From the NCBI RefSeq assembly GCF_009834535.1, contig NC_045701.1, positions 29,760,001-29,824,000 of the forward strand: a stretch of DNA of 64,000 nucleotides. Direction: 5' to 3'. This DNA is from Camelus ferus. Lineage: Eukaryota. Below, piece by piece: positions 1 to 64,000 of this stretch. How positions within the stretch are numbered: the stretch's first letter is position 1; every line of letters starts with the position of its first letter. The notes below the pieces were generated by a model. The model saw nothing but the letters and a program-made list of their open reading frames with translations, searched no databases and had not been told where the DNA came from. Position numbers and translations under genes: made by a program.

Positions 1-369
1 ATAGTGGAACTTATTTACAGGAACAAGATATTCAGTCAACAGGTTGGAAGAACAAGAATGCCACTATAAAATAGAACTTGATGTAAAGGATGACAAAGAT
101 ACACTGTAAGACTCTAGGCAGATTATGATGATTTGAAGTCAATGTTTTGTAAGGATTTACATGGATGGTTTCGAGAAGAGAGGCAGGGGATTATTAAATG
201 AAATAGGTATAAGAAGATCACTTTGACTAAGGTATCAGTAATGTAAATGTTATTGAGATTAGTAAAATCAGAATTCCATATAACTGTCATTTTGAGTTAT
301 TTATTTATTGAACAATTGGCTATCTTATTTTACCTAGTCCATCTCTTCAGGAACCCTTCATTGCTGTGG

Positions 370-660
370 GAGGAGTATAATTCCCACTTTATTTACCAAA
401 GCTTTGGAAATATGACTTGCTTTATTCAATGTAATATGAGTAGAAGTTTCATGTGCTACATATGAGCAGAAGTCTTATGATTCAATGAATGATTGCACTA
501 TTGCTCTTATTCCATCTGCCTGGGTCCCAGGATAAAGAGATAAGAGAGGGAGGCTGGATGGGCAGGCCGTGCTCATGGATGTAGATACAATCATATGAAG
601 ATGTCAGTTATCTCCTAATTGTTGTATACATTTAACACCATATTAATCAATAGCCCAGCA
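370..660 (+). mobile_element. Old MaLR LTR fragment (MLT1-like)
   Basis: Motifs atatgacttgctttattcaatgtaatatgagtagaagt...gagcagaagtc...gcctgggtccc resemble the MLT1 LTR core as recalled; highly degraded. Confidence 0.45.
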
Positions 661-1260
661 AGCTTTTGTAGAATAAACAAATTCATTATAAAATTTCTGT
701 GAAATTGCAAAAGACTTAAAATTGCCAAAATAGTTTGTTAGAAGAACAAATTTTTTAGGTTCACACAATCTGTCTTCAGCATGTAATGTAAAGCTATAGT
801 AATCAATACAGTGTGGTGTTTGCCTAAGAGTAGATAAGTAGATGAATGCAACAGAATGGAGGGTCCAAAAGAAATTCACAATTATGGTAACTGATTTTCA
901 ACAAAGCTGCCAGAGTAATTCAACAAGAAAGAATAGCCTATGTTAATAGTTCTTTGTTAACACAATTGGATAACCATATGCAAAAGTAAATAAATTGCCT
1001 CAATCCTTGTCTATACCTTACACAAAAATCATCTGGAAATGAATATAGATGTAAAAACTAAAACTATAAAAGTCTTAGAATAAAACAAAGACTTGTGGCC
1101 TAGAGTTAGGCAAAAATGTCAGGAAAGACAAAAAGAAAAAAACCATAAAAAATTGATAACTGGGGCTAAATCAGTATTTAAACTTCTGCTCTTTGAAAAG
1201 ATAATGCTAAGTAAATGAGAGGTGTACCACTGCCTGGAGGAAAACAATTTCTGGATTCAA

Positions 1261-1552
1261 GAATTAGCGGTAGCTGCTGACGTTGACCACGTGCTTTGCT
1301 TAGACCCACAGAACAGCTTCACATAGTTTTTCTACCAGCTCTCCCTTAATGACTCCTCCTTCATTGCCTATGTGGGCTTGGTTTCTGAGACTAACAGGTT
1401 AGTGCTGCTGCCTCTGGTTCTGTAACTCCCCATTTTATATCTGCACTTCCCCAGGTCATTCCACAGTTGTTCAAAGTCTAATTTCTATGGTAAATCCCTT
1501 ATCCCATAATACATAGTGCCTCTGCTTCCAAGGTTGAATTCTGACTGATATA
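1261..1552 (+). mobile_element. ERVL/MaLR LTR 3' portion (MLT2-like) nested in L1
   Basis: Ends taaatcccttatcccataatac...tctgcttccaaggttgaattctgactgata, resembling the LTR terminus ...gaaccctgactaataca. Confidence 0.5.
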
Positions 1553-1601
1553 ATTCCTAACCTAAGTAAAAACTAAGCCAGATATATTCAAAGAAGGTCA
1601 T

Positions 1602-1712
1602 TTTTTTTAAAGTATAGTTGATTTACAATATTTTATTAGCTTCAAGTGTACAGTATAGTGATTCAGTATTTTTATAGAACTTACTCCATTAAAAGTTATT
1701 ACAAAATAATAA
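1602..1712 (-). mobile_element. Short 3' end of a younger (cetartiodactyl-type) L1 nested in the older L1
   Basis: ttttttttaaagtatagttgatttacaatattttattagcttcaagtgtacagtatagtgattcagt is the reverse complement of an L1 3' terminus with poly(A). Confidence 0.7.
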
Positions 1713-2859
1713 TGTACAACATACATCTGATAAAGGACTTGTATGCACAATATATGAAGAATTCTTACAACTCAATATTAAGAGGACAAAGCACCTGAAT
1801 AAAACTGTGTAAAAGATTTGGACACAATCTTTACCAGAGAAGACGTATGAAAAAGGTCATGCCTTGAAAAAAAGACTCAGTGTCATTAGTTATTAGGGAA
1901 ATGTAAGTTTAAATGAAAACGCAATACCATGTTACACATGCTAGCAGGGCTAAAATTTAAAATTTAAAACTGAATGTGGAGATCACTTGAAATTCTCACA
2001 CATTGTTGGTGGGAAGGCAAAAATGGTATAACTACTTTGGAAAACGATTTATCAGATTCTTTTAAAGTTAAAAATAACACCGTAATCCCCAGCAAGTCTA
2101 TTTACCAAGAGGAAAAATATTTGCCTAAGTCCACTCAAAGGTGTGTACATAATTTTTCATAGCAGCTTTATTCATAATAGTAAAAATTTGTAAACAGCTC
2201 AAATGCCCATCAAATGATGCAATGGTAAACAAATTGTGAAATATTCTACCATTGAACACTACTCAGCAATAAAATGGAATGAACTACCACTGCACACAAC
2301 AAATTGGATGAATTTCAAAAGCAATATGCTGAATGAAGACAGATCAAAAGACAACATACTATAGGATTAAACTTATATGAAATACTAAAAGAGGTAAAAC
2401 GAGAGAGAGCGAGCAAGCAGACCATTTATTTCTTGGGACTAGAGGTGGAAGGAGGGTGTTGGTTGCAAAAGAGCATAAGGGAGTTTTTTAGGGTGGAGGA
2501 TGAAGATACTCTATTTCTTGATTATGGTAGTGTTTACAAGACTATACATTTTTCAAAACTCAATGAACTCATTAATTTAAAATAGGCAAATTTTATTGTA
2601 TACATGTTATACCTCAATAAAACTAATTTTTTAAAGACAAAAAAGTTTTAATTTTATTCTTGATATCTCAACCCTATTATATCCCTCCATCTGGAGATAT
2701 CTCTAAGTACATAAAGATGCCCCTCCTTAGGGTTGTATCATTTTACTCCCCTACTGGCATAACCTCACCACAGTATCGGCTTATGGTAGGTTTTCAAGCT
2801 GTTAGATTTTGCTGTCTGATAGAAATGATTTTACCCTATGCTAATTGATAAACAATTTC

Positions 2860-4320
2860 TCAATTTAATTTTTCTTGTTAGAGTTTGAGCATCTTTTATG
2901 TAGTTAGCCATTTGCACAGCTTTTCCCGTTGCTCTGTAGGATTGCTGATCTTTTTATTCTCTATTTTAGTAGCTTTTTATATATTAACATATCATTGCTT
3001 TGTCTTAAAAGGTTGCAGATATTGTTTCTAGGTATTCATTTGTGTGTCAGCTATGCTTTTGTGTCTCTGCCATGAGCACTTACTTATGTAATCAAAATTT
3101 GTAATGTTCCCTTATTAATTCTGGATTTTGAGGTATAGTTAGGAATGATTTCCTCTCCCAGATCATAAAGAAATTCAATTTTTACATCTAAATATCCTTC
3201 CCATTTTGAACAGTTACAGGTAAGGTATGAAGAATGAATACAGGTCTACCTGTTTCCAGGTGGCTATCCTGTTATCTCAAAACCACTTGTTGAAAAGTGC
3301 CTATTCTCCCACTCATTTTAGGAACTTCATTTATGATACACTTCACTTCCATATGCAATTTAGTCTATTTTTAGGTTTTCCGTTTTGTTTCTTTCAATTC
3401 TTTGTATATTAATTCATCAATGTCACCTAGTTTTACTTATGTCCTCTTTATAGTATGTTTTCATGCCTTTTATAACTCTCAATAATCTTCTGTAATCCTC
3501 TTCCATTGCTCTACTTTTTAAAATGTTTCCCTGACTCTTCCTGCATTTTTGCATATCCTTTTTCCAGAAGAATTTTGTCATCAGTTTATCTAGATCAAAG
3601 AGGACTGGTATTATTTGTATCTAGATTTTGAATTTACAAATTAACTTAAGGAGAACTGACATCTTTATGATGTTGTGATTTCTAATTCAAGAACATGGTT
3701 CAAGTTTTTCCGTTTGTTCAAGTCTGTATTTGTGTCTTATAGGAGAGCTTTATGCTTTTCTTCACATAGGCTTTGGACATCTCCTTTAAATGTGTGGATT
3801 CTTTTTGTTGGTCCTTTTCACTTGCCTTTCATTTATATGTAAAAATACTATTGACTTTTACATGTTAATTTTATAAATGACTATTTTACTTTTTTTTTTT
3901 TTGTGTGTGGTGTCTTTTCCATTAAATCTTTTGGGTTCTAATATACAGTAAAATCATCTGTAAAAATATACAGTCTTACTTTTTTTGTTTTTGTTTTTGT
4001 CTTTATTTTAACTTTTTGTGGGGGTGTTAATTAGATTTATTTATTTTTTAGAGGAGGTGCTGGGAATTGAACCCAGGACCCCATGCACTCCAAGCACATA
4101 CTGTACAACTTGACCTATATCCTCCCCCAACAGTTTTACTTTTTTCTTCCCAATTTTTAAGTGTCTAATATACCATTCTTTCAGGTAATTGCATTGGTTA
4201 ATACCTCCCACATAATGTAAGATAATGAGAAAGTACTTTCCTAAAATGTTTTGAAGTTCATTCTGAGAAACACACCTGCAAAAAATCTTAATAATATCAT
4301 ATCCCAATATCACAGAGAAC
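2860..4320 (-). mobile_element. Old L1M ORF2 fragments, split by the SINE at 3981-4128
   Basis: T-rich antisense L1 motifs (tttgagcatcttt...agccatttg; ttctaattcaagaacatgg; ttttactttttcttcccaat...gcattgg). Confidence 0.65.
3981..4128 (-). mobile_element. tRNA-Ala-derived SINE (camelid vic-1-like) with target-site duplication
   Basis: Minus strand reads GGGGGAGGATATAGGTCAAG...GGTCCTGGGTTCAATTCCCAGCACCTCC (degenerate A box, clear B box) followed by an A-rich tail; flanked by acagtcttact (3970-3980) and acagttttact (4130-4140). Confidence 0.85.
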
Positions 4321-6354
4321 TCTTTTTGGTGAACATTATAATCTTAAAACAACTGTAAGATGTACAGATATTTTCGTTAATACTATTACTTACTGAATAA
4401 AATTTTCTCCAAATGGAAGCACAGGCTCATTCTCATATATTATTGGAGGAACTGAGATAACATTTGCAGCCCCCAAGTCAAATAACAGATCCCATTTGTC
4501 TTATCTTTGCTGTGATCCAAGATAAAGGTGATTTCTTACATCTCTCTCATCCCGTCATATGCATGCCATGTACATAAAGCACTTAAGAATAATCATACCA
4601 TTTTGTGATCCATCTTTAACTCTGGCCAAACCAACTTGGATGTTTTAATAGCTCCCACTGGAACTTGAACATTTGTTTATTCCCCAAACAGCAGCTGGTC
4701 TTTTTCATGCCATGTAATTTATTGAGTCAATTCATATCAATACAGATGTTATTAATACAAAGGTCTCAGAGATTTTGAGCCTCCTTTACCTATAAATTAG
4801 ACAGAGGGTTGATCTGACGTCATTCTGGAGCAATTGTCACTGCCTTCAGGTACTAGTTGAGTATTAGAATATCAATATGTGAGTGGAAAGGATCCTAAAG
4901 TTGCCTAGATCAACCCATTTGTGTTACATGTGAGGAATCAAAGGTACCAGTTGATGCAGCAAATTATCCAATCTCATACATCTAAGACAAGATTTGAATC
5001 CACATTTTCTGAATCCCAGGTCACCGCTATTTCTGCTACACCAGTTTAAGGGAGAGCTGGGCTGATACCCATTTAATATTAGGTATGTGGGTACAGAAAC
5101 AAATTTAAAAGTTTCTACCATGGGAAAATCATAAGAATAGTATGGAGTTAAAGGGCAAAAAACATGGGAACAAAAAGTCAGAGTGTGGGTAATTGCATGT
5201 ATAAATTGGTTTAGTCTGGGAACAATTCATTTAGAATGTATACTTACTGCGATAAGAAAGGGAAAGGAAGGAAAAAAGAAAAGCTTGGTTTAGTGGCAAG
5301 ATGAAAGGGGTTCATCATGCATTTTAAGGGCACATCTTTTCAACTGGCTTTCAGTGCACTTTGTAAAGTCTGCTCAGATCTCAATAAGAGTTTCCCTCAA
5401 CAGTCTAGTTTTAATGTTGACATGTTATATTACATAACTTCTCCTAGGTTCTCCATTACTATCCTCTGTCTCTACATAAACCCATCTCCTACCTGTTTAA
5501 AGTGAACTCTGGAAGCAGGAAGAGTTTTCTCTTTCAGACTGTTTTGGTGAAAGTCTATAAAATACAGCAGTTAAAAAATGTCTGACTTTAGGCAGCATGG
5601 TATTTAACAAAGTCTATTTAAAATACATGGAAATGTGTGAAACCGTCAGGCTTTAACTGCATCATTTTCACTAGCCTTTGAAAATGTATGGCCTTGGTGG
5701 CATAGACAGGGTCATTCATGTCTGTGTGACTGAAATGAAGAACTAAGAATAAGAGGCTACTTCATTTTTACTCTGAAGAATCTCCATTAGAAAACTGAGA
5801 CAGATTATGTTTCTCTATTCCTGTTTCCCTCATGTTGTGTTCCTTTATCCTTGCCACTACGAGAAACCATTGCCCACAATCCTTTGCATCATTGTGTTCC
5901 CACTAATAATCAATCGTGATTCTCAAACATTGTTCATCCAGTCTTTCCCTGTCATCATGATGTTTTGACAAAGGTTCCCATTCCCTCCACCTTCAAAACT
6001 TGCTAGCAGCTGGTTATGAAAATTTTTAGGTTTTTTTTTTACAAACTGAGGAGTAAATATTCAAAGAGCTGAATTTTTTATTTATTTTGTGAAGATTTGC
6101 ACTTTTCTTGTAAGCAGATTGCTAGGTTATATGAATTAATCTTGAGTTGAATCAGTTAAGACATCTGGAAAGGCCGTGGGGGAAATACTTGATAACCATG
6201 AGCAGGAGAGTGACACAGCAGGGAACTATCTAGTGGTGGGCAACCACTACATTGTTTTATGCAAAAAAAACCCCTCACTTTGTGTTTGATCACTGTATTT
6301 TTCCTATTTCTCCTCCATTTGGAAATGTCAGAGTCCTTCTCAAAATCAGAGTGA

Positions 6355-7301
6355 ATGGCCTGGAATAATCAGTCAGTCATAACTGAATTCATCCTACGGG
6401 TCTCTCCAGTTCTTGGAAACGCCAGGTCTTCAATTTCCTGTTTTTCTCTGGAGTCCATGCAGCCACTGTACTGGGGAACCTCTTCATTGTTCTCACCATT
6501 GTGTCAGAGCCACACCTTCACTCCCCCATGTACTTCCTGCTGGGCCATCTCTCCTGCATTGACATGTCTCTGGCCTCCTTTGCCACCCCCAAAATGATTG
6601 CAGATTTCTTCAGTGAGCACAAAGCCATCTCGTTTGAAGGCTGCATCACCCAAATATTCTTCCTACATCTCTTAGGGGTTGCTGAGATTGTGCTGCTGAT
6701 ATCCATGTCTTTTGATAGGTACGTGGCTATATGTAAGCCTCTACGTTATTTAACCATCATGAGCCGGAGAACGTGTGTGGGGCTTGTGACTCTTTCCTGG
6801 ATGGTCGGCATCTTCCACACTATGAGTCAGTTAGCATTCACTGTGAATCTGCCCTTCTGTGGACCCAACGAAGTGGACAGTTTCTTTTTTGATCTCCCCT
6901 TGGTGATTAAACTCGCCTGCATAGACACATACATTCTGGGAGTGTTCATGATCTCAACCAGTGGCATGATTGCCCTGGTGTGCTTCCTCCTCTTGGTGAT
7001 CTCCTACACATTCATCCTGGTTACCGTGAGGCAGCGTTCCTCTGGTGGGTCCTCCAAAGCCCTCTCCACATGCAGTGCCCACTTCACTGCTGTGACTCTT
7101 TTCTTTGGCCCGTGCATTTTCATCTGTGTGTGGCCTTTCACAAATTTTCCAATAGACAGAGTGCTCTTGGTATTTTATACCATTTTCACTCCCCTCTTGA
7201 ATCCAGTAATCTATACTCTCAGAAATAAAGACGTCAAGGATTCCATGAGAAAACTTAGCAGCCGTGTCTTTAAGTCTAGGAAGACTGCTCATACCCCTTG
7301 A
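6355..7301 (+). pseudogene. OR4K3: Olfactory receptor OR4K3-like pseudogene (1-nt deletion at codon 16; C179F)
   Basis: MAWNNQSVITEFILR, then a frame switch at cggg (6397-6400). Restoring one G gives a 315-codon OR with [34 protein letters not shown] and a C-terminus KSRKTAHTP matching recalled human OR4K3. The ECL2 motif FFCD reads FFFD (6888-6890). Confidence 0.85.
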
Positions 7302-8378
7302 TTTCCTCGTACAAAAATGAGCATTTATCCCCCTCACTCGGGGTCGATAAAGTGATTCTTCTGCAAGAAATCACTAGTTCATGGCAGAACTATTTCTGTA
7401 ATCAGGCTCAGCAGTCACTGAGTTTCAGTTATAATAAGAGTTCCTCACACAATGTAATATTTATTATGGAGCATTATCAAACCTATACTCAAAATTTTAC
7501 CTCACAAGGACTCGCTTTTTAGAATGTTCAGTTCTTGTCAGATGTAAGCATTTATTTGAGTATTGAGTATTCATATGCTTTAAGAGGAGATTTCCCGTCA
7601 GTCTCTTATGATCGTCTCTAAGTAAAGGGGCAAGTGTGAAAGTACCAATACCAGTTCACTGAAGTAACAATGGAATTTTTTATTGCTGACAAAGGTGCTG
7701 ATGAATCCATTATTTTAGTTCAAAAGTCAAAAAAATGGAGGATTCCTCATAAGTGAAAATATTTCCTATTTAATATTTTTGTGACCTGTCTTTAGTAAGA
7801 ATAAGAATAAATTAATTATTTATTTCAGTCCCTAAGTTTCTTAGAGTGGGTTTCACAAGTTTAAAACAGTATAGTAAATTCCAGGAAAATTCCTAAAGTC
7901 TGATCCATATAGAAATAGTCTAGATTCTAGAGTCATATACAACAAATCCCATCCACATTCCCATTCTGCAGAAGATGAAACTGTGATCCAAGGACACAGT
8001 AGTTTTTTCAAGGTCATGCTTTTTCGAGGCAGAATCTAGATCATTCACCTACAAACATGGATATTTGTTTATTTTCTAAACAGTAACAAGTTATTTTGGT
8101 GCCGTGACGTTTACTGCATCATTTTTGTAATCAAAAGCTGTATTGTAAATACTACGGTTCTAAGAGAGCTGAACCATTTTCCCCTTGGTTAAACACAGCA
8201 TCTGACTTAAGGAATCCATGAAACAGTGGCCTTTTGACATAGTTTCTATAGCTAATAACCAGAGTTTTTCAGACATAGAAATCATCCAGTAGTACCTATT
8301 TATTTTACTGATGATGAAATTGAATTGACTTTCCAAATTTTATATACCCGTGAAAGAGTCTAGCCAAGAAGGAGCCTG

Positions 8379-8386
<8 letters not shown>

Positions 8387-8438
<52 letters not shown>
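8387..8438. repeat. (TC)26 microsatellite
   Basis: Uninterrupted TC dinucleotide run read directly. Confidence 0.97.
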
Positions 8439-8442
<4 letters not shown>

Positions 8443-9939
8443 GGACAATGGCTAAACTATCTTCAGGAGCATTTTGGTCATTGTCATTCTGAGAGCTATA
8501 CATAAGAGAAATATTTAATGCATTAAAGTGAACTCTTATAACCATTATTAATTATTGAATTATTCAATTACCCAGTTGCCTGACATTGTCCAAGTTTGCA
8601 TAATACAATATATAATATTGTATAGTTTGGGTTTAAAGACAGATGTATATATCAATGATTGATGGATAAATAGATTGTAAAGAGTTGAATATAAAGATAA
8701 ATCAATTATTAGGTGAATGGATGGGCAAACAGATGGATATGAATGGGTGGGTGGGTGGATGTTTAGCAAGATGGAGACAGGTAGATAGATATAATCAGGA
8801 AGAAATGAATATACAGTTTAATATATTGACTCAGGTCTCTGTGTCTGTATATTGAATCTGTACAAGTTAAGTTATTGAATTTGGTAGAGTTGAAAAGATA
8901 TACTCTTAAATATACTTCTTGTGATGAAGTATAGCCAATTCAATTTATGAATATATTTAATGTCACTGGGGAGATCTACTAATGAATTAGGTTGGTGAAA
9001 ATATAATTTTAAAAAGCCCTTATAAATGACTCTATGAATATTATAAATCTGCCCTTTCATCTTCTCAACCCTGTTAGTGAGACCAAGTCTGCAAATTGGA
9101 TATTCATATTTCATTCTGCTCATTAGCATATGGTTGGCTGATCAGAGTATGGAATGCTGCATTATTTTTTTCTATGTCAGGCTATGAATTTTGTTCTCCA
9201 GTTTAGCATCCTAACATACACACTGCTAGAATGATAGCCAAATAAACGTCATAGGTTTCATTACATGAAAATTCACATATGCTGTAAAAGGCTCCAAGCA
9301 TCAGAAATGCAACATGGAAAGTTAATCTCAAAGTCAAAATTGATATAGTTGGAATAAGCACCAACCAAAGAAATTTTGAATAAAGGACTATGCCAATCTC
9401 CACTTTAAGCCCTTCAGTGATGAGGTCTTCTCTCTCCCTGCCTCATATTCTCTACTGACAGTTATTGGAGCATGATCCTTAGTGTTTCATTCCCATTGCC
9501 TCTCATAGGGAAGAAGCCTAACACTGAGTCCCAACAGTTCATTGTAAAAGATAAACCTAGCAAACAATTTCAGAGAATACTGAACCTAATTTCATAAACC
9601 TATGTCTTCACCTCCAAGAGTCGTTAGCATAATTAAAACTGTCTGGAATGTGGTTCTATAAAGTCATTTAATTTTTTTCTTATTTAATGAATTAGATTTC
9701 TGTTCGCTATGTACCTCCATCCAGCTTAAACTGTTTCACAAGTTGGTCTCTAATTATAGTCTAATAAATAAAACCAAGAGTAAATGTATTTAAAGATGTA
9801 AAAATACTTAATATTGTTCAAAAAATTAACATACACAGAAAATAAAATGGAAATTTGTCTCAGATTGGATGAACTTCAAGCAGTGAGCCTTCAGCACCAA
9901 ACTGGTTTCCTGATCTCAAATCTCAGATTCAGCACTACC

Positions 9940-10150
9940 TCAGAACTTTTCTCTGACTCTGCAGGCACATTTGGACATGCCTTTTCCTAGTCCCTGTAGT
10001 ACCATGTACAAACTTGCATCATGGCAGTTAAAACACTGCATCTCAATCACCTGTCTTTTTATAGATACAATCTCTTCAGGGACAGGGATTATGTCTTATT
10101 TCTGTTTCCAAAGGACAGAGCACAGTCCTTGATACATCAAAAGGGCTGGA
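9940..10150 (+). mobile_element. L2 3' fragment
   Basis: tctcttcagggacagggattatgtcttatttctgtttcc...gcacagtccttgatacatc is a typical L2 tail. Confidence 0.55.
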
Positions 10151-10974
10151 AAACATTTTTAAAATTTTCTTTACTGAGAGATATTAAGGTGTTACCTTTT
10201 TGACAATATGATAATGTCATCTCTTCTCCAAAGACTGATGCTGAACCACTTCCTCAAAAAGACAATCCTATCTTTCTACAATTAAAGGTACATTTGGAAA
10301 AATTAACAGAGCTCTCAATGTACAGTGAAATGCAAATGACTACGAGCAGGCTTCTCCTGGAAGGCAGTCAAAAGAATGAGAATCAGGACACAGAAGAAGA
10401 GAGACATTAAAAAAGAAGTAGAAATATAACGGATTTTTTTAATACTCCTATTTGGCTTAAATCCTCATATAGGAATAGTCTGCTGGAATATCAGTGTTCC
10501 TGGTGATTTAATAAATGCTATGTTTGTTGAGAGTGAGCCATCAAATTTGGTGGCAAAGTCGATTACGTCAAAGTAGGAGTTAGAACAGGAACAAAAGTTA
10601 TAGGCATGGTGATGAAGAAGCCGTATTATACATTTTAAGATCTTTATTAAGCATCCCTAACTGCTGGAGTAATACACATGAATGGAGTGGGCTGGTGAAA
10701 GACAAGACAGAGAGAAGAGCTCTCTAGTACTAGCCTGATCTGAAAACTCAGCTACAGCTTAGAATTCTGGCCCAATGGTAGATGGTTTACGTTTTTGTTT
10801 TTTTCTTTTGTTTTGTTTTCAAGAAAATCCATTAAGCTGTTTTCTTGTGAAACGTCCCACTATCTAACTTTATTATTTATTTTGATTTATAAACCTTTAA
10901 GAGAAGACAAGACATGCTGGGCATGCCAGCAGTTGCAGCTTGCAGCCTGTTGGCTTGCAAACTGCTTAAAGAAT

Positions 10975-11090
10975 CATGAGAAAACTAGGTTAAGAGGTTA
11001 ATCCACTTGCCCCAAACTGTAAGCCTAGTTAAGTGGTATAGAGCTGAATTTGGGTCAGGCAATCTGGCTTCAGTGATGGTACTCACAATT
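10975..11090 (-). mobile_element. MIR fragment
   Basis: gaggttaatccacttgcccca...gagctgaatttgggtcaggcaatctggcttcag resembles the MIR core. Confidence 0.5.
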
Positions 11091-12044
11091 CCCACTCCAG
11101 GAGTTTCTAGTTGTGTGTGCATGTGTGTGGAGTGTGCGGTGCGTGCAGTTATATTGAAATGTAGTCATCAAGATGTGCTATGAGGACACAGTTTGGGGTT
11201 TAACTGATTCCGCAGGAATGAGCTCCACCACCAAAATTGCCCAAGTAGAGCTGGGTACATTTATCCTACAGCTTCAGGGACATCTTAGCCCGATGAAGTG
11301 TCTGACTTGATGCTATAATTTTATGGTTCCAATGTTAACAATTTCCTGAACAGTACCATGTTGCTACATAAACAATTCTCCTTTATTTTCATAAATTTTA
11401 TGAAATGTATTTCATTAAAAATAGGAAACTTTTTTCCTATAGTTGATACATGTAATTATGTGTTACATGTAAAGTGACTACATAATTATCACCATTCATT
11501 TCCCAGTTAATATTTTTAATAAGTTCAGGTATATAAGAATATAAAGCATTTCACTACTAATTTTGAATGGGTAAGAGTTCAAAAGAGATAAACATGTGAA
11601 TAATATTTTATCACTGTTTAAACATGCACATTTTATTTAAAAATAGTAATACAACAGGATACTGACCTATTGAACATTGTACACATATTGTTTTCCCCCT
11701 TTCATGAAATCTTGGAATATATTTCAACTGAAAATGATTAAGAAACCCCCAAAATATAATACTTCTTTTGAAAAACACCGGTATAAATGGACAACTTTAT
11801 CTACAAAACTGCACCAAAGATTAATTATTGGCACATATCCAATATTTTACTATTAGTTAATATTAGGTAAATGGACACATCTTATTAGAGTATTTAAACC
11901 ATGCCCCTAAGTTCCAGTAAGCACATCTATTTCCATTCCAGTAACTCTGAAATTTTATACATGTTTAACACAATGGCAACAATAACAATATTATTAGTAT
12001 TCATTACACCCTGTATAAATGCCAACCACTGCTAGTAATGTTAT

Positions 12045-12200
12045 TTGTGTTTTGGTGTAATTTTCACAACATCCCTAGTGGTTAAATACTATATCCACAT
12101 TTTATGGTGAAGAAACTGGGTCTTAGAAACATCAAAAATACTTGCTCAAGGTTGCACAGTGAGAAAGTGGCGGGACAGGAATTCAACCTACAGCAGACAG
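12045..12200 (-). mobile_element. MIR fragment
   Basis: cacaacatccctag...cattttatggtgaagaaactggg...cttgctcaaggttgcacag...ggaattcaacc is the MIR core. Confidence 0.65.
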
Positions 12201-14480
12201 AGCCTATCTCATTGCTAGATAAACATCCCTCAAAGACAGAGAAACAGACCTTGTACTTTAATGGATCTCCAGCACCCAGCAAGGGCCTTAAACAGAGTAG
12301 GTGCTCAATGAATAATTACTGAATTAAAGATTAAAATTTTAGATGTGAGGTTTAGATTTAAAAATAAAGGTGATAATTTTTGCTAAAAAATGGATATGAG
12401 GCAAAAATCCAATTCAACCTTAACTTTTTTTCATTTGTCTGACTTCAAAGCAAAAAGGAAGAGTTTATGATTTGGTTGAAAATTAACAGAATTCCAAATT
12501 AAAAATGTAGTTTTATACCTAGCCCCAACACTACATTTCTTCATAAACTTCTGCACATTACTTAACTTCAGATATTAAGTATTTGGCTTGGAGATCATTT
12601 GTGTTAAAGCATGCTGAGACCATAAAAGTCCAAGATAAATGTAAGAAACTATTAATGTCATTGCTTTCTTTGCAAGGTGGGGGCTTGTGTTTTTCTCATA
12701 GTACTCACAAACTGTCATAATCCATGATGACAGTTTCCTGAACCTTTTTCATATACTTCAGTCAATTCAAGGAGATACAGCCTATCAGCATATTGTTATT
12801 CATAGAAATCTTAAAGTATTAGGTAATCTAACTGAGATTTCCCAAATTTGCCCCTTCTTTTTAGCAATGAAAATTTGTATCCTTCAAATACAAACTACTT
12901 AAAAAGAAGATGCATTTTAGGCAGACGTCTACATGGGTGGGAAAGGAAAAGGAAATGACATTTTTAGAATCCATTCTGTCTACTTTCCATAAAATAGCCA
13001 CAACAAACAATCAATTTACTTTCATTATCTTCATATTATTGATTAAAAAGGGATAGAGAGGGTAAAGTGAATCTCCCAGGAGAGCACAACTAGACAATGA
13101 CAGATCCAGGATTCCAATGTTCTACATATGTTTAGAGCAATGATCTTTGCCCCTTACAGTGATTCAGCCTTGAACTAGGTTAATGAATTCTCTGGTTCTT
13201 CAGCTGTCAGGGAAATCGACCAGCTGATTTTCAAAGACTTTCTTGTAATAAAAAATATGCTTAACATAATCAGTAAAAACCAAATTAGGGAGAATTATGT
13301 AATATATTTCTTAAATTATCATCATCTTTTCTTCACACAGGCTACATTATAGTGTATATTCATATACTCACACTAAGACTAATAATATTTTGGGATAATT
13401 TATTTGGAAATAAAAAATTTATCATGAATTTAATAGTTAATAACTTTCCAAATATTTAGTCTTGGTATAATTAATGAAGTCAGCAAATCTATGATATTCA
13501 GCCAGGTTTTGAAAGCTAATCAGATTTGAGTAGTTTAATTTCTATGTTTTAAAGTTTACAAATTACCATTTGATTAATTATTTGCTATATCAATTATCAA
13601 GTGTGATAGTGATTAACACACTTATTAAGAACAGGGTTTTATTAAATCTCCCATCCCCTGAACAGTTCTCTTTTGTTCAAAGTTGACTCAGAACTTCAAC
13701 AACTGGACCCACTGAACCAATATTGTTCAACAACATTCAAAAGAATCTCTTCACAATCTCAATTTTCCATGAAGATATTCCAGTGCTATGAAAACACCTG
13801 TTATGCCCAATGCTCTTAATTTGAGTTCTACAAGTGGACACTAAGTGGACACAAAATGTCCTTGAAATGAATTGAGTCTCTAAGATCTCCATGTGAAACA
13901 AATAAACAAAGGGTTATCTGTAATGTAATTTGTACCTGTTTTTTAATGAGTGAATTTGTACTAAAATTTTTTTCCATTTATAAATACATAAAAAGGGAAC
14001 CAAAAGTTTTTTTGTCCTTTCCTTCACTAGTTTTCTTTAAAAGATAACAATAAGAGATATTGATTTACTTAAAAAAAGTACTATCAGAGTACCACAAGGC
14101 TGTGCAGCTGAGCTAGAATGTTCTGGGTTAGAAGATGAAAGAACAATGTTTTATTTCAGGCTTCTCTGAGTAGTTTTAATCAGATGTATGTTTATAGAAT
14201 TCAAGAGTCTATGAAGCCCTGAATTTATGTTCCCAATTTTGATGATATGTGAACTTTCCATAAAAATAACCTATAAATTTCAACAGATTTTCAAATGGAT
14301 CCGTAATTGCAAAAGGCTTGCAAACCCTGTGCTTTTAGACTAGATACTTATATCTCTCAACCTCAGCTTCTTATTTTCATGAATTTAGACTAAATGACTT
14401 GAAAGACAGATTCTAACTTTAATTTTCTATTGTTCTAAGAATAAAACTGATGATATTAATCTCAGACAGGAGATCTCTGC

Positions 14481-15440
14481 TCATTGCATTGGATATATTG
14501 GAATAGTTTTCCCAAGATTTAAATATTGGTTACTTAGTTTCTTTTTCACTGCTGTCTTCACTTCCTGGTTTCTCAGCGTATAGATAAGTGGATTCAGAAA
14601 GGGGGTGAAGATGGTATAGAAAACAGAGAGAACTTTGTCCACCAGGAAGTTTGTGCAAGGCCACACATAGATAAAGATGCAGGGCCAAAAGAACATTAAC
14701 ACAACTATGAAATGTGCAGTGCAGGTAGAAAAAGCCTTAGATGATCCTATGGAGGAGTGGTCCTTGATAGTGACGAGAACAGTGATGTAGGAGGTGAGCA
14801 AAAGCAGAAAGCTTACAAGAGCAATCACACCACTGGTTGAAATCATGAAGATACCAAGAAAATATATATCTATGCACGCTAGCTGGATGACCAAAGGAAG
14901 GTCACAGAAGAAACTGTCTACAACATTGGGACCACAGAAGGGTAAATAAAGAGTAAAAGCTAACTGGCTCATGGTATGCAAGAAGCCCACTGTCCAAGAA
15001 GTTACCACAAGCCCGACACACAATCTGTGGCTCATAATTGATGAATAATGGAGAGGTTTACATATGGCAATGTACCTGTCAAAAGACATGGAGATGAGCA
15101 GCACAATCTCAGTCCCAGTGAAGAGGTGCAAAAAGAAGATCTGAGAAATGCAGCCCTCAAAGGAGATGGTCTTGTGCTGAACAAAGAAGTCCATGATCAT
15201 CTTTGGAGTGGCAAAGGAGGACAGGCACATGTCAATGAGAGACAGGTTGCTGAGCAGGAAGTACATGGGGGAGTGAAGGTGTGAGGTGGACAGGACTGTG
15301 AGCAAAATCAAGCAGTTGCCCAACATGGTCATTAAATAAAAAATGGAGAACATCACAAAAAAGAAAATCTGGAGCTCAGGAGAATCAGTAAGTCCGAGTA
15401 ACACAAATTCAGACACCCTGGAATGGTTGAACGTCTCCAT
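14481..15440 (-). CDS. Olfactory receptor, family 4 subfamily K (319 aa, METFNHS...); positional candidate ortholog of human OR4K6P
   Basis: Open frame with N5 sequon, [36 protein letters not shown] and PFLNPLIYTLRN. The true start is the ATG at 15440; the ORF-track extension from 15620 starts at GTG and spans a polypyrimidine/AG acceptor. Confidence 0.9.
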   Translation of the reverse strand: METFNHSRVSEFVLLGLTDSPELQIFFFVMFSIFYLMTMLGNCLILLTVLSTSHLHSPMYFLLSNLSLIDMCLSSFATPKMIMDFFVQHKTISFEGCISQIFFLHLFTGTEIVLLISMSFDRYIAICKPLHYSSIMSHRLCVGLVVTSWTVGFLHTMSQLAFTLYLPFCGPNVVDSFFCDLPLVIQLACIDIYFLGIFMISTSGVIALVSFLLLLTSYITVLVTIKDHSSIGSSKAFSTCTAHFIVVLMFFWPCIFIYVWPCTNFLVDKVLSVFYTIFTPFLNPLIYTLRNQEVKTAVKKKLSNQYLNLGKTIPIYPMQ

Positions 15441-17316
15441 TGATCTGCAGGCTCTGCTGTATAATGACAAAATCAAACCAAATGACAGAGCTGGAAAGTA
15501 CGATACTTCTACAATTACGTATGGAGGAGTTATGGTATCAGTTAATAATTCACTAGAATGTTGATTACCTAAAATCCATCTAATAACTATCTCAGTAAAG
15601 GTTTTTATTTTTGGAACCACTTAACAATTGCTATCAGGTATCACCACAAATGGACAACTTGATTTTGATCAGCATGAAGTACATGCTGGGTTATAATCTG
15701 CACATTCCTTTCTGCATGCTGACTTAGGAGTTACATAATCCACAGTTACAGAGGAAGATTACACTGAGTGAGCGTGCTCTACTTAACAAGTCAGATACTT
15801 TAAAATTTAAATGGGGGTTAAACTCTCAGAATTTTCTATTAAACCCCTCCAAAAAAAGCAATTATATTGAGTCTACTATTGTTGAATGCTGGATTTAAAT
15901 AACAGTTTAACATAATGATTTCAGAAGACCCATTTAGTATCCTTTGAGGGTGATAAATGATTTCTTCTTTAAATAACCTCCTGTTTTCTTAACTACAGAA
16001 AAATCCATTCCACTGTCATTTCATTTGCACCTTTTCAAATTGTTTTGTCAATATTGATATGTACTATTATAACTATGAATATGTAAATGATAAATTAATT
16101 TCTTAATTCCATAAAATTACTGATGACCAAAAGGTTTACCTGTAACAGATTAGTTATTCTCAACTTTGTTATTTTATGATCTCATAGAAACATTTTTTAA
16201 AAAGAGGGAGAAATATCCTTCCTTTGTTTCTCCTCATGTTACTAAAAGAAGGCTATTTTTTTAGACTAGAAAAAAGAGAAAAAGAGTCTAGGACAAGGCC
16301 AGGAAATATACAAGATGAAAGTTGGGCCTCTTGTAGTACCAGCATATATGATGCTCAAAGCAAAACAAAGCAAACAAAAAAGAACCCACATTAATTATGG
16401 TAAGTCAAAGTAGTACCAGAGGCAACTGAAAGAAAATAAAGAAAGATACATTAAGGACTCAGCCTCATTTTTCAAAATTGAGTTTTTGATTTACAGTGAA
16501 TTGTAAATTCTGCAAATATCTCCTGTGACATTTTTCATTTAAGTGACCTCCTGTTTTCCCATGTGGAGAAAAATCTGGCTTTATCCTTACTTACTTGCAA
16601 ATATTCAAATTGTTCTGTCAATATTGATAAATATTTTTAAGATTGTCAGAGAACAATATTCCTGAGATTCTAAAACTGAACTGTGGCAAAGTAGTTATGA
16701 AAGTTAAGGTATCCTTGACCTGCTGTGTGACCTTGATGTTACCTTAGTAGCCTCTCTAAGATATGGCCTCTTCACCATGAGAATTAAACTAGATGGTCTG
16801 TCTAAAGCACTAAGCATATTTCCTGGGCAACATTCAAGAATTCTCTAGGTTTTGAAATTCAAATTTAAGAATACTGTTCAGAAATAATCAGCTTATTTCA
16901 TTAATAGTAACAATAATTTCAGTAAAAATATTCTAACCTAGTTTCAATTTAGTGATTTAGAAAAAGATGTGGACTTCCAAAATCATTTCATCTTCTTAAA
17001 GTTAAATTACTTCTTTTCTTATAAAAATGATATGAGTATCTTGATATATTAAAGGCATTAAAAATTCTCATCCTCAGATCTTTCCATATCTCTTCTATTT
17101 TCCTGAATTAATTTATGAGGACACAAAAACTATAATTATACCTAATTTACATTATATAAATATATAATGAATGTATTATGTATTCATTATAAATGAATGA
17201 ACAGTTACCAGGTTTTTTCTTCTTTCATCTTCAGCAAAGCATCTCTGTTACCTATTTAATCAAATCATCTGTCTATGTCTTCAAATTATATACATTTTTT
17301 CTTTGCTGATCCTCTG

Positions 17317-17446
17317 TTTTTTTTTAATTTATATTTTTGGGAGGGAGGTAATTAGGCTTATTTGTTTATTTATTTTAGTGGAGGTACTGGGGATTGAACC
17401 CAGAACCTCGTGCATGCACTCTACCATTGAACTATTCCCTCCCCCC
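17317..17446 (-). mobile_element. tRNA-Ala-derived SINE (vic-1-like) with internal deletion
   Basis: Minus strand GGGGGGAGGGAATAGTTCAATGGTAGAGTGCATGCACGAGGTTCTGGGTTCAATCCCCAGTACCTCC plus A-rich tail; flanks tcctctgtt and tcctctatt look like a TSD. Confidence 0.85.
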
Positions 17447-18189
17447 AGTCCTCTATTATTTTTGATTTATACAAATTAAATGAAAATCTTTTTCTACCTG
17501 AAGAACATGAACTATAATTGCTTCTCAAGATCCTTAATATTATTTCTAGCTTTTCACCTACCGGCTACGCATCAGGAATCAAAAACACCATATCCTTCAA
17601 GATTCACACCTCCTGAAAACAGCATTACCATAGTCCTTACTATATACATCAGAAGCCTGGAGTATGGATGTATATTTCTCTGATCTTGGTATAAAAGCCA
17701 CTAGGAAGCAGGGACATTTAGGAGATCAGGGATTAGGTACTACGATCTGTTCGCAGTGGGAGTTATTAAAATGTTGAGCTGACTTTTCCCTAAGTTGCAA
17801 CAAGAGCTGTGGAGTGCGTCTTTGCTATTTAAAGTGAGGATGCACATTCATGATGAAGTAGTATTCATGAGAGAAAAAGCACACCTGGGACTGGCCTTGA
17901 GAAGACCTTGGAGCAGTTGTTTAAGGAACATTTACGGAGCGAAATGTTGCTCCTTTGATTATGGGAATATTCCCACATTTATGCCCCAGGTTCCATGTCC
18001 CAAAGTTGGAAAATTACTCTTTTAGGCTAAGGCATTTCATCACCTGCAAACTCTTGCTTTATTCAAAGAATCATGTAAAGAAGGAATCCTGCGTTAACGT
18101 TTTTGAGAGGATACCAAAAATTAGTATAGGTGAATAGGTATAATGACAGCTACTGCCACAGGTAGATGAAATCTGGGGAAAGAGAAGTT

Positions 18190-18340
18190 GGAAAGCTCAG
18201 AGTAGCTGAGAAAAGTGAAGATGGGTACCATACAAGTAGCCTAGAGGAATGGTATAAGAATTAAATCCCACAAATAAATGCAAAGCATTTAGCATAATGC
18301 CTGGCACAGAGAAATTGCTGAATAAAATATAATAGAAGGA
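18190..18340 (+). mobile_element. MIR 3' fragment
   Basis: aatgcaaagcatttagcataatgcctggcacagagaaattgctgaataaaat matches a MIR-type tail. Confidence 0.5.
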
Positions 18341-18889
18341 ACAACAGAGGTGATTATAGTTACTAACATTATTTTTAAAATATCCATGACACATAATTCA
18401 GGAGGATACTAGATGTGGAATCTCAACCTGAAACTGTAACTGAGGGTCTTGCCATATTTACTTGAAGGTCAAGGTCGATCATTCATTCATGGCGTGTTCT
18501 CCAAACACAACTTTCTTCCCAAACACCTCAGTGATTTGAACTCCACAACTTCTGTACCTATGCTATATTCCTCACGAGACTAGCAATGCAGACCAAGAAA
18601 ATCTTTCCTAGCTGACCATATTCCGTGCAGGCTTTGAAATTAAAAAAAAAAAAAAAAGTGACTTTGTTTAAAAGATGTTTTTGTTTTATTTCTCTTCTGG
18701 AAAGAGAAAAAAAGGAAATGACTTTTTTAAAAAGCCCACCAACACAAAAACAGTTGCAAAGATTTGGTAAATCTAAAATATTTGTACTGGCTTAAAATGA
18801 AAGATAAGTGTATGCAATTAATTATTACCATAGTTATCCTGAAAAAGGCAAAAAGAGTAACAGAAAAATAATAGAAGTAAAAGATAATT

Positions 18890-19035
18890 CAGAAGAGCAT
18901 GAAGGAGTTTGAGGGCATAACAAAACTGTTCTTTATCTCTGTGGTGATCGTGGTTACATGAATCTGTACATGTGTTAAAATTCATAGAACTGTACACCAA
19001 AAGAAACCAAAACTGATTTTACTTTAAAATAATTT
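18890..19035 (+). mobile_element. L1M 3' end fragment
   Basis: aaaactgttctttatctctgtggtgatcgtggttacatgaatctgtacatgtgttaaaattcatagaactgtacacc is an old L1 3'UTR motif. Confidence 0.65.
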
Positions 19036-20459
19036 ATAAAGTAGAATTTTAAAAAGCAAAACCAAGTAATTCAGTACAATGGCAAGTTACAAAATAAGCA
19101 AACGAAACCAGTATCTTTCTGATGAATGAACAATTACTTGTTAAAGTACATGGATGAGCAATAGAATATATAAAGTAAATAGGAATAATATTAATCAGAA
19201 ATGTATCTTGGGGACAAAAGCTGTACTACTCTACAGAAGGGAAAAAAGTTGAATAAATTGAAGTTCATACTGTATTACTGGAAGGAGAAATTCAGTTGTT
19301 CAATATATAAATTCCACTAAAGACTTAAAATAATTTTCAGAATTTTTCTAGAGGTAAATCAGGAAAGTGGTTAGGAATTAGAAATAACATTTATTATATG
19401 CAAAATTATTATAAAATGAAATAGTAAAATAATTAACAAAAAACATGGGATGTGTGTGACTAAAAATTAATGTAATGGAACTGGGAGGACACCAAGTAGA
19501 GATAGACCAAAGAATATATTAGAATTTACAATATTATAATGTTTACAGGATTATAACAATTGGCAAACGGGACTTTTCAGATGGAGTTAAGTTTGCTAAT
19601 CAACTTTAGAATAAGACCAGCTCAGTGTAATCACAAGTGATAGAGGGATTTTGCAGATACCAACAAACTATTCTAGAGTTTGTGTCAGTATTTATCAATA
19701 GGTGATACAAATCAAATGGATAAAATGAACATGCTTATTTTTTAAAGAAATTAAAATGAAAATTGAACACATGAAAAAATACATGTAATTTATCTGTACC
19801 AATATTGAATCACTATGTTGTACATCTGCAACTAATAAAATCTCATCTACCAATTTTATCACAATTAAAAAAAGTTAGGAAAAAATGCACTTAATCAATA
19901 GACATTGTTTGCAATAGTCAAAACTGAAAGCTATAATAAATATAATACTCCTGTCTTTTCCAAATCATAAATCTTTAAAACAAAGCAAATACTACTCTTA
20001 GAAATAGCAAGGACAGATAATTCCATATATTGTTGGTGGAAGATTAAATTGACAGAATTTCACTATATATCAAAGTTTATTCCTTGTGACCTAGTAATTG
20101 TTCTTCTAAAAATTTATTCCCAGAAAATACTCAAATAAGAGTAAAAAGTTGTATTTAAAACATTTTTATATAAACTTAGCTTATAACAGCAAAATTCTAA
20201 ATATACAAAAGCAGGGGATTATTTAATAAATAATAATAAATGGTAATTGAATAATTCATAGTCATTTGAGTATTATGATCTATATTTATTTAAAACATGC
20301 CTATAGTATTAAAATTATAAACTACATGTATGATATGATCCAATTTTTATAAAAATAATTATGTGTTTATAGAAGTAAAACTGACAAAATTTTAATATTA
20401 AATATTTCTAAATGATAGCATTGGATGTAATTTTCATATTGTTCTTTATTTATTTAATA

Positions 20460-22620
20460 TTTACAAGCACCTTTTTTTGTGCCGGGAGTATTCAAAGCAA
20501 ATGAATTTCTGCTTTCATGGATGTTATATACCAGAGGAGAAAAAGACAGCCAAAAAATAAGCATGTGCAACATGTGCCCTGTTCAAAGTTGATGAGTGCT
20601 ATGGGGAAAAGTAATGAAGTGATGCAGGGAAGTGCAGTAGGCAGTGCTGGGGGAGTGGGTTGCAGTTTTCTGTAGGGTAGTCAGGGGAGATCTCACATGA
20701 AAGGTGACACTTGAGGATGGGTCAAATTTGAGGAAATTATAAAGTTGCCAATATCTTGGAAAAGCACATTTCAGACAGCAAGTCAAAGGACCTGGGTTAG
20801 GGAGTGAGGAGATCAGGAAGCCAACAGGTCTGAACAGAATGATCAGGATAAGACGTAGTAGGATAAGAGGTCAGAGAGCAGAAGGGTTAGGAGTTGGAAC
20901 AGATAGAAGGGGTCGTATGGACTTTAGAGATAACAAGAGAAAACTTCAGCTCTTTATGGTTGGGAGTCATTGAGGGTTTTGAGAAGACAGATGGTATGAC
21001 TATTTTAACCAGATCATTCTGGATGCTCAGCTGAGAAAAAACTAAAATGAGACAAGAACAGAAGTAAGACCAGTAAAGAGGCTACAGCCATAAAAGAGGC
21101 AAGAGATGTTGGTGGTTTGGGCCTCGGTGGTAGAATTTCAGGGATGGATGACCTAAGCTGGCAATTTTATGATGGCAGAACTAACCCAGACTTGTTAACA
21201 GATTGCATGTGGAATATGAAAGAAGATATTTCTAAAATATAATAAATCCAAGATTTTAGACCAGAGACTGGAAAAATGAAGTTACAACTAAGTAAGAATT
21301 GAATCGTAGGGTGGGGAGAGGGGTGTGGTGACAATCAGGAGTCAGTCTGGGATGTGATGCGTGAGGCAAGGTTAGGACACCGAAGGTAGAGCTGTGACAG
21401 TGGCACCGGACGCTGGGTAGGGGAGCCTAGGGTCCATGAGGAAGATGTGTATAGAAGCAAGCAATATATAGATGGGATTAAAGCCAAGAAAGCTGGGTAG
21501 CTAACGACAAACTCTCAAGAAGAATGAGGGCACAGCTGCTTAGGTGGAGGGGAGACCGTGCAAGTGGAGACTCCTGGAAGGCAGTGATCCACTGCGTCAA
21601 GTGCTATTCAGAGGTGAAATACCAAGAGACCTGAACAAGGATCTTTGATATCATTGGTGAGCACAACAGGAGCTGTTTTATCAGCATGATTGGGTGAGGT
21701 GAAAAGGAAAGACATTGGAAGCAGAGAGTAAAAACATGCCAGCCTGAAAAGATTAAGACTACAGACTATCGGATTCCCACTCTGTAACATTCTGTAAAAG
21801 GTAAAATCATAGCAATAGTAAAAAGGTCAGTGGTTGTCAGGGGCTTGAGGGGAGAGGAGAGGGTGGGAGGGATGACTGGGTGGATCATAGGGGATTTTTA
21901 GAGCAGCAAAACTATTCTGCGTGATACTGTAATGGTGGATATATGACACACATTTGTCAAAATCCATGAAACTGTACACAAAAGGTGAACCCTAGTGTGA
22001 ACTATGGACTTCATTTTTAAATAATGTATTAATATTGATTCGTCAGTTATAACAAACACACCACACTAATGCAGGATATTAATGGAGGAAAGTATGTGTG
22101 TGTAGTGAGGTGGGGAGGGGTATAGGAACTCTGTATTTTCTGCTCAACTTTTCTATGAACCTAAAACTGCTCTTAAAAAGTCTATTAGTATTGTTAAAGT
22201 ATAAGTTACCTTGGAGCTTTGCTGTAAAGGGAAGGAGAGAACTGAGGTAAGATATGGAAGGAGAAAGTTGACAAAAAGGTTTTATTTAAGATGAAAGAAA
22301 TGTGGTTATATGCTAAGGGGAAAATCCAGTAGGGAGGGGAAAGTTAATGGTGCAGAAGACAGAAAGGAGAATTACCAGAATGATGGCCTTTAGTGGGAAA
22401 GAAGGGATGGACTCTGCGGCACAGATGGGGGAGTCAGTTTTTGTGGGAGCACCATCAGGTCACCCAGTCACAGGAGGGATGCAGGCACACGGGCAGATGC
22501 AGGAGTAGAAGCTTGAGGAATTCTCTTCTGCTCCTTCTCTCAGTGAAATAGGAAGCTCCATGATAAGCTGAGAATGAGGATGGGGAGGGAGCTTTTTGAG
22601 AAAATACTCATGAGGGAGAT
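20460..22620 (-). mobile_element. Long L2 fragment interrupted by an L1 3' end at about 21745-22197
   Basis: Purine-rich antisense L2 sequence (aaggtgacacttgag; gagtcattgagggttttgag; tagccattttatg-like; tgcgtcaagtgct) resumes after the L1 with ttggagctttgctgtaaagggaagg. Confidence 0.7.
21745..22197 (+). mobile_element. L1MB/L1MC-type 3' end nested in L2
   Basis: aaggtcagtggttgtcagggg...atccatgaaactgtacacaaaaggtgaaccctagtgtgaactatggac...cttttctatgaacctaaaactgctcttaaaaa. Confidence 0.75.
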
Positions 22621-23549
22621 ATTTGAGAATACCTGAATATTTTTTCATAATTTGAATATTTTATATTATACATGGTTTATATTCATAAACATTTTAATTC
22701 TGATTATTTTTCAAATAAAATATAAAAATTAATCCCTTGTATTTTTGGTTACACTGTTGTTTTAGATGCTTCCCATTCATTCAGTGTATTCAGAAGACAC
22801 TTGAATTTTGTTAAGTCAATTAGGCAAAGAGGCAGTAACAGGAGAGGCTTCTGTTTTTCTCGGGGAGATCTAATTGGTGCAGAGTGGCAGATCATCATCT
22901 TGATCCTAACAGGGTGGTGGTTTTCACACAACAGATGGCAAAGGTTGTAGCAAAAACAGCTCTCTTTTGACAGTCTGTGTTGTTTTAGGTGTCATATCTG
23001 CATACCCAGCCTATAGTCTGTTCTTCCAGACTTTGCAAATTTTCATAAGCACATAATTCTCTATATTAAATCATCCTTTAAATAGCTAGAATGCAACACA
23101 TTCCTGACTGGTCCTCCAAAGAACCATGATCACTACACTCAGTGTGAAATCAGTCAGTGATGAGATCAACAGACAGCTAGGAGTCATAAAAATCTGCTAG
23201 GGCTGCTCATGAAGTTTTGGAGAAAAGAAAGTGAAACGTACCCATGAAACATGAAACACATCCTTTTCCCCTGAAAACTACCAACTTTCTTTTGCTTTCC
23301 TTTATGTAATTATGGGAGAAAAATTTACAGCTTAATTTCTTTCAAAATATAGGCATGGTATTTCCCTTTTAGTTATATTTTTCAACTCTGATATCTTCAC
23401 AAAATCTTATGTTCACAGCCCTAAGTCATTTATGATACCATAGTAGAGTAATTACTCTGTTGCTTAAAATCTTACAATGATTTCTTACAGTAATTATTTT
23501 AAAAATAAACTCTTAATATCCACTTTATAGACCTATACATGTGTTGGAC

Positions 23550-24025
23550 ACTATTGGTATCTCCAATGAGTTCTAATCATTTTTACATTCATCTGTTATA
23601 TCCTGGTCAATCTGACTTTGCTGTGTTTGTCAAATATACCAAATTCATTACCATCCTCAGAATTTTTGCACTGTATATTCCCTCTGCCTGGAGTGCTCTG
23701 CCTGCTGCTGTCTGCACAGTGGCATCTTCGGTTTATCTAAATATCAGCCAAAATGACATCTGCTCATAGTCGTCTCCCTGCGACGACTAAAAGTAAGGTC
23801 ATTACCCCGGTCTCACAGTTACAATCTAATATTTTGCTTTTCGTTTTAGTTCTTGAAACCCTCCTGTTTATTTTCTATGTTATTGGCTGTTTATTCCTAC
23901 TAAATTGTAACTTCAGGAGGGCAGTGACATTACCTGTCTCCTTGATAGCTATTTCTCCTGGTGCCGAGAACAGTCCTGACAGACAGCGGATGATCAATAA
24001 ATGTAGTGTTGGGAAAATGAATACA
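23550..24025 (+). mobile_element. L2 3' end immediately downstream of the OR4N2-like stop codon
   Basis: tttgcactgtatattccctctgcctggagtgctct...gggcagtgac...cctgacagacagcggatgatcaataaatgt is a canonical L2 tail. Confidence 0.7.
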
Positions 24026-24083
24026 TTAATGTCACATGAAATTCTCCAGTTTCAATTTTCTTATTCATTTTTCCCACGTTTTA

Positions 24084-25007
24084 TCAGGCTAAGTGCTGAT
24101 AAAATAACTTTCTCACTGAAGCTTTTATTTCTTGGTTGCGTAGGGTATAAATCACAGGGTTCAATAAAGGAAAGATCACTGTATGGCAAAAAGAAACCAC
24201 CTTGTCTGCTGGTAAGGCTCTGAAGGGGCGGCTATAGATAAAGATGCCAGGCCCAAACATGAGAAATATAACGATGATATGGGTGGTGCATGTGGACATG
24301 GCCTTGCTCTTCCCCTCAGAGGAGGAACCACGTACACGGCAGAGAATGACTGCATATGAGACCAGAAGCCCCAATAAACACAGGAGAGTGAGCAGGCCAC
24401 TGTTGAAGACCATCAGGAGCTCCACCACAAAGGTGTCAGTGCAGGCCAGCTTGATGACCTGCGGCACATCACACAAGAAGTTGTCCAATAGGTTTGGACC
24501 ACAGAAGGGCAAGCGGAGGATGAGGGCCACCTGGATAATGGAGTGCACAAATCCCCCAATCCAAGGAGCCAACAGCAAGACATGGCAAGCTCTTGGGTTC
24601 ATGACGGTAGAGTAGTATAAAGGACGACAGATGGCAATGTAGCGGTCAAAGGCCATCACAACTAGGAGAAACCCTTCGCCTGCTCCAAGGAAGTGCAAGA
24701 AAAAGAGCTGAGTGATGCAACTGTTATAAGATATCACCTTCTTCTCAGAGAAGAAGTCCGCCAGCATCCTGGGAGCCACAATGAAGGAGTAGGATGCATC
24801 CAGGAAGGCCAAGTTGCCCAGAAAGAAGTAGAGAGGGGCCGTGAGGCCAGGGTCTGACCTGATGGTGAGGATGATGAAGAAATTTCCAGGGAGGATGATG
24901 AGGTAGAAAATTAGAACTAGCACAAAGACCAGGAGCTGAATACTTTGAGACTGGGTCAAACCAACAAGGATAAATTCGGTCACCACTGTATTGTTCTCAG
25001 TCTCCAT
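24084..25007 (-). CDS. OR4N2: Olfactory receptor OR4N2-like (copy 1, 307 aa)
   Basis: Intact OR frame with [19 protein letters not shown] and [12 protein letters not shown]; short C-terminus RKLFYQHLA of the OR4N2 type (human recalled as KKVFNKHIA). Confidence 0.9.
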
Positions 25008-25016
25008 CTCCTCTGC

Positions 25017-25045
25017 CTGCAGATCATAAAGAAACAGAGTTCATT
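25017..25045 (-). promoter_or_regulatory. Splice acceptor 9 nt upstream of the OR4N ATG (equivalents at 35150 and 46835)
   Basis: Minus strand ctctgtttctttatgatctgcAG|gcagaggagATG; the ctgcag|gcagaggagATG junction is identical in all three OR4N copies. Confidence 0.65.
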
Positions 25046-26189
25046 GCTGTTACTATTTCTTCCACCTAGACCCTGGATGTCCTCTAGCTAAGTGTTTGAC
25101 ACACTGATCACTTCAGCCAAAAACAACAGGTTTCCATCCTCACCAATGTCCTGGGTAAATTCTGAACATTTCCTTCATCCAGATTTAAAGCAAACAAACA
25201 AACAAACAAAAAAACACTGCGCTCAGAGCTGCACTCTTACTCCCATTCAGCCCTGTGCTTCTACAGCGCTGATATCCAACTTGGGAGGCAGCATCCTGCC
25301 CTTTCTTGGAATTCCTACCTTCTTGAATCATAGGAGAAATTTCCGAATTGAGATACAATGTAACTTCAGTTATGAAGAGCTTTGCATTTTGGTGGCTGTA
25401 CTATGCTTGAGGCTGAACAGCTGTCTTGGGATTACACGCCTTTTCTCCTCATCCACCAACCCAAATGGTTTACTGAGTATTTACTTGCTTCTGTTTCTGT
25501 AGAATTTCCAGTTCCTGCCTGCTAACTCTCTGCCTTGCTCTCTGTTTCCTTCTATCACCCTCCTCAGACCTGGTGTCCTTGTAATGCCCTGACCCAAGCT
25601 GTGCCCCAGTTTCCCAACAATAGGTCCACTTGTCACCTAACTTAGAGGTAGTCTCCTAGCTGCATCCCTGGGTAAGCACCACTCCACTGCCACCCCACGG
25701 CTTGTTCATGCAGCTTAACTAACACTATGTGAATCTCAAGTACTGATTATATACTCCCGAACTCCTTCTTTCCCTCATCCCAGTATGATGCCCAAGGGAG
25801 AGCCTTTCAACAAACAATACGTTACAATACAAAATTTGCCAGTATAAATTTTTTAATTAATTATCTTGACACATTAACATTCTTAGCATAGAAGAGGGGG
25901 AAGCAACAGTAAAGCTCCTATAGTCTAAGCCATTCCTTTTAAGAGAAGAAGCTAAAGCTACTGTGGTTACAACATTTAAGTTTGGAATGAATTTTTATTA
26001 TTGTTCTGATTGACAAGTCATAGAGGAACGCAGGTTGTACCACTCAGTTTAAACACATAAAGAAGCAACACAGTTTTCAACAATGAGCGCTCTCTTTTGT
26101 GTACTGGAATAACTAAATATAATATTGCTTGTCTAAAATCACCCCTTTACAGAGCTTAGAATTAGAATTTTAACCCTGTGCAACTAAAA

Positions 26190-26495
26190 GCACATTACTT
26201 ATTTGAAGGAAAATCTGTATGTAACGCTCAGTCTGTTTAGCGCTGCAGGCTCATTCCAGAAAGGACATGTGATGATCCCCTGAAGAGTGAAAAGACGACA
26301 GTATTAAATATTTTTACATGGGTATAATTGCCCGTGTATATGTAGTTGTCACTGCCTTTTATTTTTTTAAATGCTAGTTTTAATATGTATAATATATTAA
26401 CATGATGGCATACACACTTTATGAATAAATGAGCACAAAATTAAGGCAGAAGGTCAAAAAATATTTTGTTATGGGTATGAACAGTTTGAAAATTG
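26190..26495. mobile_element. Possible hAT-Charlie DNA transposon remnant (also at about 36325-36630)
   Basis: AT-rich with a terminus-like aaaaatattttgttatgggtatgaacagtttgaaaa; family not securely recognised. Confidence 0.3.
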
Positions 26496-28754
26496 TCAAT
26501 CTACAGAAAAATACAACATATTACCTGTAACACAGTGTATATTACGTATAACGTTTAACTTAATAGCACAATTGTGTTAAGTAAGTTCTGTGGAACATTG
26601 GATACAAAGCAGAGTGAAAACCTTTGACAGAAAAAGCTCGTGACTCACTACTCAGGAACGAAAGCTAGAAAGGGAGAAGTCTGAATGAAAATAGAAGAGG
26701 AAAGAAATAGAGAAGCAAAAGAAAAACCCAAAACAATTAAGTGCATATAGTACATTGCTATGGTACATATTATAGGAAGCAGTAAACATATCTGCTTTAA
26801 GCATCTCTAGAGCTGAGGGGAATGGCTAATACACAGGTCTCCGTGTGTGACTACTGCCAGCCCCAGACGCACTTTATCAAGTCATATTTTAACATACCAG
26901 CATGTACACGCACACAAAGACCAGACACACACACACAGGAAAGTGGGGCCTACCCAAAACTGTAATAGAAAAATATTCTGTAGGCTCTTCCATTAGCTTC
27001 TCAGCTCACTTCTTAACTTTTCTCCACTGAGGAGACATTTGTCTCAGCATTCATTCCATCATCTGCCTATAAAAATACACCAGGAAACCTAGGGGTGTAA
27101 GTGAAAAGCCCCTTCTACTTACTCTTAGCTTTTGTGCATCCCCCAAGCTCACTCAGAGTTGGTTATTGCACGATGTGCCAGTGTTTGATGGTATCTCTGA
27201 CAGCAGAGGATTTCTGAAGGTTTTCGTGATGGAAGGTTATAGGTTTTTCTACTCTGCCCACTTTCCTATCTTCCATCTCTGCTTTTCACTATTACCCAAC
27301 AGACTGGAGTCCACACTCCCTGACATAGGTGGTCCATTTACTTCCCATGACCTGTTCTGGTCTATGTACTTTCCTTACCTGTGATTCTGAAATGCTGGTG
27401 GGCATAGATCCAGAGACTGTGTATCAGATAAGCATTTCTCAGAAAAACAAATTACAACTCTGGGGAAAAACCTACCAATTATGGCCCTCTTCTGCATAAA
27501 ATATACTCTTTTAGCAAAATTTATAGGAAAAGCATTATCAGAAGAGGCTGAAGCAGAAATCTAAATTCTCACCACTACATCTCTCATCTTCCTTGCCACT
27601 GCTGCTAATTAAGAGGCACCTCTGACTCCAGCAGTGATGGCACAGTAGAGGCTGGGGAAGGCCAGGGAGACAGGCTCTCTCAACGTCGGGTGGAGACACA
27701 CACATCCTCAGACAACACTGTGCCTACAAGGACTGCAAACTGTGCTCAGACCAGCTCCTGGATTCCCGCGTTTAGAGACCCAAGGAGCTCCCTTCCCCAG
27801 CTCTTTGAAACATTTCCTCATGCTTCCTCCCTCATTTTCCCTCTTTTCTCTTCTCTCCCCTTTCATGCATCAACAAGCCTTTGATTTCCCAATTTACTTT
27901 TGTAAGTTTGATTGCAGTTTCTTTCTCCTGTTAATTTACGGCCTCTCATTTTCCCCTAATCTTCTTTCTCTTTTAATTTTGCTGTCTTTGAATCGCACTC
28001 TTCTTTATCATTTTCTCTTCTTTCTCCCTCTCATTTATTCAGGTTCCTTCACTCTGAGATGTGTTCCCTCTCTCCACTTGTCCTGAGATTCATTGCTACT
28101 CCATTATATCTCATGCTTCTCTTAGAATTATATTTAAAAAAGCACACCTCATTGTTGTTTCCTTTCAAGCAAGAATGAGCACTGTGTAGCTTCCCACCAT
28201 CTCCCATTCTAAACATTACATCCACAAAATAAAATTGTATATTTCACTGCAGTACTAAATATTCTCTCTCGAATAGAGAAAATTTTTTCAATTTACCAAA
28301 TCTGAACCACTCAATTGCTTCTCATTTCCTCATATTTCTTTTGCATGTAAGTGAACCTGATAAAACAAGTTACATTTTAAGAAAAGTAAATCTAATTAGC
28401 ATAATTCTAATAAAATGACTATAGCTAACAAGGTTTCCAACAGTTTGAGTGCAATGTCTGTCAGCGTATTGATTGAAGCTTGAAAATTCTTTAAGGGTAA
28501 ATTAACATGTTTACATATTCTGAAAAATGTAGCTCAGACTGAAACGTGATCAAATATTTAATTGGTACTGATGCAGATGACTGATTTATAAAGTCACTGC
28601 ATATATAAAGTGACTGATGTATAAATACACTGAACAAATGTCTAGATCTTCAGCAAGGAAACTCCCTCATCAATAAAGTGGAATGGTTAAATTAAATTAC
28701 CTCTAGATTTCCTGCAAATGTTGTATTTTTTACTCAGTATTAGAATTCTGCCTG

Positions 28755-28875
28755 GTTTGGAATCATTGTATCTGATTTGAATACTTTGGCTGAGCAATGC
28801 ACTAACTACATGGCCTGGGCAAATCACTTAGCTTTCAGAAGTCTGAGTTTTCATTCAAGAAATAGAATAAAGTAT
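28755..28875 (+). mobile_element. MIR fragment (also 38895-39015)
   Basis: tttgaatactttggct...actaactacatggcctgggcaaatcacttagctttcagaagtctgagttttcattc. Confidence 0.55.
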
Positions 28876-30184
28876 TGACTCTTCCTAACTGACAGGAATG
28901 ATCTGCGGATCAAATTGTGGTGATGACAGTAACACTAACTCATCAAATAAGTTCAAACCAAAGCTAATCCTGAAAATATTTAGATGGAAAAGACAGTGCT
29001 GATGATCAGACACATCATCACTAGTGCCTTTGTCAGTGTCTTTGAGTGAACCCTGGCTGATGGTAGCTGCATAAATCTGAGTGACTAGCAGAGAGAAGAA
29101 ATTGTACAGGTGAAAAAACCCTTCTTGCAAAATTCCGAATGCAGTCAGCTGTTTGTATACCAAGTTTTTCTCAGTTTCACAACTCTCTCTCTCCATCAAA
29201 GCCCTGTATTGATGAATAATGGAACCATTGGTAACAGAAGAAACTCAAATATGTTGAGTATGGAAATTAAGACATCCGGGGAATGCTCTGAAAAATCATA
29301 AAATCGGTGAAGTTTTCCTCTGGAACCTTTAGCCTTCTCTTTTTGCATCTTCCTCCCTTTCATCTGTCCTTTATAAGGAAAATAAATCATTCATTGCTTG
29401 CCCCTTGGTTTTCAACCAAATGTCAACTCTATGGAAGCTATTGCTATTTTCACTTAATAATGGTGTAGAATGAAAGTTTCTGTCCACCATTACACTCATT
29501 CTAAGCATCAAGAGCAGATGGAAATCTATTGGAGAGAGGGTAGAAAATGCCACACTGCTAAATTTAGACTTAAGCCTCTGGCTTTTCCTGTTGAATCTCT
29601 GACCTCTATTCCATTGCATTCCAAGGCAGCAGATGAACCAGCAGAATAGTTGCAACAGGGTTTCTATTGTCTTCTTGTTTCTTGTGAGTATGAATAGCCC
29701 CCAGCCCGAGAAATGCCAGTCTGCAGGTTTTATGTAACTCTCCTCCCCACCCTGGAAACACATTAACTGACCGTTTATGTCATTGTTCATTAATATTTAT
29801 TCTCACATAGGGAAGCTGAGACTTTGAAATCTCCTCCAACTCTTTATGATGCAATGGAGAAAGTGCTTTGGAGATCTGAGACTACCCGCCCCACTGAATA
29901 TTTCCAAAGGGAGTTATTAGACTGTAAACTAAATTAGGCAAGGAAACATACCAGAGCTTCGTAAAGGACAGATATTTTAGAATGTGTCAGGTAGTGTCAC
30001 ACTGTGTTAATCCTGTATTCTAACACCAAAATCCTATCAGTGAGTGAGAGAATCCAACTCTATTTGGAGTTCTGTTTCTTAGGTCAAAAGTAAATAGAAG
30101 GTTAGGAAAAGTTCATTTACATCTTACAATAAAATTGAAAATGAGAAAAAATGTAAATAAATGCTGAGATTGTTGGGAAGGAAG

Positions 30185-30520
30185 CAGGGTCAGGGTGAAG
30201 ATGAGACAAGTGAGGGTATTGCCTCAGGCATCAAATTTATAATGATAGCAAAACCTTAGCAATTAAAATTTTAAAAAATAAAGTGAAATAAATAAGATTT
30301 TTAATGCAATACTTTAAAGAGCAAAGTTAACGTAACAACTATGAACAGAATATCAATATTTAAAGCAAAGGCATCAACATTACAGATTTTCCTTTTGCCT
30401 CAGTTTTCACTATGGCTCAACCTGGCATTTTTACTAATCCTGCTTATATTTAAAATTTAGTATTTATTTGTTCATCATGAATTTTTAAAATTAATTTTGA
30501 TTTTTAAAAATACTAATTAA
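30185..30520. mobile_element. Palindromic hAT-type MITE (MER96B-like, name uncertain), right arm largely missing in unit A
   Basis: cagggtcagggtgaagatgagacaagtgagggtattgcctcagg... with an internal inverted repeat (tgaacagaatatcaatatttaaag vs atttaaaatttagtatttatttgttca). Confidence 0.55.
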
Positions 30521-30899
30521 GTCTACTGAATATTATGCTTTGTGAAATAAGACAGAGAAATACAAATACTGTATGATATCACTTCTATGTGGAATCTTAA
30601 AAATGTAATACAAAGTATACTGATGCAAAACAGAAACAGACTCATAGATACACAGAACAAACCAGTGGTTACCAAAGAGGAGAGAGAAGAGGAAAAGAGC
30701 AAATTAGCAGTATGAGGTTAAGAGATACAAACTACCATGTATAAAATACATAAGCAGCAAGGATATATGATATAGCACAGGAAATTATAGCCATTTTCCT
30801 GGATAATTTTTAATAGAGTGTAACTATAAAAATACTGAATCACTATGTTGTACACCTGAACTGATACAATACTATAAATCAACTCTACTCATTAAAAAA
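30521..30899 (+). mobile_element. L1 3' end (cetartiodactyl-type) inserted in the MITE
   Basis: aatattatgctttgtgaaataagacagag...aatactgaatcactatgttgtacacctgaa...aaatcaactctactcattaaaaaa. Confidence 0.85.
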
Positions 30900-31110
30900 G
30901 TGTAATATAAAGCATAATATTTAATTCTATTTTGCTTAGCGCTTCAGTGAGTTAAATCCTTTTCTTCTATCTAAGAGATAGAATGAGGAGCTAGTTATTC
31001 AGATTCTTTCAAAGGTTAAGTTGGGTCTTGGAGTCATCTTTAATTATATTGAATTTAGCTCAGATTGTGTTTTTTTTGAAATTTTTAACTGTGGTCTTTA
31101 TTGAACACTC

Positions 31111-31990
31111 TTTTTTTATTTAAACATTTCTTTATTGAGTTATACTCATATTGTGTCAAATTCCAGTGTAGAGCACAATTTTTCAGTTATACATGAAGAT
31201 ACATATATTCATTGTCACATTTTTTTTTTGCTGTGAGCTACGACAAGATCTTGTATATATTTCCCTGTGCTATACAGTATAATCTTTTTTATGTATTCTA
31301 CATATGCCTGTCAGTATCTACAAATTTTGATCTCCCAGTATCTCTTCCCACCCAAATCCCCCTTGGCAACCGCAAGTTTGTATTCTATGTCTATGAGTCT
31401 GTTTCTGTGTTGTATTTATGCTTTTTTTTTTTTTTACATTCCACATATGAGTGATCTCATATGGTATTTTTCTTTCTCCTTCTGGCTTACTTCACTTAGA
31501 ATGATATTCTCCAGGGACATGCATGTTGCTGCAAATGGTGTTATGTTGTCGGTTTTTATGGCTGAATTATTCCATTGTAGAAATATACCACATCTTCTTT
31601 ATCCAGTCATTTGTCGATGGACATTTAAGCTGTTTCCATGTCTTGGCTATTGTAAATAGTGCTGCTATGAACATTGGGGTGTAGGTGTCTTTCTGAAGTA
31701 GGGTTCCTTCTGGATATATGCCCAGGAATAGGATTACTAGGTCATATAGTAAGTCTATTCCTAGTCTTTTGAGGAATCTCCATGCTGTTTTCCACAGTGG
31801 CTGCACGAAACTGCATTCCCACCAGCAGTGTAGGAGGGTTCCCTTTTCTCCACAGCCTCTCCAGCATTGGTCATTTGTGGACATTTGAATGATAGCCATT
31901 CTGACTGGTGTGAGGTGATACCTCATTGTAGTTTTGATTTGCATTTCTCTGATAATTAGTCATATTGGGCATTTTTTCATGTGCCTATTG
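31111..31990 (-). mobile_element. Young 5'-truncated L1 (camelid-type) with a nearly open ORF2 C-terminus
   Basis: ORF 31567-31944 encodes [19 protein letters not shown]...HCWWEC...[21 protein letters not shown] (ORF2p cysteine-rich end), with a premature TAA; poly(T) at 31111; possible degenerate TSD attgaacactc / attgatcactt. Confidence 0.93.
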
Positions 31991-33404
31991 ATCACTTCTG
32001 TTTAACTCAGATTGATTTTATCTCCAGCTGCCACCAAGGAACTTGTGTCTTTGATCTCATCAGAGCCAGGAAGAGTTTCAGCCACAACTCTGATAGTTTT
32101 GTTTCCCTTAGGATTCGGCTATGTAGACACTCAACATCCAAGTACCTCATAACACTGAAAATGTGGGGATTCCCTCTGATTTTTTTTTCTTCCTTCATTT
32201 CCCTTTTCCTGAGCAAATTATAGGTGTCAGTGGGAAAAGGGAGAGAAATTTATAAAGCCAAGCTGTTTATTTTTGTGTTTTGAGCATTCTCATCTGTCCA
32301 CATCCCATGGGTCATTAGATCACCTCGTATTTTCTCACACCTACAAAAGATCCCATTTTATGGCAGAGTCACTCATTCATCTACAAGTATCCAGACTAGG
32401 TACCTGCCCTCAGGTACGGCGCTGCCATAGCTCTCCGCTCCTCTCTACAGGCCTTTCCCTTCTCTGGAGCTCAACCAAAAAACCTTCTTTGCTTCATCCA
32501 CTCTTTGATAGCCTCAGAAAAGTAAAATTTGAATTTTGTACTTTTCATATTGTCGATAATACAAGAGCAACGTCCTTCTGCAAGCTAACCAGAATCAGTG
32601 GTCTATATTCTGATGGTTCGCTTTTGAGAATAAAATTATTTTTGTGTTTTTAACTCTTTCCATTTTTCCCTTTGTTAATTGACTGTTGGTTTCAATTGCC
32701 CATGTTTCCTTCAGGGTATGTATCTATTTCATAGTCATTTATTAATTTTTTATGTATTAAGTGAATTAACTTCATTGTTTATATCAATTTCCTTAGTTAA
32801 TAGATTTTTTTTATTCTAATCTTTATGCATGAATGCTCCTCTGTACCATCCTGGGATAGGGAGAAAGCTCTCAATTCAATTTCCATGCAAACCTCTATAA
32901 TTATGCAGAAACTAACCTGCACATCCACATGTGGTGGGTAGATTTTCATCACTCTTCTCCTTTTAAGCCACACATTTTTTTTACGATGTCAAATATAACT
33001 ATCTTTCTTTTCATTTTCAATTTAATGTCGTACTTATTCGCCTTCTCACCTTCAAGGTCCTAAAACTATGATTCTGTATTTTACCACGGGTTTTTGCATT
33101 GCTTTGCTTTATTTTCCAAAGAAGCTGTGAACATATAAACAGGTTCTTCTAGGATCTTGGCATTTAAATTTCCAAATTCTGACTGTCAAATGTACTCATG
33201 AATCACTTGAATTTAGAAAAAAATTAATTGGCGAGAGAGGCAATAACATGAAAGGTGGTCTGTATCATTCTCCTGACTCCATACTGTGCTTAATTACTGT
33301 GCTCCTTCAGTGAGGAGCTGCCAAGTGGCTTCCTGTTATCCCAGTTTCCTCATTATTCAGGGATAGATCACTTGGTAGATTAGTTTTACAGTGTTTTTCT
33401 GGCA

Positions 33405-34213
33405 ATCATTTCTGAATGCCGAGCATAAAGAATGGTTGCCTACTGAAAACATTTTATAAGTACCGAATTTCTCACATTAAACCTCACTGTACTTAACAGT
33501 GATTTATGTGATCTCCAACAGAATCTGTAATACCAAATATCTATCATTACCATAATCAGATTGCAAACAATTGAGGGCAAGATTTAACATCCAGGGAGGA
33601 TTTGTAAAAACCATTAGTGATAATCATGAAGCTCTGAAAAAATCAAGGGAAATAACTTCATTACTTTTTTTCATAAAACCAATTAGTTTCCTTTCTTATC
33701 CACTACTAAACTTGGGGTGAGGGGAAGAAAATATATATGTTTCAGGAGTTTTCAAGCTTTTTAAATTGTTCAAACATATCATTTGGATTTAGATGATGTC
33801 TTGCCCTTATTGATCCTTGCCCAGAATCTTCATAATGTTGTTCTAAATCATACAAGAAACAATTGTGGATGAGTCAGTTCTGGCTTCAAATACTAAGATG
33901 AATTCTTTCTGCAATTAGAAAAAACAGAACTTCTTATCACAGCTTAAAACGCTTTTATTTTTTGACCTTTACAGCCACATATATTTTACACCCTAAATCT
34001 GTCACACTTATTCATTGTAACCCAATTACTCTTGTGTTTTCTTTTATGTTCCTTAAACATAGCACATTTACTCACTTCATATGTATATCTCTCCCCTAGA
34101 GGCTACGATAGTAACTGACAATGAGAAGGACTCAGTGAAAAACAATATTTGTTAAATGAATGAAAAAGTTGCAGCAGAATTGTCAGTTCTTGTCTTCTTA
34201 CTATACGATCCAT
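33405..34213. repeat. 3' flank of copy 2, paralogous to the 3' flank of copy 3 (about 45050-45898)
   Basis: Shared blocks such as ccaacagaatct, caattgagggcaag.tttaacatccagggaggatttgtaaaaacc and cttttatgttccttaaacatagca; about 85% identity by eye. Confidence 0.9.
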
Positions 34214-35140
34214 TCAGCAGATCACATGCCGACTCAATAGTCTCCTCATGGACGCTTTCACTTCCTGGTTGCGAAGGGTGTAAATCACAGGGTTCATCAA
34301 AGGAAAGATCACTGTATGGAAAAAGGAAACCACCTTGTCTGCTGGTAAGGCTCTGAAGGGGCGGGTGTAAATGAAGATGCCAGGCCCAAACATGAGAAAT
34401 ATAACGATGATATGGGTGGTGCATGTGGACATGGCCTTGCTCTTCCCCTCAGAGGAGGAACCACATACACGGCAGAGGATGACTGCATAGGAGGCCAGAA
34501 GGCCCACAAAACACAGGAGGGTCATCAGACCACTATTAAAAACCATCAGGAGCTCCACCACAAAGGTGTCAGTGCAGGCCAGCTTGATGACCTGCGGTAC
34601 GTCACAAAAGAAGTTGTCTAGTCGGTTTGGACCACAGAAGGGCAAGCGGAGGATGAGGGCCACCTGGATAATGGAGTGGACAAAGCCCCCAAACCACAGA
34701 GCCAACAGCAAGACATGGCAAGCTCTTGGGTTCATGACGGTAGAGTAGTATAAAGGACGACAGATGGCAATGTAGCGGTCAAAGGCCATCACAACTAGGA
34801 GCAACCCCTCCCCTCCTCCAAGGAAGTGCAAGAAAAAGAGCTGAGTGATGCAACCTTTATAAGATATCACCTTCTTCTCAGAGAAGAAATCCGCCAGCAT
34901 CCTGGGAGCCACAATGAAGGAGTAGGATGCATCCAGGAAGGCCAAGTTGCCCAGAAAGAAGTAGAGAGGGGCCGTGAGGCCAGGGTCTGACCTGATGGTG
35001 AGGATGATGAGGAAATTTCCAGGGAGGATGATGAGGTAGAAAATTAGAACTAGCACAAAGACCAGGAGCTGAATACTTTGAGACTGGGTCAAACCAACAA
35101 GGATAAATTCGGTCACCACTGTATTGTTCTCAGTCTCCAT
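34214..35140 (-). CDS. Olfactory receptor OR4N, chimeric OR4N2/OR4N4-like (copy 2, 308 aa)
   Basis: Intact OR frame. The N-terminus and TM6 match copy 1; the C-terminus [27 protein letters not shown] is identical to copy 3. Confidence 0.9.
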
Positions 35141-38100
35141 CTCCTCTGCCTGCAGATCATAAAGAAACAGAGTTCATTGCTGTTACTATTTCTTCCACCT
35201 AGACCCTGGATGTCCTCCAGCTAAGTGTTTAACACACTGATCACTTCAACTAAAAACAACAGGTTTCCATCCTCACCGATGTCCTGGGTAAATTCTGAAC
35301 ATTTCCTTCATCCAGATTGAAAGCAAACAAACAAACAAACAGAAAAACACTGCGCTCAGAGCTGCACTCTTACTCCCATTCAGCCCTGTGCTTCTACAGC
35401 ACTGATATCCAACTTGGGAGGCAGCATCCTGCCCTTTCTTGGGATTCCTACCTTCTTGAATCATAGGAAAAGTTTCTCAATTGAGATACAGTGTAACTCC
35501 AATTATCAGGAGCTTTGCATTTTGGTGGCTGTACTATGCTTGAGGCTGAACAGCTGTCTTGGGATTACACGCCTTTTCTCCTCATCCACCAACCCAAATG
35601 GTTCACTGAGTATTTACTTGCTACAGTTCCTGTGGAATTTCCAGTTCCTGCCTACTAACTCTCTGCCTTGCTCTCTGTTTCCTTCTATCACCCTCCTCAG
35701 ACCTGGTGTCCTTGTAATGCCCTGACCCAAGCTGTGCCCCAGTTTCCCAACAATAGGTCCACTTGTCACCTAACTTAGAGGTAGTCTCCTAGCTGCATCC
35801 CTGGGTAAGCACCACTCCACTGCCACCCCACGGCTTGTTCATGCAGCTTAACTAACACTATGTGAATCTCAAGTACTGATTATATACTCCCGAACTCCTT
35901 CTTTCCCTCATCCCAGTATGATGCCCAAGGGAGAGCCTTTCAACAAACAATACGTTACAATACAAAATTTGCCAGTATAAATTTTTTAATTAATTATCTT
36001 GACACATTAACATTCTTAGCATAGAAGAGGGGGAAGCAACAGTAAAGCTCCTATAGTCTAAGCCATTCCTTTTAAGAGAAGAAGCTAAAGCTACTGTGGT
36101 TACAACATTTAAGTTTGGAATGAATTTTTATTATTGTTCTGATTGACAAGTCATAGAGGAACGCAGGTTGTACCACTCAGTTTAAACACATAAAGAAGCA
36201 ACACAGTTTTCAACAATGAGCGCTCTCTTTTGTGTACTGGAATAACTAAATATAATATTGCTTGTCTAAAATCACCCCTTTACAGAGCTTAGAATTAGAA
36301 TTTTAACCCTGTGCAACTAAAAGCACATTACTTATTTGAAGGAAAATCTGTATGTAACGCTCAGTCTGTTTAGCGCTGTAGGCTCATTCCAGGAAGGACA
36401 TGTGATGATCCCCTGAAGAGTGAAAAGATGACAGTATTAAATATTTTTACATGGGTATAATTGCCCATGTATATGTAGTTGTCACTGCCTTTTATTTTTT
36501 TAAATGCTAGTTTTAATATGTATAATATATTAACATGATGGCATACACACTTTATGAATAAATGAGCACAAAATTAAGGCAGAAGGTCAAAAAATATTTT
36601 GTTATGGGTATGAACAGTTTGAAAATTGTCAATCTACAGAAAAATACAACATAGTGTATATTACCTGTAACACAGTGTATATTACGTATAACGTTTAACT
36701 TAATAGCACAATTGTGTTAAGTAAGTTCTGTGGAACATTGGATACAAAGCAGAGTGAAAACCTTTGACAGAAAAAGCTCGTGACTCACTACTCAGGAACG
36801 AAAGCTAGAAAGGGAGAAGTCTGAATGAAAATAGAAGAGGAAAGAAATAGAGAAGCAAAAGAAAAACCCAAAACAATTAAGTGCATATAGTACATTGCTA
36901 TGGTACATATTATAGGAAGCAGTAAACATATCTGCTTTAAGCATCTCTAGAGCTGAGGGGAATGGCTAATACACAGGTCTCCGTGTGTGACTACTGCCAG
37001 CCCCAGACGCACTTTATCAAGTCATATTTTAACATACCAGCATGTACACGCACACAAAGACCAGACACACACACACAGGAAAGTGGGGCCTACTCAAAAC
37101 TGTAAAAGAAAAATATTCTGTAGGCTCTTCCATTAGCTTCTCAGCTCACTTCTTAACTTTTCTCCACTGAGGAGACATTTGTCTCAGCATTCATTCCATC
37201 ATCTGCCTATAAAAATACACCAGGAAACCTAGGGGTGTAAGTGAAAAGCCCCTTCTACTTACTCTTAGCTTTTGTGCATCCCACAAGCTCACTCAGAGTT
37301 GGTTATTGCACGATGTGCCAGTGTTTGATGGTATCTCTGACAGCAGAGGATTTCTGAAGGTTTTCGTGATTGAAGGTTATAGGTTTTTCTACTCTGCCCA
37401 CTTTCCTATCTTCCATCTCTGCTTTTCACTATTACCCAACAGACTGGAGTCCACACTCCCTGACATAGGTGGTCCATTTACTTCCCATGACCTGTTCTGG
37501 TCTATGTACTTTCCTTACCTGTGATTCTGAAATGCTGGTGGGCATAGATCCAGAGACTGTGTATCAGATAAGCATTTCTCAGAAAAACAAATTACAACTC
37601 TGGGGGAAAACCTACCAATTATGGCCCTCTTCTGCATAAAATATACTCTTTTAGCAAAATTTATAGGAAAAGCATTATCAGAAGAGGCTGAAGCAGAAAT
37701 CTAAATTCTCACCACTACATCTCTCATCTTCCTTGCCACTGCTGCTAACTAAGAGGCACCTCTGACTCCAGCAGTGATGGCACAGTAGAGGCTGGGGAAG
37801 GCCAGGGAGACAGGCTCTCTCAACGTCGGGTGGAGACACACACATCCTCAGACAACACTGTGCCTACAAGGACTGCAAACTGTGCTCAGACCAGCTCCTG
37901 GATTCTCGCGTTTAGAGACCCAAGGAGCTCCCTTCCCCAGCTCTTTGAAACATTTCCTCATGCTTCCTCCCTCATTTTCCCTCTTTTCTCTTCTCTCCCC
38001 TTTCATGCATCAACAAGCCTTTGATTTCCCAATTTACTTTTATAAGTTTGATTGCAGTTTCTTTCTCCTGTTAATTTACGGCCTCTCATTTTCCCCTAAT

Positions 38101-41010
38101 CTTCTTTCTCTTTTAATTTTGCTGTCTTTGAATCGCACTCTTCTTCATCATTTTCTCTTCTTTCTCCCTCTCATTTATTCAGGTTCCTTCACTCTGAGAT
38201 GTGTTCCCTCTCTCCACTTGTCCTCAGATTCATTGCTACTCCATTATATCTCATGCTTCTCTTAGAATTATATTTAAAAAAGCACACCTCATTGTTGTTT
38301 CCTTTCAAGCAAGAATGAGCACTGTGTAGCTTCCCACCATCTCCCATTCTAAACATTACATCCACAAAATAAAATTGTATATTTCACTGCAGTACTAAAT
38401 ATTCTCTCTCGAATAGAGAAAATTTTTTCAATTTACCAAATCTGAACCACTCAATTGCTTCTCATTTCCTCGTATTTCTTTTGCATGTAAGTGAACCTGA
38501 TAAAACAAGTTACATTCTAAGAAAAGTAAATCTAATTAGCATAATTCTAATAAAATGACTATAGCTAACAAGGTTTCCAACAGTTTGAGTGCAATGTCTG
38601 TCAGCGTATTGATTGAAGCTTGAAAATTCTTTAAGGGTAAATTAACATGTTTACATATTCTGAAAAATGTAGCTCAGACTGAAACATGATCAAATATTTA
38701 ATTGGTACTGATGCAGATGACTGATTTATAAAGTCACTGCATATATAAAGTGACTGATGTATAAATACACTGAACAAATGTCTAGATCTTCAGCAAGGAA
38801 ACTCCCTCATCAATAAAGTGGAATGGTTAAATTAAATTACCTCTAGATTTCCTGCAAATGTTGTATTTTTTACTCAGTATTAGAATTCTGCCTGGTTTGG
38901 AATCACTGTATCTGATTTGAATACTTTGGCTGAGGAATGCACTAACTACATGGCCTGGGCAAATCACTTAGCTTTCAGAAGTCTGAGTTTTCATTCAAGA
39001 AATAGAATAAAGTATTGACTCTTCCTAACTGACAGGGATGATCTGCGGATCAAATTGTGGTGATGACAGTAACACTAACTCATCAAATAAGTTCAAACCA
39101 AAGCTAATCCTGAAAATATTTAGATGGAAAAGACAGTGCTGATGATCAGACACATCATCACTAGTGCCTTTGTCAGTGTCTTTGAGTGAACCCTGGCTGA
39201 TGGTAGCTGCATAAATCTGAGTGACTAACAGAGAGAAGAAATTGTACAGGTGAAAAAACCCTTCTTGCAAAATTCCGAATGCAGTCAGCTGTTTGTATAC
39301 CAAGTTTTTCTCAGTTTCACAACTCTCTCTCTCCATCAAAGCCCTGTATTGATGAATAATGGAACCATTGGTAACAGAAGAAACTCAAATATGTTGAGTA
39401 TGGAAATTAAGAGATCTGGGGAATGCTCTGAAAAATCATAAAATCGGTGAAGTTTTCCTCTGGAACCTTTAGCCTTCTCTTTTTGCATCTTCCTCCCTTT
39501 CATCTGTCCTTTATAAGGAAAATAAATCATTCATTGCATGCCCCTTGGTTTTCAACCAAATGTCAACTCTATGGAAGCTACTGATAATTTCACTTAATAA
39601 TGGTGATAGAATGAAAGTTTCTGTCCACCATTACACTCATTCTAAACATCAGGAGAAGACAGTAATCTATTGGATACAGGGTAGAAAATGCCACACTACT
39701 GAATTTAGACTTAAACCTCTGGTATTCCTGCTGAAGCTCTGACCTCTATTCCATTGCATTCCAAGGCAGCAGATGAACCAGCAGAATAGTTGCAACATGG
39801 TTTCTATTGTTTTCTTGTTTTTTGTAAATTGAATAGCCCCAGCCCGAGAAATGCAAGTCTGCAGGATTTATGTAACTCTTACAGTGTAGCCATCCCCCTG
39901 ACCCTGGAAACACAAAAACTGACCGTTTCTGTCATTGTACATAAAATATTTGTTCTCACATAGGGAAGCTGAGACTTTGAAATCTCCTCCAACTCTTTAT
40001 GATGCAATTGTGAAATGCTTTGGAGATTTGAGACTACCAGGACCTCACTGAATAGTTCCAAAGGGAGTTATTAGACTCTCAGCTAAATTAGGCAAAGAGA
40101 CATACCAGAGCTTCGTAAAGGACAGATACTTTAGAATGTGTCAGGTAATGCCACACTGCGTTAATCCTGAATTCTAACAGCAAAATTCTATCAGTGAGTG
40201 AGAGAATCCAACCCTATTTGGAGTCCTGTTTCTTAGGTCAAAAGTAAATAGAAGGTTAGGAAAAGTTCATTTACACCTTATGATAAAATTCAAAACGGAA
40301 AAAATGTAAATAAATGCTGAGATTGTTGGTGTACATATCAGGGAGGCAAGCAGGGTCAGGGTGAGGATGAGACAAGTGAGGGTATTGCCTCAGGCATAAA
40401 ATTTACTGTGATACCAAAACCTTAGCAAATAACATTTTAATGCAGTATTTTGAAAATCAACGTAGCAATTATGAATAGAATATCAATTTTTAAAATAAAG
40501 GCATCAACATTACAGATTTTCCTTTTGCCTCAGTTTCCAATATGGCTCCACCTGACTTTTTTACTTATCTTGCCTTTTTTTAATTTAGTATTTATTTTGT
40601 TCATTATGCATATTTTAAATTAAATTTGATTTCATAATATATTTATTAGACCTAGAGAATATTATGCTTAGTGATATAAGACAAAGACAAATACTGCATG
40701 ATATCACTTCTATGTGGAACCTTTAAAAAATAATACAAATAGCACTGTATGAAAAACAGAAAGAGACTCACAGATATACAGAATGAAGTAGTGAGGGAGG
40801 GAGGAGGGAAAGGTCAGATTAGGGGTGGGGGTTAAGAGATACAAACTACTGTGTTTACAATAGATAAGCAACAAGTATATGGGGTATAGCACTGGGAATT
40901 ATAGCTATTATCTTATAATAACTTTTAATGTTGTATAATCTGTAAAAATACTGAATCACTATGCTGTACACCTGAAACTAATAATGTAAGTGAACTATAC
41001 TTCAAAAGAA
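35141..41010. repeat. Segmental duplication unit B (5' flank of copy 2), paralogous to 25008-30899
   Basis: Same match as unit A; includes the same MIR, MITE and L1 insertions. Confidence 0.97.
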
Positions 41011-41095
41011 TTGATCAAAATACTGTTTACCACTAAGTTTTTTTGGCTCCTCCCTTAAATCTTGCCCTCAAGACAAGTTCCTTACTCATCCCTCT
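40351..41095. mobile_element. Palindromic hAT-type MITE (unit B copy) with L1 3' end inserted at about 40649-41010
   Basis: Left arm cagggtcagggtgaggatgagacaagtgagggtattgcctcagg; the right arm resumes after the L1 as ctaagtttttttggctcctcccttaaatcttgccctcaagacaagttccttactcatccctc. Confidence 0.6.
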
Positions 41096-42439
41096 GTCTT
41101 CACCATCATTTTGACCCTGAAATCAAGCAATATGCCACGTTATTAATGAGTATATAAGAATCAGCACATTTCTGGTGATGAAGGCACAGTAGAAAAACTA
41201 TAACTGATGCAAACGAAGACTTTCAAGGCATAATTCTTTTAAGAGATAGGAACTGTTTGGTATAGAATAGGCCATTTCCTCAAGGGAGAGTGACCTCCTA
41301 AACAGGATATGAAAAGAGGTATCATGATCTCAGTATTTGTTGTATATTTACTTTTACTTCACTTAGCTAAAACAAGGATGAGAAAAAATTTTGGTGTTTT
41401 TCATTGAAGATTATTAAAATAAAAATTAATTAAAGACCAGAGCAGCTAAATGCAACTTAATTTTGTTTTTTATATCTGATTCCTGGGGTTTTTTGTTGTG
41501 CTTTAAAGCGAAATCTGAGTTTATGAGTCACGTCACAATTGAAACACTAAACACACATTTTTGTAAGCAAAATACAATTTGTAATCAAATATGTACTTGT
41601 TCTAATCTACTTTCATCTCAAAGACACAGTGTGAGAAGTAGAAAAAGAGAAGAAAAAAGAGAAAAAAAAAAGATATAGAGAAGGTCAGAATTACCAAAAT
41701 ACGGAACAAGAAAACAGGGAAAGGACAGACTCATGGAGACGTAAATGGATAAATGGAAAGACAGTTATATACTGATCCACAGAAATACACATTCCACAAA
41801 TCCACAAGCCACAAAAAGAAGCCAATGCTAAAGTGACCTATGTAGAGGAAAGAGAGAAAGGAAGGGAAAATACACTAGGTTAGTTATGCACTGACATGGA
41901 GCAATAGCCCCATCTTGGAGGAGGCTAGAATTCTGCCACCAAGGACTTTTAAAATGTGATGTTTTTCCATAATTATAAACATAATCTATGTCTTTCCTCC
42001 CTTCCTTACATTCATTCCAATACAGAAGTAAAATTAATCTGAAAATCTAAGCTGGTAGTTAAAATTGAGGGCTTTTTAACCCAGCTAGGAAAGCTTTATC
42101 ATTTCAGACAGATTTGGAATTTAAAAACAAGTGAACAAAAATTTTCAAGAGTGCTCTCCTCAGGTTGACCTGAGACAATATATAGCTAATTTATTGACCA
42201 AAAAAAGCATATACACAAAAATAATTATTACAGTGAAAAGATTATTAGGCAAATAGTGAAAAGCTAAGAATATAATGCTGGCTCTAATCTATAAATGTTA
42301 TGTGGCTTTGGAAAATAACAGAGCCATTGTAAGACTGTTTCCCCCCTAGAAACGGGTATTTTTTTATTTTTTAAAATACCAATTAAGGTACTATTTATCT
42401 CTGTTACTGAATTTTTTGACACTTCCTTAGATTCCGCAT

Positions 42440-42790
42440 CCAATTCAACAAACACTTATTGTCTACCCTGAGCCTGGCAGTATTGTAAGTGTCAGCAAGG
42501 CAGTACAGACAAGACAAACATCCCTTTCCTTTAGAATTTTATATTCAAATGTGGGAATACCAACAATAAATGAGCAGGAAAGAAAACATCAGATAGTAAT
42601 GAGCCTTAGGACGAAAGTATGAGTGTGAGCTGGAGAGAGCCTGGGAAGGAGGTGGCTGTTCTAGGTGAGGTCAGGGAGGGCTTTTCTGAGGAGGTTTCAT
42701 TACACTGAGATCTGAGTGTCTAAAAGAAGCCACTCCGGAAAGAGGCCATCAAAAAGAAAGATCTGGTATGTTGAGGAACAGAAAAGAGGC
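42440..42790 (-). mobile_element. L2 3' fragment
   Basis: attcaacaaacacttattg...gtcagggagggcttttctgaggaggtttcattacactgagatctga. Confidence 0.7.
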
Positions 42791-43929
42791 CAGGGTGCCA
42801 AGAGAGTGAAAAAAATGTATACAGAAAGAAAATTCCTTCCCATCTCTTGTCCCTCATCTGTGTTCCCCATCCACAAACTTCCCCATAGCAAATAGCTATT
42901 GTTCTTTGTGTATCTTCCCGAAAGCGTTATACATGTAATAACAAAAGTCATTATATATTCCTTTGTCCTTGTTAATAAACAAATGTGATAAACATCTAAA
43001 AGTCGGGTTTATTTAAATGAATTTTAATAGCAGCATATAACTCAATACTACACAGGCATTTAAAACATCATATACACATATAGATAAATAAAATATGTGT
43101 GTATGTATAACATACATATTCATGTGTAATATAGGTTCTAGAAAAGTTTTAAAAGAAAGTTAAAAAACAGCATATATATGTCCTTATATTTAAACAAAAA
43201 TGTGCACATAGAAAAATGTGGAAAAATATATTTCTAAATGTTATATACAGTCTCTAACTTTTCTCCTATTTTATATATATATGTATATAAAATCAATTCC
43301 TTTCTACCACAAAGTCAATTGTTAAAATTATTGTTACTGACATAATCACATTAGGTAAAACCTTATATTGGCTCCTATTTTAAATTTTCAAGTTCTGCTT
43401 TCTACAATAAAAAAAATACTATATTCATTTACTTATTTACTTCATACCAGCCATTATTGAAAATCTACCAGAGCAAGTCATTGTGCTAAGAGATGAAATA
43501 CAAAAATTAAAAATACAGGGAAGGCAGAAAATTGTGAATACAGGCATAATTAATTAAAATAATAATGAGATGTTTATAAAAGACCTGTGCTTAGAGTTTG
43601 CTCATAGAGCAAAGAGGAGTGAACACCATATGGGCATTAGAAATAGTTTAAGAAGCAGGAAGCATTATGGCAGAGTCTTGGTTGAAACGTTCATCAGCAG
43701 GTGGTAAAGAGAATGTGCAAAGGGATCGAAGAATCAAACCCCATTCCTGAGCAGAAACAGTAAGAGGCAAGATTGGAATGTGGGTTATTTTTAACAGATT
43801 ATATTTGATTAAGTTTACAATTCATCAAAAGAAATTCAGGAGATACCCATGAGACTGCAGTTTTACACCATATGTAAAGGACAGATCTAGCTGACTTGAT
43901 AAAATTTACAACTTCTCAGCATATTGTTC

Positions 43930-44890
43930 TGTCTTATAGATATACCGCTAGAATTTTTCATCACTTTTCAAAAGTATACTGTTACTCTTACATTTAAAAT
44001 TCAAAACTTATTATGGCATTCAACATAGCAAGTGTTAATCTGGTAGACTTTATTCTGGGATATAAGACAAATTTCAACACATTTTTAAAACTGACTTCAT
44101 AACAAGTATGTTCTTGGACCACAATGGAATTAAACTAGAAGTGAATCAGCAAATACGTAAATATTCAGGAAAAAAAAAAACTCTAACCCATGAGTAAGAA
44201 AGTCAAAGTAGAGATCAGAAAATATTTTTAACTGCATGAAGATGAGAACACAACATATAAAAATATGCAAGATGTACAGAAAGCAGGGCTTAAGGGAAAT
44301 TTGTAGCATCAACTGATTTTTTAAAGAGTTTATAAGAAAGAGTTTAAATTAATAATTTAATCTTCCAATTTAGAAAAAAAAAATGAAATTAAACCCAAAG
44401 AAAGAAGAAATTAAATAATAGAGATAAGGGAAGAAATATATAATTTTTTAAATAGAGAAAAATAAATGAAACCAAAAGCTAATTCCTTGTAAAGAACAAT
44501 AAAATTCATAAAACTTTAGCCAGACTGGTCAGGAAAAAAAGAGAGATTACACAAATTAATAATATCAGGAATTAAAGAGGGGTAATCATTATAGACATTA
44601 CAGAAATTAAAAGAATGTCAAGGGAACATTCTGAGCAATTTCATTCCAATAAATTTGATAACTTAGATTGAATGCACAAGATTCTAAGGATATTAATTAC
44701 CAAAGCTAATTCAAGAAGAAATGGATAACGTGAATAGGTGTATATATATAGTAAAGAAATTTAATTTCTACTTTAAAATCGTCCCACAGAGAAATCTTGT
44801 GACCTAAATGGCTCCCCTGATGAAATCTGCAGACATTCAAGAAATAATCTAATTCAACACAAACTCTTTCAGAAAATAGATTATGAAAGG
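43930..44890 (+). mobile_element. Old L1M ORF2 internal fragment (endonuclease-to-RT region)
   Basis: gaccacaatggaattaaactagaagt; aacacaacatataaaaatatg; aaccaaaagctaattccttg; aaatttgataacttagattgaatg; no open frame. Confidence 0.75.
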
Positions 44891-45898
44891 GAAAAATATC
44901 TCTAAAACCCTCTGTAATTTCCTCTTGTACACAGTAAGTTGTTTAGAAGCATGTGACTTAATCTGCGCTCACATGTACTATTAATTCTCAACCAAAAAAA
45001 ATTTAAACTTCAATTTATGCTTTTGGGTTCTCCCTTTTAGATATGCCTAAATTTCTATATCTCAGTATATAGAATGGTCTCCTACTACATGAACGATTGT
45101 ATAAGTACCTAATTTCCCACTTTAAACCCCATTATGCTTAACTACAGTGATTTATGTAATTTCCAACAGAATCTATAGTACCAAATAACCATTATTATAA
45201 TCAGACTGAAATCAATTGAGGGCAAGTTTTAACATCCAGGGAGGATTTGTAAAAACCCACTAGTAAATATCATGAAGCTCTGAAAAACAATTCAGTAAAA
45301 TTATATCATGACCTTTTTTCCCTAAAACCAATTATGTTTTCTTTCTTATCAGTATAACAACTTTGAGAAGGAAAAAGAAAAAATATATACATATGTATAA
45401 AAGTACATATATACATATATTTCAAGAATTTTCAAACTTTAAAATTGTTGAAAACAGGTCTGCAGCATAACATTTGCCTTTTAATGATGTTTTGCTGCTT
45501 ACTAATCTCTGCCCAGAATCCTGATGTTCTTCTAAACCAAGGAAGAAACAATTGTGGATAAGTCAACTCTCTTGCTTAAAATATTAAGATGAATTCTTAC
45601 TGCAATTAAAATAAAGCAAAACTTCTTATCTCAGCCTAAGAGACTTTAGGAGTTTGACCCTTCAGTTGTGTATAACTTAACTCTTAAATCTCTCACACTT
45701 ACTCATTGTACTCCAGCTGCTCTGGTGTTTCTTTTATGTTCCTTAAACATAGCATGCTAATTCTCTTGTTATGTGTAACTGTCCTGTTGGCTACAGTAGT
45801 ACCTGACAGTGGGAAGGACTCAATGTAAAACAGTATTTGTTAAATGATTGAATGATTTGGAGCCAGATTTCCACTTCTTGTCTTATCATAAGATCCAT

Positions 45899-46825
45899 TC
45901 AGCAGATCACATGCCGACTCAATAGTCTCCTCATGGAGGCTTTCACTTCTTGGTTGCGAAGGGTATAAATCACAGGGTTCATCAAAGGAAAGATTACAGT
46001 GTGGAAAAAGGAAACCACTTTGTCCGCTGGTAAGGCTCTGAAGGGGCGGGTGTAGATAAAGATGGCAGGCCCAAACATGAGAAGTATAATAATGACATGG
46101 GTGGTGCATGTGGACATGGCTTTGTTCTTCCCCTCAGAGGAGGAACCATGTACATGGCAGAGGATGACTGCATAGGAAGACAAAAGCCCCAGAAAGCACA
46201 AGAGGGTGAGCAGGCCACTGTTGAAAACTATCAGGAGCTCTACCACAAAGGTGTCAGTGCAGGCCAGCTTGATGACCTGCGGCACATCACACAAGAAGTT
46301 GTCCAGTCGGTTTGGACCACAGAAGGGCAAGCGGAGGATGAGGGCCACCTGGATAATGGAGTGCACAAATCCCCCAATCCAAGGAGCCAACAGCAAGACA
46401 TGGCAAGCTCTTGGGTTCATGACGGTTGAGTAGTATAAAGGACGACAGATGGCAATGTAGCGGTCAAAGGCCATCACAACTAGGAGAAACCCTTCGCCTG
46501 CTCCAAGGAAGTGCAAGAAAAAGAGCTGAGTGATGCAACCTTTATAAGATATCACCTTCTTCTCAGAGAAGAAATCCGCCAGCATCCTGGGAGCCACAAT
46601 GAAGGAGTAGGATGCATCCAGGAAGGCCAAGTTGCCCAGAAAGAAGTAGAGAGGGGCCGTGAGGCCAGGGTCTGACCTGATGGTGAGGATGATGAGGAAA
46701 TTTCCAGGGAGGATGATGAGGTAGAAAATTAAGATCAGCACAAAGACCAGCAGCTGAATATTTTGAGACTGGGTCAGACCAAGGAGGATGAATTCTGTCA
46801 CGACTGTGCTATTTTCTGTCTCCAT
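45899..46825 (-). CDS. OR4N4: Olfactory receptor OR4N4-like (copy 3, 308 aa from METENST)
   Basis: Intact OR frame; [30 protein letters not shown] and [10 protein letters not shown] match recalled human OR4N4. The ATG at 46870 lies upstream of the conserved splice acceptor and is probably intronic. Confidence 0.88.
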
Positions 46826-47557
46826 CTCCTCTGCCTGCAGAACATCAGGGAGTAGAGAGTTTACTTCCATGTCTTTATCTAGATCATAGTTTTTCTCAAA
46901 CTAAAAGCAGTGTATTCCACATCTGTGTTACACCATCACTCTCCCACAGACTAAGAAATCTCTTCTAGCGTTTATTCTTCTCTAAGTCCTAAGTGCCAAC
47001 ACCCTGGTCTTGAAGCCACTTTCTTCTGCTTCTGACTTGTACTCCTATTTAACTGCTCTCTCGCACAGGACTCTGCCCTGCCCTGGGTTTGTTTATGATT
47101 TGCTTGAGGAATTTGAAATTTTTTCTGACTGAGAAAAAGCAAACATAGTTATCAAGTTCTTCAAGTGTTTATTTGAATAAGGGGGTGAAGTGGGAATTGA
47201 CAGTGAAAAGGAGTGATAGCTTTTTAAAGTAACAGAAACATTCCATATTTTGATTGTAATGGTTACAAGTCTTTTTTTTTCCCAAAATTTATTGAGCTAG
47301 TAAACTATAGAGAAATTGTCACATCTACTGGATGTAAATTATACCTTAAGAATGTTTCCTTAGAAAGCTTTTTTAAAAAAACCTTTGTTTTACTTGAAAT
47401 ATTTCCTTTTTCTGTATAGGATATTAACCCATCATCTTGATCTAAATAAAACGAATCCTGGTCATTGGAGAATTTGAGGTCTGAGGCTTATCTGTATAAT
47501 GGTCACCAAACTGGCAATGTGCTCAGGCAATGTACATGATTATTTATTGGTATGAAA

Positions 47558-48087
47558 ATTTGGGGCCCCGGGGTAGGACACCCCAAAGTGTGCCCCTATG
47601 GCATACTGATTATTTTGAATTAAAATTACTTAAGAAATGGCCAACAGAAGGGAAACACTCTGACTCTCCTTTCTGTCTCCCTGAAAGCAGGAAAAAATCT
47701 TTCATGTGAAAGGTGCACTCCTTGTACCTGGAGGTAGAAAGACACCTTTATGGCCAGAGATAGGGAATTCGGGCCGAGAAGCCTGTGTAAACAAAACTTC
47801 TTTATTTTTCTACCCCAAGCCCAAACTCCAGTTAAACTCTTCACTAACTGAGCACCCAAAAGCTATTTCTTTGTCCTGTCAATTCCTCGCAAATTTATTG
47901 TTTTTTCGTCTAAGAAATACAAAAGCGCCTGCTTTGGCCACTTGTTTAGGTCCCATTTCTATGAGACTTCCATGACTGCAATTAAAATTTGTTTCTTTTC
48001 TCTGTTAATCTGTCTTGTATCAATTTTATCACTAATCCGGACACAAGAACCCAAAATAGGTAGAGGGGAATTTTCCCCTCCCTGACA
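47558..48087 (+). mobile_element. Solo ERV1 LTR (MER4/MER34-group-like)
   Basis: Starts ttggggcccc...gacaccccaaagtgtg, has a polyA-signal-like attaaa near 47981, and ends ggtagaggggaattttcccctccctgaca, typical of this LTR group. Confidence 0.65.
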
Positions 48088-48720
48088 AGAACAATAGTAG
48101 AATTTCTATATATATGATTATATCTCATTCTTCGAAGTTCTATTTTTGAAAGTGTCACAGTACAATTGAATATAAAAATATACAAATAAAATACATATGT
48201 TGCTCTGCATGCTCAAAAATTGTTTATTGTTAGGATTTAAAAGTTTAAAAACTTGCAGATTTGACTTTTGAACTAGAGGATAATACTGCAGCGTGACATA
48301 GAACAATAAATATCTCACACACTTTTAGTTACATGATACACTTATTTTGAAATAGTGTTGTGGAGCTTGGAGTGTCAAGAGCTGGGAAAGAAGCGTCCAC
48401 TAATTTTAACCATCAGGGGAGACAGAAGGAAAGAGAAGAGAGAGAAAGAAAAAGGAGAAAAACAGTCAAGTCCCAAATCAAGAAACCAAAGAGAGTATTT
48501 ATAATGGCATGTCTATTCAAAACATCCAAGTACCTGATTTTGCATGTCTAACCTAAATAGATTAATTAATACAGATTATTAAAGTGGTACTTTACATCAC
48601 ACAGGCACATACATGTGCATACAAATGCATGGGTGCACATACATGCACACGCACACATTGTTTCCTAAGCAAAACTGAAGCACAAACATTTACAAATGGT
48701 GCAATCCAAATTGCTTTTTT

Positions 48721-48787
48721 CTTCCTTCCTTCTTTCCTTTGTTCCTTCCTTCGTTCCTTCCTCCCTTCCTTCCTTCCTTCCTTCCTT
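48721..48787. repeat. Imperfect (TTCC)n tetranucleotide repeat
   Basis: cttccttccttctttcc...ccttccttccttccttccttcc read directly. Confidence 0.9.
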
Positions 48788-50889
48788 GTTTTGTTAGCAT
48801 TCATTGCCCTCAATATTTATCATTCCTTCTGTGCATAAAACCTACTGTTGGAAAAGTAAGTCAGGAATCCCTCTGTACTTATTCCCAAGTTGTGTGCATC
48901 TTGCTCTCTATCATACGGTTGGTTATTTCATTCTTTCAAGCATTGAGGCTGTGTTTAGGACATGAAAGAAACCTGTAAGTATCTCTAAGGTTAAAGGTTA
49001 AAGGCTTTTCTGCCCTATCTTGTGTTTCATTTCCTATCATTCACCTAAGTTCTTCTATTGACTTTTTAACAAATGGAATTTATTACCATCTAAAACCCTT
49101 CAGTCTGTCAGTTAATATACGATACATAAATTTAAGACCAAGTATTAGCATCCCCAAGAAAACTGATATTTTAATGAAGGCTTTCTATATCCCCAATAAA
49201 GTAATTCTAAATATCAGGAGGAACTATAACTATTTTATTAGGGACAGATAAAATATGCTACTGTCATACTTAATTCAGACTTTTAATGTTAGTTTATTTC
49301 TACTCTAATTCTGATCATTGCATTCCAAGACAACAGATGTCCCACCAGCAAAGTTGTAGTAAGTTTCCATTTATTCCTTCTTTCTGTTCCTTATAAATAT
49401 GAAGAATGACAAACACGTTTACCTCTCTAGCAATCCAACTTTGCACTCACACAGCAAATACCACCTCCTGATGGAAAGGACAATAACTGATTATTCCTGC
49501 CTTTGTTCTTAAATATCTCTTCTCACAGAGGGGCCTCTTAACATTTAGAAATAACAACCAATCTGTGATGCAACAGAGAATGAACTTTGGGAATTTGAAT
49601 GCTGACAAAACTGTAGACTAGTTTCAAAGGGAATTTTTAGAATGCCAAGAAGATATAATCAAAGGATTAGACTAGAAATATGTTGAGTACAAATACTCAA
49701 ATATGTATCAGCTAAAGAGACACTGTGTAACTTCTGGGTTGTAAAATCAACATTCCATCAGTGACAAAAGTATGGAATGGCGAGTTTGTTTATTAGGTCT
49801 GAGTAAATAGAAAGTCAAAGGAGGTTTATATTTTACACTGCAATTCTAAAAGAAAAGTAGCATAATTGACAGGAAATCATTGACATATTCAGAAAGGAAA
49901 TAATGTGGTCAAATAGATGGTAAATATTTTAGATTCACATATTTCTAGTGACAAAGAGATAGGTAATGAGAAAATAAATGATGCTCACAAAGATTCCTTT
50001 GAATAATCCTTCTTAGAAAAAAGAACTGCATATTGCAGGGCTGACGAAATCCTAAAGAGATGTCCTCTTAAATAAACCCTTTTATGGTCTTGATATTTTG
50101 TTGTTTTTCGTTTTAGGAATAATTGTCTCCTATGCTGTGCTAAAGCAACGATGAGGAACTATCTCTTTTTCCATTTAATATTATTGTACAGAAGAAAAAG
50201 ATTAAAAATCATGTAGTAAAGGCAATATAATTTAAATTTTAGTAGATTTAATTTTGCTTAAAGAGATTTTCTATTTAAAAATTAAAGTGCTAAACATACA
50301 TTTTAAAAATAAAAATAATGCATAATCAAACAAATTTCATTCTCATATATGTCCAAATCAGAGAAAGAGAAGCAGGTGGAGCGAAAAATGGGAAACAGAG
50401 GAAGAAAGAAAAGCACAAAGTTATGAAAATAAAAATATAGATAAAGAGGAAGGGGAAAGTAAATTACAAGAACAAATTTGAAAACTGTATTAGAAAAATA
50501 AGAAAAGAACTTGAAAGGATAAAGGCATAGAAAAGCATATTCTATAAAACCACATATACAAATGGACTCAACAGAGAAAAGAAGGTTATTTATAAAAAAT
50601 AATAATAATAAAGTAAAATGTGTGAAAACATATGTGGAGAAAAATCACCATCTTGGAGTACATTGCAGTCTTTATTGTCACCAAAGACTTTTTAATATGT
50701 GATTTTTTTCATAACTATAGACATAATTAGGGACCTTGCTTCTTAACATTTGTCACAATACTTAAAATAAAATTAACCTGATGACCTAAACTAGTCCTCA
50801 GATAAGAGACTTCTTATACCTGTTGGGAAAAGTTTATGATTTTAGACAATCTTAGAAACTAAAGTCATGAACGAGGCTGTATTTTAGTG

Positions 50890-51170
50890 TTAGCAATACA
50901 TCACTGAGCAAGAGAAAAAAGGTTCCTGTTCCTAGGGATTTTACATTCTATTCCACGGAGAAGACAATAAACAAACACACCAGAGAGGAAATATCCGGTA
51001 GTGGTAAGTACTACCATAGAATTACAACACAGTGATGTGCTGGGAAGAAATGGTGAGAGATGGCTGCTCTTGGTGAGCTGGCCATGGAGAGCCTTTCTGA
51101 GGGGATGGCATTTTGACGGAGATTCAAATGTCTAGAATAAGCCCACTATGAGAAGATCTGAAGAAAGAGC
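50890..51170 (-). mobile_element. L2 fragment
   Basis: cctagggattttacattcta...ggccatggagagcctttctgaggggatggcattttgacggagattcaa. Confidence 0.55.
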
Positions 51171-52189
51171 TGATAAAAGGCCATGAAGCAGGAAGGGGAT
51201 GGTCTTTTGTGGTTTTGATTCTTCTGTCTGTTGTTTTTCTGACTTTCACTCACAAAGCTTTGCTTTCTTGTGTGTTCCCTGATGTTTGACTATAAGCTCT
51301 TATTTCTTCCAAGTTTATCAGTAAAATACTTTGAGTCCTAGAAAAAAGACAGGATCCTCCAAAGGATCTTTATGTTTCTTTCTATCAGGAATCATGATAA
51401 CTCTGGAACCAAAAACTTTGAATAAAATTATCAGCTAGCAGTGATTCAAACTCAAAAAAAAAAAAGTGTGAGCCCACTCATGGTTCATCATCCTTTTTTC
51501 CCCTTTTTTGCCTTTTGGGTGGTGAGATTTTAAAAATCTATTTCACCACTACCCTGAGAACATATCGTTTGAGACCTCAGCCTGTGGAGTAGATCCTTGG
51601 GTAAGCCCTGGGCTTTGTATCCTATCCGTCTCTGTCCCTACCACCAACACTTGTGGCCTTGAAAACAGAACACAAGTCTTCACAGTAAAAGCTGATTCAC
51701 CATTTATTTCTCTGCATTCCCAATTTCATCTGGTTTTTAGATTCTAAATATTCTACACCATCTTTTTTTTTTTTTTTTTTTGGCCAGTTCATCAAAGTAT
51801 TTCAAAAGATGTTTATTCGACACGTGTATTTGTTTTTAGTGGGCAATTCAGTAAAGTTATCTAATGTACCACCAGATGGAAAGGAGGCAACTGTATCGTT
51901 TCTGGCAAGGCACGTAGATGTCATACTCTTCCAATCCCACAATAGTTTCAGGCTTAGATACATTTTAATATATTTAATATTGAGCACTCATCCTTTCCCC
52001 TCATTTCTTGGTCTTCACATGATTGACTGAAGTTTGTTCCAAGAGTTTCTTCAAAAGGGTCCTTTGAAACAACATTCCCAGATTTTTGTTTGATGTTTAA
52101 AACTGCTTGTAGCCTTTTCATTTAAATGCCAGTTCTGCTAGGTTTACACTTGTCTGAAACATTTTGTAGCTTTTGCTCCACCTCACCTC

Positions 52190-52310
52190 CACTTAATGAC
52201 GGTTAATCATATTGTATAGATGCAAGAAAGGCAAACTGGCCTGCTGCCAATGAAGCTGGATGGGGAGATCTCTCAGACTTTGTCAGAGGAAAGCCTCAAT
52301 CCCTGGGGAA
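52190..52310 (-). promoter_or_regulatory. Candidate OR promoter: homeodomain TAATGA (52194-52199) plus perfect O/E (Ebf) site TCCCTGGGGA (52300-52309)
   Basis: Unique sequence 5.4 kb upstream of the copy 3 ATG. HD plus O/E pairs are the established OR promoter signature (Lhx2/Ebf); function is inferred. Confidence 0.4.
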
Positions 52311-52837
52311 ACAGAGATTGCCAGTAATATTTGGCCTTTTCTTATATGTTCATATATTTTTAAATTTTTAATAAAATATATATTATTTATTAATTTAAAA
52401 AACAGGAGAACTTTATTTTTGTTTGGATTTTTTTTACCAGATGTAATAACAAATTCCATCTTATTAATATTAATATTTGCAAAAAGCTATGAGATGAATG
52501 GTACTTGGGTTCTGAAATCTCAGGCTGGTCAGTGAGTAATTGAAAGTATAATCATTATCCAGACCTAAAGATGTTAACTTACTCAATTCAGATATTGCTG
52601 ATATTAAAAACAGAAACGCAACAGCAGTTTTGGAAGGGAGGAGAAATAGAAGAAACTGAAAGACAAGGGTTAAAAGATATTTAGAAGTAACAGAGAGAAA
52701 TAGGGAAGAGTTAAGTGGGGAGGAGTCTACCCACATTCCTGAGGGTACTGGGTTAGAGGCAGCCCTGCACAGGAAAAGATTATGTGTGAGATTAACACCC
52801 ATTTATCCTACACTAGCCTGCCTTATTAGCCCTGCTT

Positions 52838-53031
52838 TAGGATTTCACAGTCTTGGCACTAAGGACATACCGGGGCCAGATAATCTAAGGAGGGTAGCTG
52901 GTTCATGTTTAGCAGCATCCCTGGTTTCTATACAGATGGCAATCACAGTCCCCAGTGTGACCACCAAAAATGTCATGAGACACTTCCAAATGTCCCTTGG
53001 AGGCTGAAATTGCCCCAGTTGAGAACTTCTG
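52838..53031 (-). mobile_element. MER20 (hAT-Charlie)
   Basis: cttggcact..gacat..gggccagataat...tttagcagcatccctgg...caccaaaaatgtc...ccaaatgtcccttgg...aaattgccccagttgagaacttctg is the reverse complement of the recalled MER20 consensus. Confidence 0.85.
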
Positions 53032-53519
53032 ATCTAAGTCTTTATACCAATGATGTCCTCCATGAATCAGGCTAGGTCACTGCTTACCAGTGTGCCAAAA
53101 ATTCCCCATTTCTCTGCTTACATTAATTTCAGGTATATTTCTAATTAAGCAATTCTTCATTGTGATACTATTTTGATGTTTTTTCCTTCTTATTGATAGC
53201 TTCAGTATTTTCAACAAATATCCTTCTGTAGTAGGTGCTTGGAGAGCATGTTGAGTCAGTAGTCCCTGTCTCAAGAACATTAATCTTAGCTAAATGAAGG
53301 ATAAGTGACAAATTGAATGAAGTCTGGCTGGTTCAGATACAGAAAATAACAATAGGATAACATAAAATATAGGAACATAACTCATCATTTTTATTATGTA
53401 CATTTATCTCTCTTGTATGTTAACTTTTTTTTCATGCTCTGTTGTAAAATATTAGAGAAGTCTGCTGTTTTATTTATTTCCTGGCAATGAGAGGTCAATT
53501 CAAAATTCAAGAATCAAAT

Positions 53520-54310
53520 TTTCTGTGTGGTCTCTTGTCCTCAGAGCCACAAAGGAGAAAATGGTGCCTTGTTATTCATAACAAGCCCTTTCCATCACAA
53601 TTAGGTTTATGTCAATGAAGGTGACTTTTGAATCCTACCCCAGAATTGCAGGTGGTTGCCAGAAGAACCAAACATGTGATTAGAGGGTTGGAACTTTCAG
53701 TCCAACCCCTTCATTTCTGGAGAGGCTGGAGAGGAGAGAGGGGTTTGAGTTGGAATAAATCATCATTGGCCAATGATTTAGCCAGTCATGATTATGTGAT
53801 GAAGCCTCCATAAAACCCAAAAAGACAGCTTTTTGGTTTATCTGGATAGCTTCCATATCCCAGAACCAGAGTACTTCTGTATCCTACATGCCAGTCCCCA
53901 AGCTCCACAAGAACAGAAATTCCTTTTTCAGAACTTCAGCCTATGCATCTCTTCATCTGGCTGTTGATTCAGATCCTGTGATATTCTTTGTAGTAAATCA
54001 GCAATCTAGTGAGTAAACAGGTTTTCCTGAGTTCTGTGAGCTGTTCGAGCAAATTAATCAAACCCAAGGAGAGGATCATGGGAATCTCTGATTTATAGCC
54101 AGTTAGTCAGAAGCACAGGTAGCCACCTGGGCTTGCAGCTGGCATCTCAAGGGGAGGCTGGTCTTGTGGAACTGAGCCCTTTACCTGTGGAATCTGATTC
54201 TGCCTCCAGGTAGACAGTGTCAGCATTGAGCTGAATTTTCAGATACGCTGCTTGAATCCAAGAATTGTTTATTGGTGTGGGGACCCCTCCAAACACACAG
54301 GGGTCTGGGA
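53520..54310 (+). mobile_element. MER21-like LTR
   Basis: tgttattcataacaagcccttt...gtgattagagggttggaactttcag...tttcctgagttctgtgagc...gagccctttacctgtggaatctga...gtgtcagcattgagctgaatt. Confidence 0.75.
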
Positions 54311-55764
54311 ACCCCATTCAATCATCATAGGAAAATATTCCCAAAGCAAAGAACAAATTTTATGTATTGTCATTCCATCCTATGTGCCTGAGGTGCACTG
54401 GGTCTGGGACAGATTACTTTCTCAATTAATAAATAGCGTATAGATAAAGAATTACCCTGTGATTGTTTTCATTAACTATTCACATATATTCATTCCGGAT
54501 ACTGACAGGAATCTATTTGCCATAAAGCCTAGTCATTGTATGATATCAAATAAATATACGACTAAAGCTTGAAGCTCACAAAGTGCTCTTGCCCTTGGAT
54601 GGACAGACTCCCTAGTTTTGAAATTGAAAAATTAATTTAAATTTAAAAATTGTATAAACTCAAATATTATAATATGCATTTTACATTCTGAAGCATGGTC
54701 AGTAAATGGGTTCTTAGTATCAGGGAATAGTGTAATCACTAATAAATAATCCACTAGAGAATTATGGAAACCAGTACATTAGATCTCTTCCATGTGTACT
54801 CAAAATGGTTTAATAGGAAAGAACTCTTAACTATAGTACTAACAAAAGCAGCACCCTATTAATTTAATTTTAACATGAAAGGCAGAATTAGCAAATACAA
54901 AAAAACCCACAAAAATGGCAAAAGAGGTGATCTTTTAAAATAAATCACACAGCTTAGATGTCTATCAGTCCGAGTCAACCTAGAGTCCCTTTCCTCCGAG
55001 TCTGCTTTCACACTAGAGGGTGCTAAGGAGAAACTGGCTATAAAAACTGCTAGATGACAGGAGATTTCCTTTGAAAGAGAGGGGTCTCATGTATGAACCA
55101 AAGTACACTCGGCTATAAATTCATGAGCATTGACTCCAAGATGTGACAAAATCTTGAGTTCTGTCACCAATACTGTTGAGTGGCTACCACCTGAAGTGAG
55201 TTGACATGACTTATGTAAACGAATTCTCACTTTCCATTATTAACTCTGGAAAAAGGAAGGGATAAAGGACAAAATAATCTATTTTTCCAGTCCCAGGAAG
55301 ATTGTTTACCAAACACCATCCCCCTGGGCTGACATTGAAACATGACAATATTTAATTTGGTCACTTGAAACTACGCATATTCATATGCTAGCCACTTCTA
55401 TATGTTCGTAGTAGACACGTCTCCCAGGTCTTCTTTATTTTATTATTTCTCAACACACATTCTCCTCACAGCCAAAGCCTCTCCAGAATGGTCGCTCAGT
55501 AAATAATTAGTGAAAATGTATTTTTTAGCAGACCATTATTCTACCTTGAATTTTAACAGTAATTTACCAGAAATTTCAGAGAGGGTGTGGGTAAATTTAC
55601 TTCCATTTTAATTTATTTGTTTTTCACCAAACAGAGGGAAAATCTAGTAGGATTTTAAGAGCTCATACAAAAGGAGGTAGTGAAAGCAGCAGTATTACTG
55701 CAAATGCTTCCTACTTTAGGACCATTTATAGTCCAGGAGGACTATAAAATATGCCATTTATCTT

Positions 55765-56706
55765 TCACTTCTCTTTACAGAAAATGTATCTGTTGACCAA
55801 CTTCCTCACAGCTGTCTTTACTTCCTTGTTTCGCAGTGTGTAGATGATGGGGTTAAGTAAAGGGAANNNNNNNNNNNNNNNNNNNNNNNNNNNNNNNNNN
55901 NNNNNNNNNNNNNNNNNNNNNNNNNNNNNNNNNNNNNNNNNNNNNNNNNNNNNNNNNNNNNNNNNNNNNNNNNNNNNNNNNNNNNNNNNNNNNNNNNNNN
56001 NNNNNNNNNCACCGGAGCCTGAGTGTTTCTTGAGCATGGCCAGGAGAAAGGCATAGGANNNNNNNNNNNNNNNNNNNNNNNNNNNNNNNNNNNNNNNNNN
56101 NNNNNNNNNNNNNNNNNNNNNNNNNNNNNNNNNNNNNNNNNNNNNNNNNNNNNNNNNNNNNNNNNNNNNNNNNNNNNNNNNNNNNNNNNNNNNNNNNNNN
56201 NAGAAGGGAAGTCGAACAATGAGTGCCACCTGTATCACAGAGTGAATGAAGCCCCCTATCCAGGAGAGAGCCACCAGAATACAGCAGAGACGTCGATTCA
56301 TGATAGTAGCATAGTGGAGGGGGCGGCAGATAGCAGCATAGCGGTCAAAGGCCATCACTGTGAGCAGGAACATCTCTGAGGCCCCAACAAAATGCAAGAA
56401 GAAGAGCTGAGCAATGCACCCACCGAAGGAAATGATCTTCCTTTCCACAAAGAAGTCTACGAGCATTTTGGGGGCTGTGATGGAGGAGTACCAAATGTCA
56501 AGGAAGGCTAGATTAGCCAACAGGAAATACATGGGCGAGGTCAGATGTGGGTCAAGCCTGATGGTGCAAATAATAAGAATATTTCCTGGAAGAATGAACA
56601 AATAGAAAGATAGAAATATAACAAATAGGACGAGTTGCACTTCCCGAGTCTGAGATAAGCCAGTGAGAACAAATTCTGTCACTCTGGTGTAATTTGTAGG
56701 TTCCAT
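55765..56706 (-). CDS. OR4M1: Olfactory receptor OR4M1-like (313 codons; 286 nt unresolved as N); optional in-frame upstream ATG at 56724
   Basis: [63 protein letters not shown]...KKHSGSG...[17 protein letters not shown] is near-identical to recalled human OR4M1; intactness inside the N runs cannot be verified. Confidence 0.8.
55867..56009. other. N run, 143 nt
   Basis: Counted directly. Confidence 0.97.
56059..56201. other. N run, 143 nt
   Basis: Counted directly. Confidence 0.97.
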
Positions 56707-57659
56707 TTTTTCACTTTCTTTCATAATATGGCTATGAAAAATAAAGAAATTTTAATTATTCCAAATAGCATTTAATCAGAGTTATAGCCCTTCTTTAAAA
56801 ATCATCAGATATTCTCTATTACTAAGAAATTGCATTAAGATGTTTGGTTGCCCCATTTTATGTTTCGTAAACCAAGGTGGGGGAAGGGAAAGTGATGACC
56901 TGAAAATTAGAAACATCAGAACCATGGGAAGTGTGTCACATACCCAAAGTCAAAACCTCAACTTGTTAGTGTTATTTCTATGTGTTATGAAACTCAAAAA
57001 TGCACTAATCCTTCCCCTAAACATCTACCTTAGTAAGCAATATTTGCAGCTACTTCTGAATTTAGCCAAACTTTAGACTGGTAATAAGAGATGCAGCCTG
57101 TTCTGATATATTTTCTGTAGTTGATGAGAAATCTAACCAACTTGGAAACTTAGGCTTGTAGTCTAAGATCAGGTATGCTGATCTGGCAGTATTTTCATTT
57201 TAATCCATCAGAGAGATCCCAAGACAGTATGAGTAGTGAATGGACATTTTTTCCTTAACTGGAACCTACACAGATTTATCCTAGATAATGGGTAAGCAAG
57301 CACAAAACACGACATTACAGGGCCCTCCCTGTGTGAAAATTCTTCTGACTGTGACCTGACTCGATTACCTCTCTGATCATGCATTTGACCTACTGTTTCA
57401 GGAACGTAGGAAGATGTAGCCAGCAACACTCAACCGCTACTCATAACACACCCAGGGCACTCCACCATGCCACTTCCTCACTGAAGGACAAAATAACACA
57501 TATATTCTGTACATGAACATGATCGTGGCCTCAAATATCATAAAACCCACAATTCTGACCCTAGCCTGCATTTGTGATTTAGTGAATATCAAAACAAAAC
57601 TCAGACATGACATTGAAAGCTCTATCCCACAATGTATAGCTTCAGTGTCATTTTAAAAA

Positions 57660-58370
57660 ATTATTCATTTGTTTACTCAACGAGTACTTAAGGAATATCC
57701 ACTATGTATGTGCTAACTAATGAGAGTACAACAATGAGCAAGGGAGACAGTTTCTGCCTCACTGAACTTCCATTTAGAAATATAGACAGATAATAAGTTA
57801 GTAAACAAGCAATAAGTAAATTAATGAAACATAAATAAGTAAAATAAAATACCACTATTGATAAAAGAAGAAAATTAGAAGGGAATTATGATTTAAAAAA
57901 TGATGGTGGCCTGTGGTGATGTGTGGTGATGGCTTATTTAGAAAAGCTTCTCTCAATTGGTGACACTTCAACTAAATTTCATAGTCTGGAGAAAAGCATT
58001 TTAAGAATAGGGAACAAGACATATAAAGACTTTGTGTCAGGGCAGAGTTTCTAGGAACTGTAGAAGACCTGTGACTGATTGAGCACAAACACAGAATAAA
58101 GAGACAGCCAAAGACTGAGCATTAGAGTCTACAATAAGAAAGTTGGATTTGAACAGTCTCCAATGTATTTTAGAATAAAATCTAGAGAATACCTTAAAAT
58201 TTGCAGTTTGGAAATTTCATTTGGGTTACTATGTGAATACACTGAAGTGGGATTACAGTGGGGAAAAACGACGTGGCTTAAAGATAGGTCAACAGCTATT
58301 CAAACAAATGAATTGTTTAGAAAATATTTAGGAAGGGCAATCGGCAGGATTTAATGTTGAATTGTACGTT
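57660..58370 (-). mobile_element. L2 fragment
   Basis: ttattcatttgtttactcaacgagtactt...tctgcctcactgaacttcc...gaaaagcttctctcaattggtgacacttcaact...ggcaggattt. Confidence 0.6.
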
Positions 58371-58814
58371 GTTATTGTCACACTACCAAAGTCAGCTGGA
58401 ATCTGAACACCATAATGACAAACTTTTAAGAAATGTATCTTTATTTCTTCTGTGTTTACAATGAGGTTCATCTAGCACATGCCAGGTTCTTCATAAAATT
58501 TGACTGAATATACCAACAATCTTTAGAAATGCCCTGTCACACTCTGAGAAAATCTTGGAATTATGCCATAAAATCCGTAACAAGAAATTACGTTTATGGG
58601 GAATTCTTGAGGGAGCTGAACCATCCGTGGAGCCTGAGTTATGGCATTTCTTTCCAAGGCTGCCATGTCAGAGGGGACAGCTATTCCAAGCCAGTGCCTA
58701 CTCTTAGAACAGCTCTGTCAGTAGATCAGGAGGGTTTTATATCACCCACCTGCACCTTCCAAATTTCTGGATGCAAGCCTGCTTGGGTTTTTTCTGGGAG
58801 TGGGGGGGGCTGAG

Positions 58815-59345
58815 TTTTTTTTAAAACTGGAAACTTTATATATTAAGATGTACAACATGATGATTTGACATATATATACATAGTGAAATGATTACTACCA
58901 TCAAGCTTATTAACATATCATCTTCCACATAGCATTTTTCCTATGATTAGAGCACCTGAAATCTACTCCCTTGGCAAATTTCCAACATCCAATATAGTAT
59001 TATTAACTATAGTCATCATTCTGTACATTAATGCTCTAGATTTATTTATCCATCCAACATCATTGGCAACCATGTACCTTTTGACCAATATCTCCCTATT
59101 TCCCCCACCTCCCTGCCCCTGGTAACCACCATTCTACTCTCAAGTGGATAAAGAAATTATGATTGTATACATTCATCTCTACACATACATACATACACAC
59201 ATACAGATTATTCAGCCTTTAAAAGAGGGAGATCCTGTCATTTGCAAAAAAATGGGTGAAACTGAAGGATGTTATGCTAAGTAAAATAAGCCAAACAAAG
59301 AAAGAAAAATATTGCATAGTCTTATATGTAGAATCTTAAAAAGCT
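58815..59345 (-). mobile_element. L1MA-type 3' end with 5' inversion (minus piece 58815-59139, plus piece 59140-59345)
   Basis: The minus piece is the terminal 3'UTR (from agagtagaatggtggttaccagggg to poly(A)); the plus piece is the immediately upstream segment (tggataaagaaa...tatgtagaatcttaaaaag). Confidence 0.8.
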
Positions 59346-60391
59346 TGCTCCTCTGTTAACAACATCTAGTGAATTCCCATTCTGTGTTTAATCTGCAGGG
59401 ATGAAGTATCTAGAGGATGACTGTGGAGATACCTAGGAGTACAGAGGCCCTCCATATAAGTGAGTGAACTGTGAACTCTCCTCAGGGGAACAAATGCTTT
59501 GGGGAAAGACAAGAATCTGTGCAGAAGTTCTTCCTTACTAATAATGCAATGTTCATCCATGTATCTAGCCAAGCCCTCAGTAACCACAGGGAGAAGAGCT
59601 ATCTTCTCAGTTTAAGTAATTTAGGGAGGCTTTCACATAGATTCTTAAACAGAAAAGGATTAAATGACTCAAGGATACTGGGTTACACTCATACTTGAGG
59701 CTTAAAAAACTTAGCTATTATCTACAACCATCATCCATTCTCTTCTTAGATGCAGATGTGAATGAAGAAATCATTGTCTCCCAGAGTAAGTCACTCACCT
59801 TAGCTTCTCTTGATAATCAAAATAACTCACAACTGAAAGAAATCCTTTCAGACTGTACTTCAGTAACATCAGATTGAAGGATTATGCTCAAACTGAGATG
59901 GAGAAAATGGAAGAAGAGGAAAGATTATATTGATGAGGGGGGAGGGAAGCTATAAAAGAAAGAGGAAGTCATTATCCTGTATTTCTTCTGAGGATGAAAA
60001 CATCTTTATGGGTTACGTTGCCACCAGTGGGGTGTTCATTTAAATGAAAAAACAAAAAGTAGTTTTTATAAAATAAAAAAGGGAAATATTTATTTAAAAA
60101 AATTCAAGCGATGATTAGTTGAAAACCCTTCTCCAGAGAAGGAAGGTACTTTCGCCTCTCAAACCTGCTGGTTATGGGACTATGGTGAAGGCTGTGGAGC
60201 AGAGCTTTCTCCTTACTGAGCTCTGGGCAAGAGGAGCAAAGGAAACACTGAAAATGGGGACTGAGGTCAAGTGGGGGAGGAAGCATGAAAGTAAGTACAG
60301 CGGGAAGGTATTAGATTCTTAGAAAACAGATACATGTTTATTTTTAGAGAGTATTCTACCTCAGTAAGATCTGTTAGAACACATCATTCAA

Positions 60392-60434
60392 ATATTTATA
60401 TTTATATTTATATTTATATTTATATTTATTTATA
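60392..60434. repeat. (TATATT)n hexamer repeat
   Basis: atatttatatttatatttatatttatatttatatttatttata read directly. Confidence 0.85.
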
Positions 60435-61264
60435 TCAGTGGGATAAGGAATCACATAAAGTCATTATTTAAAGGCTTTTATCTTTACAACTCTTTTAAGT
60501 GCATACAGCCACTTACAGTATATTTTTAAAATTTCTACAACATCTTCACAAATAATTGAATTTTGGAAAGTGTAAGGTCTTATCTGACATATATTCCACT
60601 TAGAAAGGCAGCTGTGAAAAGCATGAGCAAGAATTGAGAAACTTGAATTCTCCTTGTAGCTTAGCCACCAAAATCTGTGTGATGTTGGGAAGATCATTCG
60701 ACCTCCATGTACAGCAGGTTCTTCCTGCAGCATAAGGGACTTTAACTCGAATTTTAAGATATATTCTAGCTCTATAATTCTAGGAGTCTATGAAAATAAA
60801 AGTGGATTGAGAGTAAAGGGCCCAGAAAGGTAAATTAAGAACAATGTGGGTGACACTGGGGTGGGGGGGCAGCGGGCAGTGATATCATCTCCATTGTGGA
60901 TATATACAACACATTTTTTAAAAAAGCTTCAGTTGATCTTTCCTGTTCTCAAGATATCAAACTCATCTATCTTATTCTGTAAGATAGTGAGGAAGTAGTG
61001 TACAAAAAGTCTGTACCATATAGATGGGTATGTGATGGGGGGGGGGCTCGAGTCTCATAATTAAACCAGTAGCAGAAAATACCAAGATGTAGTAATTATC
61101 TTGATTTCCTATATACTTTGTTGCCCACAGTCAACTAGGCAAGAAGAAAGCCTTAGAATCAGAGAAGGTCTGATCTCAATATACGAGTGTTTTGGGGATC
61201 ATTTGCTGCTTGAGCCTTTCTCCTGTAATAGACTTAGATACGGAGCATCAGTGTCTTGGTTTTC

Positions 61265-61480
61265 ACCACAGCTGAGCACTTTCTAGCTGTGTGACCCTGA
61301 GCAACTCACTTACATCACTCTGTCTTATTGTGCCCCGCAGTGCAGTGGAGGTAATAATAGCTAATCTACGTTATCGGCATTATTGTAGGGATTAATGAGC
61401 TAGTGCATCTAAAGCTCGGAGAAATACCAGGCAAATAGCTCACGCTTACTTAAATTATTATTGTTATTGTTGTTGTCACT
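61265..61480 (+). mobile_element. MIR
   Basis: tttctagctgtgtgaccctgagcaactcacttac...gtaataatagct...gggattaatgagctagtgcatctaaagc...ttattattgttattgttgtt. Confidence 0.8.
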
Positions 61481-63581
61481 GTTATGGTCCCCTTGCAGAA
61501 CAGCAAGTTCAGTAGAGACACTACCATCCTAAGACATTACCCTTTAATGTCTGTTTTTACTCTCTATCCCCAACCACTATCCTTGGGACTGAAAGACTAA
61601 GAACAAGTCTAAGAAATGGCTTAGAGAGGAGGACAAGAGCATCTAATTTCTAAACACTGTTATCTCTTCCTGTTTTCGCCAGACTACAGTCCTTTGTAAC
61701 TGTTGATATATCACTATTATGAAATCCTCCAGCTAGTCTCAGAAGGCCTCCTTTATGAAATGCCTGAAATTTTGTGTAAATAATTTCTAACAAGCACCGT
61801 AGAAATCTTGCCCATTGTAGTACTCTGCTCAATTTCCAATGAAAACTTTACTGATTGCATTGTAATTTTTAAGTTTATATTTTGGCCAAAATAGAACAGA
61901 AACTCTGAGCCCCTTGAAATCATGAAGGATATCTTATTTATATATCTATCTCAGATAATTCCTGGCACACTAGGGTCCTTAATATGTGTTTATTGAATGA
62001 ATGAATAAATGGACTTTTAAGTGAATAAATAAAGTAATTGATGACTTAGTAAGAAAAATTGTCAAATATTTCCAAATCTAATTGTTTTATTAATTCATTT
62101 GGTGTTTTCTGACTCTGCTTCATGATTTCTGATTTTGTTTCCTAGAAACCTCTTTTAAAAATACCACTCTACCCATATTAGTTTCAAGTAAAATTCTCTT
62201 TGCTTTTAAGTATGAGATGACCAAGGTGTCTTCTCAATGCTCTGTTCAGCTTTTAGTTTTGGGGATCAAACAAAAGACATACTTTGTCCAACACCATGGT
62301 TACGATCTGGTCTATGTGACCACCGTGTTTCCCTAACACATTTCCTTTCTTGAGGCTTTCTGCTTCTTACCAATATTCTCTTAGTATTTCACATAGTTAC
62401 TCCCATCACTGTACCCAAACCATTGTCTCAAAAATAGAGTGGTTTATGTAAATATTATAACACCATTCTTCCACCTACCAACTACTGGTTCCAGTCTTGG
62501 CATAGTCAGGAACAATAGAGGGGGTAGGAGGTGCCTCTTTCCCCATCTGCGACAGAAAGCCTTGTCTTCTATATTTTGGTGTATGTAAGTGCCTTCCCTG
62601 ATGTAACAGTGAGCTAACTAGTACCTCAGGCTGTGACTAAGAAAATCAGTTCTCTGGAGGCCAGGGCCAGCCAGCCAGGAATCAAAACCCTGAGGGAATA
62701 ATTTAAAAGTTGATATGTACTTCATGCAAGGAGCATAGAAACACAACTTCTGAATTACCCAGAACAAGTAAGGAAAACTGCTTATTTCCAAGGATTAGGG
62801 GTGAGAAATGTTATGATGCATAATATGCCTTCTAGACTATGATGTCTATTTCCAGTTTTACTGTCCTATAGGACTGTGTCACTTAGAGATACTGGATCCT
62901 TAGGAGAATGAAGAGCTGTCCAAATGCAATATTAACTACATAAATTGCTTGAGCTGTTTATCCTTATTTGCAATGAAGGCCTTAAGTAATAACTTCATAA
63001 TATTTCTAACTTTTATTCAATATCTTCTATATGTGTTTAATGTTTATCTACTACTTGTCAGACACTGTGCTAGGCACCAGGTATACAATGATAAACAAGA
63101 GAAAAACTGTCCTTATTTCCCTAAATTGAGTCTGCGAATTCACAGATACTTATCTGTATCTCTTACCTAGAAATCTTCTGTGATAAATAACATTAGATTC
63201 TATCTCAATTTTCTTCTGTCAGCCTGATATCCATCTCATATCTTTCAGAACATTATCCTCTCCACAACCACACTTGATATTTGTGAAGTGAGGATGACAC
63301 AATTACCTTTTAATTAAAAACTGCATCCTCCCTGATCCACGAAAATCTATCAGTTATTCTTCCACAGACTGTTGAAGACTCATTTTAAGTTGGAAATAAA
63401 AAGACTCAGGGCTAAAAATGTAATTTGTTCTGAGTGGCTTCAAAGGGTAAATCAGAACAAATGTGTATTTTGAGATTTTGGTTAAACTCAAAAATTTTCA
63501 GAAAGTTTAGCTTATATTGCTTTAAATAGTTGAAAAATTTCAAATCACCTTCCTCCAAATTTTTATTAAATGCACAAGAAG

Positions 63582-63643
63582 ATATACAAATAATAAAAAA
63601 TCAAGTTATATACAAATAATAAAAAGTCAAGTTATATACAAAT
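63582..63643. repeat. 26-bp tandem repeat, 2.4 copies
   Basis: atatacaaataataaaaaatcaagtt / atatacaaataataaaaagtcaagtt / atatacaaat. Confidence 0.9.
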
Positions 63644-64000
63644 CCACTAGATTATCACAAAAATAGAAAAATCCATGCCTCTTTCCAGCTGCTTTTTTAT
63701 TTTGAAGACTTCCTAACTCCATTTCTTCAGAGTTACTACCTTTTGGAACTTAATTTTTCTTATCCGAGCTAGAAATGCTAAGAACATGTAGAGTTTTGTG
63801 AAATAAAATTGAGAAAGCAAATGTCCCATGTCCAGCACAGAGTCTGGTGCATATTAGAAGCATAAATTATAATCATGATAATGAAAATAAAGAAATAATG
63901 AAAGTGTCAATAAGACGAATAGGTAATATATTCCAAATTCTAGTGAGAATAAATGTTAATTAACAAGAAAATAATACTGAATTAATTGTTTTAAAAATCG

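Follow-up and report, generated by a model that had tools for sequence, protein, structure and literature searches.

The middle one of three tandem OR4N olfactory receptor genes in a 64,000-nucleotide stretch of the Camelus ferus genome (hereafter the window) probably descends from a hybrid created by NAHR (unequal crossing-over) before the common ancestor of camels, pigs, hippos and ruminants, and has since been reworked by deletions and gene conversion; we would give this reading a probability of roughly 0.8. The crossover would have taken place between an upstream OR4N4C-type gene (now copy 3) and a downstream OR4N2-type gene (now copy 1), within their homologous coding sequences and not in the camel lineage. 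It would have duplicated the whole intergenic spacer, and in the resulting middle gene (copy 2) the promoter side and the greater part of the body would come from OR4N2, with the tail and 3' flank of OR4N4C joined on. Two later deletions would have hit complementary parts of the spacer copies, M and x being lost from the first and x, W and U from the second (Table 1), after which the 5' blocks and coding sequences would have been repeatedly homogenised by gene conversion. We infer both the single coding-sequence crossover as the founding event and the order of the deletions.

Table 1. Genes, spacer segments and exchanged tracts of the camel OR4N array, in window coordinates.
Feature	Position	Strand	Description	Evidence
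Copy 1	24084-25007	minus	Intact OR4N2-type gene, 307 aa, OR4N2-type C-terminus ...RKLFYQHLA	ORF listing; Pfam 7tm_4 3e-43
S+R	25008-30889	minus	5' flank of copy 1, paralogous to 5' flank of copy 2	Self-BLAST 94.3%
Copy 1 side of ~4-kb conversion tract	25530-29481	minus	99-100% identical to copy 2 35650-39622	
R	30521-30889	minus	Repeat-like element at end of S; rhino lacks R at this point	
M-ext and M-ext/R putative deletion junction	30881-31066, junction about 30881-30889	minus	Ancestral x-W-U absent here	
Repeat insertion	31067-32000		Missing from hippo, rhino and seal spacer	
M	32001-33407	minus	Ancestral sequence downstream of OR4N4C-type gene; survives only in spacer between copies 2 and 1	
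Y	33408-34213	minus	3' flank of copy 2, paralogous to Y' of copy 3	
Copy 2	34214-35140	minus	Intact gene, 308 aa, read as a hybrid	Copy 1-like from start codon to 34310, OR4N4C/copy 3-like from 34298 to stop
S'+R'	35141-41004	minus	5' flank of copy 2, paralogous to copy 1 flank	
U+W	41010-44962	minus	Distal part of ancestral OR4N2 5' flank; survives only in spacer between copies 3 and 2	
Y'	45051-45898	minus	3' flank of copy 3; M and x absent beyond; Y'/W junction 44962-45051	
Copy 3	45899-46825	minus	Intact OR4N4C-type gene, 308 aa counted from conserved start; ORF extends to 46870	
Patch in copy 3, TM3-TM5	46283-46500	minus	Derived states otherwise only in camelid copy 1/C; copy 1 partner 24465-24682	

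The ORF listing and Pfam gave three OR4N-type ORFs on the minus strand of the window, all of them intact and single-exon (~307-308 aa), with scores of 148-149 bits to Pfam 7tm_4 (PF13853) against a cut-off of 27. Named protein matches at 85-99% identity from many mammals were to OR4N2, OR4N4(C) or OR4N5, labels which are automatic annotation with no functional test behind the names. On domain and matches, all three copies are assigned to the OR4N subfamily of class II olfactory receptors. The orthologues of copy 1 are alpaca C, sheep g3 and the 307-aa genes of hippo, pig and rhino, the orthology including the 3' flank, whilst the 5' flank of copy 3 is orthologous to that of the 308-type genes of hippo, pig, rhino, sheep (g1) and seal. 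Every copy is intact with dN/dS between 0.12 and 0.24 (copy 1 against its orthologues 0.15-0.17; copy 2 against alpaca A and sheep g2 0.12-0.15), values which point to purifying selection having preserved the hybrid gene intact in no fewer than three lineages (camel, alpaca and sheep). Mis-assembly is frequent in tandem OR arrays and a collapsed or mis-joined repeat could mimic a hybrid, but there is next to no chance of this here, given that the same order and spacing were found in two independent Camelus dromedarius assemblies (collinear, 99.2-99.4% identity), that alpaca and sheep share the architecture and that 24-47 kb of the window has zero N runs.

As the earlier note had proposed, copy 2 resembles a different neighbour on each side. 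Self-BLAST paired 24112-30945 at copy 1 with 34245-41052 at copy 2, a 6.8-kb match that includes 5.9 kb of 5' flank, and 33408-34213 at copy 2 with 45051-45898 at copy 3, a 3' flank of 0.8 kb; copies 2 and 3 also have the same C-terminal ending (10 residues). Copies 1 and 3 have neither flank in common, and only their coding sequences align (24112-25027 with 45930-46845). The two spacer copies share just S (5.9 kb) and Y (0.8 kb), their middle parts being complementary remnants, and this partial homology, together with the unequal apparent ages of the two blocks described below, requires later deletions and conversion in addition to the crossover.

The mechanism proposed in the earlier note, a chimera by unequal crossover, is supported by the order of the spacer in outgroups. 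The spacers downstream of the OR4N4C-type gene were examined in rhino and elephant seal. In rhino (locus L009) the single, undivided spacer runs Y (10928-11740), M (to 13360), x, W+U (16363-20368) and S (20360 onward), and in the seal the part covered by locus L012 is in the same order, namely Y-M-x and the start of W. Camel U+W, found also in alpaca and in the first spacer of sheep, is 77% identical to rhino 16363-20368, which is there contiguous with S, and camel M is collinear with the 3' flank of the 308-aa gene in hippo, pig, rhino, sheep and seal. Copy 2 sits between W-U-R'-S' and Y-M, that is, between the right-hand and left-hand parts of the rhino spacer, an order that a tandem duplication would produce at its junction. 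Parental flank sharing, an undivided outgroup spacer in the expected order and a supported switch within the coding sequence were thus all found. Homology to rhino ends at 30881, and the alignments of hippo, sheep and alpaca cross the M-ext/R junction. Segment x was also considered as a rhino-specific insertion, by which the two deletions would share a breakpoint; this was rejected as the seal has x too.

The complementary remnants bear on two further explanations. A whole-gene tandem duplicate might have taken the end of the other type by a long gene conversion from its neighbour, without any crossover inside the coding sequence, and conversion is indeed rampant at this locus (4-kb tracts of 99-100% identity in camel, different tracts in alpaca, and an apparent patch between copies 1 and 3). 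However, the flanks of copy 2 reach beyond the supposed donors: its 3' flank (Y+M, about 3.3 kb) was not copied from the present copy 3 because that copy is without M, nor was its 5' flank (W-U) copied from copy 1, which lacks W-U, so that both flanks of copy 2 are original copies. Nor can the duplicated, collinear spacer order arise by conversion, and we consider this explanation very improbable. A single replication-based rearrangement (serial template switching, FoSTeS/MMBIR type) would account for the hybrid, with M left in one spacer and W-U in the other, through one event with three switches, the apparent deletions being part of it. It is nevertheless unlikely, as the middle switch lies within about 900 bp of homologous coding sequence, a classic substrate of homologous recombination, and as alpaca B is the product of a plain unequal crossover at the same locus with the full-length spacer duplicated. 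No intermediate is available that favours either course, and the unequal crossover needs two extra deletions after it.

The event is neither recent nor specific to camels, and the earlier note had stated beforehand that three-gene outgroups with the same flank sharing would count against its reading. The bighorn sheep is such an outgroup: its array is g1-[Y' W U S']-g2-[Y M/R S]-g3, with the same three genes, flank sharing and junctions as in camel (the alignments cross the same M-ext/R junction, and M is missing from the first spacer). In pig, the 3' flank consists of Y', then sequence matching rhino 16027-16460 (where x ends and W starts), the final 125 bp of Y, and M, which is the scar of a deletion that took out copy 2 and makes the two-gene state of pig secondary. 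With the architecture present in sheep and its deletion scar in pig, the hybrid is not confined to camelids and would predate crown Cetartiodactyla, an age of over 60 million years given the same hybrid in sheep. It may be older still, as the comparison with rhino and seal extended no further than the spacers.

A single unequal crossover within the camel or camelid lineage, leaving the two-gene state of other mammals as ancestral and both blocks of equally moderate age, would fit the presence of just two OR4N genes at the locus in hippo and pig, as well as the trees of the S block, in which camelid S and S' form a group that leaves out hippo, pig and rhino. Yet sheep architecture and pig scar together rule out the hippo and pig state as ancestral, pig retaining the first-spacer junction and a remnant of W; in addition, camel Y and Y' have diverged as much as camel and hippo orthologues, and the blocks are not equally old. 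We therefore regard a camel-specific origin as hardly probable at all.

The earlier note had put both blocks at 85-90% identity and had argued from their equal divergence for one event. The figures obtained were 94.3-94.6% for the 5' block of copies 1 and 2, a patchwork, and about 80% without gaps (73% with gaps) for the 3' block, Y/Y' of copies 2 and 3; the argument is thus invalid in camel, where repeated conversion has homogenised the 5' block. Windowed identity of the 5' block was uneven, at 99-100% over copy 2 ~39620-35650 and 73-92% distally. Over copy 2 37880-36150, where camel copies 1 and 2 are 99-100% identical, alpaca A and C are only 79-88% identical; this bounded near-identity in camel with the old divergence kept in alpaca is the mark of interlocus conversion, and shows that homogenisation over part of the ~4-kb tract is specific to the camel lineage. 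By the same comparison, the overall 94% comprises recent conversion tracts over an old baseline of about 83%, and we rejected a reading in which the unequal blocks (94% versus about 80%) come from two unrelated events and copy 1 is a recent derivative of copy 2. The blocks are similarly diverged in sheep (S/S' 71-89% and Y/Y' about 68-86% per 100-column window), in which conversion has been weaker. Alpaca has conversion tracts different from those of camel.

Phylogenetic trees reflect the same process. Those of the S block grouped camelid S with S' (100/100) and sheep S with S' (96/96), not by position; they cannot date the event because the paralogues cluster within lineages, and taken alone would place the duplication after each lineage split. 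We attribute this clustering to concerted evolution, of which the recent 99-100% tracts are seen directly and the older homogenisations are deduced. In the Y tree, a Y' clade of camel copy 3, pig and sheep g1 had support of 91/90, and a clade of sheep g1 and g2 was rejected (p-AU 0.015); support is moderate, as a clade of camel copies 2 and 3 was not formally rejected (p-AU 0.057-0.067).

Within the coding sequence, the switch zone placed in the earlier note at 34290-34345 does contain the maximum chi-square break, between 34310 and 34298 (permutation p<=1e-4). Among 76 informative coding sites, all 39 that unite copies 1 and 2 against copy 3 lie 5' of copy 2 34310, and from 34298 on, all 21 unite copies 2 and 3 against copy 1; the last ~80 nt are common to copies 2 and 3. 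Painting with strict diagnostic sites of the 307- and 308-types, only 17 in number because conversion occurs in the outgroups too, gave the same result, with all such sites at which copies 1 and 2 differ switching type from 34297 onward. However, the coding sequence of copy 2 is not a clean two-part chimera. At 34815-34598 there is a cluster of sites where copies 1 and 3 agree against copy 2, and the corresponding patch in copy 3 has derived states where copy 2, alpaca A and B, every sheep copy, hippo, pig and rhino keep the ancestral ones; we read it as gene conversion between copies 1 and 3 which bypassed copy 2. The sheep middle gene turns to the OR4N4C-like type further upstream than camel copy 2 does, and conversion tracts have shifted boundaries, so the camel switch need not mark the original crossover point, which cannot be recovered from so mosaic a coding sequence.

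The array continued to change in other lineages: the middle gene was lost in pig, copies 3 and 2 were probably re-fused in hippo, and alpaca gained a fourth copy. Alpaca copies A, B and C were compared, the orthologue of copy 3 lying just outside the alpaca DNA used. Copy B is mostly 98-100% C-like on its 5' side and 98-100% A-like on its 3' side, and is a young fourth copy from a new unequal crossover between A and C, by the same mechanism as copy 2.

It is conceivable, if quite unlikely, that the complementary retention of M only downstream of copy 2 and of W-U only upstream reflects a partitioning of cis-regulatory sequence for OR choice or expression. Each spacer copy could then lose only those parts which the other retained, and the hybrid would have been preserved for >60 My because the sole complete copies of the two ancestral flanks belong to it.

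Hybrids of this kind are familiar. Anti-Lepore haemoglobin and the red/green opsin hybrid genes are textbook duplication products of unequal crossover, and as in copy 2 their 5' flank and 5' body come from the downstream parent, their 3' end and 3' flank from the upstream one, and the spacer is duplicated. They are, however, human variants and often pathological, whereas copy 2 belongs to a chemosensory family and appears anciently fixed under purifying selection. In 2007 Niimura and Nei (cited in PMC3814877) reportedly described birth-and-death together with concerted evolution in mammalian OR clusters, and the OR4N array differs in no way in kind: genes are gained in tandem, are lost through deletion or pseudogenisation (pig) and undergo gene conversion between loci. 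This is ordinary OR-cluster evolution, and the general view of such clusters is unchanged. What the locus offers is an unusually complete reconstruction, a clean and datable case of a chimeric olfactory receptor seemingly born by unequal crossing-over and then retained, with the apparent reverse reaction (hippo), deletion scar (pig) and recurrence (alpaca) at the same place in other genomes; a literature search for this OR4N hybrid found no paper. It also illustrates that the identity of paralogous flanks within one genome is a poor clock in OR arrays, since conversion has given a duplication of >60 My an identity of 94-99% over kilobases.

The closest parallel is the human OR8U1, a chimeric olfactory receptor formed by NAHR from OR8U8/OR8U9 (Hasin et al., 2008; PMC2570968). 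In both cases tandem OR genes in the same orientation would have recombined within their coding sequences to give an intact chimeric receptor. OR8U1 is the deletion product, two genes fused to one, and is recent and polymorphic in humans; copy 2, unlike it, would be the duplication product, a hybrid gene additional to its two parents and lying between them, fixed and of at least crown-Cetartiodactyla age. The true analogue of the deletion-type fusion product may be the hippo gene at 665-1591 of locus L006.

The minus strand carries three OR4N-type ORFs (c1, c2 and c3), which an ORF scan places head-to-tail inside a run of olfactory receptor (OR) genes, and each of which matches Pfam 7tm_4 at ~148 bits. 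Their nearest database relatives are annotated as OR4N2, OR4N4(C) or OR4N5, the top match, at 99% identity, being a protein of Camelus dromedarius, and window 45141-24216 aligns collinearly with both of two dromedary assemblies at 99.2-99.4%, so the c1-c2-c3 arrangement is not an assembly artefact. With dN/dS at 0.12-0.24, every copy is constrained. The ORF of c3 has 15 further codons 5' of the conserved start (46826-46870); as the peptide encoded there is readable in a pig pseudogene too, this stretch, including the splice-acceptor region, is conserved.

Coordinates of features in the camel window and of the OR4N spacer in rhino locus L009
Sequence	Feature	Position	Strand	Remarks
Camel	c1	24084-25007	-	307 aa; C-terminus ...RKLFYQHLA
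Camel	c2	34214-35140	-	308 aa; C-terminus same as c3
Camel	c3	45899-46825	-	308 aa from conserved start; ORF runs on to 46870; C-terminus same as c2
Camel	R	30521-30889		distal end of S
Camel	R'	40649-41004		distal end of S'
Camel	partial R	31236-31515		inverted
Camel	partial R	1603-1699
Camel	partial R	19791-19872
Camel	OR4M-like gene	55765-56724		319 aa
Camel	OR4K/Q-like	6501-7301	+
Camel	OR4K/Q-like	14481-15620	-
Rhino	Y	10928-11740
Rhino	M	to 13360
Rhino	x	to about 16027-16363
Rhino	W+U	16363-20368
Rhino	S	from 20360

As the earlier note had proposed, the middle gene, c2, has the 5' flank of c1 and the 3' flank of c3. In self-BLAST, c1 and c2 match over 24112-30945 and 34245-41052, which takes in nearly all of the CDS and 5.9 kb of 5' flank (S in c1, S' in c2); c2 and c3 match over the CDS and 0.8 kb of 3' flank (Y in c2, Y' in c3; 33408-34213 and 45051-45898), and the match between c1 and c3 is confined to the CDS. 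However, the identity of 85-90% which had been put on both blocks did not hold. The 3' block is ~80% identical with gaps excluded and 73% with gaps counted, and the 5' block 94.3-94.6% overall, but windowed comparison resolves the latter figure into a composite of 99-100% over ~4 kb (c2 ~39620-35650 / c1 ~29480-25530) and a distal 1.5 kb at 73-92%.

Seventy-six coding sites inform on the affinity of c2. All 39 sites grouping c1 with c2 fall 5' of c2 34310, all 21 informative sites between 34298 and the stop group c2 with c3, and the maximum chi-square break lies between 34310 and 34298 (permutation p<=1e-4), in agreement with the switch zone already proposed. The CDS is a mosaic rather than a chimera of two parts, c1 and c3 agreeing against c2 at c2 34815-34598. 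Derived states in this cluster are common to camel c1, its alpaca orthologue and camel c3, with the ancestral state in every other sequence (c2, alpaca genes A and B, and all outgroups), and the cluster may be read as conversion between the outer, non-adjacent genes in which the middle gene was skipped. The derived states shared by c1 24465-24682 and c3 46283-46500, absent from c2 and all outgroups, lie in TM3-TM5. Compared with the outgroups, c2 is OR4N2-type (the 307-aa class of the c1 side) until ~34380-34399 and OR4N4C-type (the 308-aa class of the c3 side) from 34297 on; the second bighorn sheep gene, g2, is already OR4N4C-like at 34411-34380, thus the affinity boundary differs by lineage, and the first crossover may have lain elsewhere than at the present switch.

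The spacer downstream of the OR4N4C-type gene is undivided in two outgroup orders. A single continuous spacer follows the OR4N4C-type gene in rhino, running from Y through M, x, W and U to S, with W+U 77% identical to camel 44962-41010, and in elephant seal (L012) Y-M-x-W stand in the same order up to the locus end. In camel, W-U-R'-S' flanks c2 on the 5' side and Y-M on the 3' side; that is, c2 now stands after the right-hand portion of the ancestral spacer and before its left-hand portion, which is the order expected at a tandem-duplication junction with ends in two flanking genes. Both flanks are more complete than those of the neighbours, as c3 has Y' without M and c1 has S without W-U, and therefore neither can be a conversion product with the present c3 or c1 as donor. 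We consider it probable (about 0.8) that c2 is an ancient unequal-crossover hybrid. The founding event would have been a single crossover inside the CDS, and two later deletions would have trimmed the spacers, M+x being lost from the first (c3-c2) and x+W+U from the second (c2-c1). The same hybrid could be produced in one step by a complex rearrangement, through one multi-switch replication error, which we regard as unlikely, and other explanations are given small probabilities. Each S block ends distally in the repeat-like element R, whose 5' edge coincides with the junction left by the deletion in the second spacer, and rhino is without R at the U/S point. The sampled rhino OR4N4-type and OR4N2-like genes (L008, L009; JH767728.1) are 153 kb apart, and the paralogous U-S units at both (82-86% identity) suggest an independent perissodactyl expansion.

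Bighorn sheep, an outgroup, has three OR4N genes that share flanks as those of camel do, the outcome which the earlier note had said would count against its reading; the orthologous array reads g1-(Y' W U S')-g2-(Y M/R S)-g3, and its genes have, in this order, C-termini of OR4N4C, OR4N4C and OR4N2 type. The M-ext/R junction (camel ~30881-30889) is crossed by the sheep, hippo and alpaca alignments and is where rhino homology ends, and M is absent from the first spacer in both sheep and camel. Hippo and pig have just two OR4N genes at the locus. In pig, the upstream (OR4N4C-type) gene is a frameshifted pseudogene (L007 about 530-1459) whose 3' flank (L007 1460-3936) consists of Y', ~420 bp matching rhino 16027-16460 (x end and W start), the last 125 bp of Y, and M, the remnant expected of a deletion that began in the first spacer, took out c2 and ended in the second; on sequence grounds this shows the two-gene state of pig to be secondary. 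In hippo, the upstream gene (L006 665-1591) resembles c3 in its 5' flank and its Y falls with that of sheep g2 (82/85); the gene is probably a c3 x c2 re-fusion by NAHR, the founding event in reverse. An ancestral two-gene state was considered for these species and dropped, being countered by the sheep architecture, the pig scar and the hippo flanks. In the Y tree, Y' of camel c3, pig and sheep g1 forms a clade (91/90); topology tests reject a sheep g1+g2 clade (p-AU 0.015) and disfavour, without formally rejecting, a camel c2+c3 clade (p 0.057). Tylopoda are the earliest-branching living cetartiodactyl lineage, and the shared three-gene array with its two secondary deletions is therefore older than crown Cetartiodactyla.

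In the 39 kb examined of the alpaca locus (GCA_048564905.1 CM108725.1, record 30310517-30349768; L001/L004/L005), gene A is the c2 orthologue, the 10 kb upstream of it matching camel as far as 45178, gene C is the c1 orthologue, and an additional intact OR4N gene, B, lies between them. The 5' side of B is mostly 98-100% identical to C and its 3' side 98-100% identical to A, the whole 9.2-kb unit being duplicated at ~97% identity. Judged by these identities B arose recently from A and C by a textbook unequal crossover, a recurrence in which the proposed mechanism is directly seen to operate at the OR4N locus. In the stretch corresponding to c2 37880-36150, identity is 79-88% between alpaca A and C but 99-100% between camel c1 and c2, and a neighbouring tract of the 5' block has the opposite pattern; different stretches of this block have thus been homogenised independently in the two species, which accounts for the camel figure of 94%.

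Trees of the S block group by lineage (camelid S+S' 100/100; sheep S+S' 96/96 over the whole block) and, if taken alone, imply independent duplications in the camelid and sheep lineages. We do not accept this, as the same deletion pair with the same junctions would be needed in two lineages and the pig scar would be left unexplained, whereas tracts of kilobase length at 99-100% identity show concerted evolution directly. Conversion is again indicated by the CDS, in which the camel copies differ from one another at a dS of 0.15-0.24, less than camel and sheep orthologues do (0.32-0.37). Sheep S/S' (71-89%) and Y/Y' (about 68-86% per 100-column window) are about equally diverged; homogenisation is in all probability old in sheep, and the equal-age pattern of the earlier note is found there, not in camel.

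Unequal crossing-over and gene conversion form the standard model of OR cluster evolution, and anti-Lepore globin and opsin hybrids are classical analogues of a duplication product such as c2. NAHR is documented to yield chimeric ORs, as in human OR8U8/OR8U9 giving OR8U1 (PMC2570968), and our literature search found no paper on an OR4N hybrid of this locus. The OR4N hybrid is a well-resolved new case of a known process, unsurprising to the specialist, and the locus is a useful case study that also cautions against using flank identity to date paralogues.

Separate from the OR4N hybrid, the window holds a fourth OR gene, OR4M-like, which contains the only N runs (55867-56009 and 56059-56201, 143 bases each). 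There is also an inverted OR4K/Q-like pair of 73% identity, whose plus-strand ORF is missing its N-terminal region, perhaps as a truncated pseudogene.

Follow-up and report, generated by a model that had tools for sequence, protein, structure and literature searches.

A near-identical tract upstream of two tandem OR4N-type receptor genes in camels as the probable footprint of recurrent gene conversion

How can two copies of an old tandem duplicate remain almost identical along a few kilobases when the sequence on either side of that stretch has diverged? This question is raised by a 64,000-nucleotide stretch of the Camelus ferus genome (contig NC_045701.1, positions 29,760,001 to 29,824,000; hereafter the window), in which a self-BLAST aligns unit A (24112-30889) with unit B (34245-41001) at 94.6% identity over 6.8 kb, with an A-B offset of 10133 nt that becomes 10140 nt past a 7-nt indel. 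The two units are an old tandem duplicate, and the duplication that created B took place before Old World camels and alpaca diverged.

The units are associated with two intact OR4N-type olfactory receptor genes on the minus strand: gene A (24084-25007, 307 aa), which has a Pfam 7tm_4 match at 3e-43 and OR4N2 and OR4N2-like as its closest named homologues, and gene B (34214-35140, 308 aa), which is 92% identical to A. A third OR4N-type gene, C (45899-46825, minus strand), encodes 308 aa, or 323 aa if an upstream ATG at 46870 is used. Across the OR4N-type genes, Pfam PF13853 (olfactory receptor 7tm_4) matches with E-values of 3e-43 to 7e-43, and the top named homology matches are OR4N2, OR4N4 and OR4N5. 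A three-way mosaic comparison revealed gene B to be a hybrid, A-type on its 5' side and C-type at its 3' end and in its 3' flank; gene C has its CDS and 3' flank in common with B and is without the near-identical tract. Hippo and pig possess only a C-like gene followed by A. B has the look of a hybrid that unequal crossing-over produced from A and C. The coding exons of A and B are mostly still diverged, with a synonymous divergence of 0.23 (dS 0.23 and dN/dS 0.18 over codons 85-300), a dN/dS value that leaves the idea of positive selection holding the coding regions apart unsupported.

To describe the tract we used the profile and difference list of a MAFFT pairwise alignment of A and B, together with a maximum-likelihood segmentation by dynamic programming, scored by BIC. 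The segmentation placed two sharp breaks at 25522 and 29441, lowering the BIC from 2388 for one segment to 2035. They delimit a tract at 25522-29440 in copy A (minus strand, 515-4433 nt upstream of the gene A ATG) and, in the same alignment, at 35655-39580 in copy B (minus strand, upstream of gene B). Over these 3.9 kb, 24 substitutions plus a single 7-nt indel separate the copies (0.64%), compared with 5.5% in the proximal and 9% in the distal adjoining stretch (Fisher p = 2e-38 for tract versus flanks). The first-pass annotation of this DNA had described a near-identical tract of about 3.9 kb inside an old duplication, with about 25 substitutions and one 7-nt indel, about 25 differences in the first 520 bp above the ATG, none seen over about 25530-26240 and an abrupt drop to about 90% identity. 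These counts were borne out closely: the differences just above the ATG are 24 substitutions, all in 25085-25521, the difference-free stretch covers 25522-26245, and from 29441/39581 on the copies differ by ~8% in substitutions, or 9% with indel events.

The in-tract substitutions comprise 17 transitions and 7 transversions, 5 of the 24 being in CpG context, and look like ordinary mutations. The indel is a 7-nt deletion private to window copy A (site 26517/26518). Copy B keeps the 7 nt at 36651-36657, within an imperfect 21-nt tandem repeat (TRF row 36648-36692), and all 7 are present in both copies of C. bactrianus, of dromedary assembly L002 and of alpaca, with 5 of them present in dromedary assembly L003. 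The proximal 724 bp of the tract (25522-26245, copy B 35655-36378, minus strand) show no A/B differences in any of five genomes, yet contain 29 Camelus/alpaca differences. Splitting this stretch off as its own segment was not favoured by BIC, and a spacing estimate gave p ~0.16; it is kept as a sub-tract because a window-specific derived base at 26191 is carried by both copies.

Between the tract and most of the coding exon lie two further features. A second near-identical block (24757-25084, copy B 34890-35217, minus strand), with 1 difference in 328 nt, spans the first ~250 nt of the CDS, a canonical splice acceptor (...tttatgatctgcag) 9 nt ahead of the ATG, and 77 nt upstream, with no A/B difference in 25008-25084. 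Other long-read assemblies have 0-3 A/B differences in this block, and dromedary L002 has 10, located in its indel-ridden A copy. Because the acceptor sits so close to the ATG, the tract, which the first-pass annotation took for probable intron and 5'UTR exon, would be intron or sequence further upstream. The second feature is a divergent island (25085-25521, copy B 35218-35654, minus strand), in which the 24 substitutions fall within 437 nt around a mismatch-dense core at 25336-25376, and which conversion has overrun in C. bactrianus as well as in one of the dromedary assemblies. On its distal side the tract meets an old and unconverted flank (29441-30889, copy B 39581-41001, minus strand), at 9% and then 20% divergence, whose first ~100 nt form a mismatch-dense wall where the Camelus conversions end. 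Given that the block best conserved against hippo and pig (29808-29907) lies just beyond the tract, the tract itself may be purely intronic.

Several candidate features of this region were set aside. An open reading frame coincident with the divergent island (25092-25502, plus strand, 136 aa) is a chance ORF of low complexity with a stop in copy B. The largest ORFs in the tract gave no Pfam domain beyond a sub-threshold HicB match (E 0.05), and the Rfam scan of the window gave no match inside the tract. O/E (EBF) sites (TCCCNNGGGA with at most 1 mismatch) numbered 16 against 13.2 expected, which is uninformative, and a promoter/terminator scan was of bacterial design and irrelevant to a camel locus. 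A young transposon is ruled out, since the whole upstream region aligns colinearly with the one copy that hippo and pig have (74-77%) and this alignment shows no large insertion specific to camelids; the tract is therefore old syntenic DNA rather than a young repeat.

We compared the window with assemblies of dromedary (L002 and L003), C. bactrianus and alpaca. Over 26246-29440, A and B differ within a genome by 0.75% in the window, 0.69% in alpaca, 0.09% in both dromedary assemblies and 0.00% in C. bactrianus, the window genome being the least homogenised of the five; Camelus and alpaca differ over the same interval by 3.8-4.2% in all four A/B pairings. Across the tract, paralogs inside one genome are thus closer than orthologs across species (0-0.75% versus 3.3-4.2%). 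The core (25522-29129) contains 120 fixed differences between Camelus and alpaca, present in every genome and in both of its copies, and none of the 21 window A/B differences recurs in alpaca, compared with 17/32 in the 3' CDS, 11/23 in the island and 15/60 in the distal flank (29441-30239). The longest exact A/B match, found without alignment, is the 724-bp sub-tract in the window, 4790 bp in C. bactrianus, 3831 and 4021 bp in the dromedary assemblies and 2020 bp in alpaca, whose homogenised core is 25544-29246. Furthermore, segment trees show that the genealogy switches along the sequence, from grouping by lineage in the tract to grouping by paralog in the flanks. The tract tree separates alpaca from Camelus (100/100), and the Camelus copies fall into two groups, one of window B with both C. 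bactrianus copies (W_B, X_A, X_B) and one of window A with both dromedary copies (W_A, D_A, D_B); A and B are each monophyletic in the trees of the distal flank (29448-30239, 85/94) and of the 3' CDS (100/100). In the Camelus assemblies the A-B spacing is 10133-10141 nt, each copy keeping its own flanks, without copy-number change.

From these sequence comparisons, the tract is very probably the footprint of recurrent interlocus gene conversion between tandem OR4N units 10.1 kb apart. Concerted evolution is limited to a mostly non-coding stretch of ~3.7-4.8 kb upstream of the coding exon. The first-pass annotation had proposed a recent non-allelic gene conversion, to be checked against tract boundaries in other camelids; in the four other assemblies a near-identical A/B tract lies in the same place with lineage-specific sequence, and conversion holds as the mechanism, given a tract that groups by lineage and flanks that group by paralog. 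Its notion of one recent event does not hold, as conversion has been recurrent and bidirectional, and only the sub-tract at 25522-26245 looks truly recent in the window genome.

The direction of conversion, polarised using the window haplotypes and alpaca, differs between lineages. In dromedary, both copies carry the window A haplotype, with 8 A-lineage derived states in common with window copy A, and the transfer was from A to B; in C. bactrianus, both copies carry the window B haplotype, with B-type states in common with window copy B, and the transfer was from B to A, over 4,790 bp of exact identity. Both tracts have their distal ends between 29447 and 29466, and the end of an older homogenisation in Camelus falls within 29398-29441. 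The window A and B haplotypes are 0.61% apart, and single-copy DNA differs between C. ferus and dromedary by 0.29-0.38%, about half as much. Because of this excess, and because the 8 derived states of window copy A are found in both dromedary copies, the two haplotypes must predate the dromedary/Bactrian split. Recent introgression from dromedary as the source of the window A haplotype was rejected, as window and dromedary A copies differ by 0.3-0.46%, which is not below single-copy divergence. On the Camelus branch, weak-to-strong and strong-to-weak changes stand at 21:4 in the tract and 11:3 in a single-copy control, with no tract-specific excess of GC-biased substitution over that control. 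We note that the exact 4.8-kb identity in C. bactrianus could in principle be inflated by consensus polishing of near-identical repeats, as could the dromedary variants present in both copies of an assembly (28473, 26877, 26486, 26361). In addition, alpaca has one more B-like unit in its array, and its copy B has A-like distal sequence; part of the alpaca homogeneity may come from unequal crossing-over, not conversion.

We infer from this pattern that the repair of germline breaks would repeatedly take the paralogous copy as template, so that one copy is overwritten. Such a history would call for one or more homogenisations in the Camelus stem lineage, a single A-to-B transfer in dromedary and a single transfer in the opposite direction in C. 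bactrianus. It would also include a short and recent exchange at 25522-26245 in the window lineage, and alpaca would have been homogenised independently. Both parental haplotypes survive in the window genome, the A-type in copy A and the B-type in copy B, and for this reason it shows 0.64% rather than 0% divergence. The sequence next to the tract would never have been converted and would now be too mismatched for heteroduplex extension, with a local mismatch of ~15-20% at 29441-29536 and 25336-25376 and of 7% in the 3' CDS, so that successive tracts stop at the same places. The edge would then maintain itself, with identity on the inside permitting further conversion and divergence on the outside blocking it. 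Mismatch density alone can account for the halt of conversion in the coding region. A further reading takes the tract as a long-lived conversion hotspot favoured by selection, in which cis-regulatory sequence common to both copies (a 5' exon, a promoter or choice elements) keeps receptors with different ligand pockets under the same control. We regard this as unlikely; if true, coding differences would be shielded from conversion, the partition would have been stable since before the camel/alpaca split, and the per-site conversion rate would exceed the human average by one to two orders of magnitude.

Of the explanations that dispense with recurrent conversion, cycles of unequal crossing-over with gain and loss of whole units would suit the hybrid appearance of B itself and the extra B-like unit of alpaca, with ~97% identity along whole ~9.1-9.2-kb units. 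However, the identical stretch lies inside the unit in all three Camelus genomes, flanked on either side by old paralog-specific differences, with constant copy number and spacing; an internal tract with unchanged spacing requires two exchanges, which amounts to conversion, and we find such cycles a very improbable substitute for it. It is also very doubtful that a single recent conversion (or a double crossover or partial re-duplication) unique to the window genome produced the tract. The window taken alone does present one clean 3.9-kb step, but dromedary, C. bactrianus and alpaca are homogenised at the same tract with different donor haplotypes, and the window haplotypes, at 0.61% against 0.29-0.38%, are older than the dromedary/Bactrian split.

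An assembly mosaic or collapse, which the first-pass annotation had offered as its alternative, is very unlikely. Under it, the copies would truly be ~9% apart, or A- and B-type alleles would have been assigned to different copies. Identity of 99.4% across 3.9 kb is indeed difficult for short-read assemblers, and in an older short-read assembly a 51-bp tandem duplication sits right on the edge of the tract (39530-39580), which shows that assemblers do falter at this site. Against this, five assemblies from four taxa, made with differing technologies, have the tract in the same position with lineage-specific content, and each haplotype exists independently, the A-type in dromedary and the B-type in C. 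bactrianus. The older and independent C. ferus assembly (L010), in which only copy B is covered, joins the B-type haplotype to the distal flank of B (21/24 substitution differences) and departs from that haplotype at 3 private sites. Moreover, A- and B-type states begin at most 19-25 nt from flank-specific differences, so that edge-spanning reads link tract type to flank. The accompanying premise that 99% is near allelic divergence also fails, as 0.06% separates the older same-species assembly from the window across 16 kb. Finally, strong purifying selection on a conserved regulatory block without exchange between copies is almost certainly wrong, for although two expressed-looking receptor genes lie downstream of the tract and a role for promoter homogeneity has been suggested in V1R families (PMC1955453), Camelus and alpaca differ in the tract by at least as much as in the single-copy neighbourhood (3.3-4.2% versus 2.1-3.4%), a neutral rate that excludes constraint as the sole explanation, identity to hippo and pig is 60-85% without a strong peak, in contrast to the CDS, and constraint could not produce 120 parallel fixations in both copies.

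Recurrent conversion makes the camel OR4N locus a well-resolved natural case of concerted evolution persisting in one internal island of an old duplicate, in several lineages and in both directions, with common edges that are apparently self-maintaining. Paralogous receptors can thus share an all but identical 4 kb of upstream sequence and yet remain distinct in their coding regions. Short reads cannot separate the copies over the tract, and variant calls there will mix paralogs; likewise, trees based on the tract misdate the duplication (about 0.6% in the tract versus 8-20% in the flanks). Should the promoter fall within the tract, these two genes would offer a natural test of whether identical upstream sequence leads to equal receptor choice.

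Conversion upstream of the OR4N genes is a known kind of process, of which this locus is a good, clean example. In the primate fetal globin genes, tandem duplicates evolve in concert up to a fixed conversion boundary, and gene conversion occurs in olfactory receptor clusters, such as MOR28 in mouse and the chromosome 17 cluster in primates. As in these cases, the camel duplicates stand in tandem at a distance of a few kb, the converted segment has sharp bounds, events have recurred in separate lineages and alleles differ in tract extent; unlike these coding-centred cases, homogenisation affects a non-coding upstream stretch, and the coding exon is mostly diverged. In mouse V1R subfamilies, homogenised promoter regions have been attributed by the authors to gene conversion (PMC1955453). 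There too, upstream non-coding regions of chemosensory paralogs are much more alike between paralogs than between orthologs, but the V1R regions contain mapped transcription starts, whereas the camel tract may be intron throughout. In human segmental duplications, conversion tracts of several kb are documented, 6.26 kb long on average (Vollger et al. 2023, PMC10172114), and for human gene duplicates a mean conversion tract of 250 bp has been estimated (Harpak et al. 2017, bioRxiv 10.1101/135152); a camel tract of 3.9-4.8 kb is long by the latter standard, lying far above that mean. As in human interlocus conversion, copying is non-reciprocal between paralogs on the same chromosome in multi-kb tracts, and events are polymorphic or lineage-specific, bidirectional, and slowing as the copies diverge. 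Unlike human segmental duplications, however, the camel units are 10-kb tandem receptor units and their duplication is old (8-20% diverged), with only an internal island still converting.

The window sequence is identical to the corresponding part of record CM020773.1 (assembly GCA_009834535.1) and holds three tandem OR4N-type genes, all encoded by the minus strand: A at 24084-25007, B at 34214-35140 and C at 45899-46825. A Pfam olfactory receptor domain is present in all three, and their nearest named homologues are OR4N2, OR4N4 and OR4N5. The proteins of A and B share 92% identity, and both are under purifying selection (dN/dS 0.18). In both genes the ATG has a canonical splice acceptor 9 nt ahead of it, so that the sequence above ~25017 is intron or lies further upstream. 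The window also holds three more receptor ORFs: 55765-56724 (minus strand), with two masked N runs (55867-56009 and 56059-56201); an intact gene downstream of A at 14481-15448 (minus strand); and 6501-7301 (plus strand), truncated at its N terminus. An Rfam tRNA match barely over threshold (17379-17441, minus strand; 31.3 bits against 29) may be a tRNA-derived repeat or pseudogene.

Self-BLAST aligned A 24112-30889 with B 34245-41001, and likelihood segmentation placed breaks at 25522 and 29441. In window-A coordinates, A and B diverge by 7.4% in the 3' CDS (24112-24756), 0.3% over 24757-25084, 5.5% in the proximal island (25085-25521), 0.64% in the tract (25522-29440; copy B 35655-39580), 9.0% over 29441-30239 and 20% over 30240-30889, with the tract set apart from its adjoining flanks at p = 2e-38. 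The pairwise profile and difference list match almost exactly the first-pass annotation, which had counted about 25 differences in the 520 bp above the ATG and about 25 substitutions plus one indel over the next 3.9 kb. The tract contains 24 substitutions (17 transitions, 7 transversions) and one 7-nt indel, and these differences look like normal mutations. ORF, Pfam and Rfam searches found no coding or RNA-like feature in it; the top conserved non-coding block against hippo and pig lies just beyond the tract (29808-29907), with lesser peaks at 29208-29407.

We then fetched the same locus from other assemblies with receptor proteins as queries, covering dromedary (L002, L003), C. bactrianus (L006), alpaca (L001, L004) and an earlier assembly, L010, of the species that the window comes from, with hippo and pig (L008, L009) as outgroups. 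Over 26246-29440, A and B differ by 0.75% in the window, 0.00% in C. bactrianus, 0.09% in both dromedary assemblies and 0.69% in alpaca, and over the sub-tract 25522-26245 they differ at 0 of 724 positions in each genome compared. Divergence between Camelus and alpaca is 3.8-4.2% for each A/B pairing. Within the core 25522-29129, 120 Camelus/alpaca substitutions are present in both copies of each genome, and none of the 21 window A/B differences is common to alpaca; the shared counts are 17/32 in the 3' CDS, 11/23 in the island and 15/60 in the distal flank (29441-30239). Trees group the tract by lineage (support 100/100), and the distal flank (85/94) and 3' CDS (100/100) by paralog. These patterns show that concerted evolution of the two copies is limited to the tract, and that the A/B duplication is older than the camel/alpaca split.

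It is highly improbable that unequal crossing-over homogenised A and B: such exchange probably made B and altered copy number in alpaca, but it cannot leave a stretch of identity inside the unit while preserving the sequence on either side. Assembly mosaicism, raised in the first-pass annotation, is also very unlikely, as the tract occurs in five assemblies with different content and L010 is independently B-type at copy B, save three private sites. Constraint is excluded by a neutral between-species rate and by conservation that stays flat in the comparison with hippo and pig, and a young repeat by colinear alignment with both.

Conversion between the copies has recurred, and in both directions. 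In dromedary, A and B alike have the haplotype that the window shows at A, including 8 derived states in common with the window's A copy, so the dromedary event ran from A to B; its reach into the island differs between L002 and L003. In C. bactrianus the haplotype at both copies is the one that the window has at B, and the two match exactly over 4,790 bp (24683-29465 in window-A coordinates); this event ran from B to A and overran the proximal island too. The window retains both parental haplotypes, 0.61% apart, about twice the single-copy divergence between the window genome and dromedary (0.29-0.38%), and its last full homogenisation therefore predates the split of these two. A window-specific derived base at 26191, found in both copies, points to a later short exchange in the 724-bp sub-tract.

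Divergence between C. bactrianus and the window is 0.8-1.4% over the whole A unit and B-A spacer (window 24000-33000 against L006), and just 0.05-0.2% over the B unit and C-B spacer. At 9 sites the window and dromedary A copies have a derived state in common and C. bactrianus A has the alpaca state, a pattern suggestive of either a deep haplotype at the A unit or incomplete lineage sorting there. In the dromedary assembly GCA_000803125.3, 1-nt indels and mismatches cluster in the 5' CDS of the A copy and in the sequence directly above it (L002 ~20140-20400, window 24752-25279), shortening the gene call to 190 aa; the cluster is missing from the newer dromedary assembly and thus probably reflects assembly errors.

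Gene B is itself a hybrid, A-type in its upstream region and 5' CDS and C-type in its 3' end and 3' flank (33408-35224 against 45051-46904; 24112-30889 against 34245-41001; L008, L009). Since in hippo and pig there is only a C-like gene with the A unit immediately after it, B probably arose by C/A unequal crossing-over in the camelid lineage. In the CDS, A equals B above 24914, A equals C over 24390-24682, where B is the odd one out, and B equals C below 24130: the coding exon is a three-way mosaic. An extra B-like unit lies upstream of B in alpaca (L004 1-3896; 94.2% identical to the window B unit versus 87.7% to C), and the alpaca units of ~9.1-9.2 kb are ~97% alike over their full length; copy number and structure of the array thus differ between alpaca and Camelus.

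The tract edges are closely placed across lineages. The tract stops between 29447 and 29466 in dromedary and in C. bactrianus alike. For the older homogenisation in Camelus the end falls between 29398 and 29441, and the alpaca core spans 25544-29246. Just beyond the tract lie two mismatch-dense stretches, 29441-29536, with ~15 differences over 96 nt, and 25336-25376, with 9 over 41 nt, whose differences are common to alpaca and, when polarised by hippo and pig, mix A-derived and B-derived changes; they are ordinary old divergence. Mismatch-dependent anti-recombination is well established, and by this route heteroduplex extension may be rejected at such edges, which would make the edge self-maintaining. 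Exactly at the distal tract edge in copy B, L010 carries a 51-bp tandem duplication (L010 17291-17393, window 39530-39580), likely a contig-join artefact of the kind expected at a true repeat boundary. Ancient colinear similarity of ~60-63% links 29469-30147 and 39610-40301 to 49173-49856, and 41151-42768 to 49925-51175; the similarity of the A/B distal upstream region to that of C begins no more than 30 nt from the distal end of the tract, and a counterpart of the tract itself is absent upstream of C.

A literature search found no paper on the camel OR4N A/B locus. Multi-kb interlocus conversion has been documented in human duplications (PMC10172114), its fall with divergence has been modelled (10.1101/135152), and homogenised upstream regions have been proposed for chemosensory receptor paralogs, the mouse V1R genes (PMC1955453). 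The OR4N A/B locus is of the same kind as the human conversion and the V1R upstream homogenisation, and is a new, well-resolved case of a known process.
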